Positions 1 to 64,000 of a stretch of 64,000 nucleotides of DNA are shown in pieces. Within the stretch, counting starts at the first letter, position 1; each line of letters starts with the position of its first letter. A model generated the notes under the pieces. That model saw only the letters and a program-made list of their open reading frames with translations, was not told where the DNA came from and did not search any database. The DNA lies in IMG/VR virus record IMGVR_UViG_3300025812_000003; one strand, written 5' to 3'. Made by a program: the position numbers and the translations under genes. The stretch is from a virus.

Positions 1-1
1 C

Positions 2-1444
2 ACAGGATACAGCGGCCCTGCTGGTGCCAACACCTCGCTCTCCAACCTGGCCAACCCGACCGCCATCAACGTCGCCGCGCTGACCTTCACGGGCCCCGGC
101 GGCCTGACCGCAGGCGGGAGCGACCAGGACCTCACCCTGACGCCGTCCGGCACGGGCAAGGTCAGCATAGCATCCAGCGTGGACGTCCCCACGGGATCGT
201 CCTACCTCTACAACGGCGTGCCGATGGTCAACGCACAGACCGCCTTGAACAACGTCTTCTTCGGCAACTCGGGCAACCTGACGACCACCGCCGCCAACAA
301 CCTGGCGGTCGGGGGAGGTGCCCTGCATTCCGTCGTCGATGGCGGCGACAACGTGGCAATCGGGACGAACGTCCTCTACCACCTCACCGGCGGCGATAAC
401 AACGTGGCCCTGGGGTTCAACACCCTCCTGTTCCTCAGCACGGGCAGCCAGAACTGCGCGATGGGGACGGAGACGCTCGGCTCCCTCACCACCGGCAACT
501 ACAACATAGGGGTCGGCAACTCCGCCTTGGCCTACGAGGAGACCGGCAGCCAGAACGTCGGCATCGGGTACGCCGCCCTCTACAACGACGCCAGCGGTAC
601 GGGAAACGTCGCCATCGGGTCGAACTGCCTCCAGGACCTCGACATCACTGCGGCCGATGGGAGCGGGAGCAACACCGTCGTCGGATTCAACACCGGCCGG
701 GGCATCATCACCGGGGTCAACAACACGATAATCGGGGCGAACGTCACCAGCCTCAGCAGCACCCTCAGCGGGTGGGTCATCATCGCCAGCGGCGACGGCT
801 CGAAGCGCATCGTGGCGGACCCCGCCGGCAAGGTCGGGGTGAACACCCCGACGCCCGGCACGACCCTCTCCGTGCTTGAGGATCAGACGTACTCGGAGCC
901 GACGCCGGGGACGGCCTCGGGCGGCTTCTCGGTACTGGGCTCGAACGGGCTCTACGGGCTCTACGTGGGCGTGTCGCCCACCGGCAACCCCTGGTTCCAG
1001 TCCATGCGGAACGACTCCGTGGGGTCGACCTACGACCTAGAGCTGAACCCCGTGGGGGGCAAGGTGGGCATCAACACCATCTCCCCGAACGTCGCCCTCG
1101 ACATTTCCACGGGTGCCGTCGCCACCAGGAGGACTCCGCTGGCGGTCTCCAACGGGGCCAACAACGACCTCGCAATCGGCACGGCGGGATACGTCTGCCT
1201 GACCGGCCCCACGGCGGGGTTCAGCATCTCGGGGTTCGCAAACGGGGCGGACGGACGCATTTTGATGGTGACCAACGAGGTCGCCCAAACCTTGACGATC
1301 AAGAACCTGTCCGGCTCCTCCTCGGCGAACCAGATAATCACGGGGACGGGGGCGGACGTCAACCTGAGCGGCGTCGCGGGAGCATCGGCCTGGTTCGTCT
1401 ACAACGCCACGCTGGCCAAGTGGTGCCTGGTCAGGAGCGCCTAA
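2..1444 (+). CDS. Tail-fibre / trimeric beta-helix virion protein, 5' partial
   Basis: The frame of ORF 179..1444 is open back to base 2 (TGYSGPAGANTSLSNL...). It has about 10 tandem G-x-x-N-(V/T/I)-A-(I/V/L/M)-G repeats followed by G(K/N)VG(I/V)NT..P motifs, as in phage fibre proteins. Confidence 0.65.
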   Translation, partial: TGYSGPAGANTSLSNLANPTAINVAALTFTGPGGLTAGGSDQDLTLTPSGTGKVSIASSVDVPTGSSYLYNGVPMVNAQTALNNVFFGNSGNLTTTAANNLAVGGGALHSVVDGGDNVAIGTNVLYHLTGGDNNVALGFNTLLFLSTGSQNCAMGTETLGSLTTGNYNIGVGNSALAYEETGSQNVGIGYAALYNDASGTGNVAIGSNCLQDLDITAADGSGSNTVVGFNTGRGIITGVNNTIIGANVTSLSSTLSGWVIIASGDGSKRIVADPAGKVGVNTPTPGTTLSVLEDQTYSEPTPGTASGGFSVLGSNGLYGLYVGVSPTGNPWFQSMRNDSVGSTYDLELNPVGGKVGINTISPNVALDISTGAVATRRTPLAVSNGANNDLAIGTAGYVCLTGPTAGFSISGFANGADGRILMVTNEVAQTLTIKNLSGSSSANQIITGTGADVNLSGVAGASAWFVYNATLAKWCLVRSA

Positions 1445-1475
1445 CAAGGGGCGCAGTCGTCTACTAGGAGGAAGC

Positions 1476-1880
1476 ATGAGCATCCAACTCGGAACGTCCT
1501 ACGTCGTCGGGGGGGCGGGCGTCGCGCAGGAAAGCTGCGCCCACGCCGCCCTCACCAGCATCGTCATCGACTTCGAGGCCAGCACCATAAAAGCGGTGCT
1601 GTCGCTCGGCACCAGCACCGTCGCGGCGGGCAAGGCCAAGGCGTTCGCCAGCGACCCGAATGCCCCCAGGATCATGGTCTTGTTCGACCTGGCTGCGAAC
1701 ACGTGGCGGGCGTTCGGTCAGGCGGGGGCGCGGAACGCCCCGAGCCCGCTGACGGCGGGAGAAATCTCCGCGTTGAATGCGATTCTATCCGCCTCGGCGG
1801 CGGCGTGCAGGAACCCGGGGGAGGGGTTCGCCGTCTCCCATGGCCTTTTCGGAACGGGCTGCACCACCGTCCCGTGGTAG
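1476..1880 (+). CDS. Hypothetical protein (possible fibre-associated)
   Basis: 134-aa ORF with RBS AGGAGG upstream, directly after the fibre gene. Confidence 0.6.
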   Translation: MSIQLGTSYVVGGAGVAQESCAHAALTSIVIDFEASTIKAVLSLGTSTVAAGKAKAFASDPNAPRIMVLFDLAANTWRAFGQAGARNAPSPLTAGEISALNAILSASAAACRNPGEGFAVSHGLFGTGCTTVPW

Positions 1881-1916
1881 GGACGACGAGGCAAAGAGCA
1901 CCTGGCTTCTAGGATT

Positions 1917-2597
1917 ATGGGATCGGCTGCATCCCAGTCTCCGGATGCTGGCAACATGGGAAGCCCGGCCGATCGAGTATTGTCCCCCATGGGGCCCCAT
2001 CCCGTCATCGCCGTGCTGCAGCGGTCCCTCAACCCGGACGCCGACGAGGGGAGGGGCGTCGCGATATCCAAGGCAATCGAGGCATATTCCGGCCCGCGGC
2101 GCAAGTGGCACGATCTCCGCTACCTGAAGCTGGGGCTGGACGAGCACGGGAGGCTCCTCGGCGGGCTGCCCGGAAGGCATGCGATGGCCGCATGGCTGTA
2201 CCATTGCGTGGAGCCGGAGGACGAGGAGGCGTCCGCCGTGGCGCTGCTCCGCGACGCCCCGGCGCTGGGGTTCTCCCTGGACGAGGCGGAGGACAGGATA
2301 ATCCCCATGATAACGGAGTCCGCCCTGGCCAGGCTTCCGTCCGCGACGGCGGGGGCGGTCGGGGACATGCGCATAGCCGTCCTCGGCCAGAAGCGGCCCT
2401 CCTACCTGGCCTACTCGCGCAGGCTCAGGGCCGAATACCCCTTCCTGGACGAGGAGGCATGGAGGCTCGGGCGCTCGTCGGTCCTCCGGTCGCTCCTGGG
2501 CAGGAAGCCCCTCTACCACAGGGAGGAGTTCGAGGCGGCCCTGGCCGGCAGGGCCAGGAGGAATATGGAGGCGGAGCTGAGGCTCCTGGGCACCTGA
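1917..2597 (+). CDS. HD-superfamily phosphohydrolase-like protein with degenerate HD motif
   Basis: The C-terminal pattern Y..Y...LRAEY.F.....W..GR..VL..LL....LY....F.....AR.N...EL resembles the COG4339-type HD family. The start may instead be 1989. Confidence 0.55.
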   Translation: MGSAASQSPDAGNMGSPADRVLSPMGPHPVIAVLQRSLNPDADEGRGVAISKAIEAYSGPRRKWHDLRYLKLGLDEHGRLLGGLPGRHAMAAWLYHCVEPEDEEASAVALLRDAPALGFSLDEAEDRIIPMITESALARLPSATAGAVGDMRIAVLGQKRPSYLAYSRRLRAEYPFLDEEAWRLGRSSVLRSLLGRKPLYHREEFEAALAGRARRNMEAELRLLGT

Positions 2598-2618
2598 GCG
2601 GCAAAGGCCGGAAGGTTT

Positions 2619-2631
2619 CGGTATTATGGGA
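2619..2631 (+). promoter_or_regulatory. CGGTATTATGGGA motif, putative phage promoter element
   Basis: The identical 13-mer occurs at 26849-26861. Both copies head plus-strand units and are followed by a purine-rich tract. Confidence 0.45.
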
Positions 2632-2670
2632 AGGCGGGCGGGAAGAAGGCACCCGCTGTCCGTCGCAGAG

Positions 2671-2707
2671 GGGCCCCGGGACGCCCCCACGGGCGGGCCC
2701 GGGGCCC
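2671..2707 (+). other. GC-rich hairpin in the leader of the Clp ATPase gene
   Basis: GGGCCCCGGG (2671-2680) pairs with CCCGGGGCCC (2698-2707). The inner stem is CGCCC/GGGCG with loop CCAC. There is no U-tract. Confidence 0.5.
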
Positions 2708-2770
2708 AGCCAGCAAACGGGCTTCCCGATCCATCTTGTAGGGAAAAATCACAAGGAAGGCGTGGTCGGG

Positions 2771-3838
2771 ATGACGAAGAAGCATTCGAGGAAGCTGGAC
2801 ACGAGCCTGAAGAGCGACGAGGAAAGGGATCTCGGTGACGCCCTGAGGCGCATGATCGTGGGCCAGGAGGAGGCCGTGGACGCCCTGGTCGACGCCTACA
2901 CGGTGTTCCTGGGGGGCCTCAACCCCCCGGACCGCCCGGTCGCCAACCTCATGTTCCTCGGCCCCACCGGATGCGGCAAGACGCTGGCGATGGAGGCGAT
3001 GGGCGAGGCGCTCTTCGGGACCAGGGGGGCGGTCAAGAAGGTCTCCTGCGAGGAGTTCGCCCACGGGCACGAGGTGGCGAAGCTCGTCGGATCCCCGCCC
3101 GGCTACCTCGGACACAGGGAGACCCCGCCGTTCTTCACGCAGGAGTCCCTGGCGCAGCACCATACGGACAAGCTCAAGCTGACCCTGGTGCTCTTCGACG
3201 AGATAGAGAAGGCGTCGGACGCGCTGTGGAACCTCCTCCTCGGGATACTGGACAAGGCCAGCCTCGTGCTCGGCGACAACCGAACGGTCAGCTTCGCGCA
3301 GTGCATCATCGCCCTGACGGGAAACCTCGGCGGGCGGCAGATGCAGGCCCTCGCCGAAGGCGGGATGGGGTTCTCCGGTTCCAGCGTCGTAGCGGGGGAG
3401 GAACTGGACAAGGGCGTGGACAAGGTGGCGGAGGGCGAGGCAAAGAAAAGGTTCTCCCCCGAGTTCATGAACCGCATCGACAAGGTCGTGGCGTTCCATG
3501 CCCTGCGCCCCGAGCACCTCAAGAAGGTGGTGGAGATCGAGCTCGGGCTGGTGCAGGACAGAATCCTCAAGGCCCCCCCGAGCCAGCAGTTCGTGCTGAC
3601 CTACACGGACGGAGCGAAGGCCCTCCTGCTGGAAAAGGGGACGGACGTCAAGAACGGGGCCCGCCCGCTCAAGAGGGCCATCGAGAAGATGGTGATCAGG
3701 CGGCTGGCCAGGCTGCTCTCTACCAGGCAGATACAGATGGGCGACCTCGTGGAGGTACGGGAGGACGGGGGGGACCTCGCCTTCGTCACGGTAGGGGAGG
3801 CGATCCTGGAACAGGCGGCGCGGGTGGCAAGGGCATGA
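2771..3838 (+). CDS. ClpA/ClpB-family AAA+ ATPase, second nucleotide-binding domain only
   Basis: Motifs IVGQEEA, FLGPTGCGKT, LVGSPPGYLG, LFDEIEKA, FSPEFMNRID and GARPLKRAIE. Likely start is ATG 2771 after AAGGAAGG; the upstream part of ORF 2105 is low-complexity. Confidence 0.9.
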   Translation: MTKKHSRKLDTSLKSDEERDLGDALRRMIVGQEEAVDALVDAYTVFLGGLNPPDRPVANLMFLGPTGCGKTLAMEAMGEALFGTRGAVKKVSCEEFAHGHEVAKLVGSPPGYLGHRETPPFFTQESLAQHHTDKLKLTLVLFDEIEKASDALWNLLLGILDKASLVLGDNRTVSFAQCIIALTGNLGGRQMQALAEGGMGFSGSSVVAGEELDKGVDKVAEGEAKKRFSPEFMNRIDKVVAFHALRPEHLKKVVEIELGLVQDRILKAPPSQQFVLTYTDGAKALLLEKGTDVKNGARPLKRAIEKMVIRRLARLLSTRQIQMGDLVEVREDGGDLAFVTVGEAILEQAARVARA

Positions 3839-3866
3839 GTATTGGGCCCTTTGTAAGGAGAAACCT

Positions 3867-4136
3867 ATGAGTCTTAACCTCAAGTCTTTGACCGACCGCC
3901 TGCAAGGGAAGTCCACGACGTTCTTCGTGGCCTTCTTCGTCATGGGCAATCTCTTCCACTTCATCGGCAAGCTGGACTCGACCTTCATCACCTTCATGAC
4001 GGCCCTGCTCGGCTTCGTGGTCGGACACAGCTTCAAGGACGACAAGCACGAGCAGAACATGGCCGTGATAAATGGCGGGAACGGAAAGGCCAATTCTCCG
4101 GACCCGCCGTCCGCATCTCCCCCGGCCCTGACCTGA
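3867..4136 (+). CDS. Small two-TM membrane protein, holin candidate
   Basis: 89 aa with two hydrophobic segments, a charged C-terminus and RBS AAGGAG. Confidence 0.45.
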   Translation: MSLNLKSLTDRLQGKSTTFFVAFFVMGNLFHFIGKLDSTFITFMTALLGFVVGHSFKDDKHEQNMAVINGGNGKANSPDPPSASPPALT

Positions 4137-4144
4137 AAAAAAAA

Positions 4145-4177
4145 TTCACGAAAATCATATCCCTTCGTGTATACTAT
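4145..4177 (+). promoter_or_regulatory. Possible sigma70-like promoter
   Basis: AT-rich intergenic region with TATACT at 4170-4175 and TTCACG at 4145-4150. The 19-bp spacing is long. Confidence 0.3.
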
Positions 4178-4230
4178 AGGTGTGGACGAACGCACCATGG
4201 GAAACGAACGGAAGCCGTGAGGGGGGGGCA

Positions 4231-4722
4231 ATGAAGCCGATACTGCTGATCAGGCTCGGTACGTGCCAGACGCACGACCAATACGAGGGGGTGGGGTTCG
4301 AGGACCTGAATACGACCGAACAGGCCCGGACGTACTGGGACGAGTTCAAAGACAAGGAATGCCTCCTGGTCTACAACGGAAAAGTCTACGACGCGACCCC
4401 GCAGGGGTTCGTCCGGGCGGCAGAGGACTGCCTGCCGGTGCCGACGAGGAAATCCAAGTATTCGGCCCTGGACGCGCTGGAAGTGGGGCAGAACGTGGTA
4501 ATAGACGTCCCGAGGTCCTCGTCGCTGAGCAAGACCATCGCCATCAGGCAAGCCAGGGACGGGAAGAAATTCGTCAGGAGGAAGGTCGAGGGCGGCGTGC
4601 GGGTATGGCGCGTGGAGCCCGGGGCCGAGAAGAAGGCGAAGGGACGCACCCAGAAGAAGCCCGTCGATGCCCCCGCCAAGCCTAGCCCGAAAGACGGGAC
4701 CGCACCTCAGGAGAACCCATGA
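4231..4722 (+). CDS. Hypothetical protein with a basic phage DNA-binding-like C-terminal domain
   Basis: ATG 4231 follows a G-rich RBS. Motif SKY..L..LEVG...KF.RR....GVRVWRV. Confidence 0.55.
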   Translation: MKPILLIRLGTCQTHDQYEGVGFEDLNTTEQARTYWDEFKDKECLLVYNGKVYDATPQGFVRAAEDCLPVPTRKSKYSALDALEVGQNVVIDVPRSSSLSKTIAIRQARDGKKFVRRKVEGGVRVWRVEPGAEKKAKGRTQKKPVDAPAKPSPKDGTAPQENP

Positions 4723-4940
4723 AACGAAAGAAGGAGCCCTGGCCCAGGATCGGGACCTTGGTGGCGTTGAAGCGGACCGCCCGCTACTACGAGCCGCCCC
4801 ACGAGTGGGACGGCATCCCGCAGGACTCCAACATAATGCTCGTCCAGCACGTCGAAAAGCAGGATGGATGCACCATCGTGAACGGATGGTGGAGGAAAGA
4901 AGAAGTGCGCCCGCTGACCAAGCGGGAAAAGGACGAATGA
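4719..4940 (+). CDS. Hypothetical protein
   Basis: 73-aa ORF with ATGA overlap to the previous gene. Confidence 0.6.
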   Translation: MKRKKEPWPRIGTLVALKRTARYYEPPHEWDGIPQDSNIMLVQHVEKQDGCTIVNGWWRKEEVRPLTKREKDE

Positions 4941-4941
4941 C

Positions 4942-6324
4942 ATGACCAAAGAGATTGCGGCCGGATACGTGATGGACGCCCTCCGCAAGAAGGGCTTCGA
5001 GGCATTCCTGGTCGGCGGGTGCGTCCGGGACCTGCTCCTGGGCAAGGAGCCCAAGGACTACGACGTGACCACCAACGCCCGGCCCGAGCAGGTCATGGAG
5101 CTATTCGTCAACGAGGCCGAGGTCCCGTCGCCGGAAGTCAGCGACAAGTCCCATGGGCCCTTCAAGCCCTTCAAGCCCTTCGGGGACCACGACGTGAAGA
5201 CCATACCGGTGGGGGCGGCATTCGGGGTCGTCACCGTGGCAATCGACGGCATACCGACCGAGGTGGCGACCTACAGGGCGGACGGGGACTACGCCGATGG
5301 CCGCCATCCCAACGTGGTGTTCTACGCCGACAGCGCCAGGGAAGACGTGTCCCGCAGGGACTTCACCATCAACGGGCTGCTGTCCCTCGGGGAGATTTTT
5401 CCTCCTTCCCCGGCCAGGGAAGGAATGGTAGGACTGGCGGCCGCAGGAGGCAAGCGCTACCACATCCGGGACCACGTAGGCGGGCTCGACGACCTCAAGG
5501 GCAAGATCATCCGCTGCATCGGCGACCCGGACAAGCGCTTCGGGGAGGACGCCCTGCGGATGCTGAGGGCGTGCCGGTTCGCCGCCCAGCTCGGGTTCGA
5601 GGTCGAGGAGGGCACGAAGGAGGCCATCAGGAGGAACGCGCCCACCATCGGGAAGGTGTCGACGGAGCGGATCGCGGCGGAGCTCCTGAGGCTGGTGTCC
5701 AGCCCCCATCCCATGAAGGGCCTCGTCCCCCTCATCGCCACGGGGCTCGTGGACCACATCCCCCTGCTCGACAAGGTAATCTACGGGGCGGGGCTGTCGC
5801 TGATCTTCCGCCATTTCCATGCCCACCCGACCGACGATCCCGCCACGGGGATGGCAATCATCACGCGGACGGCAAGCGGGGAGGACGTCGTCTACCTGCT
5901 GCGAGGGCTCAAGCTGTCCAACGATTTGCAGGACGAGATCAACGGCATCAAGCTCGTGCGAAGCACGGTGAGGGGGACGTACGACATCGACGACCCCCCG
6001 TACTTCAAGCGGCTGATGCGGACGCCCGGTGCCGCCAAGGCAATCACCCTGCTGGAACAGGACATCGAAATGGGGGACGAGCACCTCAAGGACAAGGTCG
6101 CGTACCTGAAATCGCTGAAGCCCGAGGACATCAACCCCCCGAGGCTCGTTACGGGGGACGACCTCCTGGCCATGGGGATGGCGGCGGGCCCCGGGTTCGG
6201 CGTCATCCTGCGCGCCATCGAGGAGGGGCAGCTCGCCGGGACGCTGAAGGGACGGGACGAGGCCCTCGAACATGCCAGGAAAATGGCATCGAAGGACGAA
6301 GCGAAGGAAGGCAAGGAGGCATGA
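4942..6324 (+). CDS. cca: CCA-adding enzyme / tRNA nucleotidyltransferase (class II)
   Basis: Motifs FLVGGCVRDLLLG, KDYDVTT, EVATYR, DVSRRDFTING, RFGEDALRMLRACRFAAQLGF, VSTERI..EL, and C-terminal L.TG.DL..MG...GP.FG.IL. Confidence 0.93.
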   Translation: MTKEIAAGYVMDALRKKGFEAFLVGGCVRDLLLGKEPKDYDVTTNARPEQVMELFVNEAEVPSPEVSDKSHGPFKPFKPFGDHDVKTIPVGAAFGVVTVAIDGIPTEVATYRADGDYADGRHPNVVFYADSAREDVSRRDFTINGLLSLGEIFPPSPAREGMVGLAAAGGKRYHIRDHVGGLDDLKGKIIRCIGDPDKRFGEDALRMLRACRFAAQLGFEVEEGTKEAIRRNAPTIGKVSTERIAAELLRLVSSPHPMKGLVPLIATGLVDHIPLLDKVIYGAGLSLIFRHFHAHPTDDPATGMAIITRTASGEDVVYLLRGLKLSNDLQDEINGIKLVRSTVRGTYDIDDPPYFKRLMRTPGAAKAITLLEQDIEMGDEHLKDKVAYLKSLKPEDINPPRLVTGDDLLAMGMAAGPGFGVILRAIEEGQLAGTLKGRDEALEHARKMASKDEAKEGKEA

Positions 6325-6665
6325 TGAGATTCGACATTAACGCCCGCACGGTAGTATGGGTCGGGGCGAGCATACAGAAGGATTCCGTCGTCATCTTCTA
6401 TGACAGCCCGCCGTCTTCCTGGTACGATGGCCCCGCACCAGCGGCAGAGGGATGCGGGGAGGAAGAGGACTGCGCGACGAAGACCAGCGTGGAAGGGCTG
6501 CCGAAGCCGGAGCCCAAAAACTACTGGCTGGACGAGCTGGACTACGACGTCCACGCCATCACCGTTTCCCGCAAGGCGGCAGCCAGAAGGTTCAGCCCGC
6601 TGCCGTCCCACGGGACGCTGGAGATCGTGGAGTTCGAGCTCAAGAAAAGGGGAAGGCGCATATAG
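6321..6665 (+). CDS. Hypothetical protein
   Basis: ATG 6321 after AAGGAGG, overlapping the cca stop codon. Confidence 0.55.
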   Translation: MMRFDINARTVVWVGASIQKDSVVIFYDSPPSSWYDGPAPAAEGCGEEEDCATKTSVEGLPKPEPKNYWLDELDYDVHAITVSRKAAARRFSPLPSHGTLEIVEFELKKRGRRI

Positions 6666-6686
6666 GCACAAGCCTGAGGAGGGGCC

Positions 6687-6884
6687 ATGCCCAACAAATC
6701 CAAGAAGCGGATGAAGCCCCGCCCGGCATGCTGGCCGGGGGAGAGCCTCAACTTCCGCATGTGGAGGGAGGGGAACAAAGCCACCGTCATATGCGAGAAG
6801 TGCAGGGGCATACTGCTCGTCCTTACCGGGCAGGCGGCGGACGTCCTGTCCCTCATGAAGGAGCACAGATGCAGGCAAAAATAG
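6687..6884 (+). CDS. Small CxxC (zinc-ribbon-like) protein
   Basis: 65 aa, RBS GAGGAGG, CEKC motif. Confidence 0.55.
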   Translation: MPNKSKKRMKPRPACWPGESLNFRMWREGNKATVICEKCRGILLVLTGQAADVLSLMKEHRCRQK

Positions 6885-7255
6885 GAAGGCCCCTCAGGAA
6901 GGCGACGGGGGTGGCGGCTGCGGCGATCCTGTGGCCCTATCCCGAGGCCGCGGCGGGGCTGTTCCTCCTGTGGCTGTTCTGGGACAGCCTCGACAGGATG
7001 GCCCGCAGGACGTATGCGGACTACCACGTGAGGAAGGCCAGGAAGGCCCTCAGGGAGGACCTCCACACCAGGGTGGAGCCGTGCATCATCCCCATCATGA
7101 ACGAAAGGATCAGGGCGGAAAGGGAAAAGAAGGAAAGAAGCAGGCAAAGACGGGAGCGCCTGCGGTGCTTCGCGAAGGCGCTGGCGGACAACGTCCTTGC
7201 GCCCTTCCGGGCGAACGTCGGCACATGGAGGAAGACCGATGAGGAAGGCGGATGA
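6869..7255 (+). CDS. Membrane protein with coiled-coil C-terminus
   Basis: ATG 6869 after AAGGAG; N-terminal hydrophobic segments. Confidence 0.5.
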   Translation: MQAKIGRPLRKATGVAAAAILWPYPEAAAGLFLLWLFWDSLDRMARRTYADYHVRKARKALREDLHTRVEPCIIPIMNERIRAEREKKERSRQRRERLRCFAKALADNVLAPFRANVGTWRKTDEEGG

Positions 7256-7373
7256 GGTCTGCACGAAGTACGCCCTCTGGGCGACCTCCAGCCCGCTGAA
7301 CTACGTCCTCGGGTTCGTCGTCCCCCTGGCGGCATTGGTGATCGGCTTGGTGTTCCTGGCAATGCAAGCATGA
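7239..7373 (+). CDS. 44-aa single-TM membrane protein (not in ORF track)
   Basis: Hand translation gives MRKADEVCTKYALWATSSPLNYVLGFVVPLAALVIGLVFLAMQA. Confidence 0.4.
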   Translation: MRKADEVCTKYALWATSSPLNYVLGFVVPLAALVIGLVFLAMQA

Positions 7374-7385
7374 CCGGAGGAAAAA

Positions 7386-7625
7386 ATGAAGATGCACGTC
7401 CTTTCGATGCTGTTCGTCGTCCTGGCAGTGGGATTCCTGGACTTCTGCCTGCTTGCCGGGGCCATCGTGTTCAATCCCCCCCAGCTTTCCCTGATTTGGC
7501 TCTATCCCCTGATGTCCCTCGTATTCTTGTTCATCAACGTCCGCGACGCCAGGCTGATCCGGGAAAGGCACAAGAGGGAACGGGGATTCGGGCCGAGGGC
7601 ATGGGACAATCCGGGGCAGCCATGA
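7386..7625 (+). CDS. Small two-TM membrane protein
   Basis: 79 aa, RBS GGAGGA, two hydrophobic helices. Confidence 0.55.
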   Translation: MKMHVLSMLFVVLAVGFLDFCLLAGAIVFNPPQLSLIWLYPLMSLVFLFINVRDARLIRERHKRERGFGPRAWDNPGQP

Positions 7626-7831
7626 ACATGCCGACGACCAAGGGTCCGATGTGGGTCATATCCCAGGATCGGGTGCAGCTCTGGAACGGGGACGTGAAGT
7701 TCTACGACGTGCCCAATCCCTGCAAGTTCGACCTGCCGAACAGGCCCCTGCTGCCCGAGGAGGCGGAAGGGGGGCCCGACGTTTTTTTGCCTGCCTGTAA
7801 GGGCTCCACGTCCCTGTCGTACACGTTGTAG
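7622..7831 (+). CDS. Hypothetical protein overlapping the 3' end of the giant ORF
   Basis: ATGA overlap with the previous gene; convergent overlap at 7702-7831. Confidence 0.35.
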   Translation: MNMPTTKGPMWVISQDRVQLWNGDVKFYDVPNPCKFDLPNRPLLPEEAEGGPDVFLPACKGSTSLSYTL

Positions 7832-10800
7832 TCCGTCCCGCCCTTCCGCCACGTCACGGTCAGCAGCCTTTCGGCACCGCCGTGGAACTCCCTGCTCTGC
7901 TCCGGCGTCAGCCTGCGGACGGCCTTGACGACGCCCCTCATGCCGTCAGCCTTCCGGACCACCTCGCTCCCCATGTCCCCCGGCCTGGCCAGCGACGGGT
8001 CCGCCAAATAAATGCGGGACGGGTCGAACACCGCCACCTGGTCGCCATCCAGGAGGCGTCGGATGCCCATCCCCTTGTACCACACGGCGTCGAACCTGGA
8101 CTTGAGGCTGTCGGTCAGCATCTTGGTCGCCGCCACCCGGTCGACCCTGGCGACCTCCGGGCTGTACCCGTTCTTGATCCACCACTTCATCATGGTGTTG
8201 GGGGAGCCGAAGTTGATGGTCTCCAGCCTCGGGACGTCGAGGTAGTAGGACCTGAGCCCCCTGGTGGTGCCGCCGTTGAACGCCTTGGCGATGGCCTTGC
8301 TGGTCGTGAAGTAGATGCCATACCCAAGGTGGTGGACCGGGGCTGGGAGCCCGAGGGCATAGTCCGTCTTCCCCTCGTACCCATGCTGGATTTCCGCCGA
8401 GTTGGCCTCCCCCTCGAAGACCTTGAACCCCTCCCTGTCGATGCCCGCGGCGGCCTGCGGGGTGGTCCCGTGCCATACCGGCCCGAACATGCCGCGGTCG
8501 ACGGCATCCTGCGGGGAGACGGTGCGGTCGGCGGGGAAGGCGAGCTTGGTTGCCGACCCCGTGATCCCCCCCATCGGGCTCCTGACCCATTCGGCGGCGC
8601 GCTCCACAGTGGCGTCCCTTATCGTCCCCCTGCCGTACAGCGTCACCTCTACGATCGCGCCGGCCGGCAGCCTGGCCAGCGCCAGCTCCACCGTCTTGCG
8701 GGCCTTGGCGTACGCCTCCATCTCCCACTTGTCGTTCTTCCCCCAGACCTTCCTGACCGCCACGTGGCCCTTCTCCAGGGCCGCCCCCATCGTCGCCTCC
8801 TGGTCCAGGTAGCCGAGCCCCTCGTCCTTCCAGACCGGCCCCACAAGGCCGAAGTCCACCGCCGAGTCCCCGTGCCCAGCCTCCGCCATCTGGCGGTCGT
8901 CGTACTCGTGCCAGCGCCCCCCGGCCTCCAGCCAGCCGCTCCTCTGGAACGGGGCAAGCTTGGGACGCCTTGCCGCGGCCGTCTTCTCGGGCCCCCACAC
9001 GCTTTCGTAGGCGTCCTTGAGCGGCACCGGGAGGCTGCGGCGGGAGGGGCTCTCCATCTCCCTCGGGTAGTTCCGCTCCATGAACCTGACGAGGTCGTCC
9101 CCGACGAGCGTGATGTCCGCCGCAACGTCCTCCTCGGAGAAGTAGTCCCCCGGCTCCAGGCCAAAGGGGAGGTCGTAGTCGACGTTCCTCTCCCCGCGCA
9201 GGCTCTGGACCTCCGGCCCGGCGTGCCTGTCCTCCCCGAGGTACCGCTGTATGGGCCCGTCCAGGTCCGCCACCACGATGGTGAGCTGCCCGTGCCTCCT
9301 GATGTCGTCCGGGGTGGGGTCGTGCCCCACCGCCCTGCGAACCTTCGACCTGATCCAGCGGGGCATCTCGTCGAAGTACGCCGCCCCCCCTCGGTCCTTG
9401 ATTTCCTGTATGGCATCCTCGCTATCCGTCGCCCCCTGCAGGCACTCCTCCACCCACTTGCCCATCTGGGCCCGTACACCCTGTTCGACGATGGAGGCGT
9501 CCTCGTCGGCGGTCCCGGCATGGAACAGGACCATCTGGCTGCCGGGGTCCACGGACCTGATGATGCGCTCCGCCTCCTGCCAGGTGCCGGAGGCTAGCTT
9601 GAGGAAGGGCCCGCCATGCTGTGTCGCCGTTTTCCCTTCTTCCTCGTCGAGGGCCTCAAGGCATTCCCTCGATGCCAACAGGATGTCGTCCCCGTCCGGG
9701 TAGTTGTCGGGGATGATCCAGCCGGGCATGCTGGAGTTCCGCATCGCGTCGACGATGTCCTCGGAACCGTATGCCTCCATGTTGACGCCAATCATCTCGC
9801 AGAACTTTTCCATTTCCTCCTTGCCGTCGATGCGGGGGAGTCTGATGGGACAGATGACCTTGTACCGGAGGACCTTGCCGCTTTCCTCCCCGCCGTGCCA
9901 GTCCTGGAAGTGCTCGGCGACGGACTCCGACGTGCTGAACCAAGCGGGCATCTCGATGCCGGACGGGTCGAACCTCTGCGAGGTGCCATGGTAGAGGACG
10001 GTGCCCCTGGGGAGGACCTGAGTCTTGCGCCAGCGCCGCCACCATTCGCCCGCCGCCGCCTTGCGCAGGGCGGACCCGTCGAACACGTAGACCGACTCGG
10101 GCTGGCCCCTCCCCTCGTCCAGCCACACGGCCTTGCATCCCCTTGCCTTGGCGTCCTGCACGGCGACGTCTATGGCGTCGGGGTCCCCGGCATACGGCGG
10201 CGCGGCGGGGTGGAATATGCCGTCCTTCCTCATCCTCGCCCGCCTGAGCTCCTCCGTCCTGCCGGTCTGCGTGAACTGGGCCGCCCACGCCTCGTCCGGG
10301 GACCAGTACCTCCCGCCCTTCTTGGACCCCCCACCCTCCCCCCTGAAAAGCAGGATGGTGCCGTCGTCCGCCGCCTTGCCGGGCTGGTGGGCCTGCTCCA
10401 CCACGAATTCCCCCCCGTACCTCTCCTTGAACTGGGCAAAGAAGTCGGGCGGTATTTCCCCGTAGTGGATCACCAGGACGGTGGGATTCTTCCAGTCGTC
10501 CCCCTTGTACTTCCTCCCGTCCCTCACCTCCACGACCGCCAGGATGCGGTTGGAGCCGGAGTAGCCTATGGGCTCCGTGATCCTGGCGGTATCGCGGTTG
10601 TATGCCTCGCCGGGGCGCAGCGGGCGGGCGAACTGGCGAAGCGCCCTGGTGATTTTCTCCACGGCGTCCCTGAAGGCCGCCTCGCCCTCCTCCGGCGAGG
10701 GGATGAGCGCCTGGACGTCCGGTATGCTGTCGTACTCCACGTAGGGGAACGCCTTGTGGTAGGCGTGGCGCAGGTCGTAGGGCTTGGACCTCTTGGCCTC

Positions 10801-13800
10801 GTGGGCGGCGATGCGCAGGAGGGCGGCCTCCCATGCCTCCGGCAACAGGGCGCGCAGGCGCTCCTCCATGCCGGGGTGCAGGCTGCCCTTGTCCTCGCCC
10901 GGCATCTTCCACTTGAATGCCAGGCCCCGGACGGCGTCCTCGACGTACTTCCGCCTCTCGGCGTCGGCGAACTCCTTCCACGACCCGTCCTTGCCCAGGA
11001 AGGTGGGGAGGGAATAGTAGGTGTTGTCGCTCAGGCGTCCCAGCGGATGGCTGAGGTAGAAGACCACGTCGTCCTCGTCCAGGTACATGGTGTTGGGCTG
11101 GAGCTCCATGCAGACGACGACCTCCCGCCCCTCCTCGTTGTGGTCCTTGGGGGCGCTGGCGGCGGTCATGAGGTTGCGGGCGACGTACGTCCCCCCGTAG
11201 CTCACCCGGCTGACGCTCACGGCGCTGGCGGCGGCATCCTCCCCCCAGTTCCTCTCCTTCGGGTCGGGGATCAGCCCCTGCTTGAGGATGCTGCGCAAAT
11301 TCTTGATGCTGCTGCCGTGGTACCAGACGGACTTGGGGGCGGCGAGCTTGGGCGGGATTGGCTTTTGGGTCGAGATTGCCTCGGCGACGGCCTTCGTATC
11401 GTAGAATTCCACCCCCGTTACCGCCGTCGCGGGAATCGTGCCCTCCAGGCTGCTCACGTCGGGGTTATGCCTGTCAAGGAATTGCACGCCCTTTGTCGGT
11501 CTGAACAGGACTAGTGCAACCCGCTTAGAGTTCTCCTGCCGGGCCTTCCGCAGGCCCCATCCGAGGGCCACCCTCCTGTCGGTGCTGATATAAATATGCC
11601 CCCCGCCTGCACCGCCCGTATAATCTGCCTTCAGGGCCGGAGGAACCAATCCATCTTTCTCGATATCCTTTGCGGCAGCGGGCGTCGTCCCGTGATACCA
11701 GATGGACTCGGGAGCGGCGGTCTTGGAGGCGGTCATCCTCCTATCGGACGGGTCGAACCCCTTGCTGTCGACTGCCTTGATCTGATCGGGGCTGAAAACA
11801 ACGTACTCGACGTTGGACTTCCCCCATTGGTCTTTGACCCGGTTAATGATGCCGTCGTATCCCGCGCCCCTGATCCTCTCCGGATGGCGGGAGATGATCT
11901 GCTGCAGGCTCTTGCTTCCATCGGCGGAGCGGAGGTCCTTATAGATTCCCTCGACGCCCCATCCCAGCCTTTCCAATTCCTCCCTGGGACCAAGAAGGCC
12001 GGAATCAAGGAGCGCCTGGGCATTCGCCTTCGTTTTGACCGTCAGGTCCAGCGGGTTCTCGATGCGCAGGTACACCTCGAACACATGCGGGTCGTAGCCG
12101 TCGATGATGCGCTTCTGCCCGAGCATCGGGTCGTATTCCACGCGATAGGTGAACCGCTGGGCAAAGTTCTGGTCCGGAGTGAAGAAGAACCCCACCTTTG
12201 CGTCGGCGGCCTCGGTGTTCCTCCCCTGCATTCCGGGGTTGAACGCCTCGAAGGGCACCCGCTTGCGGTGTATGCCGCCCATGACCTCCTCGGGGATGAC
12301 CCCGGGGTTCTGCTTGTCGAACCTCTCCATGGTATCGACCCATCCATCGAGGCGCTTGTCCACGTCCTCGTCGCCCGGATAGGCCTTGCCCATATGGTCG
12401 AAGGCTAGGCGCACCGCCTTCTTGAGGTCGTCCACCCACTCGGGGCGGTAGTTCTTCCCCCTGGGGCTACCGTGGTACATGACCATGGGGGTGCCGTCCG
12501 GGTTGACCACCTTGGACTTGCCGAACCAGGCCCTGAACTGGGGCGAGTCGGTTACGGCGACGGTGGTCTTGGATGCGGTCACGTGCTCGTACTTGGGCCT
12601 CTGCCACCTCGACGACCCCCTCAGCTTCCAGCCGGTGACGCGGACCGGGGCGTCGTGCCTGAGCGTCACCTCCTTCTCGTCGGAATGGCGGAGGTTCGCC
12701 CAGACGGTGCTGGCCCAGTCGACGTCCTTGAGGGCCACCTCCCCCCGGAAGACGTAGGTCTTCAGGCCCCTGCTGTACTCCGTCCAGTCCTCCTTCTCCC
12801 ATCCCCCCTCCTCGGCGAGGACGGAGTCGGCGTCGTAGGGGACGGCATGGCCTTCGTCCCACGTCCAGTAGATGCCGAACCCCCGCGTGTAGGGATAGCG
12901 GTCCGGCATCTTAACCGCACGGTAGACGACGAGGGGATCGGGAAGCCCGTTGCAGAACTCCCTGAACTCCTGGTACCTGCCGAGGTAGGCATCGCCGTAC
13001 CAGCGCTCGTACTCCTCGGCAGCGGGAAGCTGGGAGGGCATCCCGACCCCCGCCATCAGGGAGTTGTACGACTCCTTCCCAGCGGCGGCCTTCCCGGTCG
13101 GCAGCCCCTGGTACGAGTCCACTGGGACGTACGCCAATATGGCCTTGTCCCCCCTGATCTTGCCTGCCGCCACGCGGTGGTTGCCGTCCCGTATTCTCCC
13201 GTCGCCATCCATCACTATGGGCGGAATGGGGGTTTCCATCCTTGCATACTTCTCCGCAAGGGATGGATCGTAGTCGTCCCCCGCTTCGAGCTTTTGCAGG
13301 GACACCTCCTTGAGGACGTAGTCCCCCCCTGCATCCAGGCCGACCAACTGCTCGGCGTAGGTCCTGTCCTTCCACTCCGGGTGCTGGGACATGACGTAGT
13401 CGACGACCGCCTGACCGCCGATCCTGTCCCCGGCCCGGGCGGCGACCCTGGTGCTCCCGCCCAGGTTTTCCAGCCATTCTATGGCAACCTCGGGGCCGTC
13501 GAACTCCCGGTACATCTTGAGGTAGCCCCCCCATTCCAGGGTTATGGGGACGCCTGCGGGAGGGGGATGATCCCTCAGCAAGGAGATGACGTCCTGCTTC
13601 TGGCCGAGGTTCAGGACTTCCATGTAGATTTTCTCCCGGGCGGAGCACCCGCACCTGGAGAGCCAGTCTGTGGTCACCCTTATCGCCCCCTCCGCCGCCC
13701 ACGCTTCGAGGCCGAGGCTCTTGGCCAGCAGCGGATGGGTGTCCAGCTCCTTGGTGAAGGGATGCAGGACGCCGCCGACCACGAGGCCTCCAGCCTTCCA

Positions 13801-16800
13801 GAATTCCTCGTCGCCTGCGGGGATCGAAGGGTCGGCGGCCGTCTTGGAGGGGTCGAAATCGGGGTTGAAGACGACTTTCCCCTTTGGGTCCCTCACCCAG
13901 ACGACATTCTCGCCGCCCTTCGCCTCCCCTATGTACTCGAACAACTTCCTCAGGGTCACCCTCCCGCCCTGTACTAACCAGCCGGACAGGTCGCTGCGCT
14001 GGTGGACTATGTTCAGGATCTTGTCCACGACCTGGAGCTTCGCCTCCGCGGTCTTGGCGTCGTAGAGGTCGAGCGCCAGCGTAGTAAGCGGCCCAGTGGC
14101 GAAGTCGCTCAGCCTCCAGCTTCCCTCCTCGTCGTCGAAGAAGCTGGGAAGCAGGTCGAAGTACCCTTCCGGGACCTCATGGTCGAGGACCTCCGCCGCG
14201 AACTCCTCCGGGCTCCACGACGTGTGCCTGCACAGGATGGTGTTGACCTCGATCTTGAGGATGTTCTCCGTGACGATGTCGGCGATCTCGTCCATGCCCG
14301 CCTGGTCCCGGACGATCCCCGCCTTGGCGTAATCCTTCCATATCTTCATCAGCCTGGCGGCCGGGACGACCCTCCACCGCTGGCGGTAGTTCTTTTGGAA
14401 CAAGTGCTTTTTGGTGGGGCGCTTGCCGGGCATGGCATAGTCGATGCCGTCCCCGACCACCTTCTTGTACTCGTCCAGGATTTCCCTGGCCACCTCGTCC
14501 CGCAGGTCGGCGTCGGCGTACATGGCGGCATCGGTAAAGGCCGCCTTGGAGGCGGATGCGGTGACATACTGGTAGGGCGGGGCCTTCCATCCGTCGCCTT
14601 CGAACCTCGGATTGAACCATCTCGTAAGGCGTACCCTGGCCCCCCGCCTGAGCCGGATTTCCTTTTCCTCGGACGAGGTTACTATGGCGGTATACCCCCA
14701 GTCCACGTCCTCCAGGGCGACCTCGCCCTGGAAGATGTGGCGGACGCCCTGCCGCTGGGCCGCCGGGCCATACGGCCTGGCCTTGTCGAAGTCCCACGTC
14801 CAGCATACCCCGAAATCTTGGCGGCGGGGCAGGACGGACTCGGAGTCCAGCTTCAGCGCCCTGTAGACGACGAAAGGGTTGGGGAGCTTGAGGAAGAATT
14901 TGCGGGTTTCCAGGTACTCTTCCAATGCCTCGGGCGAAAGGTACTCGCGCATCACATCGACGTCGGGCAACTGGCTGGGGACCCTCACCCCCTCGAACAG
15001 GGACATCAGGTCGCCAGCGGCTTCTTTGGGTGTGCTGGCTGTGACCGCCATCCCCCCCGACAGCCGCGTCCACCTGCCCCCGCCGCGGGCCTTCCACCCG
15101 TCGACCCTGACCCTGGCCCCCTCCTTCAGCCTGACCTCCTCCTCCTCGGGGATGACGGTGTTCAGATAGGCGGTGGGGACCCAGTCCACGTCGTCGGGCG
15201 ACTCGATCACGCCGCGAAAGACGAAGACGTACTTGCCGACCAGGTCCTCGCCGATGTAGGAGCTATCCTCGGACAGCGACCAGTAGACGCCGAAGCCCCC
15301 CTTGTTGACCTCCTTGCCCCAGTCCGGGGAGTCGAAGGACAGGGCCCTGTATGCCGCCAGCGGGAACCTGAGCGCCCCGAGCCTTTCCCTGGCGGCCTCC
15401 CACTGCTCCGTGAGGATGCGGAGGGCCGTCTGGTCCTCGTCTTCCTTCCTTGTCTGGTTGCGTTGCGATACCGGAATCCTGCTGACGGCATCCTCCACCT
15501 TGCCCCAGTCCACCAGCTCGTGGGGCTCGACGTGCCCCCATTCCAGGACCTCGGCGACGGACGGGAAGCCGGTCGGCCCCGAGGCCTTCTTGGGGCCGCG
15601 CACCACCGATAGCTGCATCGGGTCAACCTTGCCCCTGACCCTGGCCCCATGCCCGATGGCGAGGCTCTCGGCGAGCGTGTCGCCGACCTCGGCGTTCCCG
15701 TACATCCGCTTGTTGCGGAGCTGGTCGGGGTCCGGGAGCAGGCGGCGGGCGGTGACGGTGACGGCATAGACGGCTATCGGGGTAGTGGGGCCGTAGGCCA
15801 GCTCCCCGAATGTCTTGGCATGCCCGGGGAACACGGACAGGTAGACGAAGCCCGGGGAGGACTGGATCGACTTCGCCCGTCCGGCGCTGGTCGGGAGGAG
15901 GCCCTCCTCCATCACGGGATGGCCGGCGTCGGTGCCGTGGTAGAGGGTCACGAACCGGTTGGCGTCGCTGCGGAGGAACTGCCCCAGCTCCTTAATCCTC
16001 CTGGGGGTCGGCATGCCGTAGAATACGTCGTGCCACCTGGGGTCGGAGGAGAAGTCCACCGCCCCCTCCCAGGCCGCCGTCTTCGCGGCGGCCTCCTTCT
16101 TCCTCTCCGAGTGCGGGTTCTCCACCAGCTCGAAGAAGTCCGCCGACCTGTCCGTCAGGGGGTCGTCGTAGGACCAGCCCTTGTCGCCGATGGCCTCCTT
16201 CTTGCCGAACGCCCTCTTCCAGCGCGAGAGCCACTTGCCCGCGTCCCACGGGCTGTCGAACCTCTTGTAGACCGAATGCCCGAGGCTGCGATCCTGTATG
16301 AGCTCGATGGCGACCTCCGCGTCGTGGTTGATGCTGTCCAGGGCCTCAAGGATGCGGTGGCGCGGGCCTGCGGCGTCCGTCGCCTCGAAGCTGAGATGGC
16401 GGGAGGTGCCTATGACCCTGACGAGCCCTTCGTCCACCGCTTCCTCCAGATTTTCATACCCCCACCGCTTGGCATCCTCGTTGTGGGCCGTGCTGTATAC
16501 GAATGACCCGTCGAGCTTTATCCATCCATTCGATATTTCCTGCAGGCCGCCCACCTTGGCCACGCTGGATGCCGTCCGGTCACGTTGCTGGGTCACTTTA
16601 GTACTGGGAACGCCCACATAGGCGCGAATGGTCTCGTCGCCCCTGTCCCAGGCCGCCGTCGCCCGGTGCATGCCGTCCACGATGCGCCCCCCTATCACTA
16701 CAATCGGGGGAAACTCGGCGTCCATGTCTTGGTATTCCCGGATAGCCTCCAGGTCCTTAGAGCCTGTAGAGGTCGTGGAACAGTCCGGTATGTACAGGTC

Positions 16801-19800
16801 CTCAAGGGGGATGTCCCTGAGGACGTATCGGCTGGCGCTTGATTCGACCAGCTTCAAGAGGTAGTCCAGCCCTCCCGCCTTGCCCTCTACCCCTCCTCTA
16901 TGCAACTTTGCGATGTAGGAGGTTATCCATCCGGCATCGGCCTCCGGTGGATAGAAGGAATCGCCCGCCTGCCTGGGCATGGTACTTCTCTGCGGCGTGA
17001 CGGTCGCGAACTTGTCGTCTTTTGCTTTGCACAGGATAGACGAGGTCTTCATAGGCTTTAAGACGATGACATCTTCTTCCTTTACCTCGATGGGATAGCC
17101 GTATTCCCAGCTATACGCCTCCGCTTGGTATAGACCATCGACTCTAAACCTTCTTGAGGGGATGCGAATGACAACGGGCTTTCCTCCTTTGGATTTAATG
17201 AAGTTCCTGGCGTACCAAGCGGCAACTGGTTCGGTTGAAAACCACGTTCCGGCCCGCAGGCCCACCTTGAGGATATCCCCCGTGTATGTGCTGGTGGTGC
17301 CGTGGTACAGGAATTCCGGCAATGCCTTGGCCGCTTGCTTGACCAGGGTGCTTCTCTGCGGCGTGACGGTCGCGAACTTCCCGCCGTCCGCCTCGCCCAG
17401 GACGGTGCTGATGCCGTCGTTCATGTATTCGTCGTATATCCTGAAGTGGCTGTCCCACCATTCGTCCTCGGGCTCGTCGGCGGCGTTCCTGCACCCGATG
17501 GTATGTGTTTCCACCCACCATCCGTCGACGACCTTGGAAGTGCCGCACGCCTCCGCGGATGCGCCCGCCAGCATCCTCCCGGCCTCCTCCAGGACGTGCG
17601 GAGGAGGAGGCGAGCTGGCGACCTTGCGGTGCTGGCGGACCTCGATGGCGGGGTCGTAGCCGTCATGGTCGACGAGGCTCCGCCTGACCTCCTCGGCGTC
17701 CGCCGCCACGGCGGGAAGGCTGTCTATCTTCTGCCCGTCGAGGTAGACGTCCCACCAGGGAGCGGCGTCCTCCCGCAGGATCATGGCGTGCTCCATCATC
17801 CTCTTGGCCGCAACCTCCTCGGGATCGGTCATGTACCTCCGGAAGGACTCCTCGTCCACGAGCTTCGCCAAGTCGGTCTTGACGACCTGCCTCTTTCTGA
17901 CCGCGTGGAGGATGTGGGCCCCCTCCTCCAGGATGGTCCTGATCATGTCCTCGGGGCCGAGCCTGGGATTGACGAACATCGCGGGCTCCCCGCGGAACCT
18001 GCCCGCCCCCCCGAAGAACTTCACGTTGGGGTTCTCCACGACCTTGCCGCCCTGTATCGGGCGATCCAGGGCCACGACGGGGACGTCCAGCACCCCCTCG
18101 TACAGCGCCCTGACCTTCCTGCCGACCAGGAGGTCCCCGAGGGTGCCCGCGATCTCCCCGAGGGGGCTCACGGCTATCCTGCGGACGAACCCGTAGTCAA
18201 ACTTGGATGGGAAGGCCGTCCGGCCGGGCTGCCCCATGTACCTGTCCCCCGCTTCCTTCGGAACGGAGGCGGCCTTGCTCGTTTCCACCTCGGCATGGTC
18301 GGGGCCCGCCGCTGGCCCCACCGGGGCTTCCTGCACCTCGACCTTCTTCTTGTACAGGGAACCCCTGTCGGTGCCCTCCGCCTTGCAGATCGGGCAATGG
18401 CGGCTGAGGCCGCCAGCGTCCTTGAGTTTTCGCTCGAACCCCCTGGTGACCCCCTCCCATATCCTCGCCACGGTGAAGCTGATGCCGCGCTCCTTGGCGA
18501 CCTCCATCAGCCTCACCCAGGACGTGCCCTCGTAGTGCCTCTTTATCCTCGCCATCGGGTCGATGGCGAACCCGCAATAGTGCCTGGTGGCCGCCTGCGA
18601 CCCGTGGGGGATGCCGCCGCCAAGGAAGTGGAGCAGGTAGACCGCCCCTAGCTTGCCTTCGTCGGCCGGTGCCCTGGCATACTTGTCCTTCTTCATCTCG
18701 CGGAGCAGCTTGTCAACGTATACCTGGGTGTCCACGGGCTTGCCCACGTTCGTGACCTGGGACGGGTCGAACACGACGAACTCCATGTCCGTAAGGGCGG
18801 CTATGTCGGTATAGATAAGCCCGTCATGGCCCGCCCTCAGCGCCATGCGCGCCACGGAGCGATCCACCCTGGCCCATTCCTCCTGCGTCTGGGGCGGGCC
18901 CGTGTCGTCGGAGAGGGCCTTGTCAAGGTCCTCCATACCGGGAAGGCCGGTCAGCTTTTTGGTGGCGTCCCATTGGTCCTCCGCCACCAGCGGGTTCGCC
19001 ATGCGCAGCGTCGCCACGACGTAGTGCGTCCCGTATTCGGGAGCGGGATCCTCCGAGAAGAACGCCCCTCCCTCCCCCCACTTTATCCTTCCATCGGCCC
19101 CCGTGACGTGGTATCCCTTGAAGATGGCGGGCCTTCCGGTGCGGAACCGTCCCTTGTCGTACTTGAAGGCCGTCATCGTCCTCCATGCCTTCGGGGCCGT
19201 CCTCCATCCATAGCCTCCCTTCTTCCATGCCACGATGAGGGGATGGACGCCCTCCTTCAGGCGAATCTCCCGTTCCTCCTCCCCCGTGGAAGGGGCCATG
19301 TTGGCCTCGAACGTGCCCTCCCAGTCGATGTCGTCCCTGCCCACCTGGGCCTTCAGCAGGATTTTTTCCGTCCCCAGGCCGAAGCTTCCCCAATGGGCCT
19401 CGGCGGCGGCCTCGTCCCACGACCAGAAGATTCCGATCTTCTTGGGATTGACGGCCTTCCTTCCCCCGACCAGGGACAGCATCCGGTAGACGGTCAGGGG
19501 GAACGTCCATCTCCCGTGCTGGCGCAGCAGCTCGTCGTAGCGGCCCTTGAGGTGCTCCTCGGCGTTCCCGTAGATCCACTTCGCCTGCTCCTCCTCGGGA
19601 AGGGCGTCGAACTCCCTCGTCTCGTCGACGTCGGACGGCTCCCACTGGTCCCACGAGTCCACGTCCCGCACCATCCCCTCGATGCCGCCGTGCTGGCGCT
19701 TCCATTCCTCCCATGACGGCATCCCCTCCATGATCCCCGCCGTCTTCGGGTAGAGTGCGCCCTCGTCGATGTAGTATCCCCCGTCGTCCCCTTCCCTTTC

Positions 19801-22800
19801 CTCCGGGTCGGTGAGCGGCCTGTCGGCCTCCCCAACGTACCCCTCCGGCGTCATGGCCCACATCGCGTCCTCGGTCAGCCTCGTCCACTGTCTGCCGTCC
19901 CAGACTTGCAGCCGGGCGGCGGGGATGCTCCTCTCGGTGAAGAAGGCGTCGGCGACGGCGTCGCCTGTCCCCACTTCGTCGGGCTGGACCTTCAGGCGCT
20001 TTGCCTCCTTGGTGCGGAGGATCACGGGGACGAGGCCATCCTCGACCGGGCTGTCGGAATTGTGGTATGCCCACTGGACCGCCCGCTGGTACCAGAAGCC
20101 CACCCCGCGCCATTCGGTCAAGAAGCTCCTTCCCTTCGTGTGCCAGCCATAGAGCCCCCCGATGCTCGCCGGGTGGCCGGTTTCAAGCCCGAGCCAGATG
20201 ATGTCCTCCAGCCGGTTGAAGTAGGTCACGTGGTAGAGCCAGTCGCCGGTGGCCGCCGTCTTTGCCTGTTCCTCCAGCTCCTCCAGGGAAAGCCCCGTCC
20301 TGTTCCCGTCGATGCACTCGGGCTGGGTCCCGTACCCGCCGATGGCCTCCCCCTCGCCAAGGTCCGGGAACTCGTTCTCGCGGTGCGGCGTCTGCTTGTG
20401 GGAGGCCGTGACCATCTTGTTCATCGTCCTGAAGTCGTTGTCCTTCGGCTCCTCGATGCCAGTCAGCCGGATCCTGGCCCCGGGCACCAGGCGTATCTCG
20501 TCCTCGTCGGGGTCCTTGGCGTTGGCATGCAGGGTGCCCTCCCAGTCCACGTCGTCCTCGCTCAGCACCTCGGCCCGCAGGGTGACGATCCCCCCTTCCT
20601 CCCCCCCGACGCTCGGCGTCCATATCGACGACGGGCCCCAGTAGGACTGGGCGCTGTCTACGTTGTCGCTCCAGTATATCCCCACGTTTTCCAGGTTGAC
20701 TTTCTTCCCGGCAGGCACCTCCAGTTGCCGGTAGACCGTCAGGGGGAACTTTATGGAGTTGAGGTACTCCACTTGGTCCGGAAGGGCCCATTCCCGGATT
20801 TTTAAGTCAGCGCCTGCACTCAAGCCAAGGCCCTCCAGGTATTTCCTGGGCGAGCGGGGCATCTCGACCCTCCGCCTGGCGGACGCCGTGACGGGCGCTT
20901 TCGGGGCGAGGAGCGGGCTCCCCGGCTTGGGCTCCTTGCCTGCGGTCGGCGCGGGCACGAGCCACCTGCGGTACTGCTGGAAGTTGGCGACCGCCCAGTC
21001 CACCGCGTCCTGGAGGCGTTCCGCCTCGAACACGGGCCTCCCGTTGCCCCCCTCCGGCAGGCACCATTCCCCACCTCTCTCGTGGATGGGAACGATGTCC
21101 CTTGCGTCCCTGCCCCAGAAGATGACTTGGTCCTCCTCGTCCCCGTAATGGTGAATCCTGATTCCAGATGCCCTGAAAAGCACGGCATGCTTGCCGTATT
21201 TCCTTTCGATGCGCCCCGCCTCGCCTGCCGGGACGGCGAAGTTGTACCCTCCGGTCTTGGCCTTGTCGGTGAAGTAGGTGGTGAGCCCGAGGCGGGCCAG
21301 GTCCCACATCCCCCTCGTGAACCCGTGGAGGGATATTTCGCCGGGCTCGTCGGTCTTGTGGACGAGCCACTGGTTCTTGACGATGCCCTCGTATTCCATG
21401 TACATGAAGGACGGGGCGTCCATGGGATCATCGTCCACGGCCCTCGTTCCCTCGTCGCTCCTCAGGAACTGCTCGCACATCGCGGGCGGCAGGCCGGAGA
21501 ACATGTCGTTGTCGATGAGCTCGTCCAGGTCCTTGGGGGCTTCCCAGCCCTCGGGCAGCTCCTGCCCGGATAGCCAGTCGAAGAAGCGATGCGGGAACTG
21601 GCGGGCCAGCTCCTCGCCCTTTTCGGCGTCCGTCATCGTCAGGTAGCCTTTCAGCCACGCGAGGTCCTGGCGCACGAACGCCTTCTTTAGGCTCCCCACC
21701 TTTGCTCCGTCCGGATTGCACTGCGGGCAGGCGCAGCACGGGCACTTAGGGTCGCCGCAGAAGGCGTGGTACTTCTCGTGTCCCGGCTGTCCTGGCCGGA
21801 CGACGTTCACGTCCGGCTTCCCGAACTGGTCGTGCGTCCCGTCGATAACGGTTCCGTCCTTGAGGACGTTCCATACGTGGTCGAGATGCCCGAAGTTCGG
21901 CCTCCGCCCGTGTGGGGCGGGAATGCCATCAGGAAGGTAGAAACCGCCTTCGATGCCCCAGCCGAATTTCTTGGACGCCGCCTCCGACACGAAGCCGCAT
22001 TGCCCTTCGCTGGCCGCCGCGGAGGCGCTCTCGTCCATGCGTATGCTCCCCCGAATCCTGCGGAGGGCGTCCAGCACTTCGGGCGTCGGCATCGTTTCCT
22101 TCCCGCTGGCCGTAATGCTAAGGTCATCCGGATCGAATGTCCCGGTGTTCCTGTCGGCGGACTTGACTTGGCTGGGGCTGAAGATAACATAAACGTCGCT
22201 TTGAGTCGCCCCGTCATAGACGTCCCTGGCGATGATGCCGTCCCGCCCGTTCTTCTTTGCCCAGTCGAACTCCGCCTTGCGGGGGACTATGCCGTCGAGC
22301 ACGAGCGGGTTTTCGATCTTGAGGTACACCGCCATGACATGGGTGTCGGTGCGAAGCTTCCTGTTGTACATCCGGGCTTGGCTCTTGGCCTCTTCCTCGG
22401 CCTTCTCGATGGTGGGGTAGGGGCCGACCGAGAAGATCGGCTCCTCCCGGAGGGTAAAGACCGCCGCATAGAACTCTCCGTCCTTGCCGTATCCCTGAAT
22501 GCTTGCCTCGTCCGCCTTCTTCTTGGGGCCCGAGTCAGAGAAGAACCTGGCATTGTCCTTGCTGGACGTGAACCAGATTCCCTTTTCGACACCCGCCGCA
22601 CCGGCCCACGAAGTGCCTGCCATGCCCAGGTCGAACGACGACACCCACGGGGACTTGCTGCCATGGTAGACGACCAGCGGCCTTCCCGCTGCATCCACCA
22701 CCCTGGAGTTTCCGAACCACGCGTCCAAGGCTGGCGTGCGGATCGGCCTTGCCGCCGCCTTTTTGATTCCCTCCGTACGGTAGGGCGGCACCCTGGAGAT

Positions 22801-25230
22801 TCCCTTCTTCACCCCCTGCCACCGTGCGGTCGGGGAGATGCGCTTCTTGAGGTAGGGCAGGAGGTCCTTGTACCGGTAGCGCTCCACGGCGCTTATGTGC
22901 TGGGGGCCGACCGGCCCGCGCTTGAGGTACACGTCGATTTCGTCGTCGCCCAATCCTACCCTCGGCTGGAGGTCCATCCCCGCTCCCCTGGGGTCGTCTA
23001 TGCGGACGAGGAACACGTCCGGCATCCTCCCGGGCTCCTTCTCGGGATCGATGCCCTCCTTGAGGCCCTTGCCCAGGGCATCGCCGAGGGCATAGTATAT
23101 GGCCAGGCCCTTGTCCGGGGTGGCGTACGCCGTCCCCCAGAACTTGCCGGGCACGAGGCCCTTCTCCTTTATGGAGTAGGCGGCATCTTCCGACGTCCCG
23201 TGCCAGGCCGTGCCCACATTGCCCGCCCTTCCCGCCGCTTGTTTGTTCTCGGGCGCGAACACGGGCTTGAAGACGTTGAGCTCGATGCTTATCGGGACGG
23301 TGCCCTGCCCGACGAACCTCTTGTAGTTGCTCGGGCTGAACAGGACTATGGAGTCGAACCCCCGTTTCTCCGCCTCCTGCTTCATCCTGGCGTCCAGGAA
23401 GAACCTTGCGGCCACGCCAGCATCGTCCGGGATTCCCCCGAGGCCGAGATCCCGGAGGATGCTCTCCTCGTCCCCCACGAGGGGATTGGCCACGTGGACG
23501 TGGAGCGGGGCGTCTAACGGCCTGCCCCAGAACTCCGCCTCCCTGAAGGTGGAGGCGAGGAACTGCCCCCTCTTGCTATATGCCTTGGGGTCCTCGGGCG
23601 GGACATGCCACCAGTCCTTGGAGTTGATCCTGCGCAGGAGGGCGTCCATGGCTCCCCCGCCCGACGAGCTGGCCGTGACGGAGGTCAGCCATCCTTCCCG
23701 CACGTCGGGCTGCCCCCACATCTCGTCGAACTTGGCCTCCAGCTCCGGCCCCCTTGCGATTGCGTACCCGCCGTAGGGGGAGATGCCCGCCTTGCACAGG
23801 AACCTGCGGTCGGTCGTTTCGACGAGCTTGTACTGGCCCGGGTCCTGCAGCTTGGGGGTCGCCAGCAGCTCTTTCTGCTTCTGGGAGAGGTGGGCGGAAT
23901 ATTGCCACAGCCGGTTGTTGTTCCCGTAGGGATACCTGTGGAGGAGGACGTAGAACGGCTTCTCGTCGTATTCCACCACCATCGCTTGGTCGGATTTCTC
24001 CGTTACGAAGTCCTTGCCGTACTTGGCGTTCCAGCGGTCGGCGACTTCCTTCCAGGACCTCCCGTGCCCGCCCATGACGCCACTCAGCATCTTCACGGTC
24101 TGGGGGGTCATGCCCTCGTTGAGCTTTCCCTGCCAGTAGACGAGCATCTCCTCGTGGTGGGCAAGCTCATGGGCGAGGATGCGCCGAAGGGTTTCATCGT
24201 CCCCGCAAATAGATTTCTGGAGGGTGATGACGGTGTTGGGCTTTCCAATCGTCCACCTGCAATCCCCCAGCCAGCGGGACTTTATGTTGTTCACGACCTT
24301 GAGCTCGGGAACGGGGAGGTCCCCCCGGACGTCGGGCATCAGGGACGCGAGGACGTTCCTGACCTGCCCGTAGTCCATGGCCTTGGCTACTATGCCTTTT
24401 TGATTGAGGGACTTGCGCAGCTTGCCGCCCTCGCCCGTGGTGCCGCTGCTGGTTATCTTTTCGCCCGGGAACTCCTGCCCAACCTTCTCGTACATGGCGG
24501 TGGCCACGCCCTTGCGCCGCCAGGCGGGATCGACGAAGACGTACTGCACCCACACCTCGTCCCTGTATTCGGAGAAGTGCAGGTAACCCACCTTGACGCC
24601 CCGCCTCGTCTCCGTATGGCCGCCCTTGCCATCAGGGACGGACTTCCACGCCCCGGCGTCCTCCCCGGCCCATGCCGTGACCCTGCCGAAAAGCTCGTCC
24701 CTGTGGGCGTCCACGATTTCGAGCTGGCAGGTGAATGCGGGCGTCCCAGTCGCCTTTTTCGGGCGGGCGGGTTCCTGGGGGACGAGCCACTTGACCATCA
24801 GGGGGAGGGTGGGCTTCTCGCCCTCCTCGGCCCATTCTCCGCCTGCCATGCCCACGTGCTCGAAGCCGTGGCGTTCGTACCATTTGGCCAGGTTCATGCC
24901 CTTGAGCGCCCTAACGTTCTTCTCGTATATGCCGACCAGGAGGACGACGGCGTCGCATCCCATGCGCCTTGCCTGCCGGGTAAACCTTTCCAGCGTCTTG
25001 TTTCCCCAGCCCTCGCCGCGAGGGGAGGCGAACATGATGTCGATGACGCCTACCTTCTTGCCGGACAGCATCCGCACAAAGCCCTCGGGGTCGGAAAGGT
25101 GCTCGTTGTCGGCCCATGCCTCCAGGTCCGGGTCGTTTTCCAGGATTCCGCCGATTAGGTCGTAATGAGGCGTGTTATAACTGATTTCCTGCCATGCTGT
25201 CCTGAGGAGCGGGTTTTGTGCGATGCGCAT
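7702..25230 (-). CDS. Giant polyvalent polyprotein (5842 aa), about 34 modules, mostly ADP-ribosyltransferase-like
   Basis: Uninterrupted 17.5-kb ORF. Approximate modules: GNAT 24760-25194 and 24380-24750; SprT-like HELAH 23680-24378; GIY-YIG-like 18277-18669; TILEEGAH zincin-like 17626-18264; ParB-like 16579-16965 and 13093-13437; Cys-His-Asp-like 21692-22104; about 19 ART-like modules (YHG[TS], YHVT or VYR..YW[ST]..ExE). Confidence 0.9.
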   Translation of the reverse strand: MRIAQNPLLRTAWQEISYNTPHYDLIGGILENDPDLEAWADNEHLSDPEGFVRMLSGKKVGVIDIMFASPRGEGWGNKTLERFTRQARRMGCDAVVLLVGIYEKNVRALKGMNLAKWYERHGFEHVGMAGGEWAEEGEKPTLPLMVKWLVPQEPARPKKATGTPAFTCQLEIVDAHRDELFGRVTAWAGEDAGAWKSVPDGKGGHTETRRGVKVGYLHFSEYRDEVWVQYVFVDPAWRRKGVATAMYEKVGQEFPGEKITSSGTTGEGGKLRKSLNQKGIVAKAMDYGQVRNVLASLMPDVRGDLPVPELKVVNNIKSRWLGDCRWTIGKPNTVITLQKSICGDDETLRRILAHELAHHEEMLVYWQGKLNEGMTPQTVKMLSGVMGGHGRSWKEVADRWNAKYGKDFVTEKSDQAMVVEYDEKPFYVLLHRYPYGNNNRLWQYSAHLSQKQKELLATPKLQDPGQYKLVETTDRRFLCKAGISPYGGYAIARGPELEAKFDEMWGQPDVREGWLTSVTASSSGGGAMDALLRRINSKDWWHVPPEDPKAYSKRGQFLASTFREAEFWGRPLDAPLHVHVANPLVGDEESILRDLGLGGIPDDAGVAARFFLDARMKQEAEKRGFDSIVLFSPSNYKRFVGQGTVPISIELNVFKPVFAPENKQAAGRAGNVGTAWHGTSEDAAYSIKEKGLVPGKFWGTAYATPDKGLAIYYALGDALGKGLKEGIDPEKEPGRMPDVFLVRIDDPRGAGMDLQPRVGLGDDEIDVYLKRGPVGPQHISAVERYRYKDLLPYLKKRISPTARWQGVKKGISRVPPYRTEGIKKAAARPIRTPALDAWFGNSRVVDAAGRPLVVYHGSKSPWVSSFDLGMAGTSWAGAAGVEKGIWFTSSKDNARFFSDSGPKKKADEASIQGYGKDGEFYAAVFTLREEPIFSVGPYPTIEKAEEEAKSQARMYNRKLRTDTHVMAVYLKIENPLVLDGIVPRKAEFDWAKKNGRDGIIARDVYDGATQSDVYVIFSPSQVKSADRNTGTFDPDDLSITASGKETMPTPEVLDALRRIRGSIRMDESASAAASEGQCGFVSEAASKKFGWGIEGGFYLPDGIPAPHGRRPNFGHLDHVWNVLKDGTVIDGTHDQFGKPDVNVVRPGQPGHEKYHAFCGDPKCPCCACPQCNPDGAKVGSLKKAFVRQDLAWLKGYLTMTDAEKGEELARQFPHRFFDWLSGQELPEGWEAPKDLDELIDNDMFSGLPPAMCEQFLRSDEGTRAVDDDPMDAPSFMYMEYEGIVKNQWLVHKTDEPGEISLHGFTRGMWDLARLGLTTYFTDKAKTGGYNFAVPAGEAGRIERKYGKHAVLFRASGIRIHHYGDEEDQVIFWGRDARDIVPIHERGGEWCLPEGGNGRPVFEAERLQDAVDWAVANFQQYRRWLVPAPTAGKEPKPGSPLLAPKAPVTASARRRVEMPRSPRKYLEGLGLSAGADLKIREWALPDQVEYLNSIKFPLTVYRQLEVPAGKKVNLENVGIYWSDNVDSAQSYWGPSSIWTPSVGGEEGGIVTLRAEVLSEDDVDWEGTLHANAKDPDEDEIRLVPGARIRLTGIEEPKDNDFRTMNKMVTASHKQTPHRENEFPDLGEGEAIGGYGTQPECIDGNRTGLSLEELEEQAKTAATGDWLYHVTYFNRLEDIIWLGLETGHPASIGGLYGWHTKGRSFLTEWRGVGFWYQRAVQWAYHNSDSPVEDGLVPVILRTKEAKRLKVQPDEVGTGDAVADAFFTERSIPAARLQVWDGRQWTRLTEDAMWAMTPEGYVGEADRPLTDPEEREGDDGGYYIDEGALYPKTAGIMEGMPSWEEWKRQHGGIEGMVRDVDSWDQWEPSDVDETREFDALPEEEQAKWIYGNAEEHLKGRYDELLRQHGRWTFPLTVYRMLSLVGGRKAVNPKKIGIFWSWDEAAAEAHWGSFGLGTEKILLKAQVGRDDIDWEGTFEANMAPSTGEEEREIRLKEGVHPLIVAWKKGGYGWRTAPKAWRTMTAFKYDKGRFRTGRPAIFKGYHVTGADGRIKWGEGGAFFSEDPAPEYGTHYVVATLRMANPLVAEDQWDATKKLTGLPGMEDLDKALSDDTGPPQTQEEWARVDRSVARMALRAGHDGLIYTDIAALTDMEFVVFDPSQVTNVGKPVDTQVYVDKLLREMKKDKYARAPADEGKLGAVYLLHFLGGGIPHGSQAATRHYCGFAIDPMARIKRHYEGTSWVRLMEVAKERGISFTVARIWEGVTRGFERKLKDAGGLSRHCPICKAEGTDRGSLYKKKVEVQEAPVGPAAGPDHAEVETSKAASVPKEAGDRYMGQPGRTAFPSKFDYGFVRRIAVSPLGEIAGTLGDLLVGRKVRALYEGVLDVPVVALDRPIQGGKVVENPNVKFFGGAGRFRGEPAMFVNPRLGPEDMIRTILEEGAHILHAVRKRQVVKTDLAKLVDEESFRRYMTDPEEVAAKRMMEHAMILREDAAPWWDVYLDGQKIDSLPAVAADAEEVRRSLVDHDGYDPAIEVRQHRKVASSPPPPHVLEEAGRMLAGASAEACGTSKVVDGWWVETHTIGCRNAADEPEDEWWDSHFRIYDEYMNDGISTVLGEADGGKFATVTPQRSTLVKQAAKALPEFLYHGTTSTYTGDILKVGLRAGTWFSTEPVAAWYARNFIKSKGGKPVVIRIPSRRFRVDGLYQAEAYSWEYGYPIEVKEEDVIVLKPMKTSSILCKAKDDKFATVTPQRSTMPRQAGDSFYPPEADAGWITSYIAKLHRGGVEGKAGGLDYLLKLVESSASRYVLRDIPLEDLYIPDCSTTSTGSKDLEAIREYQDMDAEFPPIVVIGGRIVDGMHRATAAWDRGDETIRAYVGVPSTKVTQQRDRTASSVAKVGGLQEISNGWIKLDGSFVYSTAHNEDAKRWGYENLEEAVDEGLVRVIGTSRHLSFEATDAAGPRHRILEALDSINHDAEVAIELIQDRSLGHSVYKRFDSPWDAGKWLSRWKRAFGKKEAIGDKGWSYDDPLTDRSADFFELVENPHSERKKEAAAKTAAWEGAVDFSSDPRWHDVFYGMPTPRRIKELGQFLRSDANRFVTLYHGTDAGHPVMEEGLLPTSAGRAKSIQSSPGFVYLSVFPGHAKTFGELAYGPTTPIAVYAVTVTARRLLPDPDQLRNKRMYGNAEVGDTLAESLAIGHGARVRGKVDPMQLSVVRGPKKASGPTGFPSVAEVLEWGHVEPHELVDWGKVEDAVSRIPVSQRNQTRKEDEDQTALRILTEQWEAARERLGALRFPLAAYRALSFDSPDWGKEVNKGGFGVYWSLSEDSSYIGEDLVGKYVFVFRGVIESPDDVDWVPTAYLNTVIPEEEEVRLKEGARVRVDGWKARGGGRWTRLSGGMAVTASTPKEAAGDLMSLFEGVRVPSQLPDVDVMREYLSPEALEEYLETRKFFLKLPNPFVVYRALKLDSESVLPRRQDFGVCWTWDFDKARPYGPAAQRQGVRHIFQGEVALEDVDWGYTAIVTSSEEKEIRLRRGARVRLTRWFNPRFEGDGWKAPPYQYVTASASKAAFTDAAMYADADLRDEVAREILDEYKKVVGDGIDYAMPGKRPTKKHLFQKNYRQRWRVVPAARLMKIWKDYAKAGIVRDQAGMDEIADIVTENILKIEVNTILCRHTSWSPEEFAAEVLDHEVPEGYFDLLPSFFDDEEGSWRLSDFATGPLTTLALDLYDAKTAEAKLQVVDKILNIVHQRSDLSGWLVQGGRVTLRKLFEYIGEAKGGENVVWVRDPKGKVVFNPDFDPSKTAADPSIPAGDEEFWKAGGLVVGGVLHPFTKELDTHPLLAKSLGLEAWAAEGAIRVTTDWLSRCGCSAREKIYMEVLNLGQKQDVISLLRDHPPPAGVPITLEWGGYLKMYREFDGPEVAIEWLENLGGSTRVAARAGDRIGGQAVVDYVMSQHPEWKDRTYAEQLVGLDAGGDYVLKEVSLQKLEAGDDYDPSLAEKYARMETPIPPIVMDGDGRIRDGNHRVAAGKIRGDKAILAYVPVDSYQGLPTGKAAAGKESYNSLMAGVGMPSQLPAAEEYERWYGDAYLGRYQEFREFCNGLPDPLVVYRAVKMPDRYPYTRGFGIYWTWDEGHAVPYDADSVLAEEGGWEKEDWTEYSRGLKTYVFRGEVALKDVDWASTVWANLRHSDEKEVTLRHDAPVRVTGWKLRGSSRWQRPKYEHVTASKTTVAVTDSPQFRAWFGKSKVVNPDGTPMVMYHGSPRGKNYRPEWVDDLKKAVRLAFDHMGKAYPGDEDVDKRLDGWVDTMERFDKQNPGVIPEEVMGGIHRKRVPFEAFNPGMQGRNTEAADAKVGFFFTPDQNFAQRFTYRVEYDPMLGQKRIIDGYDPHVFEVYLRIENPLDLTVKTKANAQALLDSGLLGPREELERLGWGVEGIYKDLRSADGSKSLQQIISRHPERIRGAGYDGIINRVKDQWGKSNVEYVVFSPDQIKAVDSKGFDPSDRRMTASKTAAPESIWYHGTTPAAAKDIEKDGLVPPALKADYTGGAGGGHIYISTDRRVALGWGLRKARQENSKRVALVLFRPTKGVQFLDRHNPDVSSLEGTIPATAVTGVEFYDTKAVAEAISTQKPIPPKLAAPKSVWYHGSSIKNLRSILKQGLIPDPKERNWGEDAAASAVSVSRVSYGGTYVARNLMTAASAPKDHNEEGREVVVCMELQPNTMYLDEDDVVFYLSHPLGRLSDNTYYSLPTFLGKDGSWKEFADAERRKYVEDAVRGLAFKWKMPGEDKGSLHPGMEERLRALLPEAWEAALLRIAAHEAKRSKPYDLRHAYHKAFPYVEYDSIPDVQALIPSPEEGEAAFRDAVEKITRALRQFARPLRPGEAYNRDTARITEPIGYSGSNRILAVVEVRDGRKYKGDDWKNPTVLVIHYGEIPPDFFAQFKERYGGEFVVEQAHQPGKAADDGTILLFRGEGGGSKKGGRYWSPDEAWAAQFTQTGRTEELRRARMRKDGIFHPAAPPYAGDPDAIDVAVQDAKARGCKAVWLDEGRGQPESVYVFDGSALRKAAAGEWWRRWRKTQVLPRGTVLYHGTSQRFDPSGIEMPAWFSTSESVAEHFQDWHGGEESGKVLRYKVICPIRLPRIDGKEEMEKFCEMIGVNMEAYGSEDIVDAMRNSSMPGWIIPDNYPDGDDILLASRECLEALDEEEGKTATQHGGPFLKLASGTWQEAERIIRSVDPGSQMVLFHAGTADEDASIVEQGVRAQMGKWVEECLQGATDSEDAIQEIKDRGGAAYFDEMPRWIRSKVRRAVGHDPTPDDIRRHGQLTIVVADLDGPIQRYLGEDRHAGPEVQSLRGERNVDYDLPFGLEPGDYFSEEDVAADITLVGDDLVRFMERNYPREMESPSRRSLPVPLKDAYESVWGPEKTAAARRPKLAPFQRSGWLEAGGRWHEYDDRQMAEAGHGDSAVDFGLVGPVWKDEGLGYLDQEATMGAALEKGHVAVRKVWGKNDKWEMEAYAKARKTVELALARLPAGAIVEVTLYGRGTIRDATVERAAEWVRSPMGGITGSATKLAFPADRTVSPQDAVDRGMFGPVWHGTTPQAAAGIDREGFKVFEGEANSAEIQHGYEGKTDYALGLPAPVHHLGYGIYFTTSKAIAKAFNGGTTRGLRSYYLDVPRLETINFGSPNTMMKWWIKNGYSPEVARVDRVAATKMLTDSLKSRFDAVWYKGMGIRRLLDGDQVAVFDPSRIYLADPSLARPGDMGSEVVRKADGMRGVVKAVRRLTPEQSREFHGGAERLLTVTWRKGGTDYNVYDRDVEPLQAGKKTSGPPSASSGSRGLFGRSNLQGLGTS
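11315..11724. repeat. Imperfect 35-nt direct repeat (11315-11349 / 11690-11724) flanking one ART module
   Basis: 29/35 identity by hand alignment; offset 375 nt (125 codons). The copies encode KLAAPKSVWYHG and KTAAPESIWYHG. Confidence 0.75.
16985..17379. repeat. Exact 29-nt direct repeat (16985-17013 / 17351-17379) flanking one ART module
   Basis: CTTCTCTGCGGCGTGACGGTCGCGAACTT occurs twice, offset 366 nt (122 codons), each encoding KFATVTPQRS on the minus strand. Confidence 0.95.
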
Positions 25231-25339
25231 CGTAGCATATCTCGCTCGACGGCGGGACCGGGCAGGCTTGTACGCCGTCTTCGGGGGCCTGGAGCCCCTG
25301 ATTGAGAAATGGGAAGTTGAAGACTTGGAAGAAGAAAGG

Positions 25340-25867
25340 TTAGGGCTTGGCGGGCTTGCAGCAGTGCTTGCGGAGGCTTCCCTTCTTGGCGTAGAAGGAC
25401 GCCCGGTGGCCGTTGGCGTACTCCTCCCTGCGCTCCGTCAAGAGGGGCCTCGAAACCGGCCAGTACGCCATGCGGCAGCGGCGTCTTTTCAGCGGCTTCC
25501 CGTCCCTCGACGTTTCGATGGCGAGTATCCCCATCACCAGCTCCTGCGACTCCTGGGCGGAGGCCAGGTCGGCGTCTCCGAAGCGGGTGTCGGAGAAGTT
25601 CGGGTGCGTGTGGATGGTGCCGAGGAAGCTCATCCCCGCCTCCCTGGCGTCGTCCTCGTGCTCGTCGAGCTCCGAGTCCTCGTACTCTATGGAGCGCCGG
25701 TGCCCCTTGTGCTCCATGCGCACGAACGCCACCACGTAGAGGGTGTCGCCATGTATCCTTCCCCAGAGCGCCTCGACGTATTCGTTGGGATAGTGGCCCA
25801 GGGCGCGGCGGCGGAACTTCCTCTCCTCCTTCTTGTCCACCACGACCTTGAAAAAGGGAGCGAGCAT
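25340..25867 (-). CDS. JAB/MPN (JAMM) metalloprotease-domain protein
   Basis: N-terminal YPNE (catalytic Glu) and the motif FLGTIHTHP....RFGDADL; RBS GGAGG. Confidence 0.8.
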   Translation of the reverse strand: MLAPFFKVVVDKKEERKFRRRALGHYPNEYVEALWGRIHGDTLYVVAFVRMEHKGHRRSIEYEDSELDEHEDDAREAGMSFLGTIHTHPNFSDTRFGDADLASAQESQELVMGILAIETSRDGKPLKRRRCRMAYWPVSRPLLTERREEYANGHRASFYAKKGSLRKHCCKPAKP

Positions 25868-25887
25868 CCCGAGGGTCCTCCAAGACT

Positions 25888-25893
25888 ATTATA
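25888..25893 (-). promoter_or_regulatory. TATAAT -10 hexamer upstream of the JAB gene
   Basis: The plus strand reads ATTATA at 25888-25893, 21 nt before the start codon. No good -35 element. Confidence 0.3.
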
Positions 25894-25936
25894 CCTTGGT
25901 CCGGCCTTCCCGGGCAGGAATTCCGCGAAGCCAGTC

Positions 25937-26818
25937 CTAGTCCATGAATCTAAGGGTCTTGATGTACGAGGAGCCGATGATTTCGCAGGCCGAGGACGCC
26001 TTGACTTCCTGGCCAGCGCCTTCTTCCTTGCCTTCCTCTTCCCCCTCCTTTTCAGGAGGACGGAAGAATGCGCACCAATCGTCGTAACCTACCTTGACGG
26101 CCCCATCGGGGAGCTTCTTCTCGGGCTTGATGTCCGGGTCCTTCATCACGGCGGGGTGGGAGCACGAATCGACCTCGTTCCCGTCCTCGTCCTTCGAGTG
26201 GGGGGTCCGAAAATGGCAGTTCATGCACGTCGCCGGGCCATGCCCGGCGAACCCGGTGAGCCTCGTCCCGATCCTGACATTTTCCGCCCCATCGGCCAAA
26301 GCCATGGCTCCCTCCTTGGACGCCCCCTTTTCTTCCTTTTCTTCGTCGTCGACGGTGCCCGGGCCTTCCTTGACGGCTTCCTGGTGCTTCTCGATGGCGG
26401 GCCTCAGGTCGTCCAGTTCGACCTCGTGCACGTCCCCCAGCCTCTTGTCCCCCCATCCCTTGGGATAGTGCGCCAGGTAGAGGGCCTGGGCCTCCTCCAG
26501 GCTGTTGCACCCGAGGACCGCCTTGTACTCGTCCAGCGCCTCCCCGTCCTCCTTGAGCTGCTCCACTATGTAGGCCTTTTCCGAGTCCCTGAAGGGCCCT
26601 ATGTATACGTCCAGGGGCTCCTTGTCGCCCTTGGCGGAGGTGTCGTCCACGAAACCGTAATCACAACGCATTTCTCTTCTCCAAGGTTTCCCGTCTTTGT
26701 CCTTGCCCTCCCGGATCGATCCCCTGGGCCACTCGACGATAATGTCCAGGCCATGCAGTTTGACGTTGTGGTGCTGCGGGAGCTTCCCCGTCACCCGAAA
26801 GCTAGATTCCAAATCCAT
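25937..26818 (-). CDS. Inorganic-pyrophosphatase-like domain protein (polyvalent-protein type) with acidic and Cys-containing C-terminus
   Basis: Motifs GLDI.VE.PRGS.R.G....W...M..DYG, DKEPLDVYIGP, EQL....DE.K.VLG..S.E.A...YL..Y. Confidence 0.8.
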   Translation of the reverse strand: MDLESSFRVTGKLPQHHNVKLHGLDIIVEWPRGSIREGKDKDGKPWRREMRCDYGFVDDTSAKGDKEPLDVYIGPFRDSEKAYIVEQLKEDGEALDEYKAVLGCNSLEEAQALYLAHYPKGWGDKRLGDVHEVELDDLRPAIEKHQEAVKEGPGTVDDEEKEEKGASKEGAMALADGAENVRIGTRLTGFAGHGPATCMNCHFRTPHSKDEDGNEVDSCSHPAVMKDPDIKPEKKLPDGAVKVGYDDWCAFFRPPEKEGEEEGKEEGAGQEVKASSACEIIGSSYIKTLRFMD

Positions 26819-26848
26819 GCGCCCCCCTGATAAAGGACTTGAAAATCA

Positions 26849-26861
26849 CGGTATTATGGGA
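26849..26861 (+). promoter_or_regulatory. CGGTATTATGGGA motif, putative phage promoter element
   Basis: Identical to 2619-2631; lies in a divergent intergenic region. Confidence 0.45.
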
Positions 26862-27037
26862 CGGGATTAAGCAGTGGGAAAGGCGGGAAGGAAAGGCAAG
26901 GGAGAAGGCGGACCAGAACGAGCCGAAGGATAGCCCGCATCTCGGATAGGCAGTCTACGAAACCCTTTATTAGCGATGCAATCTCATCCGAGAAAACGAT
27001 TTGGCAAAGCGGCAATCCGGCCGCACGAGGAGGAAAC

Positions 27038-28261
27038 TTGAAACATCAAAAGCCAAGCAAGAAGGAGCTCATAGCCGAGGCGAAGGCCCTTTTCGACAAA
27101 AACGACCGGAAGCCGTTCAGCCGCGATTGGTTCCGTACCCATAGCAGGTTCGGCAACAGGTGGGGAGACCAGTTCGCCAAGTTTGCCGCATTCATGGAGG
27201 AGGCCAAGCTCCCCACGGTGGGAAGCACCTCCGACACGTCCCTCCCGCCCGAGCACCAATTGGAACTGGAGAAGGAAAAGGTCAAGGCGAAGCAGGCGGG
27301 CGTGGGGGCGCGGCTCAAGAGCGCCACCGAGCGCATCGTACTGCTGGAAAAGAACCTGGAGGTGGCCCTCTCGCTGAAGAAGCACAACCCCCAGGTAACC
27401 ATCATCGCCCCCAAGACCCCGTCCACGGGGTCGGAGTCGGTGGCGGTGACCATCGCCAGCGACTGGCACATCGAGGAGAACGTGGCCCCGGCGACCGTAA
27501 GCTACAAGAACGAGTTCAACCTGAAAATCGGGGACAAACGGGCGACCAAATACTGGCAGGGCGTCCACAGGATGTACGACATCCTCAGGAGGGACACGGC
27601 GATAAACACCCTCGTCGTGGCGCTGCTCGGGGACTTCATCACGAACCACATCCACGAGGAGTTCCTGGAGAACAACAACCTGCTCCCCATGGAGGCCGTC
27701 TACAAGGTCGAGGGGATGCTGAGGAGCGGCCTCAAGTTCCTGCTGGAGAACGTCGAGAAGGACGTCAGGTTCGTCATCCCGTGCCACTACGGGAACCACT
27801 CGCGCACCACGGAGAAGACGCGGGGGGTCACCGAGGCCGGGCATTCCCTGGAGCGCCTGATATACTACCACCTTCGGGACCTCTTCGAGGGCGAGGACAG
27901 GCTCCAGTTCCAGATAGCCGAGGGCTACCATTCCTGGATCGGGCTGTTCGACAACAAGTACCGGATCAGGTGCCATCACGGGCACGCCATCAACTTCAAC
28001 GGCGGCATCGGGGGGGTGGAGATCCCCATCAACCGCGCACTGGCGCAGTGGGACATGACGCAGCAGGCGGACCTCGACATATTCGGGCACTTCCACCGCC
28101 TGATCGACAACTCGAAGTTCGTGATGAACGGCTCCCTGATAGGCTACAACGACTTTGCCGTCAGGATTCGGGCCCCGTACCAGAAGCCCCAGCAGGCGTT
28201 CTTCCTGGTCAACCGCAAATGGAACAGCAAGTCGGTGTTCACGCCGATCTTCCTGGAATGA
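27038..28261 (+). CDS. Calcineurin-like metallophosphoesterase / nuclease with N-terminal helical and coiled-coil region
   Basis: Motifs IASDWH, LLGDF, CHYGNH, CHHGH, IFGHFH, MNGSL.GYN.FA; TTG start after GAGGAGG. Confidence 0.85.
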   Translation: MKHQKPSKKELIAEAKALFDKNDRKPFSRDWFRTHSRFGNRWGDQFAKFAAFMEEAKLPTVGSTSDTSLPPEHQLELEKEKVKAKQAGVGARLKSATERIVLLEKNLEVALSLKKHNPQVTIIAPKTPSTGSESVAVTIASDWHIEENVAPATVSYKNEFNLKIGDKRATKYWQGVHRMYDILRRDTAINTLVVALLGDFITNHIHEEFLENNNLLPMEAVYKVEGMLRSGLKFLLENVEKDVRFVIPCHYGNHSRTTEKTRGVTEAGHSLERLIYYHLRDLFEGEDRLQFQIAEGYHSWIGLFDNKYRIRCHHGHAINFNGGIGGVEIPINRALAQWDMTQQADLDIFGHFHRLIDNSKFVMNGSLIGYNDFAVRIRAPYQKPQQAFFLVNRKWNSKSVFTPIFLE

Positions 28262-28302
28262 GGGCGGCCTGCGCCTTCCGGTGCCGATGGTATTAGCCTA
28301 GC

Positions 28303-29622
28303 ATGCCCAGATGGGCCTACTACAACAAAATCGATCCGTTCTGCGCGGAATGGCTGCGCAGGCTCATGGCGGCGGGCCAGATTCCCGAGGGAGAGGTCGA
28401 TGAGCGAGACATCAGGAACGTCCGTCCCGACGACGTCCGGGGGTTCGCCCAGTGCCATTGGTTCGCCGGAATCGGGGTCTGGCCCTACGCCCTCCGCCTC
28501 GCGGGAGTCCCCGACGACTTCGGGTGCTGGACCGGCTCCTGCCCCTGCCAGCCCTATTCCGACGCGGGAAGGAGGAGAGGGGCCGCCGACGAACGTCACC
28601 TCTGGCCAGCCTGGTTCTCCCTCATCCGCGAGTGCCGTCCCCTCGTCGTCTTCGGGGAGCAGGTCGCGTCCTCCAAGGTCGTCGGGCAATCTGGCGGAAG
28701 GGCTGCACGCAAGGCTGGCGGGGCTGACGGAAAAGTGTGGCTCGACCTTGTTCAGGACGACCTGGAAGCGGAGGGCTACGCCTTCGGGGCACATGGTCTG
28801 GCTGCCTGCAATCTCGGCGCGCCGCACATCAGGAAACGATTGTACTTCGTGGCCGAGTCCGACCGTGGCGGAGCGGGAACGGCGGCGGGAGATCATCGAC
28901 AAATTGGCAAAATGGAGGCTGGAGAACCACGGGCAGACGACCGTCCCGCTCTACCTCTGCGAGGCGGCGAAGCTGGCGGGGTGGCCGAGCCCCAAGGTCG
29001 GGGGGGCGGACGAGTCCCTGGAGAACTGGGAAAGGCGGAAGCGGACGGAGTACGAGAGGTACCCGGGGAAGGGGATAGGCTCGGGGTCCCTGGGGATTGT
29101 GGCGCAGAAGGCGGGATGGCCGACCCCCATAACCTGCACTGGAGGCGGGGAGAGCGCAGAGGAGAAGCGGGCCAGGGGGAGGACAAAGTCGGGAGGGGGG
29201 GACCTTCAGTCGGCGGCCCTGACGGCGGGATGGGCCACCCCGACGGCCAGGGACTACCGCTTCCCGAACCTCAGGACGTACGAGGAACGGGGCGGGGGGA
29301 AGAAGGGGGAGCAGTTGAACAACCAAGTGGCGCACCTGATCTTCCTGGGGGAAATCCTTGGTCCGATCCCGTCTGGATCTTCTGCCGGGACGGAAGGTAC
29401 CGCCCCATTCCCAGGGTGCCTGAACCCCTGTTTTGCGAGGTGGCTCCAGGGCTTGCCACTGATCTGGGACTTGTGCGCCATGGCGATACCCAGGTTTATT
29501 CGCCGTTCGTCGAGGGCACGCCGAACCGGAAGGCAAGGTTAAAGGGATACGCGAACTCCCTGTGCGCCCAGGCGGCCGCGACTTTCATAAAGGCCTACAT
29601 GGGCATCCAAGCGCATAGCTGA
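28303..29622 (+). CDS. C5 cytosine DNA methyltransferase, alpha polypeptide
   Basis: Motifs WFAGIG (I), TGSCPCQPYS (IV), FGEQV (VI), PHIRKRLYFVA (VIII) and RLKGYANS (X). There is no motif IX in this frame. Confidence 0.9.
   Translation: MPRWAYYNKIDPFCAEWLRRLMAAGQIPEGEVDERDIRNVRPDDVRGFAQCHWFAGIGVWPYALRLAGVPDDFGCWTGSCPCQPYSDAGRRRGAADERHLWPAWFSLIRECRPLVVFGEQVASSKVVGQSGGRAARKAGGADGKVWLDLVQDDLEAEGYAFGAHGLAACNLGAPHIRKRLYFVAESDRGGAGTAAGDHRQIGKMEAGEPRADDRPALPLRGGEAGGVAEPQGRGGGRVPGELGKAEADGVREVPGEGDRLGVPGDCGAEGGMADPHNLHWRRGERRGEAGQGEDKVGRGGPSVGGPDGGMGHPDGQGLPLPEPQDVRGTGRGEEGGAVEQPSGAPDLPGGNPWSDPVWIFCRDGRYRPIPRVPEPLFCEVAPGLATDLGLVRHGDTQVYSPFVEGTPNRKARLKGYANSLCAQAAATFIKAYMGIQAHS
28400..29542 (+). CDS. 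C5 methyltransferase beta polypeptide in the +1 frame, nested in the alpha gene
   Basis: 380-aa open frame with four W[PA][ST]P repeats and the motif-IX-like LNP.FARWLQGLP..W. Confidence 0.75.
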   Translation: MSETSGTSVPTTSGGSPSAIGSPESGSGPTPSASRESPTTSGAGPAPAPASPIPTREGGEGPPTNVTSGQPGSPSSASAVPSSSSGSRSRPPRSSGNLAEGLHARLAGLTEKCGSTLFRTTWKRRATPSGHMVWLPAISARRTSGNDCTSWPSPTVAERERRREIIDKLAKWRLENHGQTTVPLYLCEAAKLAGWPSPKVGGADESLENWERRKRTEYERYPGKGIGSGSLGIVAQKAGWPTPITCTGGGESAEEKRARGRTKSGGGDLQSAALTAGWATPTARDYRFPNLRTYEERGGGKKGEQLNNQVAHLIFLGEILGPIPSGSSAGTEGTAPFPGCLNPCFARWLQGLPLIWDLCAMAIPRFIRRSSRARRTGRQG

Positions 29623-30017
29623 TGAGCAACCCAAGGGGCATGCCGAACGTATGGGAAGACTTTCCTCAGAGAAAGGACGCCCATGGCAGGCATCTCTGCA
29701 AGAAATGCGGCAATGTCCTGGACGGAAAGAAGACCGCCTGGTGCGGAAAAGAATGCCTGAAGGCCGTCCTGTTCCTGGTCCGATGGCCGGTGGTAAGGAA
29801 CTTCGTCCGCCGGAGGGACAAGTGGACGTGCCAGATGTGCGGGAGGCCGGGACGGGAGGTGGACCACATCGTCGAGGTGGCGGACGGGGGGCTGAGCGTC
29901 CCGGAAAACCTGTGGGTTTTATGCCATGCGGATCATATGGCGAAGACTGCGGCGTCTAGGAAGGCAAGGGCGAAAAGGAACGGGACCGCACCTTCCTCGC
30001 CTCCTGTATCTTCCTGA
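29622..30017 (+). CDS. HNH endonuclease
   Basis: CQMC..EVDHIVE..GG...NL.VLC..DH..KT with an N-terminal CKKC...WC; TGATG coupling to the methyltransferase. Confidence 0.88.
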   Translation: MSNPRGMPNVWEDFPQRKDAHGRHLCKKCGNVLDGKKTAWCGKECLKAVLFLVRWPVVRNFVRRRDKWTCQMCGRPGREVDHIVEVADGGLSVPENLWVLCHADHMAKTAASRKARAKRNGTAPSSPPVSS

Positions 30018-30552
30018 TTTCCTCGCAGTCGGCGCAGGCGGGCCTGCCGCAGACGCCTTCCTGTCCTTCCTTGTCCCTATAGTCCCCGTACTTCCTGCGG
30101 ACCCCCTTGGCGAGGGCCACGAGGGCCTCGTCGAACGTGGCCCCGCCGCAGTCCAGGCTGGGATCGTGGTACGGGATGTCCTGGGTCTCGTCATGCCATT
30201 GGGAGGGGTAGCCGTACTCCATCGAGCCGAACTCCAGCCAGCATTCCGGGACGGTGTTCAGCGAGGCGTCATCGTTAACCTTGCCGGAGGCGTCCACCTT
30301 GGCGTAGAAGATGCTGAGGTTCTCCTCGATGGCATGGCGGAGGAGGTGACGCCATTCCCTCCAGCACTTGCCGCCCCCTCCGTGAGCGCTCCCAACCCGA
30401 TCGCGAGTGACGACGAAGCCTTTCTTTTCCAGGTCGTCGGCCTCCTTGCGGGAGACCTCGTTGCGCGCCCGGAGGCAGAGCCCGGGGTGATTGTAAAGGA
30501 ACCACCAAGCGTCGTAGGCGCTTCCGATCTTATGGATGCATTTTTTGGACAT
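29956..30552 (-). CDS. Hypothetical protein
   Basis: 198-aa ORF with normal composition. Confidence 0.55.
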   Translation of the reverse strand: MSKKCIHKIGSAYDAWWFLYNHPGLCLRARNEVSRKEADDLEKKGFVVTRDRVGSAHGGGGKCWREWRHLLRHAIEENLSIFYAKVDASGKVNDDASLNTVPECWLEFGSMEYGYPSQWHDETQDIPYHDPSLDCGGATFDEALVALAKGVRRKYGDYRDKEGQEGVCGRPACADCEEIRKIQEARKVRSRSFSPLPS

Positions 30553-30563
30553 ACAGGAAAATA

Positions 30564-33398
30564 CTATGCCCGGGCGGAAGCCTGCCTTACCCAGAAGGCC
30601 TTCTGCTGCCCGCCGAGGCTGACGGTTTCCTTGCGGAACCCGAAGGACTTGGCCAGGCCGTCGTAGTAGAGCCCTATCTTGTCCGCCTCGACCGAGAGGT
30701 CCTTTTCGGCGATGCTCTCCGAGGTATGGATGGCCACGTACTTAATCCCGTTCCTCCTGGCCATCTCCAGCAGGGTGGAGATCGCATACTCGGCCCAGTC
30801 CTTGAACAGCTCCGTGAGGCGGCGGCGTATGCGCTCCATCTCCTCCACGGTATAGCCATGCTGGATGAGGAGGCGTCTTCCGACGTCGTACCTCTGGTGC
30901 ATGGTCGTCCTCTCCTCCGGCCCCTCGTCCCCCTCGTCCTCCCCCTCCCCCTCGATCCTCTGCATCTCCTTCGTGATCTTCTCGCGCACGCGGGGATTGA
31001 TTATCCCGGCGAAGAACTCCTCGAAGGTCTCCGCCTCCAGGACGGCCTTCGCCTGGCTGACGGAGTTGATGAGGTCCGTCTGCACCTCGTCCACGAGCAG
31101 CCAGTCCTTGTCGATGAAGTCCAGGCGCAGCCACCCCACCGTGTCCTTGCCCACGGGGTGCCCCGACATCTCGCTGGACTTCCCGACGTAGTCCACGTAG
31201 TCAGACAGCAGCATGTCCTCCCCCATGATGCCCTTGGCGGAAGCCCCCTGGTTGATTTGCAGGACGAGCTGCTCCGCGTCCCGGAAGGACTCCTCGGGGT
31301 CGTGGTAGGTCTCGTAGGATACCCCGTAGTCCTTCTCCGGCGGCTCCTCCGTCTCCAGCCAGCCCTCTAGCTGGCCGAGGGTGACGGTCGGCCCGTTGCG
31401 GCGCAGCCTGGTGAACAGCGAGGAATTCTGGGCGAACGGGAATTTCTTCTGGAAGTCCTTCCACGGGAGCTCCCGGACGCCGTTGTCCTGGTACCACTTC
31501 AGGACCCTGGCCACGAGGTCGTGCTCCTTCGACAGGGGGGCTTCGAGAGTTCTGACGTTTTCAAGGACGTCCGCCCTCTTGAGCAGGGAGCTATCCATGC
31601 TTCCCACATGGATGCCTTCGTCCCCGGCCTCGGGCTCGGGAAACAGGCGGCGGTGCTGCGGGGACGGGGTCCAGGGCTCCTTGTATTCCTCCCCCTCGTT
31701 CGGGATGTGGAACCCCGGAGGCATCTTGGGCTTCTCGCCGAAGTGCTTGTCCATCTCCTCCCTGAGGTAGTCCGAATACCTTTCCTCGCTGAACCAATCT
31801 CCTCCAATGGAGAGATATACGTCCTGGTCCCAGTCCGGTATCCTCTTGCCCTTGTCCTCCACCTGGTCGGCATACTTTTTTGCCCTGGAAAAAGACAGGG
31901 TCTGCCTGACCGGCTGGTCGTCCCCGCCGTATTCGATGTCCGTGCCCCAGTTCTCGCCGTGCCCGAGCATCTCCAGGGCCGCCTCGACCTCGCTTTCCGC
32001 ATCGTACTCGCCCGGCTGCGTGGCGGAATACAGCTCCACCGCCCGCTTGAGCGCCTCGCAGGCGGCGGGCTCCTCAGCCTCGCTGTTCCTGGGACGGCGC
32101 AGGTAACGGAAGTATGCTTCGGTGGCCTTGCCGTCCGGGTCCACGGCGTCCAGCAGCTCCTCGACGCTGTCCTTGTCTACGGGAGCGAAGTCGGATGGGA
32201 CCTTGCTGGGGTTCTGGTATGCCAGGGCCAGGGCGAAGTTGCCAAGGTAGTTCGGGCTCCTTACGGGGGTCCGCTTGCCTTCCTTCCATTCGTCCTGCTC
32301 CTTGTTGGACCACTCATCCAGGAGGTTGGTCAGTTCCCAGAAGCTGGGGGCGGCGGCGGAATCCTCGCCGAAGTACAGGTCCAGCACCTCCCTTCCTTCT
32401 TGCCTCGCATAGTGGTAGAGGAAGTCCTTCCCGGTGGCCCACCTCTGGACGACGAACACTTCGTCCGCGGGATTCCATGCGTCCTGATCGAACTCCAGGA
32501 GCTCGATGATTTTTGCTACCTGGGGACTTATGGCAAGGGATCCGAGGTCCGGGCGGGCGGCGATCAAATCCCGGTACATCTCGGGGCTCAGGTCGCTCAG
32601 CTTGAAGTTGTTCGCGGGCTTGTAGCCGCCGCCTACGATGCCTTTGATGAGGTTGGAGTCTTTGAGCAATGCGACTATGTAGGGATGCAGCCTCGGCACC
32701 GGCTTGTTGTTCTGCTTCCCCTTCATCTCGCCGAGATAGCCGTTCTTGTTGAATATGAACGTTGCGTGCGGCTCCCACCACGTCTCCTTGCCGACCATCC
32801 TAGGCTGCCGCAGGGACAGGATCTCCTGCCTGGGATTGTCCTTCTACGGGGAGTTCCCGCAGTGTCCCATGGCGTCGGCCTCGTCGGGGCACGACGCCCT
32901 GGGCAGCCTCCACCATGCCCAGCCGTCCGGGAACCGGACGACGATCTCGTCCTCGGGCCTGGGCCTGAGGAGGTTTTTCCTGGCCCTGTTGAACTCTTCC
33001 TCCAGCTTGGGGAAGGCATCCCGCAGCAGGGCCTCGGGGTTCTCGTTCTTGAACGTCCTGGCCTGTATCTCGGGGATCGGAAGGCTCAGGTAGTGTTCCA
33101 GTCCTCCCCGGAGCTCCCCCACGGTGAAGTTCCCGAGCTCCTCGATGTCCTTGGAGAGGGATTGGAGAAGGGCCGAGGCTTGCGGCTGCTGCTCAGGAAG
33201 GTCTGGAAGGCTGGCCGCCATGGCGGCACGGGCCCACCGGAGGAACCACACGATCCTGTCCTGCTTCTTGAGGAAATGCTTAGCCCAGCCTATGCTGGTG
33301 TCTACTTGGGGCTTAAGGGCGGGATTGATCGCCAGGAGCCCCCTGAACATCTCCCGGTAGTCTGCGGCTTGGACAAGAAACTCCGAACGTAGGTCCAT
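30564..33398 (-). CDS. Second polyvalent protein (PcfJ-like domain plus C-terminal ExQTD module), interrupted by one in-frame TAG at 32844-32846
   Basis: ORF 32844..33674 (true start ATG 33398) and ORF 30564..32798 are in the same frame. The PcfJ-like motif runs through the stop: EADAMGHCGNSP*KDNPRQEILSLR..EPHATF..EMKGKQNNKP. Confidence 0.7.
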
Positions 33399-34711
33399 AG
33401 TGCCCCAACTAAAGAGCGGAATAGACTGGATTGGGGCTTGAGCGGGGTATATGGGGTATACGGGACCGAAGCCGGGGCCGGGGCGGGCTGGGGATCGGAC
33501 TTGAACGGGGTTAGGACCAGAGGCTTGATCGGGATTGAGACCGAAGCCTGTACCAGACTGGACTGGGGGACGGGCTTGGACGGACTGGGCGAAGCCGGGG
33601 CCGGGGCGGGCTGGGGATCGGACTGGGACTTGACGAAGGCCAGCCATGCCGCCTGGGACGACGAGCAGAAGCACCTGAGCCCGCTTGCGTTTCGGGCCAG
33701 GAGGGTGCTACGGGACGATGGCTCCAGGGCAAGCGCAAGCACGAAGGCAATGTCGTCGGCGCTGTTGGGATCCGCCTTGCTCCATTGGCTGGCCCACCCT
33801 ACGGCCGGCGAGACGACCATCGGTAGGCCCGCCACGGTCATGTCGGCCGACACTATGTTGAAGGTTTCGCTGTAGCTGACCTGCATACCGACGTCGCACG
33901 TCTGCAGCATGCTCAGGAAGGCCGGATGGCCCATCCAGCCATGCTCCACGAGCTGCTGGCCAGTGGCCTGGAACAACGCCCGGAGGTTCTTGAGGACGCT
34001 AGCCCCGCCCGTCTCGACCCGCATGCCATTGATGTGGAAGCGAAGGCTCTTGCCTATCGCCTTCGCATACTTGATTGCTGCGACCGCCTGGGTCAGTTGA
34101 TTCTTGAACGGACGGATGGCCCCGAAGCATCCGACATCAAGGACGTCATCGGGGGCCTTGGATGCCGGGGTGACGGGCTGGAACGGGTAGTAGTTGGGGA
34201 GGAACGGGATTTTTGCCTCCACCTCGGAGTCGGACCATGATGGGTTGGCCGAGCCCACGATGGCCCTGACGTCATTGGCCAGGTTCCGGGAATTGGGGGC
34301 GAACACCACGTTCTTGCGCCGGACGTATCCGGTTATCCATTCTATGGCGACACCCTCCTGGGCGAGGAACGGCACGGCGCTGTGCCCCCTGACCACCCAT
34401 TTGACCCGTGGATGCAGCTTCTGGAGGACGTCGAACTTGTCCGGCACGACCCACAGGGCCTCGATGAACACGATGTCGGGCCTGAAGGCCGCCACCTCGC
34501 GATCTATGTAGTTGTTGTCCAGGACCTCGACGAGCCGGGCCTCCACGCCGTTGTCGTTGAGCATCTCCACGATGAACCGGGCGGAGTTGAGGAGGCCGCT
34601 GGACAAGGTGCTGCTATAGCTCAGAACGGCATCCCCGTACTCTTCCTCGTTCCAGTAGCCAGATGCCCCATAGTGCTCCCGATGCTTGAGGATGAACAGG
34701 ACTTTTGGCAA
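33302..34711 (-). CDS. GT-B (family 4-like) glycosyltransferase with Pro/Ser-rich tail
   Basis: Motifs GCFGAIRPFKNQL, QVSYSETFNIVSAD, GLPMVVS; TTG start. Confidence 0.8.
   Translation of the reverse strand: MPKVLFILKHREHYGASGYWNEEEYGDAVLSYSSTLSSGLLNSARFIVEMLNDNGVEARLVEVLDNNYIDREVAAFRPDIVFIEALWVVPDKFDVLQKLHPRVKWVVRGHSAVPFLAQEGVAIEWITGYVRRKNVVFAPNSRNLANDVRAIVGSANPSWSDSEVEAKIPFLPNYYPFQPVTPASKAPDDVLDVGCFGAIRPFKNQLTQAVAAIKYAKAIGKSLRFHINGMRVETGGASVLKNLRALFQATGQQLVEHGWMGHPAFLSMLQTCDVGMQVSYSETFNIVSADMTVAGLPMVVSPAVGWASQWSKADPNSADDIAFVLALALEPSSRSTLLARNASGLRCFCSSSQAAWLAFVKSQSDPQPAPAPASPSPSKPVPQSSLVQASVSIPIKPLVLTPFKSDPQPAPAPASVPYTPYTPLKPQSSLFRSLVGALWTYVRSFLSKPQTTGRCSGGSWRSIPPLSPK
33467..33624. repeat. 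Exact 35-nt direct repeat (33467-33501 / 33590-33624)
   Basis: CGAAGCCGGGGCCGGGGCGGGCTGGGGATCGGACT twice, offset 123 nt; encodes SDPQPAPAPAS. Confidence 0.9.
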
Positions 34712-34762
34712 GATACACCCCCGGCTTCATGGCCTTCATTATCGGAAGCAGAAGTCGGAGTT

Positions 34763-35437
34763 TCAGCTCAGGGACGGGGTGTTCGGCTGGTATCCCACTG
34801 GGCCGTCAGGGGGTGGGGGTGGGGCCTCGACGGGCGGAAGAGGGCCAAGGCCAGTGGTGCCATCGGGGCGTACTATCCCCATGACCAGGGAGGCCTCATC
34901 CGGAACAGATTCTTGGGGAGGAACGGGGGTGGGAACTGGCTGGCCCTCGGGAGGGACGGGACCTGGTTCTTCGCTGGGCGGCTCCGTTTTCCCGGCATCT
35001 TCGGGAGGGCCCCCCTGGGGGCCCGCCTCCGGTGCCTTCTTCGCGGCCTCCTGGCCAGGCTGGCCCTCCTGCATGGTCTCGTAGTAGAACAGGTAGGAAC
35101 GGGCGTCCTCGGGCTTGACGCCCTCGGGGAGCTCCCACCTGACGTTGATGGCCTTTCCCTTGAACGACTCCAGCTCCGCCTTGAGGACCTCGACCTTCCC
35201 TCCCCGGTCCTTGATGAGGGCGGCGCACAGGACGGAGAGCCGCTTGCTGGCGTTCAGGGCGCTCTGGTAGCTCTGGGAAATCCTGCCGATGACCGTGGCG
35301 GGGTCGTTGTGCACCTGCCGGAGCTCGCCTTCGAGCTGCTCGGCGTATGCCCGCAGGGACTTCATGAACTGCTTCTTCGCCGTTGCCTTGTACTTCTTGA
35401 GCCCCATGGGCTTGTTTTTCTTCATGCTTCCCCCCAT
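34763..35437 (-). CDS. Hypothetical protein with coiled coil and Pro-rich tail
   Basis: 224-aa ORF. Confidence 0.6.
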   Translation of the reverse strand: MGGSMKKNKPMGLKKYKATAKKQFMKSLRAYAEQLEGELRQVHNDPATVIGRISQSYQSALNASKRLSVLCAALIKDRGGKVEVLKAELESFKGKAINVRWELPEGVKPEDARSYLFYYETMQEGQPGQEAAKKAPEAGPQGGPPEDAGKTEPPSEEPGPVPPEGQPVPTPVPPQESVPDEASLVMGIVRPDGTTGLGPLPPVEAPPPPPDGPVGYQPNTPSLS

Positions 35438-35464
35438 TGAACGAGATGGTCGGAAGGCCCAGCG

Positions 35465-35848
35465 CTACGCCTTGGGTTGCTCGGCCTCATCGCCGCTTTC
35501 CGCGGCCTGCTTTGCATTCTTTCCCCACTCTATGGCCTTCTTGACCATGAAGTCGTAGTCGTCGGGCCCGCAGTCGAACAGGGCCGAGCCCCACAGCTCG
35601 TGGAACCAATAGGCGGGGTCCTTGTGGGCGGGGTCGGCGGTGACGACCCTCGTCTGGGGATCCACCTTGAACTTGGTGCCCAGCTTGCTGGCCTCGTCCG
35701 GGGAGTCGATCTTGGAGTCGAACAGGGGGTCCCAGTACTGCTCTATGTGCGTGGACAGTTCCTCGTACTCCCGGAGCCCGACCTTCTTGTAGATCACCCC
35801 GTCCGCCTGGAAAGTGGAGCCAACCTTGATTGCATCGAACTTGCTCAT
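35465..35848 (-). CDS. Hypothetical protein
   Basis: ATG 35848 (MSKFDAIKVG) after AAGGAGG. Confidence 0.65.
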   Translation of the reverse strand: MSKFDAIKVGSTFQADGVIYKKVGLREYEELSTHIEQYWDPLFDSKIDSPDEASKLGTKFKVDPQTRVVTADPAHKDPAYWFHELWGSALFDCGPDDYDFMVKKAIEWGKNAKQAAESGDEAEQPKA

Positions 35849-35938
35849 ATTCCTCCTTCGTCGACCAAATGCCGAAAATCGAAAAAATACCCTTTTCCAA
35901 GGGCCTTCCCGATGTATATTACTGGCAGGAGAGAAAAA

Positions 35939-36382
35939 ATGCAGGGAATGATATCGGACCCCAGCATGGCCATAAGGTTCATCCTCGGGGGGAATGCCAT
36001 AGTGACCTTCGTGAGCGGCAAGACCGGGGCCAGGTACACCTACAAGGTTCGGGAGGCACCGAAGGCGGGCGACAGGCCTCCGGTGCATTTTGTCGACCTC
36101 CTTACCGGCCCGAGCAACGAGGACGACTATTCCTACATCGGGATCATCACGCCCGACGAAAGGTTCCTCTGGACCAAGAAGTCCAAGGTGGGGCCGGAAA
36201 GCCCGTCCGTGACCGCCATGAAATGGGTGATGGATCACCTTTCCCAGGGAAACATGCCCCCCATGACCGAGATATGGCACGAGGGAAGGTGCGGGCGTTG
36301 CGGGAGGCTCCTGACCGTGCCGGAATCGGTCGACAACGGGTTTGGGCCGGAATGCATGGGGAAGGCCCTGGCGGGCTGCTAG
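35939..36382 (+). CDS. DUF6011-like zinc-binding phage protein
   Basis: Motifs FILGGNA.VT..S.KTG.RYTYKV, LLTGP.NE.DY.YIG and HEGRCGRCGR.LT.PES...G.GPEC. Confidence 0.8.
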   Translation: MQGMISDPSMAIRFILGGNAIVTFVSGKTGARYTYKVREAPKAGDRPPVHFVDLLTGPSNEDDYSYIGIITPDERFLWTKKSKVGPESPSVTAMKWVMDHLSQGNMPPMTEIWHEGRCGRCGRLLTVPESVDNGFGPECMGKALAGC

Positions 36383-36900
36383 GGGCTCACCTTCTGCTCG
36401 GTCGGGTCGTGTTCGTCCAGGAGGGAGTCCAGGGAGGACACGTTGCTGGCCTCGTCCCCCGTCTCCACTTCCTCGGCTGCCGCTGGGGCGGTCGGGATGG
36501 CCCCCGCCTTGGCAAGCTGCTCGGGGCTCCTCTGGATCGTCTTGACCCCGGGAGGCCTCTTCGGTCGGTTGGCCCCCTGTGACACCCCGGCGACCTTGGT
36601 CACCGTCTCGCCTTCCAACCCCTTTTGATCAACGAGCTTGACGGGCCCGACGGGTGGGCGTTGGGCCTCCTCGACGGCCTCGGCAAGCCTCTCCGAGAGG
36701 AGGAATTCGAGCATGGAGCGCCCGGCATCCTCCTCGTGCTTGTGGCATATCTTGAAATACCTTTCCGCCAACGGATCGTTTGCATTAGACGTCACAACAA
36801 GGGACTCCTTGCATCGAGGATCCTTGAAATCGCACTCCACTGCACACCCACACGACAGGGAGATGCGCACCCTGTATATCGAGAGCCTTTCTACCTTCAT
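36379..36900 (-). CDS. Hypothetical Cys-containing protein
   Basis: 173 aa, RBS GGAGG. Confidence 0.6.
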   Translation of the reverse strand: MKVERLSIYRVRISLSCGCAVECDFKDPRCKESLVVTSNANDPLAERYFKICHKHEEDAGRSMLEFLLSERLAEAVEEAQRPPVGPVKLVDQKGLEGETVTKVAGVSQGANRPKRPPGVKTIQRSPEQLAKAGAIPTAPAAAEEVETGDEASNVSSLDSLLDEHDPTEQKVSP

Positions 36901-36958
36901 TGAATTCCTCCCAAAAACTCAACTACTGACTATCAGTACCGCCAATTAGGGGAGAATT

Positions 36959-37699
36959 ATGGCAAGCACGCAGCAATCCGAGCTAAAGGCCATCGAGGCC
37001 GACGTAGAAAAGGCCGTCAAGTGGGGCACCTCGCACATCGTCATGCTGGCCATCATCGCTGGCTGCATGGTCCTGGCAGTCTACCTGTACGATTCCAAGC
37101 GGGCGGACCAGGCCGACGCCCGGGCGGCGACCGCCGATGCGGTGGCCAAGCAAAAGGACATCGACAACGCCGCCTTCCAGCAGCAGTCGGCACGGCAGCA
37201 GGCGGCCCGCGACGCCGCCTACCAGCAGTTGCAGCAGCAGGTGGCGGGGCTCCTCCAGGTCATCGCCTCCCGAAACCAGAAGGTGGCGACGCAGGTCGCC
37301 GAGGCCCCCAAGCTCCAGCCCCCCGAGCTGGCAAAGCAATGGGCGGGCGCGGCCGCCGAGCCTGTCCCGAACATCGACGCTGGCGGCAACTTCGTCGTCC
37401 CCCTCCCCCTGGCCACCAAGAGCTACGTCGCCCTGATCCAGGTGCCGGTGCTGGCCGCCGACGTCGCCGACCAGAAGGCCGCGATGGAAAAACAGGCACA
37501 GGAAATAGACAACAGGCAGGCGGCCCTGGCATCGGAGAAGGTGGCGCACCAGCGCGACGTCGACGCCTGCAAGGCCGACAAGCTCGCCCTAAACGCCGAC
37601 TTGTTAAAGGTCAAAGCGGACGCCAAGAAGTCGAAGTTTCACTGGTTCATCTCGGGCGCGGGAACGGCGGCGCTGCTCATCTTCGGATTCGTGAAATGA
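36959..37699 (+). CDS. Coiled-coil membrane protein with N- and C-terminal hydrophobic segments (spanin-like candidate)
   Basis: TM at about aa 27-44, a Gln/Ala coiled coil, and terminal hydrophobic WFISGAGTAALLIFGFVK. Confidence 0.55.
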   Translation: MASTQQSELKAIEADVEKAVKWGTSHIVMLAIIAGCMVLAVYLYDSKRADQADARAATADAVAKQKDIDNAAFQQQSARQQAARDAAYQQLQQQVAGLLQVIASRNQKVATQVAEAPKLQPPELAKQWAGAAAEPVPNIDAGGNFVVPLPLATKSYVALIQVPVLAADVADQKAAMEKQAQEIDNRQAALASEKVAHQRDVDACKADKLALNADLLKVKADAKKSKFHWFISGAGTAALLIFGFVK

Positions 37700-38733
37700 C
37701 GGGCCTTCGCCGTGGCATCCGGCTTCCCGCCTAGCGGGATGGAAAGATTCGGGTCTATGCCCGCTATCCGGGCGGCGGAAATCCTGTATGCCTCCCCGTG
37801 CAGCCTCGCCAGGTCCCGGTAGGTGGCGGCCCCGGGGCTTTCCTTCCTGGCCCAGTGCTCCATGACGCCGTCCTTGATTATCGTGTAGACGATGAAAAGG
37901 CTCTTGGGCGGGATGACCTCCTTTGCCTTTATGGCCCCCACCACCTTGGAGGCTATCTCCATGGGAAGGTGGATTCCGTCCACGAGGATGAGCTTCTTCA
38001 CCAGGGCGGTCACGGTGCGCTGCCTGGCGCGCTTCGGGGGACAGCGCCTCGGCTCGCGTTTGGGGATCGGCACCGGGGCATTGCCCAATGAGGCATGGTC
38101 CCCCAGGATTCCCACTGCCTCCTCGCCAAGCTCCGTGAGGCTCAGGACGAGGGGGCAATAATAGTAGGTCCTGAGCTCCTGGGGAACGTGAGAAAGGTTG
38201 AGGAGGTTGCAGACGGGAGTCTCCAGCATGATGCTCTTGGTCATCAGGGCTATGCGGACCACCGCCCTTCCGTTCCCCATCGCCGTCACCGTCCCGCAGA
38301 AGTCCCTCGTCTCCCCCCCGAGGACGCGGACGAACGTCCCCACGGTCACGCCGGAAGAGTGCTCCCTGAACCGCTTCTCGGCGGCCCTTACCAGGCCCTG
38401 CACGTAGGAGTCCGGCACCGGGATGACGTTGGACGGACGGTTCGAGTCCCCTTCCGTCACCAGCGACACGACCCCCGTGATGGTCTTGAGCCTGAGGAGG
38501 CCGGAAAAGTTGGCGCTGCGCACGAAAAGGTACGTGTCCGCCCCCAGGTCGAACGTGTCCAGGTCCCGCTTGCCGACCGGCACGAACAGCTCCACCGCCT
38601 CGCCCCGGAATATGGAGGGGATAGCCTTCCCAATCCTCCGCAGGGTGGGCTCGATGGTCTTTTCCGAACGCACCTCCAGCATGCACCAGTCCTTGCCTTT
38701 GAGCTTGGAGCAGTCCCCGTAAGTCAAGATCAT
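37639..38733 (-). CDS. NusG-family transcription antitermination factor with C-terminal extension
   Basis: NGN domain (WCMLEVRS..., ELFVP, YLFVR, TGVVSLV, IPVPDSYV) plus KOW (VGTFVRVLGG..RDFCGTV..RAVVRI). Confidence 0.8.
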   Translation of the reverse strand: MILTYGDCSKLKGKDWCMLEVRSEKTIEPTLRRIGKAIPSIFRGEAVELFVPVGKRDLDTFDLGADTYLFVRSANFSGLLRLKTITGVVSLVTEGDSNRPSNVIPVPDSYVQGLVRAAEKRFREHSSGVTVGTFVRVLGGETRDFCGTVTAMGNGRAVVRIALMTKSIMLETPVCNLLNLSHVPQELRTYYYCPLVLSLTELGEEAVGILGDHASLGNAPVPIPKREPRRCPPKRARQRTVTALVKKLILVDGIHLPMEIASKVVGAIKAKEVIPPKSLFIVYTIIKDGVMEHWARKESPGAATYRDLARLHGEAYRISAARIAGIDPNLSIPLGGKPDATAKARHFTNPKMSSAAVPAPEMNQ

Positions 38734-38754
38734 CCATACCCCCTATCTACTTTG

Positions 38755-39864
38755 CTATATTACCTCCCCCATGAGGACTGCCTTGCTGGAAGCATCGCCG
38801 AAGGCGTTCCCGGAAGTCTTCGCGGACAGGGGGGGCCTACGCACCCTCGCGATGCCGACGAGCTCGTAGACGAGGAGCGGAAGCGCGTCGGAAGGAAGCG
38901 ACTGGGCCCCCAGCCACCTGAGGAACGTGGCGTCCGTCTCCCGGATGTTGGGAAGCCCCGAGAACACGACGGAAAGCTCGGATCCCGCCTCGGCCCATGG
39001 AGAGCGGGAGTAGACGGAAAGGAGCCTCTCCACCACCTTGAGGGGCGGGGCCGCGCACCCGGCCTCGTCCGCCAGCCTGGCGGCGGCCTGCTGGTCGCCG
39101 GAGGCGATGGCGAAGAGCGTCTTGAGGCACAGGGCGTCGAGCGGGTCGTCGAGCACGGCCTCGGCGGCCCTCGCCGTGACCTTCCCGAGGGAAGCCGCCA
39201 TGCCCAGCCACCGTACGGCGTCGCGGACTATCCCCCTGGAGTGCCCGGCGATCGCGCGGAGGCCATCGGTCTCGTAGTCCATCCCATTCCTTGCGCAGAT
39301 GCTGGCCAGGAGCCCCGTAAGGGTAGCTTCGGGGACCCGGGAGAAGGCGAGCGGAAGGCAGCGGGATTGCACGGTCCTGGGTATGCGGTCCTCGTCGGTG
39401 GTGACGAACATGAAAACGCTGTCGGTGTCGGGCTCTTCGAGGGGCCCGAGGAACACGTCCCACGCCTCCTTGGAAAGCCGGTGCGCCTCGTCGACGAGGG
39501 CCGCCCTGCGCCTGCCCAGCGTGGGCGGCTGGACGGCGCGGTCGAGCATGCCCCTGGCATCCTGCACCCCCGGCTTCTCGGCGGCGTCCGTCTCGTCAAA
39601 GTCCGGGTCGTGCTTTATGCCGTCCTTGTCTATGGACTGGCAGGACAAGCATTTCCCGCACCCCAGGGGATCGTCGCCCGAGCACATGAGGGCGCGGGCC
39701 AGCAGGTAGGCCACGCTCGTCTTCCCGACGCCCCATGGTCCCTTGAGGACGAAGCCCCTCGGCAGGAACTTGCCGACCGTCAGTAGGCTCTTGAGGAGGG
39801 AGATGACCCGATCCTGGCCGACAATCTCGCTCCAAGTCCCGGGCCTTTGGGCTATCAAGTTCAT
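38755..39864 (-). CDS. dnaX: DNA polymerase III gamma/tau-like clamp loader
   Basis: RPGTWSEIVGQ, GPWGVGKT, C..CGKCLSC zinc cluster, DEAHRLS, LEEP, QSRC. Confidence 0.9.
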   Translation of the reverse strand: MNLIAQRPGTWSEIVGQDRVISLLKSLLTVGKFLPRGFVLKGPWGVGKTSVAYLLARALMCSGDDPLGCGKCLSCQSIDKDGIKHDPDFDETDAAEKPGVQDARGMLDRAVQPPTLGRRRAALVDEAHRLSKEAWDVFLGPLEEPDTDSVFMFVTTDEDRIPRTVQSRCLPLAFSRVPEATLTGLLASICARNGMDYETDGLRAIAGHSRGIVRDAVRWLGMAASLGKVTARAAEAVLDDPLDALCLKTLFAIASGDQQAAARLADEAGCAAPPLKVVERLLSVYSRSPWAEAGSELSVVFSGLPNIRETDATFLRWLGAQSLPSDALPLLVYELVGIARVRRPPLSAKTSGNAFGDASSKAVLMGEVI

Positions 39865-39872
39865 GCCGCTTC

Positions 39873-40322
39873 CTATGCCTGGGCGGGCTGATCGTCGGTC
39901 GTCTGTGCCCGCCTCTGGAGGACCATGGACAGCTTGAGGAACCCGTCCTTCGCCACCTCGCTCATCTCCTCCTGGTAGTCCCCGAGGTCCCTGACGTTGG
40001 CCCAGAAGGAGCCCTTGAGGGCCTTGCTATTGGGCGGCTTCCGGGCGAAGACGAACACCACCACCCTGTGCTCCTCCCGGTCGGGCACGATGGACTCGCA
40101 GACGAACAGGGCATGCTGCGGTTCGACGGCGACTCCGGCCCATTCCACCGTTATCCTCTTGGCGGCGTCCGACATGGACTCGAAGGGGAACAGCGGCCCG
40201 ATGGGGATGGTGAGCTTGCCCTCGTCGAATCCCTCCTTGGCCTTCCCAAGAAGGACGTCTCCCTCTTCTCCCAGGATTATCACGGCAACCTCGGCCTGGG
40301 GCAATCCGTATGCTTTTGCCAT
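39873..40322 (-). CDS. Nudix-fold protein with degenerate Nudix box
   Basis: VAVII....VLL...G.LTIP.G....ES..DAAKR...EWAGV. Confidence 0.6.
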   Translation of the reverse strand: MAKAYGLPQAEVAVIILGEEGDVLLGKAKEGFDEGKLTIPIGPLFPFESMSDAAKRITVEWAGVAVEPQHALFVCESIVPDREEHRVVVFVFARKPPNSKALKGSFWANVRDLGDYQEEMSEVAKDGFLKLSMVLQRRAQTTDDQPAQA

Positions 40323-40325
40323 GTT

Positions 40326-40634
40326 TCACCCGTCCTTCTTGACGTTGTCATCGTCATCGTACGATACGACGTGGTTGCGTATTTCCGGGGGAACGACAAA
40401 CACCCGGCTCGGCTGGAGCGGCTTGTTGAACGTGTTGATCTGCACGTACACGTCCCCATGGAACAACGCGACGAGCCGCTCCCTCAAGCTCATGTGCCAG
40501 CGTGCCGTCACGACCCCGTTGGCCTCCTTGACGACCGGGAGCGGGAGGTACTGGGGCTGGTCCTTGGCGTAGACCACCTCGGGCGGGCAGAGCCCTGGGA
40601 TAGACCGTAAAAATACCGGGGATTCGGGCTTCAT
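40326..40634 (-). CDS. Hypothetical phage protein
   Basis: QYLPLP..VTARW..S.RERL..LF.G.VYV...TF..PLQP. Confidence 0.6.
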   Translation of the reverse strand: MKPESPVFLRSIPGLCPPEVVYAKDQPQYLPLPVVKEANGVVTARWHMSLRERLVALFHGDVYVQINTFNKPLQPSRVFVVPPEIRNHVVSYDDDDNVKKDG

Positions 40635-40637
40635 AGG

Positions 40638-40796
40638 CTACTCCTTCTCGATCTTGATTTCACTGCTGTCGGCAAGCTGGTTCGCCGCATCGGTCAGCTT
40701 CAAGACGCTGCAGGTCACGTAGCCGCTGTCCGCCGTCGAGATCAAGTCCTCCAACCTCGACACCGTTTCTTCGCATACCGTCTTAAGGCTTCTCAT
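40638..40796 (-). CDS. 52-aa hypothetical protein (not in ORF track)
   Basis: Hand translation gives MRSLKTVCEETVSRLEDLIS...; it fills the gap in the operon. Confidence 0.45.
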   Translation of the reverse strand: MRSLKTVCEETVSRLEDLISTADSGYVTCSVLKLTDAANQLADSSEIKIEKE

Positions 40797-40807
40797 CGTC
40801 GTTCTCC

Positions 40808-42112
40808 TTAAACCGTCACTTCGTTGATGTCGGCGTCGGACTCGAACGTCGTCAGGCCGTAGCAGCCCCGCCCGCCATCCAGCTCAAGGGTGTGCATGAT
40901 GCAGTCCGACACGGAAAGGACGGCATCGTGGAGGTCGTCAAGCCACAATGCCCAGTAATCCCTGATTTCCAGGCCCCCATGGGCCTTCAGGGCGGCCTTG
41001 ACGTGGTGCTTGAACTGGGGCAGATCGAGCCCCCGGAGGAGCGCCGCCCCGGCGTCGAAGTTATTCACGTTGGTCCCCACGTCCACGGAGAGCCGGGGCA
41101 CGTTGACGATCCTCTCCCCGCCTCCCTTGGTTTTCTTCACGACGGGATCCACGATGGTCAGGGACGCCCCCGCCACCCCCGAGTCCTGCGTCATCCCGAG
41201 CAGGGAGAAGGCCACGGATGGGCTGGCGACGCCCACGGGGTCGCTGGCCTTGTGGATGCATATCTGGGCCGGGCAGCCAAGGGCGGCGACAAGGCCGTTT
41301 CCGAACGGAGTGAAGGCGAAGAAGGAGGACACGATCTTCTCGACCTCCCTGTCCTCCAGCTTGTCTATCTCCCCGCGATGGAGCTGGGCAAGCTCGTCGG
41401 CACGGGACCTCATGTCGTTGGCATACCTCGTGGACCTGCTGACGTCGTTGAGAAAGTCGGACGGCCACGAGTAGCCCCCGAAGCTCCAGAGCAGGGAGAA
41501 GGTCTTCGCCCCCAGGCCGTCGAGGAGCTTCCTCAGGGCCAGGATGTCGTCCTTGGAGGTAACCTCGGCATATGTCCGGCCATGCTGGAAGTCCAGGAGG
41601 ACGGGAAACTGCTTCCTTGCCATCACCGCGGAGGCGTTGACCTGTTGCTCGACCGCCTCCTTCTCCTTCTTGCCCAGGAACCTGAACGGGCGTCCCATGT
41701 TCTTGTATGCCAGGTCCTCCTTCTTGGAGGTGGGGTCCGTCACGTCCTTCGGCCCGTTGAGCACCGCCCAGAACCCATAGCCCTTGTTTCCGAGGGAGAG
41801 GGACTCCTGGGAAGGGAGCAGGCCCTTAACGGAGCCGAGGTCCAGGGGCACGGTCTCCTGCTTCTCGATGCCGGCCAGGAACGAGGAGAGGCCCGCGATG
41901 GCGCTGGTGTCCCGCAGGTCCTCGTCGAGCCTCGGGCTCCCGAACGGGTTGATTCCCACCGTGGAGATTTCGTGCAGCTTCGTGACGACGGACGCCATGA
42001 CCTGCGATGCTTTCAGCGCCTGGAGGTCGACCGCGAGGTTCGTCAGGAAATCGACGAGGGAGTCGGGCTCCAGCCCGAATACCGACCAATTGCCCCTTCC
42101 GAACATGCTCAT
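40808..42112 (-). CDS. Hypothetical protein, possibly RdgC-like
   Basis: 434 aa in the replication cluster; weak resemblance to RdgC only. Confidence 0.45.
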   Translation of the reverse strand: MSMFGRGNWSVFGLEPDSLVDFLTNLAVDLQALKASQVMASVVTKLHEISTVGINPFGSPRLDEDLRDTSAIAGLSSFLAGIEKQETVPLDLGSVKGLLPSQESLSLGNKGYGFWAVLNGPKDVTDPTSKKEDLAYKNMGRPFRFLGKKEKEAVEQQVNASAVMARKQFPVLLDFQHGRTYAEVTSKDDILALRKLLDGLGAKTFSLLWSFGGYSWPSDFLNDVSRSTRYANDMRSRADELAQLHRGEIDKLEDREVEKIVSSFFAFTPFGNGLVAALGCPAQICIHKASDPVGVASPSVAFSLLGMTQDSGVAGASLTIVDPVVKKTKGGGERIVNVPRLSVDVGTNVNNFDAGAALLRGLDLPQFKHHVKAALKAHGGLEIRDYWALWLDDLHDAVLSVSDCIMHTLELDGGRGCYGLTTFESDADINEVTV

Positions 42113-42303
42113 TTGTTTTCCCCCTTTGTACTTTTCCCCGACTTGGGTGACGATCTTCTCAGCACTACTTCCCTCACTGCGTGCTCAAATATCACAATGC
42201 AGCCCAGGACATCCCCGGGAACTCCGCGCTCGGTAAGCTCCTTGTTGAACTCGCTCCGTATGTCGCTAATGAGCCGGGCGTCGTGGTCGTTGAACTTCTC
42301 CAT
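42109..42303 (-). CDS. Hypothetical protein
   Basis: ATG 42303 (MEKFNDHD). Confidence 0.5.
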   Translation of the reverse strand: MEKFNDHDARLISDIRSEFNKELTERGVPGDVLGCIVIFEHAVREVVLRRSSPKSGKSTKGENK

Positions 42304-42308
42304 GCAGC

Positions 42309-43049
42309 CTAATACTCGAACTGCTGCCTTATGCGGGACGACAGTTCCTTTGCCCATTCGAGCTTCTCAAGGGCCATGCTCGGGTCCTTCTGGGGGCATT
42401 CGCAGGGAACGACGAGCATGGACCTTATCTGCCTCTTTTGCTGTTCCATGGACTCCTCCCCCTGCGCCTCGTTGTCGTACATCAAGAAAAGCCGTTTCAC
42501 CCCAAGAATACGGAGGTAGGCGATATGGGCCTTCCCCAATCGCTTGGTGAGGGGGGACAGCACCGGGTAGCCGGGGCAGGCGAGCCGGATGGCCAGCAGG
42601 TCGAAAGGCCCCTCCACGCACATGACCGCCTGCCTCTGGATGATGAGGGTGATCGTCTCGGGATCGTTCCCCAGCCAGTTGGGCCCGAGGTATTTGTTCC
42701 TGTCCCCAATGTAGCGGTATTTCATGCCCTCGCCCATGAGGACGCTTCCTTCCAGCGGCTTGGTCTGGGCGCGGATGACGGCCCCGTCAGCGCCCCGCAT
42801 GGGGAAGACGAACGCCGGGCCCGGGGGCATGACCTTGGGGACGTAGAAGCACCCGAGCTGGCGGACCACGTCCTCGAACCTGTCCTTGTAGAGGCCTAGG
42901 GTGCCTTCCCATCCCCTTTCCTCCACGATCTTTTGGATGGTGAGGGATTCCTTGGTCTTGCCGGGAAACTTCTCGGCGATGCGGGCGTAGAGGGCATCGG
43001 TCTCGGCGATAAGCCGAGGCACGTCGGCAAGGTACCAGTCGCTAGTCAT
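42309..43049 (-). CDS. DNA primase catalytic / TOPRIM half (no zinc finger)
   Basis: FVFPMRG.DG.V...Q.., KYRY, MCVEGPFDLLAI, LMYDNE..G. Confidence 0.75.
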   Translation of the reverse strand: MTSDWYLADVPRLIAETDALYARIAEKFPGKTKESLTIQKIVEERGWEGTLGLYKDRFEDVVRQLGCFYVPKVMPPGPAFVFPMRGADGAVIRAQTKPLEGSVLMGEGMKYRYIGDRNKYLGPNWLGNDPETITLIIQRQAVMCVEGPFDLLAIRLACPGYPVLSPLTKRLGKAHIAYLRILGVKRLFLMYDNEAQGEESMEQQKRQIRSMLVVPCECPQKDPSMALEKLEWAKELSSRIRQQFEY

Positions 43050-43464
43050 CCATGCCTCCCATGCCTCCCCTTAACGTCTCCAGCAGCGAGTTCGAAAACT
43101 CGTCCAAGAACCTCGTGACGACCGCCAGTTCTTCCGCCCCCATGTCCGCGGACGGCGGGGTCTCCAGCTTCCCCAGCATCCTGGCAATCTCCTGGAGGCG
43201 AAGCTGCACCGGGCCCCCGTCGGCCGAAAGGTCACCGTCCATGTTCATGAGGTAGACGAAAATCCCTATGTCCCCGGCATTCAGCCGGGGGTCGCTCTCG
43301 CCAATCAGGACGAATCCCGCTCCCCTCGCGGCCCTTTCCATCATCTCCTTGCAGATCGAGAATGCCCCCCGCTGCTCGGAAGGGATGTCCATGGGCCCGT
43401 TCCTGGACAGGGAGTCGGCTGCCCTTGCCGCCGCAAATCCGTACTTGTAGATGTTCGGAAACAT
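43042..43464 (-). CDS. Hypothetical protein
   Basis: 140-aa ORF, RBS GAGGAGG. Confidence 0.55.
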   Translation of the reverse strand: MFPNIYKYGFAAARAADSLSRNGPMDIPSEQRGAFSICKEMMERAARGAGFVLIGESDPRLNAGDIGIFVYLMNMDGDLSADGGPVQLRLQEIARMLGKLETPPSADMGAEELAVVTRFLDEFSNSLLETLRGGMGGMDD

Positions 43465-43473
43465 CGTCCCTCC

Positions 43474-43800
43474 TCAGGCTTCTGTCGCCTTTTGCCAGAC
43501 GATCTTGAAATAGACCAAGCGCCCGTTGTTCACTACCCGAATCTTGGTGCGGGCCTGGGATTCGTCGTCGGTATAGCATGGCCTCTTGCAGTCGTAGCAC
43601 CTGAACGGCGGCGGACCGTCATCCTCCCCAGGATAGTATCCGCATGGACACTTCCAGAACTCATAATTATAGACGTTTCCAGTGGTGCGGCCCCGCTCGC
43701 AGACGGTCATCAGTTCCTGCCCGTCCTCGAACAGGTCCGGCCTGAACTCGGTCAACTGGAAGTCCGTCACGGACGGGTCAATCGTCCTTGATCCCCCCAT
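43474..43800 (-). CDS. Zinc-ribbon hypothetical protein
   Basis: WKCPCG...CYDC. Confidence 0.55.
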   Translation of the reverse strand: MGGSRTIDPSVTDFQLTEFRPDLFEDGQELMTVCERGRTTGNVYNYEFWKCPCGYYPGEDDGPPPFRCYDCKRPCYTDDESQARTKIRVVNNGRLVYFKIVWQKATEA

Positions 43801-44017
43801 GGTCCCTCCCTTCTACGGCCTCGCCGAACAGCTCCGCCTGGTAGGGCAGTATCTCGTTGTCCAGGCCCCACTCGTGCGACCGCCCGTCGCTGCGCGGGAT
43901 TATCTCGTCCAGGGCCCGGCAAAGCCTGCGCAGCTCCTCGGGATTGTGCCTGTATTCCTCCCTGATGATCCCGTTGAGGAACCTGATCCCGTCTTTGGTG
44001 AGCCTGATTCCTCCCAT
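43778..44017 (-). CDS. Hypothetical protein
   Basis: ATG 44017 after GGAGG. Confidence 0.5.
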   Translation of the reverse strand: MGGIRLTKDGIRFLNGIIREEYRHNPEELRRLCRALDEIIPRSDGRSHEWGLDNEILPYQAELFGEAVEGRDHGGIKDD

Positions 44018-44114
44018 GTTTCCTCCATGATCCCGCTCGGGAACTTTCCTCGGGATTGCGCCCCCGTTTCCCCCATATGATACCGTTCGGGAACCCGAGC
44101 CCGTCTTGGCAGGT

Positions 44115-44504
44115 TCAGCGCCCCTCGTGCCCTTCTTCCCGGATGATGTGCTCCGGGACGGCCCCCGGCCTGTCGAAGTAGCCGAGGACGAACAGGAACG
44201 CCACCAAATCCCGGTACTCCTGGAGAAGGACCTGGGGGTCCCTGAGCATCTTGCTGAACTGCTCGGCAAGCTCCTTCTTGGAGTACAGCGGCTCGAACCT
44301 GGAGGCGTCCTTGCAGAACTCGGGATTGCGGGAGCCGCACCCGTGGCAACCCACCACCTTGCGGCCCAGGACATCCGCGAGCCCGCAGTTGTACGGGCAC
44401 GGACGCAGGTTGCGCCTCAGGAACCTGCGGCGATACCTCCTCACGAGCTCCCGGAACCTTGTGAGTATTTCCTCCGCCGACTTGAGCCTTATCGGGACAT
44501 CCAT
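44115..44504 (-). CDS. Cys-rich hypothetical protein
   Basis: CPYNC..CHGC..C. Confidence 0.55.
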   Translation of the reverse strand: MDVPIRLKSAEEILTRFRELVRRYRRRFLRRNLRPCPYNCGLADVLGRKVVGCHGCGSRNPEFCKDASRFEPLYSKKELAEQFSKMLRDPQVLLQEYRDLVAFLFVLGYFDRPGAVPEHIIREEGHEGR

Positions 44505-44522
44505 GCCATCCCCTGATGTTTC

Positions 44523-45266
44523 TCAATCGAGGCGGGAGGGAGCCAGATCGTACAGCTCGGGCTTTCGGGGAACGCCGACAAGGACGGCATCGGGCCTTGT
44601 CCGCTCGTTTTCTGCCTCCTCCTCGCCAATACCGTCGAATGTCTTGGGCCGCAGGGAGGGGGAAGGATCGCCGGGGACTACCTCGTATATCCGGGTGGCG
44701 GCCTCGGCCAGCTTGGTCTGCCCCGTTATGAGGAGAATGGTGAACCCATAGTCGTTGGCCAGGCTGTGGAGCATGGTCGACACCCTGGAGAGGTTCCTCT
44801 GCCCGTTGATGTTGTTGAAGCACTCGTCGAGGCAGATGAACTTGGCCAGCCTGAACCTCTTTATCATGATGATCCTCAAGAGGAACGCCATGACGTTCTG
44901 CACCCCTCCCCCGAACGTCGTCATGGGATCCCCCGTGACGGTGCCGTGGCGGGTCTTGATCCGGTAGCTGTACCCCCGGGCCGATTCCGTCTTCTCGACT
45001 ATGCACCCGAGGGTGGGGTCGGCGAACACCTGCTGCAGCCCGGCAGTCACGATGCTCTCTATCTTCCCGATGCCGTTGGCGCTCACTACCTCGATGCACC
45101 GGTCGATGAGCCCGAGCGCCCTCTGTAGGGACGACTTTTCCTCCTCTATCCTCCTCACCTTGTCCCGAAGGCGGGATATGGACGAGGACTCGTAGTCGAG
45201 CTGCTGCCGGACCCGGGCCGTCGCCGAGCGGAACGCCGAAACGCGCAAGCCTACCTGCGCTTCCAT
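44523..45266 (-). CDS. Rad50/SbcC-like ABC ATPase, C-terminal half
   Basis: Coiled coil followed by the signature FGGGVQ and Walker B ICLDE. No Walker A. ATG 45266 after AGGAAGG. Confidence 0.8.
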   Translation of the reverse strand: MEAQVGLRVSAFRSATARVRQQLDYESSSISRLRDKVRRIEEEKSSLQRALGLIDRCIEVVSANGIGKIESIVTAGLQQVFADPTLGCIVEKTESARGYSYRIKTRHGTVTGDPMTTFGGGVQNVMAFLLRIIMIKRFRLAKFICLDECFNNINGQRNLSRVSTMLHSLANDYGFTILLITGQTKLAEAATRIYEVVPGDPSPSLRPKTFDGIGEEEAENERTRPDAVLVGVPRKPELYDLAPSRLD

Positions 45267-45676
45267 CGTCTTTCCTTCCTGAGGCGCTCCCTGGCTTTCG
45301 CAAGCCCGCATTTCGTACGATAGAGGGCCTGGTGCATGCGCTCGCCCTTTTCCTTGAGGTCGGCAATCTTGGCGGACAGCTCCTGGTAGCTTGTCCCGTC
45401 CACCGGGATATAGTTGCCCAGGTATACGGAGGCACAGCGGACTGGCCATTGGTCGACGCACCGCAGGTCGGCCTTGATGGTAAAGTCGTGGTACCCGTGG
45501 TCGAGCAGGAGGCACCGCAGGGCCTCCAGGTCGTCCATGTACATGTACAGGTCGAGCTCCACCCACATCCCGTGCCCGCACGAGCACGTGGTGTTCCACC
45601 CGTTGTCGCGAAGGAGCCTTACCAGCGACCGGATGGGAGCCTCGATGTTGGCATAGAAGCTATTCGGCCTTGGCAC
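45251..45676 (-). CDS. Hypothetical phage protein
   Basis: I..LVRLL..NG.NT..SC.H motif. Confidence 0.6.
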   Translation of the reverse strand: MPRPNSFYANIEAPIRSLVRLLRDNGWNTTCSCGHGMWVELDLYMYMDDLEALRCLLLDHGYHDFTIKADLRCVDQWPVRCASVYLGNYIPVDGTSYQELSAKIADLKEKGERMHQALYRTKCGLAKARERLRKERRWKRR

Positions 45677-45932
45677 TGGGCTTTTCCACCGCCAGCTCCG
45701 ATGCTGGGACTCTCCGCAACGGCCCCCCGCTGATGGTGCCGGTGGCGAGCGACTCGACCTTGACCTCGACGTTGTGGTACGTCAGCACGTCGAACGATCC
45801 CGACACGTTGCCGGACGGGTAGGCGCTGAACACCACCTCCCCCTGCTCCGACAGCTTGTTGAGTTCGGCCGCGAGCGAGCGGCTCTCGTAGGTCCTGAAC
45901 GACCAGACTTTCTTGGTTCTCGTCTTTGCCAT
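45660..45932 (-). CDS. Hypothetical protein
   Basis: 90 aa, RBS AGGAAGG. Confidence 0.6.
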   Translation of the reverse strand: MAKTRTKKVWSFRTYESRSLAAELNKLSEQGEVVFSAYPSGNVSGSFDVLTYHNVEVKVESLATGTISGGPLRRVPASELAVEKPSAKAE

Positions 45933-45986
45933 TGGATCCTTCCTTTCGTGGTTCTAATACCAGCTTGCGGGCCATTCCGACTACTG

Positions 45987-46187
45987 CTAGTCCGTCGCGG
46001 GCCTCGGCTCGGACTCTAGCCCGGTCAATTTCATGGCATCCACCACCCCGGCTATCAAGTTCCCGAAGCCTGCCAAGGCCGCCTTTTCGTCGGTACCGTC
46101 CTTCCAGTGCACGCATCCGAACAAGGATTCGTGGTACACGAGGCTTCCGTCGTCCTCGTTGAGGTTTATGGCTATATCGAGCTTCAT
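45987..46187 (-). CDS. Hypothetical protein
   Basis: ATG 46187 overlaps the stop of the upstream gene (ATGA). Confidence 0.5.
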   Translation of the reverse strand: MKLDIAINLNEDDGSLVYHESLFGCVHWKDGTDEKAALAGFGNLIAGVVDAMKLTGLESEPRPATD

Positions 46188-47194
46188 GGCAGCACCCTGA
46201 AGTCCACCTCGAAGAGCCCCCGGCTCATCCTCATGGCGGGGAGGCCCGCCTTGGGGGCCGTCGAGAGCAGGGAGGCCTCCTTGTCCCCGGATTGCGCCAG
46301 CGCGTCGGCCAGGAGCTTGGCGGTCTGGCCAGTGATGCCGAACTTCGCCCACGAGGGCGGGCATTCCCCGAGGCTGAACACCGCCTCGTTGCCGTACTTG
46401 TCCCGGCACGACACCCCCCTCTCCGGGCCGATCTCCACCCTGTCGGTGCCCTCACACAGCACCAGGACGCTGCGAAAGGCCTGGACAAGCCGGACGGCGT
46501 CCAGGCGGGCGGCCTCGACGCCCGGGACGTCGAACACCTGGCGGAGCGGGTCCAGGAACCCGTGGGAGGAGAACGCCCCGACCATCCCGCCCTTGTGGGC
46601 TATCCAGTACCCGTTCCCGCTGATGGACAGGAAGTCGGCGGGGGAGCCGCAGACGAAATCCAGGAAGGACTTGCGGGGGCCGGAGGAGATGTGCCCGAGG
46701 GATTCCGGCACCTTCCACTTGACCAGGCCCGCCTGCGTCCCGATGACTAGCTTGCCCCCGTCGAGGCTCGTGCTGGCCACGGGAAAGGGCGTCACGTCGA
46801 TCCCCGAGAACGCCGAGGCGTCCAGCCTTTCCTTGACGGGCTCCCCGACGCTGTGGTACTTGACCCCGGTGCTTCTCTCCCGGACCGTGTGGACGTGCAT
46901 GAAGTTGCGGTACGGCCCGTCCACCGACTCTATGCATACGATGCCCCCGTCGTCCGCCGAGAACTCCAGGCTGTCCGCGGAGGCCCGGAGGCAGTCCTGG
47001 AGGTGGCCGAAGGACACGAAGTGCCTGGTTTCCACGGGGTCGAAGTCCCTGGACTGGACGAAGCTGAAGGAGCTGGACCTATAGAACCGGGGGGGCTTCC
47101 CGGGAGGGACCTGGACGGACACGTAGGGGCAGGCGCTGTTGTCGAGCGTCCCGACCATGCGCAGCAAGGGGACGAGGCTGGCTTTTTTTATCAT
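46184..47194 (-). CDS. Probable sliding clamp (beta-clamp-like)
   Basis: 336 aa, alternating alpha/beta composition, FGI....LLADAL near the C-terminus. A clamp loader is present in the same window. Confidence 0.4.
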   Translation of the reverse strand: MIKKASLVPLLRMVGTLDNSACPYVSVQVPPGKPPRFYRSSSFSFVQSRDFDPVETRHFVSFGHLQDCLRASADSLEFSADDGGIVCIESVDGPYRNFMHVHTVRERSTGVKYHSVGEPVKERLDASAFSGIDVTPFPVASTSLDGGKLVIGTQAGLVKWKVPESLGHISSGPRKSFLDFVCGSPADFLSISGNGYWIAHKGGMVGAFSSHGFLDPLRQVFDVPGVEAARLDAVRLVQAFRSVLVLCEGTDRVEIGPERGVSCRDKYGNEAVFSLGECPPSWAKFGITGQTAKLLADALAQSGDKEASLLSTAPKAGLPAMRMSRGLFEVDFRVLP

Positions 47195-47196
47195 CT

Positions 47197-47403
47197 TTAC
47201 TCCTTAAACAGCTCAGCGTAGGGTTCTGTCCAGTCCGGCACGGACCAGAAGATGCTTCGGTCAAAAAGGGTAAGGGCGTGCCTGCCAACCTTCTTGAGTG
47301 CCGCGATGGCTTCGGGATGCTTCCCGCCCGCGACGATCTCTGCTTTTACCTTTGCACACACCTGCTCGATGACATGCTCGGCAGCGACTTCCTCTGCGCT
47401 CAT
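47197..47403 (-). CDS. Hypothetical protein
   Basis: ATG 47403 (MSAEEVAAEH) after GGAGA. Confidence 0.5.
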   Translation of the reverse strand: MSAEEVAAEHVIEQVCAKVKAEIVAGGKHPEAIAALKKVGRHALTLFDRSIFWSVPDWTEPYAELFKE

Positions 47404-47443
47404 GGATGTCTCTCCGCAGGACAATACCGAGTTTCTAGGAAGG

Positions 47444-50400
47444 TTATATGGAGATGCCCTCGGCATTCGAGTAGCCCGAGCTGCCGTCCCCGGAGGCGGC
47501 CTGGATGCGGAACAGGTAGGCATGGCCCCTTGCAAGGGACAAGACGGCATTCTCCACCGCCCCGCTCCCGACCGTGGCAGCGAGCTGCCATGTGGCACCC
47601 CCGTCCGTGGAGGACTGGATGACGTATCCGCTGCATAGGTCCGGACGAGTCTGCGTCCAGCCGAGGTTTACTCGTTCCAGGTTGGGCATCAGGGGGTTGG
47701 CCCCGCCGTCCGTAGGCGTGCCGAGGATCGGGGCCAAGGGCTTGCCGGAATAGGCGTCCTCGGGCTCGAACAATATCTCCCCGCTGGTCACGTACTGGTT
47801 GACCAGCCTGGACTTGTCCCACGTCCCCACGATCCTGCCTTGCGATAAGTTCACGAGGGTTTCGTAGGTGCTCCCGTCCGTCCCGATTGTGCCCACGAGC
47901 ACCTTGCCCGAACGTAGGTTCTCCACGTTGGCCAACCTGACGAACTGCACGTTGTTAGCCCCGTAGAGCCTCTGCGACGAGAGGCTGATCTCAAGCAGCC
48001 CCTGGACGGAAAAGTCGGAGCTGTCGACCTGAAGGAGGAGGCACCCGTCCGGGCCGGAAAGCACCAGGACCCGGCTGCCCGCAAACCCCACGGTGGAGAA
48101 TATCCTGGAAAAGGCAAGTCCGGACAGGCTGTGCAGGTCCAGCACCACGTCTGGGTCATCCGTTTCTACCAGCAGGGTCTGGCCAAAACGGTACACGTTC
48201 CCGTCCGCCCCGAGAACGAGCGTGTAGTCGTCCTCCGTGTGGATTGCGTCCAGGACGAGTGGGGGAGGAAGCGGAGGAGAGGAGGTCGAGCTAGGCAGCA
48301 GGGCCTTCCTAAGCACCGACCCGGGAGTGCCCTCCACGTAGACGATCACCGAATATGGCGAGATCACGACGTAGCGATCCGTGCCATCGAGTATCGAGGT
48401 GCGCTTGACGCTGAAGAAGTCCGTGTAGACGGATGAGACGTCCAAAGGGCCCCACCAGCCCGATAAGGGGCTGAGGGACGGAGGGACGTTGCGTTGCGCT
48501 ATGTTTCCCGGCCAGGCGGACCGGCTGAGCCTGAGCGAGTCGTGGGCGGAGAAGTCATACGATACTACGTAGACGAATATGGACTGGGTGACGAGCGCAT
48601 TGACCCCATCGTCGACCGTAAGGCTCCATTCCAGAGTCTCTCCCCCCACCATCGTCCCCCCGGAGGAGAAGGTCAGGGACGCGGTGCCCGTTCCGGTGGC
48701 CTGCACGGGGGTGCCCTGGATTTGGATCCACGAATACGTCGTGGCGTCGTCCGCGTCCTTGTCACCCGTTATCGAGGGCGATATCGTGGAGTACGAGTTC
48801 CTCTGGACGGTCGGAGGCGGTGGCATCGTTATCACCGGAGGGGCATTGAACGGCACCAGGAGACCGGACGGGGGAGAGGGACGGGACTGGATCACGACAA
48901 ATTGGGGGGCCGAGATGGCGTATCCGCTGTCCAGGGCAAGGAGATAGTCGTGCCCCAGGACCTGGGCGGGCGTGGCGAACTGCACAGTGCCGGAAAATTC
49001 CGCCGATGGCGGGGAGGAGGAGGTCCCCGTGGACGTGACGGTCACGATGGCATTGTTGAGGAACGCGGCGGCCTGGAGGCCGTAGAGGAGCACCTGCTGC
49101 CCTATGGCCAGGTCAGCGGAGTCCGACAGGATCGTCGCGGTGTTGGAGGCGAAGTCGTAGGACGCCCCCGCCACCGCCATGGGCGGATGGTTGGGGGATG
49201 CGCCCGTGTAATCCACCGCCGCCACGGCGACGCTGACCGGGACCTCCGCACCGCCGATGGCCCTGCTCACCAGCAGGGAGGCAAAAGGACCGCTGGCGGA
49301 GAGGACGATGTCCGCGTTTTGTGGGACCAGGGACCACGTGTACTGCACCGTGTCCCCCGTGTCGGGATCGTACGTCCCGCTGGCGTCGAGAAGGAACGGC
49401 ATGCCGCGCAGCACCGTGCCGCCCAAGGGGGAAAGCTCGGCAGTCGGGGGGACGTTGAAGTGCGACACGTAGTACGGCTGGCCCGCCTCGCCCGTGGACT
49501 TCTCCCCCACGGCCGCCCATTTCGTCCCATCGTCGAGCACGGACTTGGTCCCGCGCAGCCAAGTCAGGCTCAGGTCTGCATAGGTGGAGGGGCTTACTAT
49601 GCCGAGGCCGACCAGGTCGAGGCGTCCCGTATACAGGGGCCAGGCGAGCGGGGACAGGGCCCAGTGAACGACATCGGACGAGGGAGGAAGCAATGGCTGC
49701 CAGTCGGTCGGGTCGTAGGGAGGGCTGGGCAGGTTGGACAGAACGATTCCCAGGGAAACGTAGAAGGACGGCACCTTGACGGCGCTTCCTGCCAGGTAGC
49801 TTTCCGATGGGTCCCATGCCGGTGCGCTTGCCGGGACGGCCTCGTCCGGCCTCAGGGTGCGCCAGTTCTCCGTGTCCTGCGCGGGGGGCAGTGCCTCGGG
49901 ATTGCCCGTTATCCCCTGGAGGGCGATGTAGTAGACCGGGACGGCCACGATGTCGTCCTTGGAATAGGCGGCCTGCAGCGCCCACCATCCCCTGTTGCGG
50001 ACGGGCACTATGCAGACGTAGTTGCTGATGACATAGGAAACATTGTCGTTGACATCATAGCTGCTCTGCCATTCCGGCCTGATCGTCGGGACCCCGTAGG
50101 ACCATGCTCCCCGCATGGCATATGCCGGGGAAAGCAGGTAGGACATGCTGGCCCCCTGCGTGAGGGACAGAGAGAGCACGGCCTGGAGGATCGACCCCCC
50201 GAGGGCCGAGCCCGACCCGACCTTCCACGACCAGGGGACGGGGGGCGAAATGGAGCCGTCGAAATGTCCCATGAGGACGTTGCCGACGACGCTGTTCCGC
50301 TGGGGGTCCTGCGTGTAGAAGACCGTCGACGCCGTGCGGGTCGTGCCGCTGGGGACGACCGTCAGGCGATTGTCCGTGTAGCGCGCCGTGAAGGTCGTGA

Positions 50401-51460
50401 GCACCGTGGCCGGGCCCCACGAAAAGTAGGGCGGAGAGAGGATGCCGGAAAGGGTTAGCTGGCTGACGGTGAAGGTCTGGTCCTGGAACGACACGTCCTT
50501 GGGATGGCTCTCGTAGTAGACCTCGACCGTGGAACCATCGGGGGAGCATGCGGAGGCGGAGCCGAACACCGGCCCGCTGCGGAACGGGGAGCTGGCCAGC
50601 AGGAACGGGGGCGTCATTATGGTATCCAGGCTGCTGAGCTCGAACCCGAGCAGGGAATGCCCCGGAAGCCATGTGGCGTACCCCGACTCGAAGGCCGGGG
50701 GGCTGGCGGACTGGGAGTACGTGCCCGGGTACGCATAGGGGGCGGTGAAGTGCCAGCCGTCCGAGGATGCCACCGTGACGGACTGCCCGTTGAGGAACTG
50801 GGCTATTTGGATGCCCGAGAACTGGACGACCATGCTGGGCTGGAAGTCGTTGTCCGCCGTTACGGTAAGGACGTTGCCGGATATCGAGACTCCCGTGACC
50901 TGCGCCACGGTGTCGATCATGTCCACCGTCGAGGGATTGGTGACGGCGACGACGACGAACGAGCCTCCCGTGGACAGCGGGCATACGTCGTACCCCTCCC
51001 GGACGTACGAAGCGGTGGCAAGGACCACCGGCCCGACCAGGCCGTCGTAAGGAGGGGAAGCAGACGGAGCATGGGTGTCGAACGTGAACTTCACGAGGTC
51101 CACCGGGATGGCTTCCTGGGACGACGAAAGGTCGCTTCCCGTAAGCCCGGTGCGGTTGTCCTGCGTGCCTATGATGTGAATGTAGCGGCTTCCGTCATAG
51201 GCGACCACGGGATCGAACGACTCGTTGAGGGACGGGAACGTGTACTGCGCGACCTGGGTAAAGGACCAGCCGGGCCCCGGGTCGGGGGGGACGGGGTTGG
51301 ACATCAGGATGACGAAGGAGTTGTCGGACGGGCGTACTTGGCTGACTACGTACAGGGTGCCGGGAGACGGGGGGCTCCCGGAGCCCGGGACCTCCACGAA
51401 GGCCGCGTTGCCCTCGTAGAGATCGGAAGACCAAGTGACGGAATCAAGAGGAGTAAGCAT
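47444..51460 (-). CDS. Large virion structural protein with PKD/REJ-like and CBM5/12-like segments
   Basis: About 1338 aa, Ser/Thr/Pro-rich. Motifs LDASGTYDPD.GD...YTWS, YSWIQIQG and LTVDDG (PKD-like), and W....Y.....V repeats (CBM5/12-like). Confidence 0.6.
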   Translation of the reverse strand: MLTPLDSVTWSSDLYEGNAAFVEVPGSGSPPSPGTLYVVSQVRPSDNSFVILMSNPVPPDPGPGWSFTQVAQYTFPSLNESFDPVVAYDGSRYIHIIGTQDNRTGLTGSDLSSSQEAIPVDLVKFTFDTHAPSASPPYDGLVGPVVLATASYVREGYDVCPLSTGGSFVVVAVTNPSTVDMIDTVAQVTGVSISGNVLTVTADNDFQPSMVVQFSGIQIAQFLNGQSVTVASSDGWHFTAPYAYPGTYSQSASPPAFESGYATWLPGHSLLGFELSSLDTIMTPPFLLASSPFRSGPVFGSASACSPDGSTVEVYYESHPKDVSFQDQTFTVSQLTLSGILSPPYFSWGPATVLTTFTARYTDNRLTVVPSGTTRTASTVFYTQDPQRNSVVGNVLMGHFDGSISPPVPWSWKVGSGSALGGSILQAVLSLSLTQGASMSYLLSPAYAMRGAWSYGVPTIRPEWQSSYDVNDNVSYVISNYVCIVPVRNRGWWALQAAYSKDDIVAVPVYYIALQGITGNPEALPPAQDTENWRTLRPDEAVPASAPAWDPSESYLAGSAVKVPSFYVSLGIVLSNLPSPPYDPTDWQPLLPPSSDVVHWALSPLAWPLYTGRLDLVGLGIVSPSTYADLSLTWLRGTKSVLDDGTKWAAVGEKSTGEAGQPYYVSHFNVPPTAELSPLGGTVLRGMPFLLDASGTYDPDTGDTVQYTWSLVPQNADIVLSASGPFASLLVSRAIGGAEVPVSVAVAAVDYTGASPNHPPMAVAGASYDFASNTATILSDSADLAIGQQVLLYGLQAAAFLNNAIVTVTSTGTSSSPPSAEFSGTVQFATPAQVLGHDYLLALDSGYAISAPQFVVIQSRPSPPSGLLVPFNAPPVITMPPPPTVQRNSYSTISPSITGDKDADDATTYSWIQIQGTPVQATGTGTASLTFSSGGTMVGGETLEWSLTVDDGVNALVTQSIFVYVVSYDFSAHDSLRLSRSAWPGNIAQRNVPPSLSPLSGWWGPLDVSSVYTDFFSVKRTSILDGTDRYVVISPYSVIVYVEGTPGSVLRKALLPSSTSSPPLPPPLVLDAIHTEDDYTLVLGADGNVYRFGQTLLVETDDPDVVLDLHSLSGLAFSRIFSTVGFAGSRVLVLSGPDGCLLLQVDSSDFSVQGLLEISLSSQRLYGANNVQFVRLANVENLRSGKVLVGTIGTDGSTYETLVNLSQGRIVGTWDKSRLVNQYVTSGEILFEPEDAYSGKPLAPILGTPTDGGANPLMPNLERVNLGWTQTRPDLCSGYVIQSSTDGGATWQLAATVGSGAVENAVLSLARGHAYLFRIQAASGDGSSGYSNAEGISI

Positions 51461-51523
51461 CGGCAATCCAAGCTATGCACCCGCCGTAAGCGCCCTGGCA
51501 TTGGTCCGTCTTCCCAGCGAGCC

Positions 51524-54010
51524 TCATGCCATTCCCTGCCCGGAACCTTCCGGGCCTTGCTCGGGCTCCTGCTCGGTCTCGTCGAGCTGCATCCCCTTGA
51601 TGACCCTCTTGAGGATGTCGGACTTCGTCAGGATGGCCTCCCCGAGGCTGTTGTAGATGGCGGAAAGCAGCTCGTTGAACTTGCTGTCGTTGACCCCGTA
51701 GAGGTCCTCCTCCAGCCTGCGTTTGCAGTCCTCAGGGTCGATCTCCAGGAACTCCAGCACGATGCTGACCGGGATGCTCCCCTTGCTGTACAGGTTGTAC
51801 AGCATGTCGTAGACGTCCCCGGAATCCCTAAGGGCCAGGCGGGAGAACGACACCTTGGGGTATATCCAGCGGGCCTTCCCCCACTTGTCCATCTCGTAGA
51901 AGCCCTTCTTCATCGCAATCGGGAGGAATATGCCCTGCTCGACGATGTCCGCGAGCACGTCCCGGAACTGGAGGTAGGACGTCTCGATGAGCTGGAGCTG
52001 GACCTTGTTGCCGCTGTACAGCCCCTCGCCGATGAGTATCTCGGGCGAGAACCCGAGGCCGATGGAAAGGTCGGAGTTGGTGTGCTGCCATTCCCCGTCC
52101 AGGGACAGGAGCCGCCCGTCGCTGCCGATCTCGTCCCACCTGCACTCGTAGTTGACCACGACGCTGTAGTCCGGGTCGGCCTTCGCCTCGTCGACGTGGG
52201 CCCGCAGGGCCAGCACCTCGCTGGTCGGTATCTCGGGGGCCACGATCAGCGTCTTGGGGGTCATGTTGCGGCTGGCCAGCGTGCTCTGCACCTGGCGCAG
52301 CTTCTCGCGGTAGATGACCGTGCGGATGCAGCGCTGGAGTATGGAGCGCCCGTGCAGCTCGTAGTCGGACTTCTTCCTCGGGAAGTGGATGACGTACGAC
52401 CCCTTGAACGGGTCCTTGTTGAGCGCCACCTTCCCCTTCTCTTCGAGCATCGCCTTGACCTTGGGGTCTATCTCGGGATCTTCGAGGTAGGCGGTCTTCT
52501 GCTTTTCCAGGGGCTTGTAGTAGATGGTGGCCCCATCGGTCAGCCCGCCCTCGGCCGCCAGCTCGATCTGCTCCGGGGGCAGGACCTGGATCTTGTCGAA
52601 CCCCTCGTAGTCCTTGTTCGCCACGTGGGAGAACAGCTCCTCCTCCTCCCGCCTTTTCTCCCGTATTTCCTTCAGTTCCTCAAGTACCTTCTTCTTTTTC
52701 TCCAGCAGCTTGATGACGCGCTTCAATTCCATCAGCTCCTGCTGCTTGGCTATGCTGGAGCCCTGCGATATGGCGTCCTGGACCGGCCCTGCGGCGTCCC
52801 CGGGGGTGGGGGGCCCGGCGGGGAAGCCCCCGCCTCCTCCCCCCATCACGGGGGGCGCTCCGCCAAGATCGTCCATCGGGGGGACCGCCGCGTCGTCGGG
52901 CCCTCCCATCCCCTCGACTCCCGCCAGCCCCGCGTCCCCGAGCGGCGCTCCCTCCCCTCCCGGGGGAGGAGGAGGCGCATCCGCGCCGGCCGGCGGGTCG
53001 GCGGGGGCCGCCGTGACGGAGATGGGATGCTCGTCGTCCGCGCCGTCCCTGGAGATCACCTTGGCAAGCTTCTTGATCCCCCTGGAAAGGCTGGCCTTCT
53101 TCCTGCCTATTTCCTTCTTGACGGCGTCGATGCTCTCCCCGGGAGAAAAGCCCAGCCCCGCCTTCTCGATCTCCTCGATGTCCGAGGAGCGCTTCCTCAG
53201 CCAGGAGGACCTTTTCTCGGGCTGCAGGAAGTCGAGGATGCGGTCCGCCGTGCCTCCCAGCGGGGGGTTCTCGGCGTCCATGCCGGGCTCGGTCCCCTGG
53301 GCATTCGTTTTCTTTCCCCTCTCCTCGTCCTTCTTGATTACCGCCTTGGCCATGTCGCACGGCTCGACCTCGTCGGACTCCTCGATGAATATGAAGGACT
53401 CCCCGATGTTCCAGTGCTCGCGGACGGCCTGGATGAGGACCTGGAAGAACTTGGTCCTGCTCACCATCCCCTGGAAGTAGTCGTACACGTAGTCGGCGAA
53501 GTCGTCGCTTGAGCACTTCGGCTTCTCCAGCGTCCACTTGGACAGGGGAAGCTCGGTGTGCATGTCGATGGCGCGCCCGACTATGGGGTCGCGGTCGTAG
53601 GCAAGGCGGTAGAACCTCAGCTCCTCGGCCCTGGAGGCGGGAAGCTCAAGGGCGTCCACCGGGAACTCGTAGCTGTAGTAGCCGATGTTGTTGGAGTCGG
53701 CTATGTCCGCGTTCCCGAGCGTGCCGTCGGAGAACAAGGCGGCGGTCTTGTCGAACCTTGCCAGCTCGTACATCCCCCACCCGGAGGCCCCGAGCGGGAG
53801 GCCCTGGACCGCCGCCTGGCGGATTCTGGAAATCTGGATGTCGGCGATCTCCCCGGAGGACGTCATGGAGGTGCGGGGCCCGGCGGAGGCGAACTGCCTT
53901 CCGCCCTTGCCGGTGGCGATCTTCCTTTTCACCTCAGTGGTGCCGATGCGGAGGTTTGCGCCCCTCTCCCTCTTTCCCAGCCTGTTCTTCGGAGTCTTTT
54001 TCTCAGCCAT
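51524..54010 (-). CDS. Phage portal protein with large low-complexity insertion
   Basis: R.FYR..Y..DP.VG.AID.H.ELP, F...VRE.W.IGE.F, IHF.RK.S.Y...G.SIL.R, D..IGLG. Size and pattern match large-myovirus portals. Confidence 0.75.
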   Translation of the reverse strand: MAEKKTPKNRLGKRERGANLRIGTTEVKRKIATGKGGRQFASAGPRTSMTSSGEIADIQISRIRQAAVQGLPLGASGWGMYELARFDKTAALFSDGTLGNADIADSNNIGYYSYEFPVDALELPASRAEELRFYRLAYDRDPIVGRAIDMHTELPLSKWTLEKPKCSSDDFADYVYDYFQGMVSRTKFFQVLIQAVREHWNIGESFIFIEESDEVEPCDMAKAVIKKDEERGKKTNAQGTEPGMDAENPPLGGTADRILDFLQPEKRSSWLRKRSSDIEEIEKAGLGFSPGESIDAVKKEIGRKKASLSRGIKKLAKVISRDGADDEHPISVTAAPADPPAGADAPPPPPGGEGAPLGDAGLAGVEGMGGPDDAAVPPMDDLGGAPPVMGGGGGGFPAGPPTPGDAAGPVQDAISQGSSIAKQQELMELKRVIKLLEKKKKVLEELKEIREKRREEEELFSHVANKDYEGFDKIQVLPPEQIELAAEGGLTDGATIYYKPLEKQKTAYLEDPEIDPKVKAMLEEKGKVALNKDPFKGSYVIHFPRKKSDYELHGRSILQRCIRTVIYREKLRQVQSTLASRNMTPKTLIVAPEIPTSEVLALRAHVDEAKADPDYSVVVNYECRWDEIGSDGRLLSLDGEWQHTNSDLSIGLGFSPEILIGEGLYSGNKVQLQLIETSYLQFRDVLADIVEQGIFLPIAMKKGFYEMDKWGKARWIYPKVSFSRLALRDSGDVYDMLYNLYSKGSIPVSIVLEFLEIDPEDCKRRLEEDLYGVNDSKFNELLSAIYNSLGEAILTKSDILKRVIKGMQLDETEQEPEQGPEGSGQGMA

Positions 54011-54043
54011 GGTTCCTCAATAAAGCACCGAATAGCCAGGGAT

Positions 54044-54625
54044 TTACTCCTTGGGCGCGGAGCCCGGGCCGCCTTCCCCGGCCTGGGGCCCAATCCAGTT
54101 AAAGATGTCCCCGAAGGCCGGAAGGGAGGCCGGAGAGGATTCCCCTCCCAGCCTCAGTATCCCGAACTCCTTTGCTTTCCTGGCTTTCTCCAGGGCCACC
54201 TTTGCCAGACGGACGCGGGCGACGCGGGCGTCCTTCCTGGCCCGCTCGACCTCCTCCTCCATGCGGACCGCCCGCTCCACCTTCTCCCGGCTCAGGGCGT
54301 TTATCCTGGACAGGGAGGCGCTGGCCGCCGACACGGCGGGAAGGGCGGCCTTCTGGTCCTCCTCGTCCATATTCTCCATCAGCCTGGAAAGCCATCTCAT
54401 CACGGTCCGCATGCTTCCCAGGGCCTGGACGGAGCACCCCATCTGCGTGTATACCCTCTGCGAGTTGAGGCGCAGGAGGGCCCTCTTCCTGGACACCTCC
54501 GTCTCCCCGTCGTCGTCCGGGTTTATGTCCACCCGAAACTTAAAAGGGAGCTCGCCCGACTTGAGCCCGAGCTGCTTCCTGGTCCTAAACCTCGGGCGAT
54601 TGCCCTTTTCCTTCGCTTTGTCCAT
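54044..54625 (-). CDS. Hypothetical basic coiled-coil protein upstream of portal
   Basis: ATG 54625 (MDKAKEKG). Confidence 0.55.
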   Translation of the reverse strand: MDKAKEKGNRPRFRTRKQLGLKSGELPFKFRVDINPDDDGETEVSRKRALLRLNSQRVYTQMGCSVQALGSMRTVMRWLSRLMENMDEEDQKAALPAVSAASASLSRINALSREKVERAVRMEEEVERARKDARVARVRLAKVALEKARKAKEFGILRLGGESSPASLPAFGDIFNWIGPQAGEGGPGSAPKE

Positions 54626-54815
54626 TGAGATGCCTGTAGGTGCTGGGATCGACTCCCGTCCCAAAGCAGAACGGGCAGTCGGGCGCATGCCGGTCGTAGA
54701 TGCACTCCGGCATCACGACGCCCTGTCCCTGGCAATGGGCGCACGGCATTTCCTCCTTGCTCATCCGGTTTGCCAAGTAGACGGCAGCCTTGAACGCAAG
54801 CCGCGAAAGTTCCAT
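54585..54815 (-). CDS. Small DnaJ-type zinc-finger protein
   Basis: CAHCQGQG...CPFCFGTG. Confidence 0.6.
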   Translation of the reverse strand: MELSRLAFKAAVYLANRMSKEEMPCAHCQGQGVVMPECIYDRHAPDCPFCFGTGVDPSTYRHLNGQSEGKGQSPEV

Positions 54816-54824
54816 GCTTCCTCC

Positions 54825-54974
54825 TCAGGGATGCACCCGCAGGGTTCCCTCCAGCCAGAGCCTGACGAAAAAGGCGAGGGCATGGCCCATGGCAATGGAG
54901 GCGGACACGACGACGATCACCACCCCCGTCGCAAAGGTCAGGGCAAATGCTTGCTTGCCATCGCGCCCCTGCAT
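54825..54974 (-). CDS. Small membrane protein
   Basis: ATG 54974 after AGGAGG; hydrophobic helix. Confidence 0.5.
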   Translation of the reverse strand: MQGRDGKQAFALTFATGVVIVVVSASIAMGHALAFFVRLWLEGTLRVHP

Positions 54975-55021
54975 CGCCGTGCTTCCTCCTTTGGCCCCTA
55001 ATACAGGATTGGCAAAATCAA

Positions 55022-58000
55022 TCATTCCTTCTTCTTGAGGAACTTGTCCGGTATGTGGTCCAGCATGGCGTGGATGCAGAACTCCTCCCCGTTCAGGAGC
55101 CTGACCCACATGGGGTTGGGGCCCTTTCCGATGATTATGCTTAGCTGCCGGTCCCTTCCCCCCCTCAAGTCCCCGAGCTCGAATACCTTGGTTCCCGGTG
55201 GCGGGCTTATTGGGATGGGCTCCGGCGCTGCGGAAGGGCTGCCTGCTGCGTCCGCGGCGGGCTCGGGGATGGTAGGGACGCTCGGGACGAGGGGAAGCGC
55301 CATTTGGGGCGTTTCGAGGGCATGTCCGGCATCGCAGGCCGAGGATTCGGACATTCCCGGGGGAGGGGGGATGAAGAAGGCCCCGAGCATTTCGGGGACG
55401 GGGCGCTGTACCTCGGCGTCCAGGGGGAGGGAGCCGAGGGGCCCGAACGACAGGGCGGCGGGGTTGCGGTCGGCGAGGCCAAGCCCGTTCCTCGCCTCGT
55501 ACTGTTCGAGGGTTTCCATCCCGTCTCCCTCGTCGTCCGGGACCCCGTCCAGCCTCCAGAACTCGTCCAGTTGCAGGGCAACCAGCAGGGCGGCCCTCAC
55601 CGCCTTGGGGTCGGACTGCCTCGCCTTCTGCTGCCCGTCCTTCCTCCAGAAGCAATGCCATGCTGCGGCGTAGGCGCGCTTATGCAGGTTTTCCTTGAGG
55701 AAGGCGTCCGCCCTGGCCACCCTGCGCTCGTCCCCCGAGGCTATGGCCTTGATGAGGTTCCTGACGGTGCCCGCCTCCCATCCGTCCGGGAGGTAGTTCG
55801 CAATGGCCTTGATCTTGGTCCAGGCGACGGGGACGTGGTCGTCGTCGCCCGTGACATGGTGCTCCACGTCCCACGAGATGCCGTATTCGGCATCGCATTC
55901 GATGGGCACGGGCCACTTCAGCCTCTCGTGGAGCTTGCGGAGCTTCATGATGCGGGTGACGCGGGGAACGACGAACGGCACGTACTCGTCCTTGACGGAG
56001 AAGTCGATCTCGTCGTGGACCGACACGTGGAGCATGATGACGGACTGCACCGGGGGGTCGGACTCCACCCATGTATGTATCTTGTTCAGGGACATGCGCA
56101 TGAAGTCCCCCGCAAGGCCCTGGAGGGGGGCGTTGACGCTCACCCTCTGAATCTTGCCCATGAACTTGTTGTAGTCCATGCAGTTGCGGACCCCGGTATC
56201 GAGGTTCTTCCACATGGAGGAGGCGAGGTTGAAGTACTCGCTCCACGCCGAGTCCCCGGCCACCTTGAGCTCCTCGGCCTTCCTCATCAGGTCCCGGTAC
56301 TTCCAGTAGTTCTTCCGCTCCTCTTCGTTCGGGACGTGGAGATGTAGGGCATCCATGGCGGACTGGAAGTTGATGACGCGACCCGTGACGGTGGTGCAGA
56401 GCAACTGGTCCCGGGCCATGGCCTGCTTCTGCTGGCAGAACGCGAAGAACACCGGAACGCCCTTCCAGTAGTTCTCCACCATCTCCTTCGCCCGCTCCTT
56501 GGTGATGTTGGGGTCCTGCTTCCGCATGTTCTCGTAGATGGCGTACTCGGTGCCGCCGTACAGGAGGGCAAAATTGATGATCTTGGCCAGGTCGCGGAGC
56601 TTCTTGCGGACTTCCTTGGGGGTCCTGGGGTCGTTGAACTCGGGGAACACCTTGCTGGCCGTGAGGGAGTGGAAGTCGCCTTTGCCTTCGAGGAACTCCT
56701 TGATGAACTCGGGCTCGCCGGAGCAGTTGGCGGCCGCCCGCATCTCGATGTTTCCGTAGTCTATGGTGAAGAACGTCCAGCCGGGCGGGGAGCAGAACAG
56801 GGCGCGGAGGTTGACGACCTCGTTGGCGTCCATCTTCGCGTCCTCGATGAGGACGCCGAACTTTTCCGCACAGGTCTTGCAGCCGGGCACCAGGCAGATG
56901 GCATATCCCATGTACTGCCCGATGTGGTTGTGGACGATGCCCGGGGCCTTCTTGCGCATCGTCCCGCCGTCTTCCCCGACTTCCCGGAAGCAGGACGGAT
57001 GCAGGTCCTCCTCGGCATGCTCCTCTATCTGGTCCTCCGGGATTTCGTCCGGCTTGAGGACGTTCCCCCGGACCTTCCACATGAGGTGGGGCTCGACCTT
57101 CTTCACCGCCTGGGAGTTGAGCCCGAACCCCCCGTCCTTCTCGAACTCCCCGCCGGCCGACGACAGCCGCCCGCCCGCCACCACGTTCTGCTTGAGGTAT
57201 ATGCGCGCCGTCCCGTCCGCGGGATCGAACCTCAGGTCCGCGGGATGGAGGGCCTTGTAGTCGTTGAACTGCGAGAGGACGGAGAGGAACTCGTCGTCCG
57301 GGTAGAGCTTCTGCAGGTCCCCGATTGCCTCGGCGTCGCAGGATGCCTGGCCCGTGGGGGTCCTCCTCGTCGGCTTCCATCCCTTCACCTCGAAGAACAG
57401 CTTCTGGAGCTGCTTGTTCGACCCGGGATTGAACCTGTCCTTCTCGAAGACCTCGCCCTCGTCGGTATGGGGCTCGGGGTACCCCGCCGCTATGCCCAGG
57501 TCGTAGAGCCGCTTCTCCAGGCCCGCGATCTTCTTCTGGTGCCCCCTGACCGTGCGGGCATGGCGCTCAGTGTCTATGATGAACCTCTGCCTTTCGATCC
57601 AGGCGATGGTGTCGACGAGCTCGTGGTCTATCCTGTGGACGGTCCTCCTCGTCCTTGCCAGGGCATGCATCTTTTCCCACAGCATCCAGGTGCAGATGGC
57701 GTCCGATGCGGCGTACCACAGGGCCAGATCGACCGGGACCCACGAGAACGGGACGTAATGGAACTTGAGCCCGTGCTTCCTTTCCTTCTTCTGTTCCGCG
57801 GAGCATTGGCAGAATGCCGTCCCGGTGAGGGGGCAAGTCTCGGCCCTGACCCTGGCGATATCTTCGAGCTCGATCTGCTCTATGCCGAGGATGTTCTTGG
57901 AGACCGCCTTCAGGCCCCCGGCATCCCCCGTGTAGAAGCTCTTGTCCTCAAGGTCGGCCTTGGGGTCGTTGATGTAGGCCAGCACCTGCACGTCCTCGAA

Positions 58001-58600
58001 GAACGGGTAGGGCCTGAAAACGATTCCGAGCGTGAGGCGCATGACCTCGCGGTCGAACTTCCCGTTGTAGAAGACCAGATGGCATTGGTCGAACAGCCGC
58101 TGGAGGATTCCGTCGCATGCCGCCCGGTCGAGGACCTTGGCGGCGATGCCGAGGCCGATGTCCTGGAACTCGTGGTTGAGGGGGATGTAGACGCCCTTGA
58201 TCCCATCGGCCGAAAGGCATATTCCGGCGACGTCCGTCTTGACCTCGTAGAACTGCTTGTAGGAGCCATCGGGAAGCCTGCGAAGCCTCACGAACAGGCG
58301 GGTGTCGAGGCCGAGGGTTTCCGTGTCCACGGCGACCACGGGGGACGTATGCCCGTAGAACTCGAAGCGGGGGGCGTTGGCGATTACGTCGTCGGCCCAC
58401 GACTGGAGGGCCTCCGGCGTGTCCAGGATGCAGAAGGCCTTGGTGCTCATCCAGGGCTTCCTGACCTTGGACACCCCCCCTTCGGCGGCCAGGGAGGCGA
58501 GGCGCTCGCGGAACACGCTCCTTATGTCCCTGGGCTTCGTGACCTTCTTCTTGGCCTTCTTGAGGTCCTTGGAGGTCACGTTTTCAAGGCTCGCCTTCAT
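55022..58600 (-). CDS. polA: Family A DNA polymerase with 3'-5' exonuclease
   Basis: Exonuclease motifs VDTETLG, FYNGKFD and YAASDA; polymerase motifs A (IDYGNIEMR), B (RDLAKIINFALLYG) and C (VHDEI). No 5'-3' exonuclease domain. Confidence 0.95.
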   Translation of the reverse strand: MKASLENVTSKDLKKAKKKVTKPRDIRSVFRERLASLAAEGGVSKVRKPWMSTKAFCILDTPEALQSWADDVIANAPRFEFYGHTSPVVAVDTETLGLDTRLFVRLRRLPDGSYKQFYEVKTDVAGICLSADGIKGVYIPLNHEFQDIGLGIAAKVLDRAACDGILQRLFDQCHLVFYNGKFDREVMRLTLGIVFRPYPFFEDVQVLAYINDPKADLEDKSFYTGDAGGLKAVSKNILGIEQIELEDIARVRAETCPLTGTAFCQCSAEQKKERKHGLKFHYVPFSWVPVDLALWYAASDAICTWMLWEKMHALARTRRTVHRIDHELVDTIAWIERQRFIIDTERHARTVRGHQKKIAGLEKRLYDLGIAAGYPEPHTDEGEVFEKDRFNPGSNKQLQKLFFEVKGWKPTRRTPTGQASCDAEAIGDLQKLYPDDEFLSVLSQFNDYKALHPADLRFDPADGTARIYLKQNVVAGGRLSSAGGEFEKDGGFGLNSQAVKKVEPHLMWKVRGNVLKPDEIPEDQIEEHAEEDLHPSCFREVGEDGGTMRKKAPGIVHNHIGQYMGYAICLVPGCKTCAEKFGVLIEDAKMDANEVVNLRALFCSPPGWTFFTIDYGNIEMRAAANCSGEPEFIKEFLEGKGDFHSLTASKVFPEFNDPRTPKEVRKKLRDLAKIINFALLYGGTEYAIYENMRKQDPNITKERAKEMVENYWKGVPVFFAFCQQKQAMARDQLLCTTVTGRVINFQSAMDALHLHVPNEEERKNYWKYRDLMRKAEELKVAGDSAWSEYFNLASSMWKNLDTGVRNCMDYNKFMGKIQRVSVNAPLQGLAGDFMRMSLNKIHTWVESDPPVQSVIMLHVSVHDEIDFSVKDEYVPFVVPRVTRIMKLRKLHERLKWPVPIECDAEYGISWDVEHHVTGDDDHVPVAWTKIKAIANYLPDGWEAGTVRNLIKAIASGDERRVARADAFLKENLHKRAYAAAWHCFWRKDGQQKARQSDPKAVRAALLVALQLDEFWRLDGVPDDEGDGMETLEQYEARNGLGLADRNPAALSFGPLGSLPLDAEVQRPVPEMLGAFFIPPPPGMSESSACDAGHALETPQMALPLVPSVPTIPEPAADAAGSPSAAPEPIPISPPPGTKVFELGDLRGGRDRQLSIIIGKGPNPMWVRLLNGEEFCIHAMLDHIPDKFLKKKE

Positions 58601-59286
58601 GATTGCTCATTACTGCCCCGTTCCACTTTCCTGTCGGCAATGGAGGAAAGCTTGTCCTTTCCCAGGGCCCTGGCAAGCTCCAGGGCCGCCTGGAGGTGCA
58701 GGTCCCCGGGGTTTCCCTCGGGGTCCTTCTCCGCGGCGCTGGCGGCCTTTTCGAGGCCGAGGGCGGTGAAGTATATGCGGATGTAGTCCTCCGCGAGCTC
58801 CGGGTCGCGGACGTTCTGCACTTCCCGGCCGGCCTTGACTATGAAGGGCTCCGCCAGGTCCCAGAAGCCCAGCAGGGTTTCCTCCTCGTCCTCCTCGCCC
58901 TCCAGAGGAACGTCCGAGAGGCGGGGGAGCCCCCACTTCTTTTCGAGCCATTGGAGGGCCTGGACGCGGCTTATCTCCATGTACTTCGACGCGAATATGA
59001 CGGAGTCGTAGTACATCTTGCCGGGCGGGCACCCGAAGCAGTAGGCGTCGTTGGTCCTGTTGTAGAGGGTGAAGGAGGGGCGGGAATCCTTGCCGTGGAA
59101 GGGGCAACGGATGACGCTGTCCCTGCGCCCCGTGAGCTCGAAGACCACGTCGTCGAAGCGTATGACGTCCCTGGCGCGCTCCCACCTCTCGGGGTTTATC
59201 CCGTTGGCCCCGGAACGGTAGAGCTTCCGGACGGACTCGCGCTCGAAGTCGAGCTCCTCGATTGGCGGAAGCTGCTCTTCTCCCAT
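58597..59286 (-). CDS. Primase CHC2 zinc-binding domain protein (N-terminal half of DnaG-type primase)
   Basis: CPFHGKDSRPSF......YCFGC followed by D.I.F......AL.WL. Confidence 0.85.
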   Translation of the reverse strand: MGEEQLPPIEELDFERESVRKLYRSGANGINPERWERARDVIRFDDVVFELTGRRDSVIRCPFHGKDSRPSFTLYNRTNDAYCFGCPPGKMYYDSVIFASKYMEISRVQALQWLEKKWGLPRLSDVPLEGEEDEEETLLGFWDLAEPFIVKAGREVQNVRDPELAEDYIRIYFTALGLEKAASAAEKDPEGNPGDLHLQAALELARALGKDKLSSIADRKVERGSNEQS

Positions 59287-59304
59287 TGTCCGACCTGTTG
59301 TGGG

Positions 59305-59613
59305 CTATGCTTTTTGGGCGTTCCCGAACTCGATCTCGAAGCCATCAACCCCTTCGTTGAGCACGCCCACCAAGGTGAGGGTTTCCGCTTGGGTTTTTGC
59401 CAGCTCCCAGAATGCGTCCGAGATTTCTTTCTTTTCCGGGACTTTCCCTACCTCCACAACCTTTGTTGGTCGTTTGGTCTTGAAATCCACATATTCGTCA
59501 GCAAGCAGCTTGTCCGAGAAAGTGACGACGCCCACCGTAGAATCCTTGTAGGTCAGATGGACTTCATACTTTTTGCTGGAGTTTTTCTTGCAGTCAACAC
59601 TTGTAAATTCCAC
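59305..59613 (-). CDS. Hypothetical protein, AT-rich
   Basis: 102 aa, GTG start after GAGG, noticeably lower GC than neighbours. Confidence 0.6.
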   Translation of the reverse strand: MEFTSVDCKKNSSKKYEVHLTYKDSTVGVVTFSDKLLADEYVDFKTKRPTKVVEVGKVPEKKEISDAFWELAKTQAETLTLVGVLNEGVDGFEIEFGNAQKA

Positions 59614-59661
59614 AAATTCCTCCTTTGCCCTTCTTTCTTTTCCATCCCATCTAAAAACGAA

Positions 59662-59862
59662 TCAATCCTCGAACCCGTGCTGGACCGGCGTCCAGGGAGG
59701 AGGGTAGGGTACCGTGCCCTTCCCTTTCATCCATTTCTTGGCCCTTTCCTCGGTGTCGAAGCTGATCGCCTCGTACGGATCGCACGTCGGATACGTCCCG
59801 CGCGAGGCGTACACCGGGCAGGGCGTGGACCCTATGTATTCCACCAGCCATCTGGATATCAT
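59662..59862 (-). CDS. Hypothetical protein
   Basis: 66 aa, ATGA overlap with the upstream gene. Confidence 0.5.
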   Translation of the reverse strand: MISRWLVEYIGSTPCPVYASRGTYPTCDPYEAISFDTEERAKKWMKGKGTVPYPPPWTPVQHGFED

Positions 59863-60155
59863 TCTCCCTCCAGCACCTTTTCGTATTCCAGGAGCAGGGC
59901 CTCCCCCTTGGAGAGGGTTTCCATGAGGCCCAGCATCTCGGTTTCGAGCTTCTTCTTCGTGTCCTCGGCCAGGCGCTGCAGGTCGTCCTCGGAGAGGGCT
60001 TCCGGGGACTCGATGCCGAGCTGCCGCAGGTTGTCGTATACCTGCTTGAGCTTCTGCTCCTCTATCCCGGCGTCCCGGATGGCCTGGTCCCGCTTGCCCG
60101 CCAGGACCTTGACCCTGGCCTGCGCATCCTTCAACTGCTGCTGAATGTCCGCCAT
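59859..60155 (-). CDS. Coiled-coil hypothetical protein
   Basis: 98 aa, RBS GGAGG. Confidence 0.65.
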   Translation of the reverse strand: MADIQQQLKDAQARVKVLAGKRDQAIRDAGIEEQKLKQVYDNLRQLGIESPEALSEDDLQRLAEDTKKKLETEMLGLMETLSKGEALLLEYEKVLEGE

Positions 60156-60191
60156 TTGCCCGCCTCCGCTTTCGCTACTTCAGGTCAATAC

Positions 60192-61505
60192 TCAGCGACC
60201 GAAAACTTTTTGACCTTGTTCGCCGCATACCGGGCACGCCAAATAGCCCCCGCACACGTCGCACTTGGGCCTCGCCGTGCCTCCGGATGCCTTGCTGGCC
60301 GCGGCCCTTCTCCGTTCCTCCTCGGCCTCCCTGACCCCCTGCTCGATTTCCCTGAGCCCCCGTCCGGCCTCCTCAAGCTCCTTCCCCGCCTTCTCCAGCT
60401 CGGATTCCCCGGATTGGAACGCGGCCCTGAGCGACCGGGCGTCCCTGACGGAGCCCGCGAGGTCGAGGTAGTCGACGGCGGGGTTGAGAAACGACTCGGC
60501 CTCCTTGAGGACGGAGCTCAGCAGGTCGGCATGCTTCCTGGGACCTGCCTCCTTCTTCCTCGCCTCCGAGAGGGCCAGCAGGCCGCGGAGGAGCTTGTAG
60601 GCACCCACCGAGGACTCCCATGCGGCCAGGGCCTGGTCCAGGGATGCCCCGAAGCCTGCCAGGAAGGCGATCCTGGAGGCGCAGGCGTGCGCCTGGGCCA
60701 GCAGCCCGTCCTTGCGGTGCAGCCTCTCTGCCCCGGACGCGTCGGGGACCTGCAGGGGGGAGAGGATTTCCCCGAGGCGGCGTACCCTTGCCGCCTTGCG
60801 GAGGGCCTCGGCGACGAAGGACAGCAGGGACTCGCACCGCCCGGCCCCGGACTCGAAGCCGTCCACCAGGACGAGCGCCTGCCCGGACGCCTCCGCAAGC
60901 CGGGCGAGGGCCGCCTTGCGCTCCTCCGCCTCCCTGATCTCCTCGGCCAGGGTCTTGGCCTCGGCGTTGCGCTGGGTGATGCGGAGGTTGGCCTCCTTCT
61001 TTCCGGCGTCAAGCTTTTCCGTGCTCGAAAACGCGCCGAGGACCGCGTTGACCTCGTTGGGCTTCCAGCGCTCGGGGTCGATGAGGAACTGCGCCCTGTT
61101 CTGCTCGGAGAATATCGGGTCGATGGTGGTGCCCCCGACCTGGACCTCCCCGAACCTCAGCTTTTCCACGGGCTCGGGAACCTTAAGCTGGAGGGAGGCG
61201 AAGGGGCTGCCGTCGACGACGTACTTCGAGGATCCCTTGCGGGGGCGGGTGGCCCTTATGACGTGCCCGTCCGTCTCGACGGTGACTTCCAGGGGCCCGG
61301 GCTGCCCGTCCTTGACGAACCCTGCGGGAAGGTCGTTGCGGAGCGCCCCCTTGAGGCTCCGGAACACGGAGCTCTTCCCCCGGTTCGAGGGCCCGACGAT
61401 GAGCGTCAGGCCCTCGATGACCATCGAGAATTCGTCCCATGGCTGGAAGTTCCTGCCCGTCAGCTTCACAAGTTTCCTATGGCGTCGTCCCGGTGCGGTC
61501 GGCAT
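60192..61505 (-). CDS. Rad50/SbcC-like ABC ATPase, N-terminal half
   Basis: NFQ.W..., Walker A GPSNRGKSS, Q-loop SEQN..FLI, coiled coil, terminal CDVC/CPVC. Confidence 0.85.
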   Translation of the reverse strand: MPTAPGRRHRKLVKLTGRNFQPWDEFSMVIEGLTLIVGPSNRGKSSVFRSLKGALRNDLPAGFVKDGQPGPLEVTVETDGHVIRATRPRKGSSKYVVDGSPFASLQLKVPEPVEKLRFGEVQVGGTTIDPIFSEQNRAQFLIDPERWKPNEVNAVLGAFSSTEKLDAGKKEANLRITQRNAEAKTLAEEIREAEERKAALARLAEASGQALVLVDGFESGAGRCESLLSFVAEALRKAARVRRLGEILSPLQVPDASGAERLHRKDGLLAQAHACASRIAFLAGFGASLDQALAAWESSVGAYKLLRGLLALSEARKKEAGPRKHADLLSSVLKEAESFLNPAVDYLDLAGSVRDARSLRAAFQSGESELEKAGKELEEAGRGLREIEQGVREAEEERRRAAASKASGGTARPKCDVCGGYLACPVCGEQGQKVFGR

Positions 61506-62847
61506 CGTCCAAATCTATGCTTTCGCCGGGGACGGCGGCCTCCTCCTTGAAGTCCTCCTCGTCGTCGAGGGGGGCGTACTCCTCGTTGACGATCTTCTCC
61601 AGGGAGGCGATTTCCTCCTGCGGGCCGCTCCACTTGAAGCGCCCGCTGTCGTCCGACTTGATGGCCTCCACGATCAGTGCCCGCAGCTTCCCCAGCACCT
61701 CTGGGTCCTCCTTGACGACGAGCGCCTCGACGAGTTCCGTCTTGCTGGCATAGGAGGCGAAGCCCTCCTCCGCCGACTTGCCGACGAACCACCGCTTCTT
61801 GTCGAACCCGATGTAGCCGTAGGCGCATCCGAGCTCCCGGATGCTCATGTTCTCGTCGATCCCGAAATTGGGGCGGATGTAGATGTGCCCCTCGCGGAAG
61901 CCCATCCCCGTGACCTTGTTCTTGAGCGAGCGCACCCTGACCCGGTTGGCGGTCGGGTAGTTCTTCAGCACGGCCCCCTTGGGCTGGACGAGCAGCCATT
62001 TCTCCTTCTCGTCGGGGATGCTCTTCCATTCCCACGGGCGGACCTCGTTCTCCAGGGTGAGCTCCAGCATCACGCTGGGCGTGAACCTGGCCTCCCTCCC
62101 GCCCGGAAGGGAGTAGATGCGGTTCGTGTAGCTCCACTTGCTGGCGTTGTCGGCATCCTCGTCGATGCGGTCCCTGGTCTGGTTCACCATCAGGAGCGAG
62201 CCATCGTACTCCAGGAGCCACGGGTGCAGCATGTGGTAGAAGCCCTTGATGCCCTTGGCATGGCCCCCGTAGCTGCTCTTGAAGGCCCGCCCGCTCTCGA
62301 AGTCCTTGCGGGGGATCTTGGTCTCCATGTAGGGGATGGAGTCGTTCACGAACAGGCGCACGCCGAAGTCGGCCATGAGCTGCACGTGCCGCTTGATGGC
62401 GTCCTGGAGGCTGGTCGGCTGCTCGAAGAAGCACAGGCTGGGATCCACCCCCAGCGTCCAGGCGTAGGTGGCGGAAGCGCCCGGCTCGTACTCGAAGATG
62501 GCGATGGGCTCCTGCATGACCCTCTGGTACTGGGCGGCGATGCAGAGGGCCGTGGTGGTCTTCCCCGCCCCCTCGTCCCCGTGGACCTGCGTGACCCGGG
62601 CATGGCGGGGGAGGCCCCCGAGGCTCAGGACGTGATCCAGGACGATGTTCCCGTAGGGCACCAGCTCCTCCCTGAAGTCCTTGTCGAGGATGCGATAGTC
62701 GTCCTTGACCTCCTTCCTCGCCTCCAGGAACATCTCGCGCCGCTGGGCGGGGGTCCAAAGCCGGGGGTCCGACGACGGACCCTTCTCCCTGGCCTTCTCC
62801 GCCTTCTTGACCCCTGCCTTGCCCTTTGCCTTCTCCTTGTTCTTCAT
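61477..62847 (-). CDS. recA: RecA/UvsX-family recombinase
   Basis: LDHVLSLGGLP, Walker A GDEGAGKT, FVNDSI, MVNQTR, PGGR..RF, VKNKV-like LKNKV. ATG 62847 after AGGGAGG. Confidence 0.92.
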   Translation of the reverse strand: MKNKEKAKGKAGVKKAEKAREKGPSSDPRLWTPAQRREMFLEARKEVKDDYRILDKDFREELVPYGNIVLDHVLSLGGLPRHARVTQVHGDEGAGKTTTALCIAAQYQRVMQEPIAIFEYEPGASATYAWTLGVDPSLCFFEQPTSLQDAIKRHVQLMADFGVRLFVNDSIPYMETKIPRKDFESGRAFKSSYGGHAKGIKGFYHMLHPWLLEYDGSLLMVNQTRDRIDEDADNASKWSYTNRIYSLPGGREARFTPSVMLELTLENEVRPWEWKSIPDEKEKWLLVQPKGAVLKNYPTANRVRVRSLKNKVTGMGFREGHIYIRPNFGIDENMSIRELGCAYGYIGFDKKRWFVGKSAEEGFASYASKTELVEALVVKEDPEVLGKLRALIVEAIKSDDSGRFKWSGPQEEIASLEKIVNEEYAPLDDEEDFKEEAAVPGESIDLDDADRTGTTP

Positions 62848-62860
62848 GTCAGTTCCTCCC

Positions 62861-63388
62861 TTAGCACGGATGCTGGCCTTCTCTCCCAGCGGAGACAATA
62901 CCGTAATGGGCCAGCAGGAGGGCATCCGCCCTCCCGATGTCCTTCTTCCTGGACAGTTGGGATGCCACCTGGGGATAGAGCTGGATCGCCCGCTGCCTGG
63001 CGGCGTCCTTCTCCTTGGGCATGTCCATCATGACTGCCTTCTTCCACGTCACCGGGCTGACCAACGTATAGGGGACCTTCAGGGCGGCGAGCATGCCCCT
63101 CCACAGCCCATATCCCATGCCGAAGTTGAACGTGGAGGACACGCCCTGGTCCGGCATGGCCGACACCCTCTCCAGGATACAGGAAGTCTCCGCCTCCAGC
63201 GTGGAGAACTCGGACAGGACGGAGGCCATGGACGCCTCGTTGTACTCGTGCCTTATTTTCTTCCCCGACTTGACCTCGAACAGCAGCGGGTCGTACAGGC
63301 GGATGTCTTTATTTCCGTCATCCAGGACCCGGATCATGGCCAGGCATCCGGTCTGCCCGGGGTCAATGCCGAGGAACGTTTTTCCCAT
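62861..63388 (-). CDS. ruvC: RuvC-like Holliday junction resolvase
   Basis: LGIDPG..G, LERV.AMP.QGVSSTFNFG..YG, P.TWKK, ADALLLA.YG. Confidence 0.9.
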   Translation of the reverse strand: MGKTFLGIDPGQTGCLAMIRVLDDGNKDIRLYDPLLFEVKSGKKIRHEYNEASMASVLSEFSTLEAETSCILERVSAMPDQGVSSTFNFGMGYGLWRGMLAALKVPYTLVSPVTWKKAVMMDMPKEKDAARQRAIQLYPQVASQLSRKKDIGRADALLLAHYGIVSAGREGQHPC

Positions 63389-63647
63389 TGGGTTTTCGGC
63401 CCTCCCATCCGCGAGGTAGCAGCCCCCCGCCCCGCCTCCCGCATCCCTCGCAGGGATGGCTGATGTGGCTCAGGCATCCCGGATGCCCGCACGGCTCCCC
63501 GGGACGGTATTTCTCGGGCGTCAACCATGGGTCTGGAAGTTGCGGCGGGATTTCCTTGGGCTTCTTCATTTCAGTGGGCCGAGGAAGGCTCATGCATGCC
63601 CGTGCGTGAGCCTTTTTGCGATGTTTCCCGCATGCGCCGCAAGCCAT
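63363..63647 (-). CDS. Small Cys/His-rich protein
   Basis: CGAC..., PCGHPGCLSHISHPCEGCGR. Confidence 0.5.
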   Translation of the reverse strand: MACGACGKHRKKAHARACMSLPRPTEMKKPKEIPPQLPDPWLTPEKYRPGEPCGHPGCLSHISHPCEGCGRRGGGLLPRGWEGRKPNGKNVPRH

Positions 63648-63865
63648 CCGTTGCTCAGCAGGCAGGGGAGATCGTCGATGCTCTCCACCTCCGACATGAT
63701 CTCCTCGACCGCCCCGGAAGGGAGCTTGTCCCGCATGAGGAGGTAGAGGAAGACCACCAGCCTGGAGTCGGCCTCCCGGTCCCCGCTGTTGTAGGCCATG
63801 CCTGCTTGTGCCGTGCTCAGCCCCTTCACGGAGACATCGGAAATCGAGCGGCAGTCTATTGCCAT
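63590..63865 (-). CDS. Hypothetical phage protein
   Basis: 91 aa, RBS AAGGAG; LV.FLY.LMRD.LP.G.VE motif. Confidence 0.6.
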   Translation of the reverse strand: MAIDCRSISDVSVKGLSTAQAGMAYNSGDREADSRLVVFLYLLMRDKLPSGAVEEIMSEVESIDDLPCLLSNGWLAAHAGNIAKRLTHGHA

Positions 63866-63877
63866 GCTATGCTCCTT

Positions 63878-64000
63878 CTACAAATCCTCAATGTTGTCGA
63901 GGTTCGCCTCCGCCGCGCCTGCGGCGGCCCCGGCGAGCAGCGCCTTCCATTCGAGGAGAGTGGCCTTCTTCCCAAGCCTCCTGAACAGCTTCTTGCCGCC
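63878..64000 (-). CDS. C-terminal fragment of a gene running off the window
   Basis: Open frame GGKKLFRRLGKKATLLEW...NIEDL*. Confidence 0.5.
   Translation of the reverse strand, partial: GGKKLFRRLGKKATLLEWKALLAGAAAGAAEANLDNIEDL

Follow-up and report, generated by a model that had tools for sequence, protein, structure and literature searches.

Recurrent K/V-T-A-[A/S] junctions in a 5842-residue phage polyvalent protein suggest a polyprotein cut by a capsid maturation protease

The locus and its giant polyvalent protein

The window analysed here is the whole 64,000-nucleotide stretch of DNA, from a jumbo soil phage, recorded as IMGVR_UViG_3300025812_000003. The window's contig carries genes for a portal protein, a DNA polymerase, a clamp loader and a UvsX-like protein, and the closest phage in GenBank is Tunturi_5. 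A single frame without interruption at 7702..25230 on the minus strand, to which all features given below belong, encodes a chain of 5842 aa and ~640 kDa with a GC3 of 0.87, and the identical protein (P0001) is called on independent metagenome contigs. Large, multi-domain and phage-encoded, P0001 belongs to the polyvalent proteins, and hallmark conflict domains of that class are present both in the chain and in the adjacent InPase gene. The latter, upstream on the same strand (25937..26818), combines an InPase domain (Pfam, 1e-32) with a Cys-rich module and carries KGAS and VKAS in acidic linkers. Also upstream on the same strand, at 25340..25867, is a gene for a Prok-JAB metallopeptidase-like protein (PF14464, 1.6e-9), a competing candidate for the enzyme that would process the chain, discussed below.

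P0001 contains several ADP-ribosyltransferase-like families, a GNAT domain, ParB-like domains and many unnamed folds. A Pfam profile search of the whole chain left most of it without a name, the small named part comprising ART-PolyVal (2e-23 and 1e-18), GNAT (6e-10) and PARP-like (2e-5) matches. The acetyltransferase core (Acetyltransf_7) spans aa 210-253 (24472..24603), and the first and stronger ART-PolyVal domain (PF18760) spans aa 846-1040 (22111..22695). When chunks of the protein were compared with the protein itself by BLAST, internal repeats emerged, among them a ParB-like module at aa 3930-4041 (13108..13443; pLDDT 73-95), the second copy of aa 2802-2894, which also has a free-standing 134-aa homologue. 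An ART-like module (16965..17402) lies between 72-nt direct repeats of its linker (79% identity), found in a DNA repeat search and visible in the protein as a repeat of aa 2608-2637 and 2730-2759. The helical domain at aa 3607-3771 (13918..14412; pLDDT 73-98) belongs to a widespread family, matched by more than 120 of the best 150 representatives and also found as free-standing proteins of ~190 aa. The first-pass annotation of this DNA had invoked ART, GNAT, ParB and metallopeptidase domains; Pfam bears out the GNAT and ART-PolyVal domains and adds the PARP-like one, the ParB assignment rests on internal repeats and on the annotation of relatives, and the metallopeptidase match is weak. It consists of a SprT-like zincin region with the sequence HELAH at aa 318-403 (24022..24279), which at E 3.8e-4 and 20.7 bits falls below the 25.6-bit cut-off, and the Pfam search gave no confident match to an embedded protease. 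P0001 is polyprotein-like in how it would work, but it is not of the self-processing kind with an embedded protease.

The chain opens with MRIAQNPLLRTA (aa 1-12; 25195..25230), a candidate leader that may serve in capsid targeting or as a propeptide and that ends in a degenerate site, R-T-A|W. In relatives the protein opens with MNPLLQKTAA, MNPLLQMKTAA or MRSLNPLLQPTAG.

A tetrapeptide at the module junctions

A short [K/R/V/M/I]-x-A-(A/S) linker had been reported at almost every boundary between about 34 modules, and all 24 motif positions listed at that stage proved correct, the coordinates giving the low end of each 12-nt motif. The pattern [KRVMI]-x-A-[AS] occurs 40 times in P0001, compared with 20.2 ± 4.3 times in 2000 composition-preserving shuffles, in which the maximum was 34. 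The core, x-T-A-[A/S] (the strict form), is found 16 times against 3.5 expected (z 6.8), and T-A is preceded by K, V, M, I or R in 15 of these 16. An unbiased k-mer ranking places VTAS (6 observed, 0.09 expected) and KTAA (5 observed, 0.14 expected) among the four most over-represented tetrapeptides, 35-65-fold above expectation. Eight sites have the form V/I/M-T-A-S, which fits the assemblin-type [V/L/I]-x-A-[S/T] shape, and K-T-A-A is the other main form. The density of strict motifs is 2.7 per 1000 aa in P0001 and 0.48, or 5.7-fold lower, in the other genes of the window. The codons that encode the motif vary, with Ser given by both TCC and AGC and with differing Thr and Ala codons, and this synonymous variation points to selection at the peptide level. 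A DNA-level recombination signal as a general source of the motif was rejected, since the codons vary and the repeats lying on motifs amount to one linker duplication only.

Approximately 28 of the 40 loose matches are of boundary type, and the ~12 interior ones are roughly the number due to chance. Cutting at the 28 sites is predicted to give ~26 products of 50-520 aa, some with more than one domain; the earlier figure of about 34 is plausible as a count of domains, but not as the number of motif-delimited units.

Along the chain from its N-terminus (sites with T-A-[AS] are strict and the others loose), VTAS at aa 518 (23668..23679) lies ~4 aa beyond the point where homology to the related genome G001 stops, and KQAA at aa 663 (23233..23244) is followed by G and then by an ART-like WHGTS. 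Two sites frame the first ART-PolyVal domain: 44 homologies start within aa 811-840, where KAAA at aa 824 (22750..22761) directly precedes the domain, and 46 end within aa 1031-1060, where ITAS at aa 1039 (22105..22116) marks its end. VTAS at aa 1447 (20881..20892) sits in a Pro/Lys-rich linker, the G001 homology having stopped at aa 1420, and the VTAS at aa 1607 (20401..20412) coincides with the end of copy 1 of repeat family A. An HSP to G001 starts exactly at KTAA, aa 1657 (20251..20262), and another boundary is given by a variant with Gly at position 4, KTAG at aa 1829 (19735..19746), where an HSP to G001 ends. Homology coverage stops at aa 2321, next to KAAS at aa 2319 (18265..18276). KVAS at aa 2536 (17614..17625; flank hydrophobicity 0.20) is followed by SPPPP, KQAA at aa 2631 (17329..17340) falls within the repeated linker KFATVTPQRST.., and RTAS at aa 2885 (16567..16578) comes after ParB-like copy 1.

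Further along, a tandem KEAA-A-KTAA at aa 3045-3053 (16072..16098) has a counterpart in G001, where the module, 73% identical, likewise starts at its own KTAA. KKAS at aa 3214 (15580..15591) precedes a homology block that begins at aa 3219, and VTAS at aa 3396 with KEAA at aa 3402 (15016..15045) occupies a stretch of low homology coverage (10 at aa 3391, 2-3 over aa 3401-3431). Coverage is 3-4 between the blocks that flank VTAS at aa 3556 (14554..14565) and ~0 at KTAA, aa 3796 (13834..13845), where a low-pLDDT linker starts (block mean 50, then 28-42). RVAA at aa 3928 (13438..13449) separates the homology blocks 3806-3926 and 3930-4041, and coverage drops at KAAA, aa 4047 (13081..13092). ART-PolyVal homology resumes from aa 4216, at VTAS aa 4217 (12571..12582), and the tandem MTAS-KTAA at aa 4499-4506 (11713..11736) lies where the second ART-PolyVal domain ends and a WYHGT ART module starts, the same doublets being present in relatives. 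HSPs start at KLAA, aa 4628 (11338..11349), with KAAA at the equivalent place in G001, and an HSP to G001 runs from aa 5054, beside KAAA at aa 5057 (10051..10062). KLAS at aa 5211 (9589..9600) has a weaker boundary status, the G001 HSP continuing through to aa 5221, and KTAA at aa 5416 (8974..8985) accompanies the start of a homologue-free region (aa 5397-5530 uncovered).

The association of sites with boundaries rather than module interiors was confirmed statistically. Using homology edges from 178 other proteins and the G001 ORFs, a ±12 aa margin and a circular-shift null, 36.6% of edge weight fell within 12 aa of the sites listed in the first-pass annotation, compared with 11.1% (P 0.0008), and 20.4% fell near strict sites, compared with 6.7% (P 0.006). 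The flanks of the sites are less hydrophobic than the background (0.234 versus 0.306, P 0.0006). A cruder boundary statistic based on coverage ratios gave no significant result (P 0.07-0.45), since alignments with other polyvalent proteins continue across the motif that they have in common. In an AlphaFold model of residues 3540-4260, VTAS3556, KTAA3796, RVAA3928 and KAAA4047 lie in segments of pLDDT below 50, outside two confident domains, and the interior controls VPAA3622 and RVAA4019, both loose matches, lie inside high-confidence helices; the model is uninformative for aa 3800-3927 and 4051-4260, where rows with MAFFT-misplaced fragments of two module families were dropped. A domain map of aa 3201-4400 has a site at each of its seven junctions, and in relatives sites lie immediately beyond the envelopes of the Pfam matches to 2'-5' RNA ligase, ART-PolyVal and cREC_REC domains. 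The homology edges, the weakly hydrophobic flanks, the AlphaFold model and the gene ends of G001 thus place ~28 sites at module junctions.

The motif in relatives and in head-assembly proteins

Enrichment of x-T-A-[AS] is common to nine giant polyvalent relatives (P0003-7, 9, 10, 13 and 14), with a z of 2.4 for P0009 and of 5-9 for the other eight, and was not found in the more distant polyvalent proteins P0008, P0011, P0012 and P0015-32 (z below 2). Local identities between P0001 and its relatives are 27-73%, and the chains are not collinear. In G001 the homologous modules reside in six adjacent ORFs in shuffled order, and the ends of these genes map onto P0001 linkers. In five of the six ORFs an initial leader of 5-27 aa precedes the motif, and the sixth has its first motif at residue 54; the strict motif reaches 2.1 per 1000 aa in the module ORFs versus 0.40 in the rest of the genome. 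The polyvalent ORFs of a more distant genome with the same capsid protease (G005) are without strict-motif enrichment, as is Tunturi_5 gp321, and the array design is therefore not general to phages that have the protease. The motif is restricted to one clade, and among these data no cultured phage has a motif-rich array, cultured Tunturi_5 being without one.

A capsid maturation protease is conserved in four of five related genomes, in Tunturi_5 and in 80 metagenome loci. It matches the PHROG head maturation protease family (1e-14), and its sequence has no match in Pfam or among PDB sequences. Structural ranking of its model with VIA-align placed T4 gp21 first (Z 8.7), followed by the proteases of VZV (Z 8.1), HCMV (Z 6.1) and KSHV (Z 4.8), with unrelated chains at Z 4.6 or below; a Foldseek search of the PDB returned nothing at E <= 0.001, the best hit again being gp21 (E 0.011). 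The match of the model to the gp21/assemblin fold is thus moderate (Z 8-9; Foldseek E 0.01). Across 66 distinct proteases three sites are conserved, K-T-A-S, K-I/T-A-A and K/M-x-A-S, with A in 64 of 66 and S in 60 of 66, and they lie in variable, gappy N- and C-terminal tails that are disordered in the model.

The scaffold-like protein adjoining the protease contains K-x-A-[AS] nine times versus 2.1 expected (P<0.001), and Tunturi_5 gp332 contains it six times versus 1.3 expected. The motif is doubled at the N-terminus of the major head protein, which starts ..LLKTAGGRQKLAAS.., and cuts are predicted in LLKSAAGRQKLAAS of Tunturi_5 gp334. In the window itself, the portal gene (51524..54010; PHROG portal, 1.6e-20) encodes a KTAA at residue 88 (53738..53749), at the junction of a variable N-terminus with the conserved core, and this site is kept as K-[TIV]-[AG]-[AGS] in all ten aligned portals (eight distinct sequences), one group having K-T-A-A-G. 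One short motif, at sites that are predicted, is thus common to the protease tails, the scaffold-like protein, the N-terminus of the major head protein and the portal.

A search for a prohead protease, suggested with the original proposal, succeeded for the clade but not for the window or its flanks: tblastn found no protease homologue in the 64 kb, and none was found in ~15 kb of flanks, the right flank containing replication genes only. Exact-protein look-up of two 65%-GC protease variants led only to other contigs, none of them joined to the window's contig, and the head-module loci show no overlap at the nucleotide level with either the window or the flanking DNA.

Models of processing and comparison with known systems

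The combined results suggest that P0001 is a true polyprotein of ~26-30 effector modules, with short, disordered linkers between them and [K/V/I/M/R]-[T/x]-A-[A/S] in each linker. This motif would most likely be the recognition site of the clade's prohead protease, with its T4 gp21/herpes assemblin fold, and cleavage would occur after Ala (P3 K/V, P2 T, P1 A, P1' A/S/G), similar to the V/L-x-A|S of assemblin. The precursor would enter the prohead, possibly by means of an NPLL-type N-terminal leader, the linkers would be cut during head maturation, and the separate enzymes would then be ejected with the DNA. We infer the cleavage, its scissile bond, the cutting enzyme, the packaging and the injection by comparison, and consider that P0001 is probably such a head-packaged array, cut by the clade's gp21/assemblin-fold protease. 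The first-pass annotation had proposed a head-packaged precursor cut after Ala by a prohead protease, and this gains comparative support from the protease fold and tails, the scaffold-like protein, the head protein, the portal and G001, and the presence of the motif in the tails of the protease itself, as well as in head-assembly proteins, favours the prohead protease as the cutter. The reading is well supported by comparison, though unproven.

Three other explanations were weighed. That the number of motifs merely reflects composition, in an Ala-rich protein (Ala is 9.2% of residues) encoded by high-GC DNA with linkers rich in Ala, Ser, Thr and Lys, would account for the ~20 loose matches expected by chance and for the chance-like interior ones. 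It is effectively refuted, and now most improbable, given the excess over all 2000 shuffles, the k-mer ranking with its over-represented VTAS and KTAA, the K/V/M/I/R preference before T-A, the lower density in the other window genes and the lack of enrichment in compared polyvalent proteins outside the motif-sharing group. We consider it unlikely, but less so, that the motif is a conserved, uncleaved inter-domain linker, serving as a spacer or cap and spread with modules by duplication and cassette shuffling, so that P0001 would be one giant multi-enzyme chain comparable to the N4 virion RNA polymerase. Four of the six VTAS come after copies of one repeated domain family, and part of the recurrence could thus be inherited with the domain; the 72-nt linker repeat that brackets one module agrees with this, as does the transfer of the polyvalent N4 vRNAP, ArdC and TraC1 without cutting (PMC5512222). 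However, the motif joins unrelated folds, is kept at ~30% paralogue identity although its flanks vary, and is written in varied synonymous codons; it is also found in the non-polyvalent head-assembly proteins (protease tails, scaffold-like protein, and the N-termini of the major head protein and portal), and the starts and ends of G001 genes coincide with it.

Improbable as well, in our judgement, is cutting of the linkers by another enzyme, before packaging or after injection: the embedded SprT-like zincin, the upstream Prok-JAB protein or a host signal-peptidase-like protease. Signal peptidases follow a small-residue rule at -3 and -1, to which the T/A/S of the motif at these positions is similar, and the JAB gene lies on the same strand. 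Known JAB peptidases, however, cut after Gly-Gly, and the HExxH of the SprT-like region belongs to a single match under the Pfam threshold. Processing by zincins has been hypothesized for polyvalent proteins (PMC5512222), but the presence of the motif in the tails of the prohead protease and in the clade's head-assembly proteins argues against these enzymes.

As for precedents, the prohead proteases of T4 and phiKZ, cited in the first-pass annotation, both cut after Glu, at other motifs than this one (L/I-x-E for T4 gp21), and herpesvirus assemblin is a better fit for Ala. The likeness to T4 lies elsewhere, namely in internal proteins and Alt with short N-terminal leaders that end in a protease motif, of the kind seen in relatives and in five of the six G001 ORFs (the candidate leader of P0001 having a degenerate site), in ADP-ribosyltransferase cargo and in gp21 as the best structural match, but T4 cargo consists of separate genes with one site each, unlike the array of P0001 with ~28 sites. 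In SPN3US, self-cleavage of the prohead protease and its cuts in the portal and in ejection proteins all take place at a single short motif, AXE (PMC10052503). The phiKZ/SPN3US system (gp175, gp245) resembles the one predicted here in that these are jumbo phages whose protease acts on the same short motif in itself, in the long propeptide of the portal, in the major capsid protein and in ejection proteins inside the head, several cuts being made per protein (PMC10052503). It differs in its A/S/G-x-E motif, in substrates that lose propeptides instead of being split into many enzymes, and in the lack of sequence similarity to the clade protease. The assemblin of pseudorabies virus cuts at YLQA|T and VQA|S (PMC4498786), and assemblins (S21) share with the clade Ala before Ser/Thr, a hydrophobic P3 and a related fold. 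Assemblin, however, is limited to two sites, with itself and the scaffold as its substrates, whereas in the motif described here the P3-equivalent is most often Lys and the P2 residue preferentially Thr, on the predicted scissile bond. The picorna- and potyvirus polyproteins are likewise single translation products with a recurrent short junction motif and many functional proteins (to be released, in P0001, by the predicted cleavage), but they use an embedded protease and yield replication and structural products, in contrast to the separate capsid enzyme and accessory effectors proposed here.

Polyvalent proteins, as described by Iyer, Burroughs, Anand, de Souza and Aravind 2017 (PMC5512222), have 2-15 domains, with embedded zincin peptidases favoured; release of the domains by peptidases, including assemblin-like domains, and the analogy to viral polyproteins were already proposed there. 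P0001 shares with them the very large chain, the ART-PolyVal, GNAT, ParB-like and PARP-like modules, the neighbouring InPase gene and the shuffled order in relatives. It departs from the proteins described there in its ~26-30 units, in having one tetrapeptide at nearly every junction and in the tie to a capsid protease rather than an embedded peptidase. A term search of that paper did not find the junction motif described. Processing of polyvalent proteins was thus proposed in 2017, and the present results add a specific junction motif that is linked to the capsid protease.

For the clade as a whole, opinion is evenly balanced on a wider statement: that peat and soil jumbo phages of this group may encode the anti-host proteins that they inject as single polyproteins, 3.6-5.8 thousand residues long, which the capsid protease would cut at K/V-T-A|A/S with assemblin-like specificity, gene boundaries and cleavage sites interconverting freely between relatives. 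Polyvalent proteins are regarded as the earliest weapons to reach the host cell, and their processing has so far been a hypothesis without defined sites; a capsid-protease-linked junction motif makes that hypothesis testable. The motif also marks off ~26-30 effector modules whose functions can be studied, the majority having no Pfam family. If the reading is true, the mature ejected protein set of an uncultured phage could be read directly from sequence, modules could be swapped as cassettes at the linkers, and Ala|Ser specificity would occur in a tailed-phage maturation protease as well as in the herpesvirus enzymes with the same fold. A bacterial virus would then be using the strategy of the polyprotein on a scale otherwise known only in RNA viruses of eukaryotes.

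A giant polyvalent frame and its genomic setting

Window 7702-25230 (-) is a single open frame of 5842 codons encoding the polyvalent protein P0001. The third-position GC of the gene, 0.87, is typical for coding sequence in DNA of 64% GC such as that of the window. A protein identical to P0001 is recorded on a 180-kb ENA contig and a called gene of equal 5842-aa length lies in the same place on a 173-kb JGI contig, and the frame is thus not an assembly accident. Judged from its sequence, the source is a jumbo-phage-like genome, with genes for a portal, a family-A DNA polymerase, a primase, a clamp loader, a UvsX-like recombinase and a CCA-adding enzyme, along with tail-spike-like genes and a ClpX/HslU-like AAA+ protein. 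The latter (~2771-3838 (+); AAA_2 and ClpB_D2-small) has a length of 355 aa in the gene calls of metagenome contigs, and the start at 2105 in the window ORF list is probably too early. Just past the left end of the window (metagenome locus L002:2828-6503), two collagen-repeat proteins of 477 and 737 aa are encoded, probably fibres; the larger is 563 aa in another sample, and the repeat length thus varies. Only one GenBank phage has detectable similarity to the window, Tunturiibacter phage Tunturi_5 (309 kb, acidobacterial host), with ~69% nucleotide identity in the polymerase and portal.

P0001 is a member of the polyvalent-protein class described by Iyer et al. 2017 (PMC5512222). Pfam assigns names to little of the chain: a GNAT domain (aa 210-253), two ART-PolyVal domains (aa 846-1040 and ~4327-4490) with a weak third, and a PARP-like core (~aa 4633-4691), together with a sub-threshold SprT-like HExxH region (aa 318-403). 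Chunked self-comparison revealed three repeat sets, namely an unnamed ~130-aa family in five copies, a ParB-like pair, and two ART-like modules side by side that start K[TL]AAP[EK]S[IV]WYHG. Directly upstream on the same strand lie genes for an InPase-domain protein and a Prok-JAB protein. The former (25937-26818 (-)) carries the InPase domain, KGAS in an acidic linker, a Cys-rich module and VKAS near the C-terminus, and by its sequence looks like a two-module mini-polyprotein. Its leader (MDLESSFRVTG) is similar to that of a second polyvalent-like gene (30564-33398 (-)), which starts MDLRSEFLVQAA at 33398 and is interrupted after ..HCGNSP by one in-frame TAG, beyond which the reading frame stays open as a 744-aa ORF (30564-32798).

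A linker motif at module junctions and gene boundaries

The first-pass annotation had reported a recurrent linker motif, and every one of its example positions is correct. The recurrence is confirmed far beyond chance: the loose form, [KRVMI]-x-A-[AS], was observed 40 times in P0001, compared with 20.2 ± 4.3 in shuffles (maximum 34). The signal is concentrated in the sharper core T-A-[AS] (16 observed, 3.5 expected), preceded by K, V, M, I or R at 15 of 16 sites, and these strict sites (x-T-A-[AS]) occur at 2.7 per 1000 aa in P0001 versus 0.48 in other likely window genes. When all tetrapeptides were ranked without a prior pattern, VTAS (6 observed, 0.09 expected) and KTAA (5 observed, 0.14 expected) were among the four most over-represented, the remaining two being FDPS and YHGT, the catalytic word of ART domains. 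Some of the VTAS recurrence is carried along by a single repeated domain family.

The motif marks the module junctions of P0001, on which five independent lines agree. Edges of phmmer alignments that pair P0001 with 178 further proteins or with ORFs of G001, a related IMG/VR genome, concentrate at the motif: 36.6% of log-weighted edges fell within ±12 aa of the example sites of the first-pass annotation, versus 11.1% under circular shifts (P 0.0008), with 20.4 versus 6.7% for strict sites (P 0.006) and 44.9 versus 16.9% for all loose sites (P 0.001). Homologue coverage at each site, taken relative to the local maximum, is a blunter measure and gave no significant result, because alignments to other polyvalent proteins take in the shared motif. 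The flanks, with the motif left out, are less hydrophobic than background (0.234 versus 0.306, P 0.0006). An exhaustive HMMER search with aa 3201-4400 yielded 1536 relatives, delineating homology blocks at 3219-3399, 3438-3555, 3607-3764, 3806-3926, 3930-4041 (ParB-like, also known in a free-standing 134-aa form), 4057-4213 and 4216 onward. A site is present at all seven junctions, with KKAS3214, VTAS3396/KEAA3402, VTAS3556, KTAA3796, RVAA3928, KAAA4047 and VTAS4217 each in a gap between blocks, while blocks enclose the loose matches VPAA3622 and RVAA4019. In an AlphaFold model covering aa 3540-4260, uninformative in parts lacking usable alignment rows, two domains are confident (3607-3771 and 3939-4036, pLDDT 73-98), the four flanking sites fall in segments with pLDDT <50, and the two interior loose matches are within high-confidence helices. 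The first of these domains (window 13918-14412 (-)) is all-helical, has no Pfam family and is very widespread: in a library of 1.8 billion proteins, >120 of the 150 top representatives match it, many of them free-standing proteins of 180-220 aa (~190). In relatives, strict sites sit just beyond curated Pfam envelopes, as for KTAS434 of P0005 after a 2'-5' RNA ligase domain (282-421), and ITAS1704 and KTAS3547 of P0010 after a full-length ART-PolyVal (1561-1698) and cREC_REC (3404-3511), respectively. The tally for P0001 is ~28 junction-type sites and ~12 interior loose matches, and the counted sites predict about 26 products of 50-520 aa, some with more than one domain.

In G001 (237 kb, with a portal 72% identical to that of the window), modules homologous to those of P0001 are reordered and spread over six neighbouring ORFs of 549-3027 aa. 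The homology begins and ends at sites in both partners; one module, 73% identical, starts at KTAA in both, and the last P0001 module (5559-5828, after ..ATKLAF) is the first module of the G001 gene starting MTNVSKTAF. Five of the six ORFs start with a short leader and then the motif (MEELIY-KTAG, MRLKQEERVLSQLLN-KSAA, MDLL..RPR-KTAS, MTNVS-KTAF and MRSLNPLLQPTAG), the first motif of the sixth being KFAS at residue 54. P0003 and P0005 start MNPLLQ(M)KTAA, and P0001 starts MRIAQNPLLRTAW. Gene boundary and linker site are therefore interchangeable, as one would predict for modules that function as individual proteins. T-A is retained even where the fourth motif position is G, F or W, which would be consistent with a cut after Ala.

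Nine giant relatives of 3.6-5.5 thousand aa (P0003-7, 9, 10, 13 and 14) share the x-T-A-[AS] excess (z 5-9, except P0009 with z 2.4) and contain tandem doublets such as ITAS-KTAA and KTAS-KTAA. Among 126 pooled sites, including those of P0001, K (56), V (21), I, M, L or R precede in 107, and the flanks have no further conserved position. No such excess was found in the polyvalent proteins P0008, P0011, P0012 and P0015-32, which are a built-in control against explanations by composition or by a class-wide property. The motif codons vary synonymously (Ser TCC/AGC; Thr ACG/ACC/ACA; Ala GCC/GCG/GCA) and no DNA repeat family lies on the motifs, with one exception, and the constraint therefore acts on the peptide. 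The exception is a 72-nt direct repeat (79% identity, long exact core; linker KFATVTPQRST..QA) at window 16965-17036 and 17331-17402, the copies lying 366 nt apart and in frame and bracketing one ART-like module (16965-17402). The arrangement suggests that a cassette was recently inserted or duplicated at a linker, and linkers can serve also as joints for cassette gain.

A maturation protease and its probable sites in head proteins

Tunturi_5 gp331 is annotated as a head maturation protease, and homologues with 61-63% identity are found in four of five related IMG/VR genomes; others are in 80 metagenome loci, mostly from peat and soil. This clade protease has no Pfam or PDB sequence match and matches the PHROG head maturation protease (1e-14). 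In an AlphaFold model from 63 sequences, the core (48-255) is confident and the tails are disordered. Among ~48,000 PDB representatives, the best four structural matches are all capsid maturation proteases, namely T4 gp21 (Z 8.7, 126 aa, 3.2 A) and the proteases of varicella-zoster virus (Z 8.1), HCMV (Z 6.1) and KSHV (Z 4.8), with unrelated chains at Z 4.6 or below; Foldseek also placed gp21 first, weakly. Invariant His55/His109 and Ser167 are candidate catalytic residues. Invariant Cys177, Cys180, Cys191 and His193 (alignment including locus L045:10001-10903; weak Zn_Ribbon_1 hint) look like a zinc-ribbon insertion in the gp21/assemblin fold. Three sites are conserved in the variable, gappy tails of 66 distinct proteases, K(51)-T-A(50)-S(45) and K(56)-I/T-A(51)-A(48) in the N-terminal tail and K(53)/M(11)-x-A(64)-S(60) in the C-terminal tail, the pattern that one would expect if the protease processes itself. 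In SPN3US, for example, gp245 cleaves off its own propeptide at the C-terminus (PMC10052503).

The motif recurs in other head-assembly proteins. The acidic protein encoded next after the protease, putatively scaffold-like by position and acidic low-complexity sequence, has nine K-x-A-[AS] matches (2.1 expected), and its Tunturi_5 counterpart gp332 has six (1.3 expected). In the major head protein (gp334 of Tunturi_5, with its homologues) the N-terminus reads ..LL-K-[TS]-A-[GA]-GRQ-K-L-A-A-S.., and portals, including that of the window, have K-T-A-A exactly at the junction between a variable ~90-residue N-terminus and the conserved core, with equivalents K-[TIV]-[AG]-[AGS] (K-T-A-A-G in one group) in 10 of 10 aligned portals (8 distinct sequences). 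Further upstream, inside the variable N-terminus, all 10 share another conserved element, [KR]-x-[FY]-A-S-A-G (aa ~40-50; window 53840-53890 region), which is possibly a cleavage site as well. The protease motifs of T4, phiKZ and SPN3US show up in the same way, as one short motif common to protease, scaffold-like protein, capsid N-terminus, portal propeptide and internal proteins. The A-[A/S] of the clade is akin to the assemblin rule, a cut after Ala before Ser/Thr, as in the pseudorabies virus sites YLQA|T and VQA|S (PMC4498786).

Proposed processing of the array

We consider it fairly probable that the motif is the cleavage site of the gp21/assemblin-fold prohead protease. P0001 would be packaged in the head as a polyprotein precursor, cut by this protease at the linker motif and matured into ~26-30 effectors. 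The resulting C-termini, ..TA or ..TAA, might, as a speculation, be targets of the AAA+ unfoldase. Candidate rivals for the processing are the SprT-like zincin embedded in P0001 and the upstream JAB protein. A homologue of the clade protease was not found in the window, in ~5 kb past its left end or in ~8.5 kb past its right end, and for two 65%-GC variants from the same kind of samples no link to the window's contig was found. G002 (IMGVR_UViG_3300041809_000571), a 317-kb record rated 99% complete that has the 3027-aa polyvalent ORF in common with G001, gave no protease match, which could reflect masking, a miss on first look or true absence. The array design is not shared by every phage with the clade protease: the polyvalent ORFs of the related genome G005 (43% GC) and Tunturi_5 gp321 lack strict enrichment, while the G005 portal, like three further large ORFs of that genome, is still enriched in K-x-A-[AS].

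Processing of polyvalent proteins in the manner of viral polyproteins was proposed in general terms in 2017 (PMC5512222), and both prohead-protease motifs and targeting leaders are long established. What is new here is, first, a defined junction motif; second, the assemblin-like form of that motif; and third, how large and regular the array is, along with the way in which gene boundaries and sites interconvert.

Follow-up and report, generated by a model that had tools for sequence, protein, structure and literature searches.

A phage protein of 5,842 residues with a predicted array of seventeen ADP-ribosyltransferase-fold modules from at least four sequence families

The part played by phage ADP-ribosyltransferases (ARTs), T4 Alt/ModB and AcrIF11 among them, in host takeover and anti-defence is a rapidly expanding subject, and the locus analyzed here raises the question of how many such enzymes, and of what kinds, may be joined in the product of a single phage gene. 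The locus lies in a 64,000-nt stretch of viral DNA (the window), for which an initial annotation had proposed about 19 ART-like domains of three types in one chain. Proteins with many disparate enzymatic domains in one polypeptide of a phage or conjugative element have been described as polyvalent proteins, with a published range of 2-15 domains (Iyer et al. 2017, PMC5512222). They are proposed to be loaded into the phage head, to undergo proteolytic processing and to be injected together with the DNA, on the model of T4 Alt, and ARTs are named as their commonest protein-modifying domain, with up to 12 copies per protein (PMC5512222; PMC9503650); the 12-copy case is a Pseudomonas aeruginosa prophage protein, WP_023121221.1 (PMC5512222). 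The notion of an arsenal in one chain thus fits a published concept. The giant open reading frame (ORF) and the genes that define its surroundings are the following.

7702-25230, minus strand: giant ORF (P0001), 5,842 aa and about 34 modules in a single uninterrupted frame
25340-25867, minus strand: gene with a Prok-JAB metallopeptidase fold (Pfam PF14464, E 1.6e-9), directly upstream of the giant ORF
25937-26818, minus strand: InPase gene of the polyvalent-protein type (Pfam PF18823, E 1.1e-32)
51524-54010: portal gene, 26 kb from the giant ORF
55022-58600: DNA polymerase gene

The giant ORF has a GC3 of 0.87, a value typical for genuine genes of this window, the GC content of which is approximately 0.60-0.67. 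Independent ENA contigs, 66,986 and 166,506 bp long, encode the same 5,842-aa product, and a near-identical giant differing at 2 residues (P0152) is found on an ENA contig of 180,344 bp. All sampled 31-mers from positions 12583-16083 were present in 20 peat or wetland metagenome runs, representing 20 studies or samples, with no RNA runs among the matches listed; the phage sequence is therefore remarkably invariant between samples. An assembly or gene-calling artefact is ruled out by the GC3 value and the independent contigs, and the recurrence of the ORF in peat and wetland runs likewise argues against an assembly artefact. Besides portal and DNA polymerase, the window encodes a clamp loader, primase pieces, a UvsX-like recombinase and exonucleases, and its gene content is that of a large tailed phage, a context that rules out a bacterial toxin locus. 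Two further genes, on the plus strand at 2105-3838 and 4942-6324, specify an ATP-dependent protease of the Lon-like kind (PHROG 4871, E 7e-72) and a CCA-adding tRNA nucleotidyltransferase (E 6e-52).

The gene order InPase-JAB-giant is kept in 4 independent contigs, two of which carry the full 5,842-aa product, and the InPase gene has PHROG matches to minor head, virion and DarB-like proteins. In the sequence collection, 167 indexed blocks contain an identical JAB protein, indicating that the phage is widespread. A scan of viral contigs with residues 4047-5202 returned no relatives, and among GenBank phages the only match is gp321 of Tunturiibacter phage Tunturi_5 (PP885688.1), a soil jumbo phage; this nearest cultured phage infects an acidobacterium. 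The gp321 protein shares 34% identity with the giant over residues 290-1040, which span its SprT-like and ART-PolyVal modules, and is encoded among head and tail genes, where it is annotated as a MutT/NUDIX hydrolase. It differs from the giant in its length of only 1,362 aa, in having few modules in common and in the absence of an ART array. Related giants of 3,900-5,500 aa do occur in metagenomes, with modules that recur in shuffled order; one homologue carries the modules of the 4952-5415 region in reverse order. In a JGI contig (3300025419; 74,691 bp), the ORF following the JAB gene was called as 3,170 aa, with the contig continuing beyond it, and the contig of a relative (P0138; ENA ERZ1426844) encodes a pair of neighbouring giant ORFs (3,938 and 3,912 aa) with such arrays. 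The array may thus be split, or its module content may differ between populations.

All 19 of the intervals first proposed as ART-like are in frame with the single 5,842-aa ORF and coincide with module boundaries. These boundaries are marked by short linkers, present at nearly every one of them and typically reading VTAS, KTAA or KAAA (xTA[AS]/K[TAQ]A[AS]). The giant contains 30 instances of a more general linker motif, [KVMIRL][TAQ]A[ASGTF], as compared with 9.7 +/- 3 in shuffled sequences; the motif is enriched 3-4-fold in most other giants checked (P0153, P0154, P0029, P0138, P0155, P0024, P0093), and it follows the domain designated type c below in 64 of 102 homologues. Because of this enrichment in other giants and its position behind the type-c domain, the linker looks like a conserved protease or processing site, and we regard it as a candidate for one. 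Motifs characteristic of the putative ART modules are likewise far in excess of expectation, with 11 hHG[TS]-type motifs (0.26 expected), five instances of VYRxL (0.05 expected) and five of ExE[IV][RT]L (0.03 expected). In internal BLAST searches, five type-c modules proved to be true paralogues of one another, as did the pair of strong type-b modules and a pair of ParB-like modules. The stretch F.AWFG.S.VV...G.P.V.YHGS, reported initially as shared by two type-b modules, is indeed present in modules 828-1038 and 4221-4498. Modules outside the ART tally include the following.

Residues 1-284: two GNAT-like modules, with a Pfam GNAT match in the giant, preceding the SprT-like region
23680-24378, minus strand: module 285-517, with a SprT-like HExxH region at residues 318-402 (Pfam E 0.005, below cut-off)
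16579-16974 and 13093-13443, minus strand: two paralogous non-ART modules, residues 2753-2884 and 3930-4046 (37% identity, E 5e-11)
20893-21543: conserved module, residues 1230-1446

The HExxH/SprT-like region, a candidate self-processing peptidase, shows conservation across more than 20 further polyvalent proteins. We read the DGxHR motif of modules 2753-2884 and 3930-4046 as ParB/sulfiredoxin-like, and PF02195 (ParB_N) is annotated in several of the related giants. Module 1230-1446 is kept in about 20 further polyvalent proteins, with invariant WLVHxTD, GGYNFA and QVIFWG. It was considered as a 20th ART and dropped after scoring 0.9% against the type-a profile described below and returning no PDB match; it may be an unrecognised ART with an H-Y-Q-like signature, or something else.

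Pfam matches, profile comparisons and structure models together support assignment of 17 of the 19 proposed modules to the ART superfamily, as a prediction; the remaining two, 518-662 and 5200-5415, show motif resemblance only. The support takes the form of Pfam scores above cut-off for two modules, confident or moderate structure models for three, paralogy to a folded type-c copy for four and profile-level evidence for eight. Instead of the three types first proposed, the 17 modules fall into at least four sequence families: ART-PolyVal (four modules), H-G-T (seven), R-[ST]-ExE or type c (five) and a minimal R-S-QxE module (one). The modules first grouped as type b comprise the ART-PolyVal family and one of the two candidates with motif resemblance only.

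22117-22761, minus strand: ART-PolyVal module, residues 824-1038 (PF18760, E 1.7e-18, 68.2 bits)
11737-12582, minus strand: ART-PolyVal module with an insert, residues 4217-4498 (PF18760, E 5.4e-19, 69.8 bits)
18676-19176, minus strand: divergent ART-PolyVal-like module, residues 2019-2185 (PF18760, E 0.004, 18.3 bits, below cut-off)
7705-8553, minus strand: divergent ART-PolyVal-like module, residues 5560-5842 (own PF18760 match E 0.23, 12.7 bits)
23245-23679, minus strand: module 518-662, claimed as type b, with motif resemblance only (ANPL, GFDSIVLFSPS)

The first two modules exceed the Pfam gathering cut-off of PF18760 (ART-PolyVal), set at 31.2 bits, and match each other in hhalign at 99.6%; module 824-1038 has 61 homologous segments in other polyvalent proteins. 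The divergent module 2019-2185 aligns to 824-1038 at 95.2% and is matched by the iterated ART-PolyVal profile with an E-value of 2.2e-6. For module 5560-5842, a PDB search with the single sequence 5560-5815 gave nothing useful, and the assignment draws on its orthologues, of which five of six segments match PF18760 over HMM positions 29-136 of 140 (E 6.7e-7 to 2e-3, up to 30.6 bits). The H, aromatic and D positions of this family were read from the sequence as YHGS, WFTS or FFFT, and SDVYVIF or VEYVVF, the corresponding strands having been checked against a model in module 5057-5199 only. Module 518-662 presents no Pfam match, scores 0.3% against the H-G-T profile, is not matched by the iterated ART-PolyVal profile, does not pair at 20% or above in hhalign with any candidate ART module, 824-1038 included, and has no homologues among the 176 proteins collected.

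The H-G-T family corresponds to the modules designated type a.

22762-23244, minus strand: H-G-T module, residues 663-823 (hhalign 96.1% to the type-a core profile)
19747-20262, minus strand: H-V-T module, residues 1657-1828 (82.5%, same test)
16975-17340, minus strand: H-G-T module, residues 2631-2752, seed of the type-a profile (family profile matches Tpt1/KptA)
15583-16083, minus strand: H-G-T module, residues 3050-3216 (86.8%, over 43 columns)
11350-11736, minus strand: H-G-T module, residues 4499-4627 (97.1%)
10378-11349, minus strand: H-G-S module, residues 4628-4951, of about 170 aa plus a conserved extension, some 150 aa long, on its C-terminal side
9634-10062, minus strand: H-G-T module, residues 5057-5199, between types a and b (ART-fold model; hhalign 89.5%)
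8986-9633, minus strand: module 5200-5415, claimed as type a, with an LFHAGT motif

Alignment A6 comprised 44 homologous segments from other polyvalent proteins, obtained with module 2631-2752 as seed, plus seven modules of the giant, for a total of 51 rows; the hhalign test of individual modules used a 45-sequence core without the hand-added giant modules. When the 51 rows were scanned singly, they matched PARP (14), Tpt1/KptA (11), ART-PolyVal (3), DUF3990 (2), Tox-ART-HYD1 (1) and exotoxin A (1), that is, ART-clan families exclusively, bar one stray match. Searched against the PDB, the type-a profile matched Tpt1/KptA (E 1.3e-11) and diphtheria toxin (1.3e-5), followed by exotoxin A, cholix, PARP10/14/15 and DarT1 (2.6e-3). 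The weaker ART assignments might in principle reflect a chance resemblance in motif or fold, leaving a true count of about eight ARTs. We judge this very improbable, given that eight non-ART control modules scored at most 0.3% in the same hhalign test in which the supported modules reached 82.5-97.1%, that all 60 listed of the 103 PDB matches of the type-a profile are ART-superfamily proteins, and that both weak modules for which confident models were obtained turned out to have ART folds.

Further relationships tie individual type-a modules to one another. Module 1657-1828 pairs in hhalign with 4628-4799 (93.3%, 84 columns) and with 2631-2752 (95.4%), and its iterated profile matches residues 4628-4732 with an E-value of 2e-5; module 4499-4627 pairs with 4628-4799 at 96.9% over 84 columns, and the latter scores 95.6% against the type-a core profile. 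Direct Pfam matches are weak for module 2631-2752 (PARP E 0.089, Tpt1 E 0.22). Module 4628-4951, both halves of which are retained together in ten homologues, matches PARP (PF00644; cut-off 26.7 bits) with E 1.5e-6 and 28.3 bits within a long segment and with 17.7 bits alone, over HMM positions 49-78 (or 49-98) of 199; of the H-Y-E triad, the H and Y are present and no E was located. PDB searches with the single sequences 663-823 and 3050-3216 gave nothing useful. As leads from a language-model search, the Atlas look-alikes of module 663-823 include named families that are all ARTs (Tox-ART-HYD1, PARP and Arr), and those of module 3050-3216 include Arr-ms in 42 clusters (at 0.94) and DarT/PARP in one; the prediction of module 3050-3216 as an ART is moderately supported. 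Module 5057-5199, initially placed in type a, proved to sit between types a and b, with its 89.5% score against the type-a core and a PF18760 score of 14.3 bits, below cut-off.

Tpt1/KptA (PF01885) is a two-lobed enzyme with an N-terminal RNA lobe that carries most of its Arg-His-Arg-Arg tetrad. The type-a profile matches set in at about Tpt1 residue 87-95 and fall within residues ~87-178, which form the NAD+ lobe; the N-terminal RNA lobe is absent, and the type-a modules are domains of 120-170 aa between linkers. Since the match covers the NAD+ lobe only, these modules are not Tpt1 orthologues. They share the signature hYHGT...I..GL...G.Y[LF][ST] with Tpt1/KptA, PARP, diphtheria toxin and DarT, and differ from Tpt1 and PARP in Pfam scores that lie below or barely at cut-off and in a third catalytic residue that is not clearly conserved. 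Most single-module matches span the N-terminal strand-helix-strand half, over 26-50 columns. The likeness to KptA and DarT noted at the outset therefore holds for one lobe of KptA and weakly for DarT, and the broader set of comparators (T4 Alt/Mod, DarT/KptA) is appropriate at the level of the superfamily, no module matching the Alt/Mod or DRAT Pfam families.

The third family, type c, had been described as six R-S-E modules. Five of these are true paralogues, and the sixth, residues 4952-5056, also has an ART fold and belongs to a separate family.

20413-20892, minus strand: type-c copy 1, residues 1447-1606, paralogue of the folded copy, with R, WS and ExE all conserved
19177-19746, minus strand: type-c copy 2, residues 1829-2018, paralogue of the folded copy
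15046-15582, minus strand: type-c copy 3, residues 3217-3395, paralogue of the folded copy
14566-15045, minus strand: type-c copy 4, residues 3396-3555, the folded copy
12583-13092, minus strand: type-c copy 5, residues 4047-4216, with an insert, paralogue of the folded copy
10063-10377, minus strand: minimal ART-fold module, residues 4952-5056, about 100 aa, ART fold in a model and a family of its own

A word-indexed homologue search with the type-c profile gave no matches; in an exhaustive search of 1.84 billion proteins, the profile built from the five paralogues matched 2,069 representative proteins at E <=0.001. Many of these homologues are proteins of 1,000-5,000 aa with 2-5 copies of the domain, and others are free-standing, with 130-240 aa. 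In a set of 125 type-c sequences, none is covered by a Pfam family and four match either of two unannotated PHROGs; no match to a Pfam or PHROG ART family, ADPrib_exo_Tox and DRAT included, was found, DRAT having surfaced for type c solely as a language-model and fold look-alike. Comparison of the type-c profile with PDB sequences yielded only noise. As far as these sequence searches reach, the family is thus uncatalogued, with no entry in Pfam and next to none in PHROGs.

The assignment of type c to the ART superfamily comes from structure. An AlphaFold2 model of copy 4 based on the 125-sequence alignment reached a pLDDT of 90.9. It assigns R58 to strand 54-62 and W78-[ST]79 to strand 77-79, with E123-x-E125 located where strand 125-128 begins. 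A Foldseek search of the PDB with this model, the kind of check called for at the outset, gave nothing significant (best E 0.067). Structural comparison of residues 51-156 with 48,161 PDB representatives returned best matches that are almost all ART folds. Among these structural neighbours are cholera toxin, LT, pertussis toxin and TreX, with Tne2, Scabin, Arr, PltA and pertussis S1 further on. In a second structural look, 44 of the 50 rows covered this range, and these are ART-superfamily folds. In the alignment with cholera toxin A1, model residues 52..156 fall on chain positions 1..146, and R58 stands opposite cholera toxin residue 7, the catalytic Arg, provided that the alignment starts without a gap. 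The five type-c modules combine an Arg in strand 1, an S-T-S-like strand 2, [QE]xE and an ART fold, the hallmarks of the R-S-E clade, and the model supports a predicted cholera-toxin/TreX-like fold with a core of about 105 residues. As in T4 Alt and ModA/ModB, the domain is phage-encoded, with the Arg on strand 1, the S/T on strand 2 and ExE ahead of the catalytic strand. It differs from them in lacking any detectable sequence relationship, in having its nearest structures among cholera toxin, LT, pertussis toxin and TreX, and in its small core, embedded in a polyprotein and often repeated.

Modeling of residues 4952-5415 with 27 sequences gave ART folds for modules 4952-5056 and 5057-5199. 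Module 5200-5415 had a pLDDT mostly of 32-60 and no ART match in structure comparison of its poorly modelled range, and it scores 10% in hhalign to the type-a core profile; structure prediction thus bears out the proposed fold for modules 3396-3555, 4952-5056 and 5057-5199 and fails to do so for 5200-5415. The nearest solved structure to module 4952-5056 is the anti-CRISPR ART AcrIF11 (PDB 6KYF, 8DWQ), described as an ADP-ribosyltransferase with an H/Y/D-E site (bioRxiv 10.1101/2024.08.26.609590). Module 4952-5056 lacks sequence similarity to AcrIF11, has R / YWS / QxE as its signature and is not free-standing.

A large share of the ART-like modules could have lost catalysis and serve for binding, as decoys, or as bulk parts of the capsid interior or ejection apparatus. 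We find this improbable in view of the type-c conservation, in which the R and the first E are present in all 125 sequences and the second E in 124, the S/T position in 100 (Ala in 20%), and in view of the invariant H of the type-a alignment; the invariance of these residues argues for selection on catalysis. The third catalytic position of type a is not clearly conserved in the alignment, and some type-a modules may therefore be inactive or differ in chemistry. As to what active modules would do, many might be NADases, NAD+ phosphorylases or processors of NAD+- or ADP-ribose-derived signals, acting by NAD+ depletion or by destruction of immune signals instead of by modification of macromolecules. 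Their structural neighbours do include the NAD+-degrading ART-fold enzymes MbcT, RES, NatT, Tne2 and Tse6 as well as IcmQ, which only binds NAD+; a RES cluster appears in the Atlas fold search, and the gene next door encodes a polyvalent-type InPase, a domain tied to nucleotide processing by Iyer et al. (PMC5512222). The R-S-ExE and H-Y-[ED] signatures, however, together with the neighbours cholera toxin, TreX, diphtheria toxin, ParT and AcrIF11, are typical of transferases, and 17 diverse copies suit many targets better than one small-molecule substrate. We consider this alternative unlikely, if less so than loss of catalysis in a large share of the modules.

The reading that we favor, and consider probable, is that the product of the ORF is a giant polyvalent effector of the phage, a chain of about 34 linker-joined modules that fold independently, at least 17 of them with ART folds from at least four families, which is made late, packaged, cut and injected, and which uses NAD+. 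Like known polyvalent proteins, it is encoded by a phage (contig of at least 180 kb) and unites disparate domains in one ORF, namely ARTs, GNAT, ParB-like and SprT-like candidate Zn-peptidase modules, with an InPase next door; its ARTs are multiplied, and two of its modules are bona fide PF18760 members. It differs from them in size, its 5,842 aa comprising about 34 modules where published examples have 2-15 domains, and in ARTs that come from at least four families instead of being repeats of one; searches of the giant revealed neither a MuF domain nor any other known capsid-targeting domain. The model assumed for its delivery is that of T4 Alt, which is packaged in the head and injected. Under this model, the giant protein would be made late and then packaged in the capsid, and would be cut at its xTA[AS]-type linkers, whether by its own SprT-like Zn-peptidase, by the JAB protein encoded next to it or by a head protease. 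The fragments would enter the cell together with the phage DNA, and each ART module would either use NAD+ to ADP-ribosylate a separate host protein or nucleic acid or consume it; the outcome would be takeover of host functions and the disarming of defences early in infection. The modules may accordingly be aimed, as initially suggested, at many host proteins or defence systems.

A further-reaching version, which we put forward tentatively and rate slightly below an even chance, is that type c constitutes an undescribed R-S-E family (R, W and ExE invariant in a core some 105 residues long; more than 2,000 representatives) that serves as a repeatable cassette in phage polyvalent proteins, and that the giant is a protease-processed polyprotein delivering about 17 NAD+-dependent enzymes from the capsid at once. 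It would then be the largest single-gene ART arsenal known, with some modules, such as the AcrIF11-like one, acting in anti-defence.

The giant is an extreme case of a phage polyvalent protein, larger and more ART-rich than published examples, and it approximately doubles the published upper bound of polyvalent-protein complexity. The analysis also shows that ARTs with an R-S-E signature occur within polyvalent proteins, and type c defines an abundant, uncatalogued and very small candidate ART family that should be easy to express and assay. Because the linkers mark the module boundaries, the protein amounts to a collection, already divided into units, of about 17 compact candidate enzymes and about 17 other effectors, suited to target-finding and anti-defence screens in laboratory strains.

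Follow-up and report, generated by a model that had tools for sequence, protein, structure and literature searches.

The question raised by this locus is how a compositionally foreign protein module came to lie, in frame, between two copies of one sequence inside a giant phage gene, and whether such modules still enter and leave there. The gene belongs to a jumbo phage from peat soil. In the window, which is the whole 64,000-nt stretch of DNA analyzed here, it occupies positions 7702-25230 on the minus strand, as do all of its parts described below, and it encodes 5842 aa in a single open frame. In the Pfam search of the protein, ART-PolyVal was matched over two thirds, with three matched stretches in total, and GNAT was above the cut-off. 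PARP was barely over the cut-off, without any single passing stretch, and the match to SprT-like was sub-threshold. Paralogous ART modules are present within the protein. A portal protein, a DNA polymerase, a clamp loader, and a minor-head/DarB-like protein are encoded in the same window. Judged from its predicted multiple unrelated effector domains, its presence in a phage, and its position near virion/late genes, the product is a polyvalent (multi-effector) protein. The locus is probably a scar, now fixed, that an in-frame domain insertion left behind; the insertion would have occurred through general recombination among polyvalent genes, without a dedicated cassette system.

The repeat is exact over 29 nt, at 16985-17013 and 17351-17379, and extends to 33 nt if one mismatch is allowed. 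The copies are 366 nt (122 codons) apart and so lie in the same frame. These values were given in a preliminary description of the sequence, and all of them were reproduced. Likewise, each copy encodes KFATVTPQRS just before a linker (LVKQAA, MPRQA), as described there; the peptides are at aa 2618 and aa 2740. The shared peptide KFATVTPQRST is the longest repeated peptide of the 5842-aa protein. Exact repeats of at least 29 nt are expected by chance at ~5e-8 in 64 kb. The 29-mer is confined to these two sites on both strands of the 64-kb window. No other dispersed exact repeat of at least 20 nt is present there; besides this pair there is a local tandem set at 33467-33629.

Copy A (17351-17379; extended homology 17331-17402) encodes the beta-strand with which domain U (17347-17628, aa 2535-2628) natively ends. 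Domain U is an uncharacterised alpha/beta domain whose last hairpin ends in KFATVTPQRS, and it contains the conserved motif ETHT-x-GCR-[ND]-AADEPE. It has no match in Pfam. The structure search with domain U gave a best PDB match of Z 4.7 and no match among AFDB clusters. In the AF2 model, the pLDDT of domain U is 87 and KFATVTP forms strand E84-90; copy A itself is a strand of the hairpin, with pLDDT >90. Homologues of domain U with 50-60% identity are found in P0003, P0037-39, L001, L002, L038, and P0020. In every distant relative the KFATVTPQR-type tail is single, and it is the C-terminal strand of U, after which a linker normally comes. The repeat is, according to the predicted structure, plain coding sequence of a structural beta-strand.

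The second copy has a different character. Copy B (16981-17043; exact 29 nt at 16985-17013; extended homology 16965-17036) encodes an orphan, degenerate U tail, SSILCKAKDD-KFATVTPQRST. In the AF2 model it corresponds to residues 196-216, with pLDDT ~50 and without secondary structure, and the linker in which it lies is predicted to be disordered. It is followed by a ParB-like module (16576-16980, aa 2751-2885) with a DG-x-HR motif, which shows BLASTP similarity to ParB-like regions of P0003. The ParB-like module has no match in Pfam, and searches in which it was the query returned nothing.

The inserted module (17050-17346, aa 2629-2727) is a small H-G-T domain with a predicted ADP-ribosyltransferase (ART) fold, resembling the NAD+ lobe of Tpt1/KptA. 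The AF2 model has pLDDT >90 over the ART part. All top matches in Foldseek were Tpt1/KptA. In VIA-align, the modeled module superposes on a solved member, Tpt1 8tg4_A residues 90-181, with Z 11.7 and an rmsd of 2.2 across 84 residues; next, at Z 6-7, come PARP, DarT, and toxin ARTs. H-G-T is invariant in the alignment of the family. Homologues with 37-47% identity are either standalone proteins of 115-150 aa or modules in other polyvalent proteins. The module was considered as a Tpt1 enzyme and this was rejected. The score against Pfam PF01885 is 12.6 bits, below the cut-off of 26, and the N-terminal RNA lobe is absent; thus, the module represents a distinct small ART-fold family. Long Foldseek alignments raised the idea that U and ART together are a two-lobed Tpt1, but the rigid alignment covers the ART lobe only, and U alone has no Tpt1-like match. 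The linker helix LVKQAA is part of the inserted module. A linker motif, (K/R)-Q-A-(A/G), is recurrent and enriched along the 5842-aa protein.

GC content is 0.483 at 17041-17220 and 0.733 at 17581-17640, in agreement with the ~48% and ~73% counted by hand before. Between the repeats it is 0.528, and the mean over the ORF is 0.649 (sd 0.032). The anomaly sits at synonymous sites. GC3 is 0.64 in the inserted module and 0.873 in the ORF, and a 40-codon window inside the module has the minimum of the ORF, 0.475, ~5 sd under the mean. The low-GC module had been described as bracketed by the repeats. Its low GC was confirmed, but the coincidence with the repeat borders was not. In the maximal-scoring-segment analysis, the maximal low-GC3 segment of the whole ORF is 16888-17250 (aa 2661-2781, GC3 0.60), and its end moves to aa 2930 under a milder low state. 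The low-GC3 tract starts inside the module, whose first 32 codons have a GC3 of ~0.8, and runs through copy B; thus, its limits are not those of the repeats. The ParB-like module that follows copy B is moderately low in GC3 (0.72-0.75), and the decrease is stepwise, 0.55 then ~0.72. The second-lowest GC3 tract of the ORF is another small H-G-T ART module, which adjoins a high-GC3 paralogue.

Around the 29-nt exact core, homology between the copies reaches 72 nt at 79% identity (16965-17036 versus 17331-17402). Identity is near perfect across 33-36 nt and then falls sharply. Beside the core, 14 of 24 nt are identical in the N-side flank (P ~0.002-0.006 versus random in-frame pairs, module-derived pairs included), and 14 of 21 nt in the other flank (P ~0.001). 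The lone mismatch beside the core is AGC in copy A and AGT in copy B. When U was compared with the module plus tail by BLASTP, only the 21-aa tail aligned, the match being extended by STVLGEADGG versus SSILCKAKDD. Because U and the ART module have only this tail in common, a tandem duplication of homologous modules, as seen at 11347-11724, was rejected for U/ART. The relative L038 has these nine residues as well, specified by 27 nt with 4 synonymous differences, and therefore the exact nucleotide identity of the copies is not explained by peptide conservation alone. The N-side flank is GC-rich in copy A and AT-rich, like the module, in copy B. As drift at GC3 0.87 would not make an AT-rich flank, the flank of copy B most likely came with the module. 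Nucleotide homology stops at 17036-17037, where the ART module (…KPMKTSS) gives way to the orphan U tail (ILCKAKDD…), and a putative illegitimate joint, J, is placed here. A part of the flank similarity could come from the recurrent linker motif and not from common descent.

The module is present, with identical sequence, in 14 of the 14 near-identical proteins covering the region. In 20 metagenome runs from 20 studies, 100% of the sampled words of the stretch are present in Logan contigs. Contigs from 4 metagenome runs span both repeats with 0 differences, and the same protein is encoded on several independent JGI, ENA, and NCBI contigs. It had been stated that excision between the repeats would leave an intact ORF. 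This is true, and it is automatic because the repeat itself is in frame. The corresponding 366-bp deletion allele was not found: the predicted junction had 0 matches in the metagenome contigs, and no deletion joint was seen in the spanning contigs of the 4 runs.

Distant relatives have the single tail, followed by different modules (P0003, L001, L002, L038, P0037/39, and P0020). In P0020, U is followed by an ART of the inserted module's family, and in P0003 such an ART is one module further on. The searched collections contained no relative near enough to reveal an empty site, the nearest U domains being 54-64% identical. ART followed by the tail was seen in no relative examined. The alleles of P0037 and P0039 are 99.2% identical apart from a clean 495-nt module directly after domain U. 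The GC content of this extra module is 0.58 versus 0.64, and the indel uses 4 nt of microhomology, not the 29-nt repeat. Nucleotide searches of GenBank phages gave no match, and the sole match to them at the protein level (tblastn) was a weak ParB-like one in Tunturiibacter phage Tunturi_5. A degenerate DNA pattern for KFATVTPQR retrieved one more relative (L034/L038) and, by coincidence, ~15 unrelated small proteins. Neither a donor nor a second tail was found with this pattern, and other searches gave no donor. The best match in the representative search, P0017, is spurious; it is a repetitive protein which matches the tail weakly 19 times.

The preliminary description proposed that modules enter or leave the polyprotein by recombination at repeats next to the linker, in an integron-like or polymorphic-toxin-like exchange. 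The repeat would then be a site dedicated to recombination, where modules are routinely moved in and out. A compositionally foreign module between in-frame repeats is consistent with it, and so is the presence or absence of a module after domain U in the related P0037/P0039 lineage. That indel, however, is associated with a different, 4 nt homology. Within 64 kb the repeat is limited to one pair, and the other ~30 module junctions of the polyprotein do not have it. There is no inverted repeat or attC-like structure at the borders of the insert. The repeat is also coding sequence of a structural strand, and the module is invariant in the 14 proteins and the 20 runs, where a deletion junction was not found. 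Active cassette exchange is thus highly improbable. The likeness to integrons or polymorphic toxins is unsupported on the same grounds, as there is a single repeat pair without attC-like structure, an insert of 337 nt is too short to encode a recombinase, and the module is internal. What survives is a probable insertion in the past; gain or loss in the present was not seen, the module being carried by 14 of 14 proteins. A DGR-type TR/VR pair was also considered and rejected, as T and C positions also have mismatches and the core keeps its many A's unaltered. An assembly artefact had been named as a possible refutation. Such an artefact, in the form of a chimeric join at the short repeat, has nothing further in its favor than the metagenomic origin of the sequence. 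The 29-nt repeat is below the k-mer length of assemblers. Because independent assemblies agree (all words in 20 runs, four independent contig sets spanning the region with 0 differences, and the same protein on JGI, ENA, and NCBI contigs), such an artefact is so unlikely as to be negligible.

Two other origins for an insertion deserve more weight. A foreign 337-nt segment, from LVKQAA through KAKDD, may have been placed after the U tail with duplication of the resident 29-36-nt core, resembling a target-site duplication. This could occur by repair of a staggered break, or by a template switch returning ~30 nt upstream. It is economical, as a single event suffices, and the near-perfect identity over 33-36 nt with an abrupt drop is in line with it; the AGC/AGT mismatch fits one later mutation. 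The similarity of the flanks would then be chance plus the generic (K/R)-Q-A-(A/G) linker motif. The C-side similarity indeed overlaps this motif, but the in-frame N-side flank (14/24, P ~0.002-0.006) and the continuation of the BLASTP match to 21 aa count against it, and we consider this origin possible but unlikely. The other origin is an older duplication with gene conversion, or a larger imported block. Here, the order ART-tail-ParB would have arisen earlier and entered as a patch of ~aa 2661-2930, perhaps from a lower-GC lineage, and the tail cores would have been homogenised later by short-tract gene conversion. An identical core with diverged flanks is the classic picture of a conversion tract, and the maximal low-GC3 segment crosses copy B into the ParB-like module. 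Against these points, GC3 is stepwise and not that of a uniform block, and no relative has ART and then the tail. Moreover, an earlier insertion of the same kind would still be required, so the question is only postponed. This second origin is rather unlikely.

For the insertion by general recombination favored here, the donor would be a lower-GC polyvalent gene with the order U'-tail, linker, ART, an arrangement attested in P0020 and P0003. Its segment would have been joined in a circularly permuted order: core, LVKQAA, ART, joint J, donor tail flank, and core. This topology is what one crossover between the gene and a circularised fragment would produce. The same product could come from template switching in co-infection, with two switches in the 29-36-nt core and a microhomology jump at J. 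The putative intermediate would thus be either a circle of 366 nt or a template that was switched three times. In copy A, the left side would be resident and the right side donor; in copy B, the left side would be donor and the right side resident. The exact core would be the exchange tract. In short, one homologous exchange in a near-identical core and one illegitimate joint may account for the locus. The composition of the flanks switches as this model predicts, and gain and loss of a module after U is real in the family, as seen in P0037/P0039. On the other side, the repeat borders are not those of the low-GC3 tract (aa 2661-2781, with 2930 as the alternative end). The AGC/AGT mismatch also runs opposite to expectation, although it is one site and has little weight. 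Since the insertion, the module would have been kept in every sampled population, and the repeats might permit rare one-way deletion.

A broader reading is doubtful. In giant polyvalent proteins, the linkers and the strands that close the domains might be recurrent homologous landing pads, at which co-infecting phages trade single effector modules in frame; the 29-bp repeat would still allow precise module loss at low frequency, and the gain would be kept by selection. If true, this would be a viral analogue of exon shuffling. More directly, the locus and the polymorphism of the sister lineage point to ordinary homologous and microhomology-mediated recombination at domain ends and linkers, not to specialised cassette machinery.

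Some known insertions also duplicate a gene end, such as those of prophage e14 and phage 21 in icd of E. coli. In this Campbell-type mode, the incoming DNA brings a diverged target end, and exchange in a short core keeps the target intact and leaves a partial second copy beyond the insert. Each of these elements spans several kilobases and depends on an integrase. The locus is similar in that the insert lies between two copies of the target end, which are identical in the core and have diverged beside it. It differs in that the insert is 337 nt, only a protein module, in frame within one ORF, and without a recombinase. An insert of this size is too small for an integrase gene, and the empty-site allele was not found. 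The modular swap of conflict effectors and the foreign composition recall integron cassettes and the tip exchange of polymorphic toxins. Unlike integrons, there is no attC and no promoterless cassette array, a limited look at the window showed no IntI, and the repeat is a single pair. Unlike polymorphic toxins, there is no immunity gene and there are no orphan tips; the module is internal (aa 2629-2727), and ~3100 residues follow in frame. At the structural level, the inserted module superposes on the NAD+ lobe of Tpt1/KptA (PDB 8tg4, 9ld6, 6e3a) and keeps H-G-T at the first strand. In contrast to Tpt1/KptA, it does not have the N-terminal RNA lobe bearing most of the Arg-His-Arg-Arg tetrad, and U does not have that fold.

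The closest comparison is with the polyvalent proteins of phages and conjugative elements, which have 2-15 domains (Iyer, Burroughs, Anand, de Souza, Aravind 2017, J Bacteriol 199:e00245-17; PMC5512222). As in those proteins, many conflict-related domains are in one chain (ART-PolyVal, GNAT, ParB-like, and weak PARP/SprT-like), the gene is near virion genes, and the domain order varies between relatives. The protein analyzed here, at 5842 aa, is far beyond 2-15 domains. Polyvalent proteins are viewed as injected counter-defence arsenals with fast-changing domain sets, and the gain of domains has so far been inferred from architectures. While that paper compares protein architectures, the insertion scar here is at the nucleotide level. 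The locus would thus be a nucleotide-level record of one domain addition, with a duplicated terminal strand, a module foreign at synonymous sites and retained by every sampled population, and one inferred illegitimate joint.

The exact 29-nt direct repeat at 17351-17379 (copy A, first in protein order) and 16985-17013 (copy B) was reproduced as the preliminary description reported it, with a 33-nt version containing one mismatch and an offset of 366 nt. A search of both strands of the 64-kb window found these two copies and no further one. The chance expectation for such exact repeats in 64 kb is about 5e-8. With a repeat finder, homology between the copies extends over 72 nt at 79% identity (16965-17036 and 17331-17402). 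The window has no long exact dispersed repeat besides this pair, a local tandem set at 33467-33629 excepted. The tandem set, in a different gene region, consists of three 40-nt GC-rich direct repeats with 95% and 70% identity, spaced by 75 and 48 nt.

A single minus-strand ORF (7702-25230), encoding a protein of 5842 aa, contains both copies. Pfam analysis of this protein detected ART-PolyVal in two separate thirds and GNAT above the cut-off; PARP is just over the cut-off without any single passing stretch, and SprT-like is below threshold. Genes for a portal protein, a DNA polymerase, a clamp loader and a minor-head/DarB-like protein are located nearby. Because of these domains and the neighboring phage genes, the protein is a polyvalent protein as defined by Iyer et al. 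2017 (PMC5512222), in a large phage. Metagenome contigs up to 207 kb encode the same polyprotein, and the region occurs in runs on peat, wetland and soil samples. One NCBI copy sits in a Thermoplasmata MAG bin, probably by mis-binning. Part of the ParB-like module after copy B (16576-16740, minus strand, aa about 2828-2884) shows 48% identity over 57 aa to a gene annotated as a portal protein in Tunturi_5, a jumbo phage of Tunturiibacter (Acidobacteriota). It is the only cultured phage matched, and the match hints weakly at an acidobacterial host from peat or tundra soil. The motif [VIMK]-T-A-[AS] is seen 14 times in the ORF, mostly at module borders, against 0.7 expected from composition, and P0003, a protein from a relative, has the same pattern, as K-T-A-[SA]. 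The motif could be a processing site or merely a conserved end of module families.

Each copy encodes KFATVTPQRS, as previously described; with one more residue, KFATVTPQRST (aa 2618 and 2740) is the longest peptide repeated in the protein. Copy A terminates domain U (17347-17628, minus strand, aa 2535-2628; AlphaFold2 pLDDT 87). Homologous domains of ~95 aa, with the conserved motif ETHT-x-GCR-[ND]-AADEPE, are present in the relatives P0003, L001, L002, L034/L038, P0037-P0039, L052 and P0020. They share the terminal strand of U (F-[AV]-T-[VIM]-T-P-[QW]): each has it once, and the module that comes next differs from lineage to lineage. None of the more distant relatives has a second U tail. 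In the AlphaFold2 model, KFATVTP of copy A closes the U hairpin as its final strand (pLDDT above 90), and SSILCKAKDD-KFATVTPQRST of copy B has pLDDT of about 50 without secondary structure. Copy B is an orphan piece of U within a linker. Domain U has no Pfam match, its best PDB neighbor (Z 4.7) is not convincing, and no match was found among AFDB clusters. U seems not to have been described before, and the analysis met it solely in polyvalent proteins of giant phages.

The enclosed module has an ART fold akin to the NAD lobe of Tpt1. Structural superposition matched residues 2636-2727 to the NAD+ lobe at the C-terminus of Tpt1/KptA (Z 11.7, rmsd 2.2, 84 residues), a relationship also detected with Foldseek. 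The module lacks the RNA lobe and, at 12.6 bits, falls short of the PF01885 cut-off of 26, and so is not a Tpt1 enzyme. Its family is small, with invariant H-G-T, and its members are standalone proteins of 115-150 aa or modules of other polyvalent proteins, with 37-47% identity. The helix LVKQAA after copy A is part of the module; in P0003, LVEQNKQA precedes the homologous ART.

The hand-counted GC contents in the preliminary description were correct (0.483 at 17041-17220 and 0.733 at 17581-17640). The low GC of the module stands, but the anomaly and the repeats do not share borders: the maximal low-GC3 segment spans aa 2661-2781, and a milder model extends it to aa 2930. GC3 is 0.873 for the whole ORF (sd 0.08, 40-codon windows), 0.64 for the module, about 0.8 for its first 32 codons and 0.72-0.75 for the ParB-like module. 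The ORF minimum, 0.475, is in the 40-codon window from aa 2661. These GC3 values place the anomaly at synonymous sites, not in amino-acid content. The second-lowest tract (aa 4509-4589) falls within a further small H-G-T ART module, which is the first member of a pair of neighboring paralogs (11347-11724, minus strand, aa 4503-4627). Their GC3 differs, 0.72 versus 0.96, and therefore the polyprotein is a mosaic of composition, module by module. The N-termini of the two, offset by 375 nt, share 30 of 39 nt; they look like tandem paralogs differing in age or origin.

The identity of the core, 29/29, is not explained by peptide conservation and codon bias, since L038 encodes an identical stretch of nine residues by 27 nt that differ at four synonymous positions. 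Outside the core the copies are diverged yet still similar: aligned in frame and compared with random in-frame pairs, their N-side flanks share 14 of 24 nt (P about 0.002-0.006) and the C-side flanks 14 of 21 nt (P about 0.001). BLASTP matches the two tails over 21 aa (STVLGEADGG… and SSILCKAKDD…). Copy A has a GC-rich N flank, taken as resident, and an AT-richer C flank belonging to the module. Copy B has an AT-rich, module-like N flank and a GC-richer C flank. As drift at the genome GC3 of 0.87 would not yield an AT-rich flank, the N flank of copy B most likely came in with the module.

The cluster comprises 41 proteins, and those read are at least 99.2% identical. Both copies and an invariant module are present in all 14 members covering the region, and all sampled words occur in 20 runs from 20 studies. 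The predicted junction of a 366-bp deletion allele, a possibility raised earlier, was absent from the metagenome contigs searched. At 18205-18234 the contig graph branches in three of four runs, where a minor variant (roughly 10-17% of main depth) shares the segment and diverges upstream. This branch agrees with the strain-variable stretch at aa about 1100-2200 among cluster members. The ART region does not vary. Presence and absence of a module after U is seen in a related lineage (U 54% identical), via microhomology and not at a dedicated repeat. P0037 (925 aa; L030:2507-5284) and P0039 (1090 aa; L033:3001-6273; also L052) are 99.2% identical in DNA apart from a clean in-frame 495-nt (165-aa) module directly after the U tail linker. 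Its borders (TGKAA/…RTVTA/GKEV) share about 4 nt (CGGC), and its GC is 0.58 versus 0.64 for the gene. Modules are thus gained and lost at the U junction through linker microhomology.

The locus is probably an insertion scar produced by general recombination. A permuted donor as its specific source is more tentative, with slightly less than an even chance. The donor would be a lower-GC polyvalent gene arranged as U'-tail, linker and ART. P0020 has this arrangement; in P0003 an ART of the same family lies one module further on. The piece would have entered in permuted order: core, LVKQAA, ART, a putative illegitimate joint between the module end and the orphan tail (~17036/17037), donor tail flank and core. 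This topology could come from one crossover joining the resident tail with a circularized donor fragment. Serial template switching during replication could produce it too, given two homologous switches within the core plus one jump at microhomology.

It is unlikely that only the core was duplicated, in the manner of a target-site duplication. Somewhat less likely still is an older duplication, or a larger imported block, in which gene conversion later made the core identical. An active cassette system is very improbable, and an assembly artefact is next to negligible, as contigs from four runs span the region with zero differences and no joint. The finding is real and informative on mechanism.

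The locus is best read as a recombination scar that has become fixed, and not as a system of active exchange. The resemblance to integrons or polymorphic toxins proposed in the preliminary description fails at the defining features: integrons have attC and an integrase, neither of which was found at this locus, and the module, unlike in polymorphic toxins, is internal to the protein. A DGR is also rejected, since its mismatches are confined to adenines and those between the copies are not. The element e14 inserts in icd and duplicates a gene end. The scar here differs from such insertions in being in frame and without an integrase, and is like them in its duplicated gene end.
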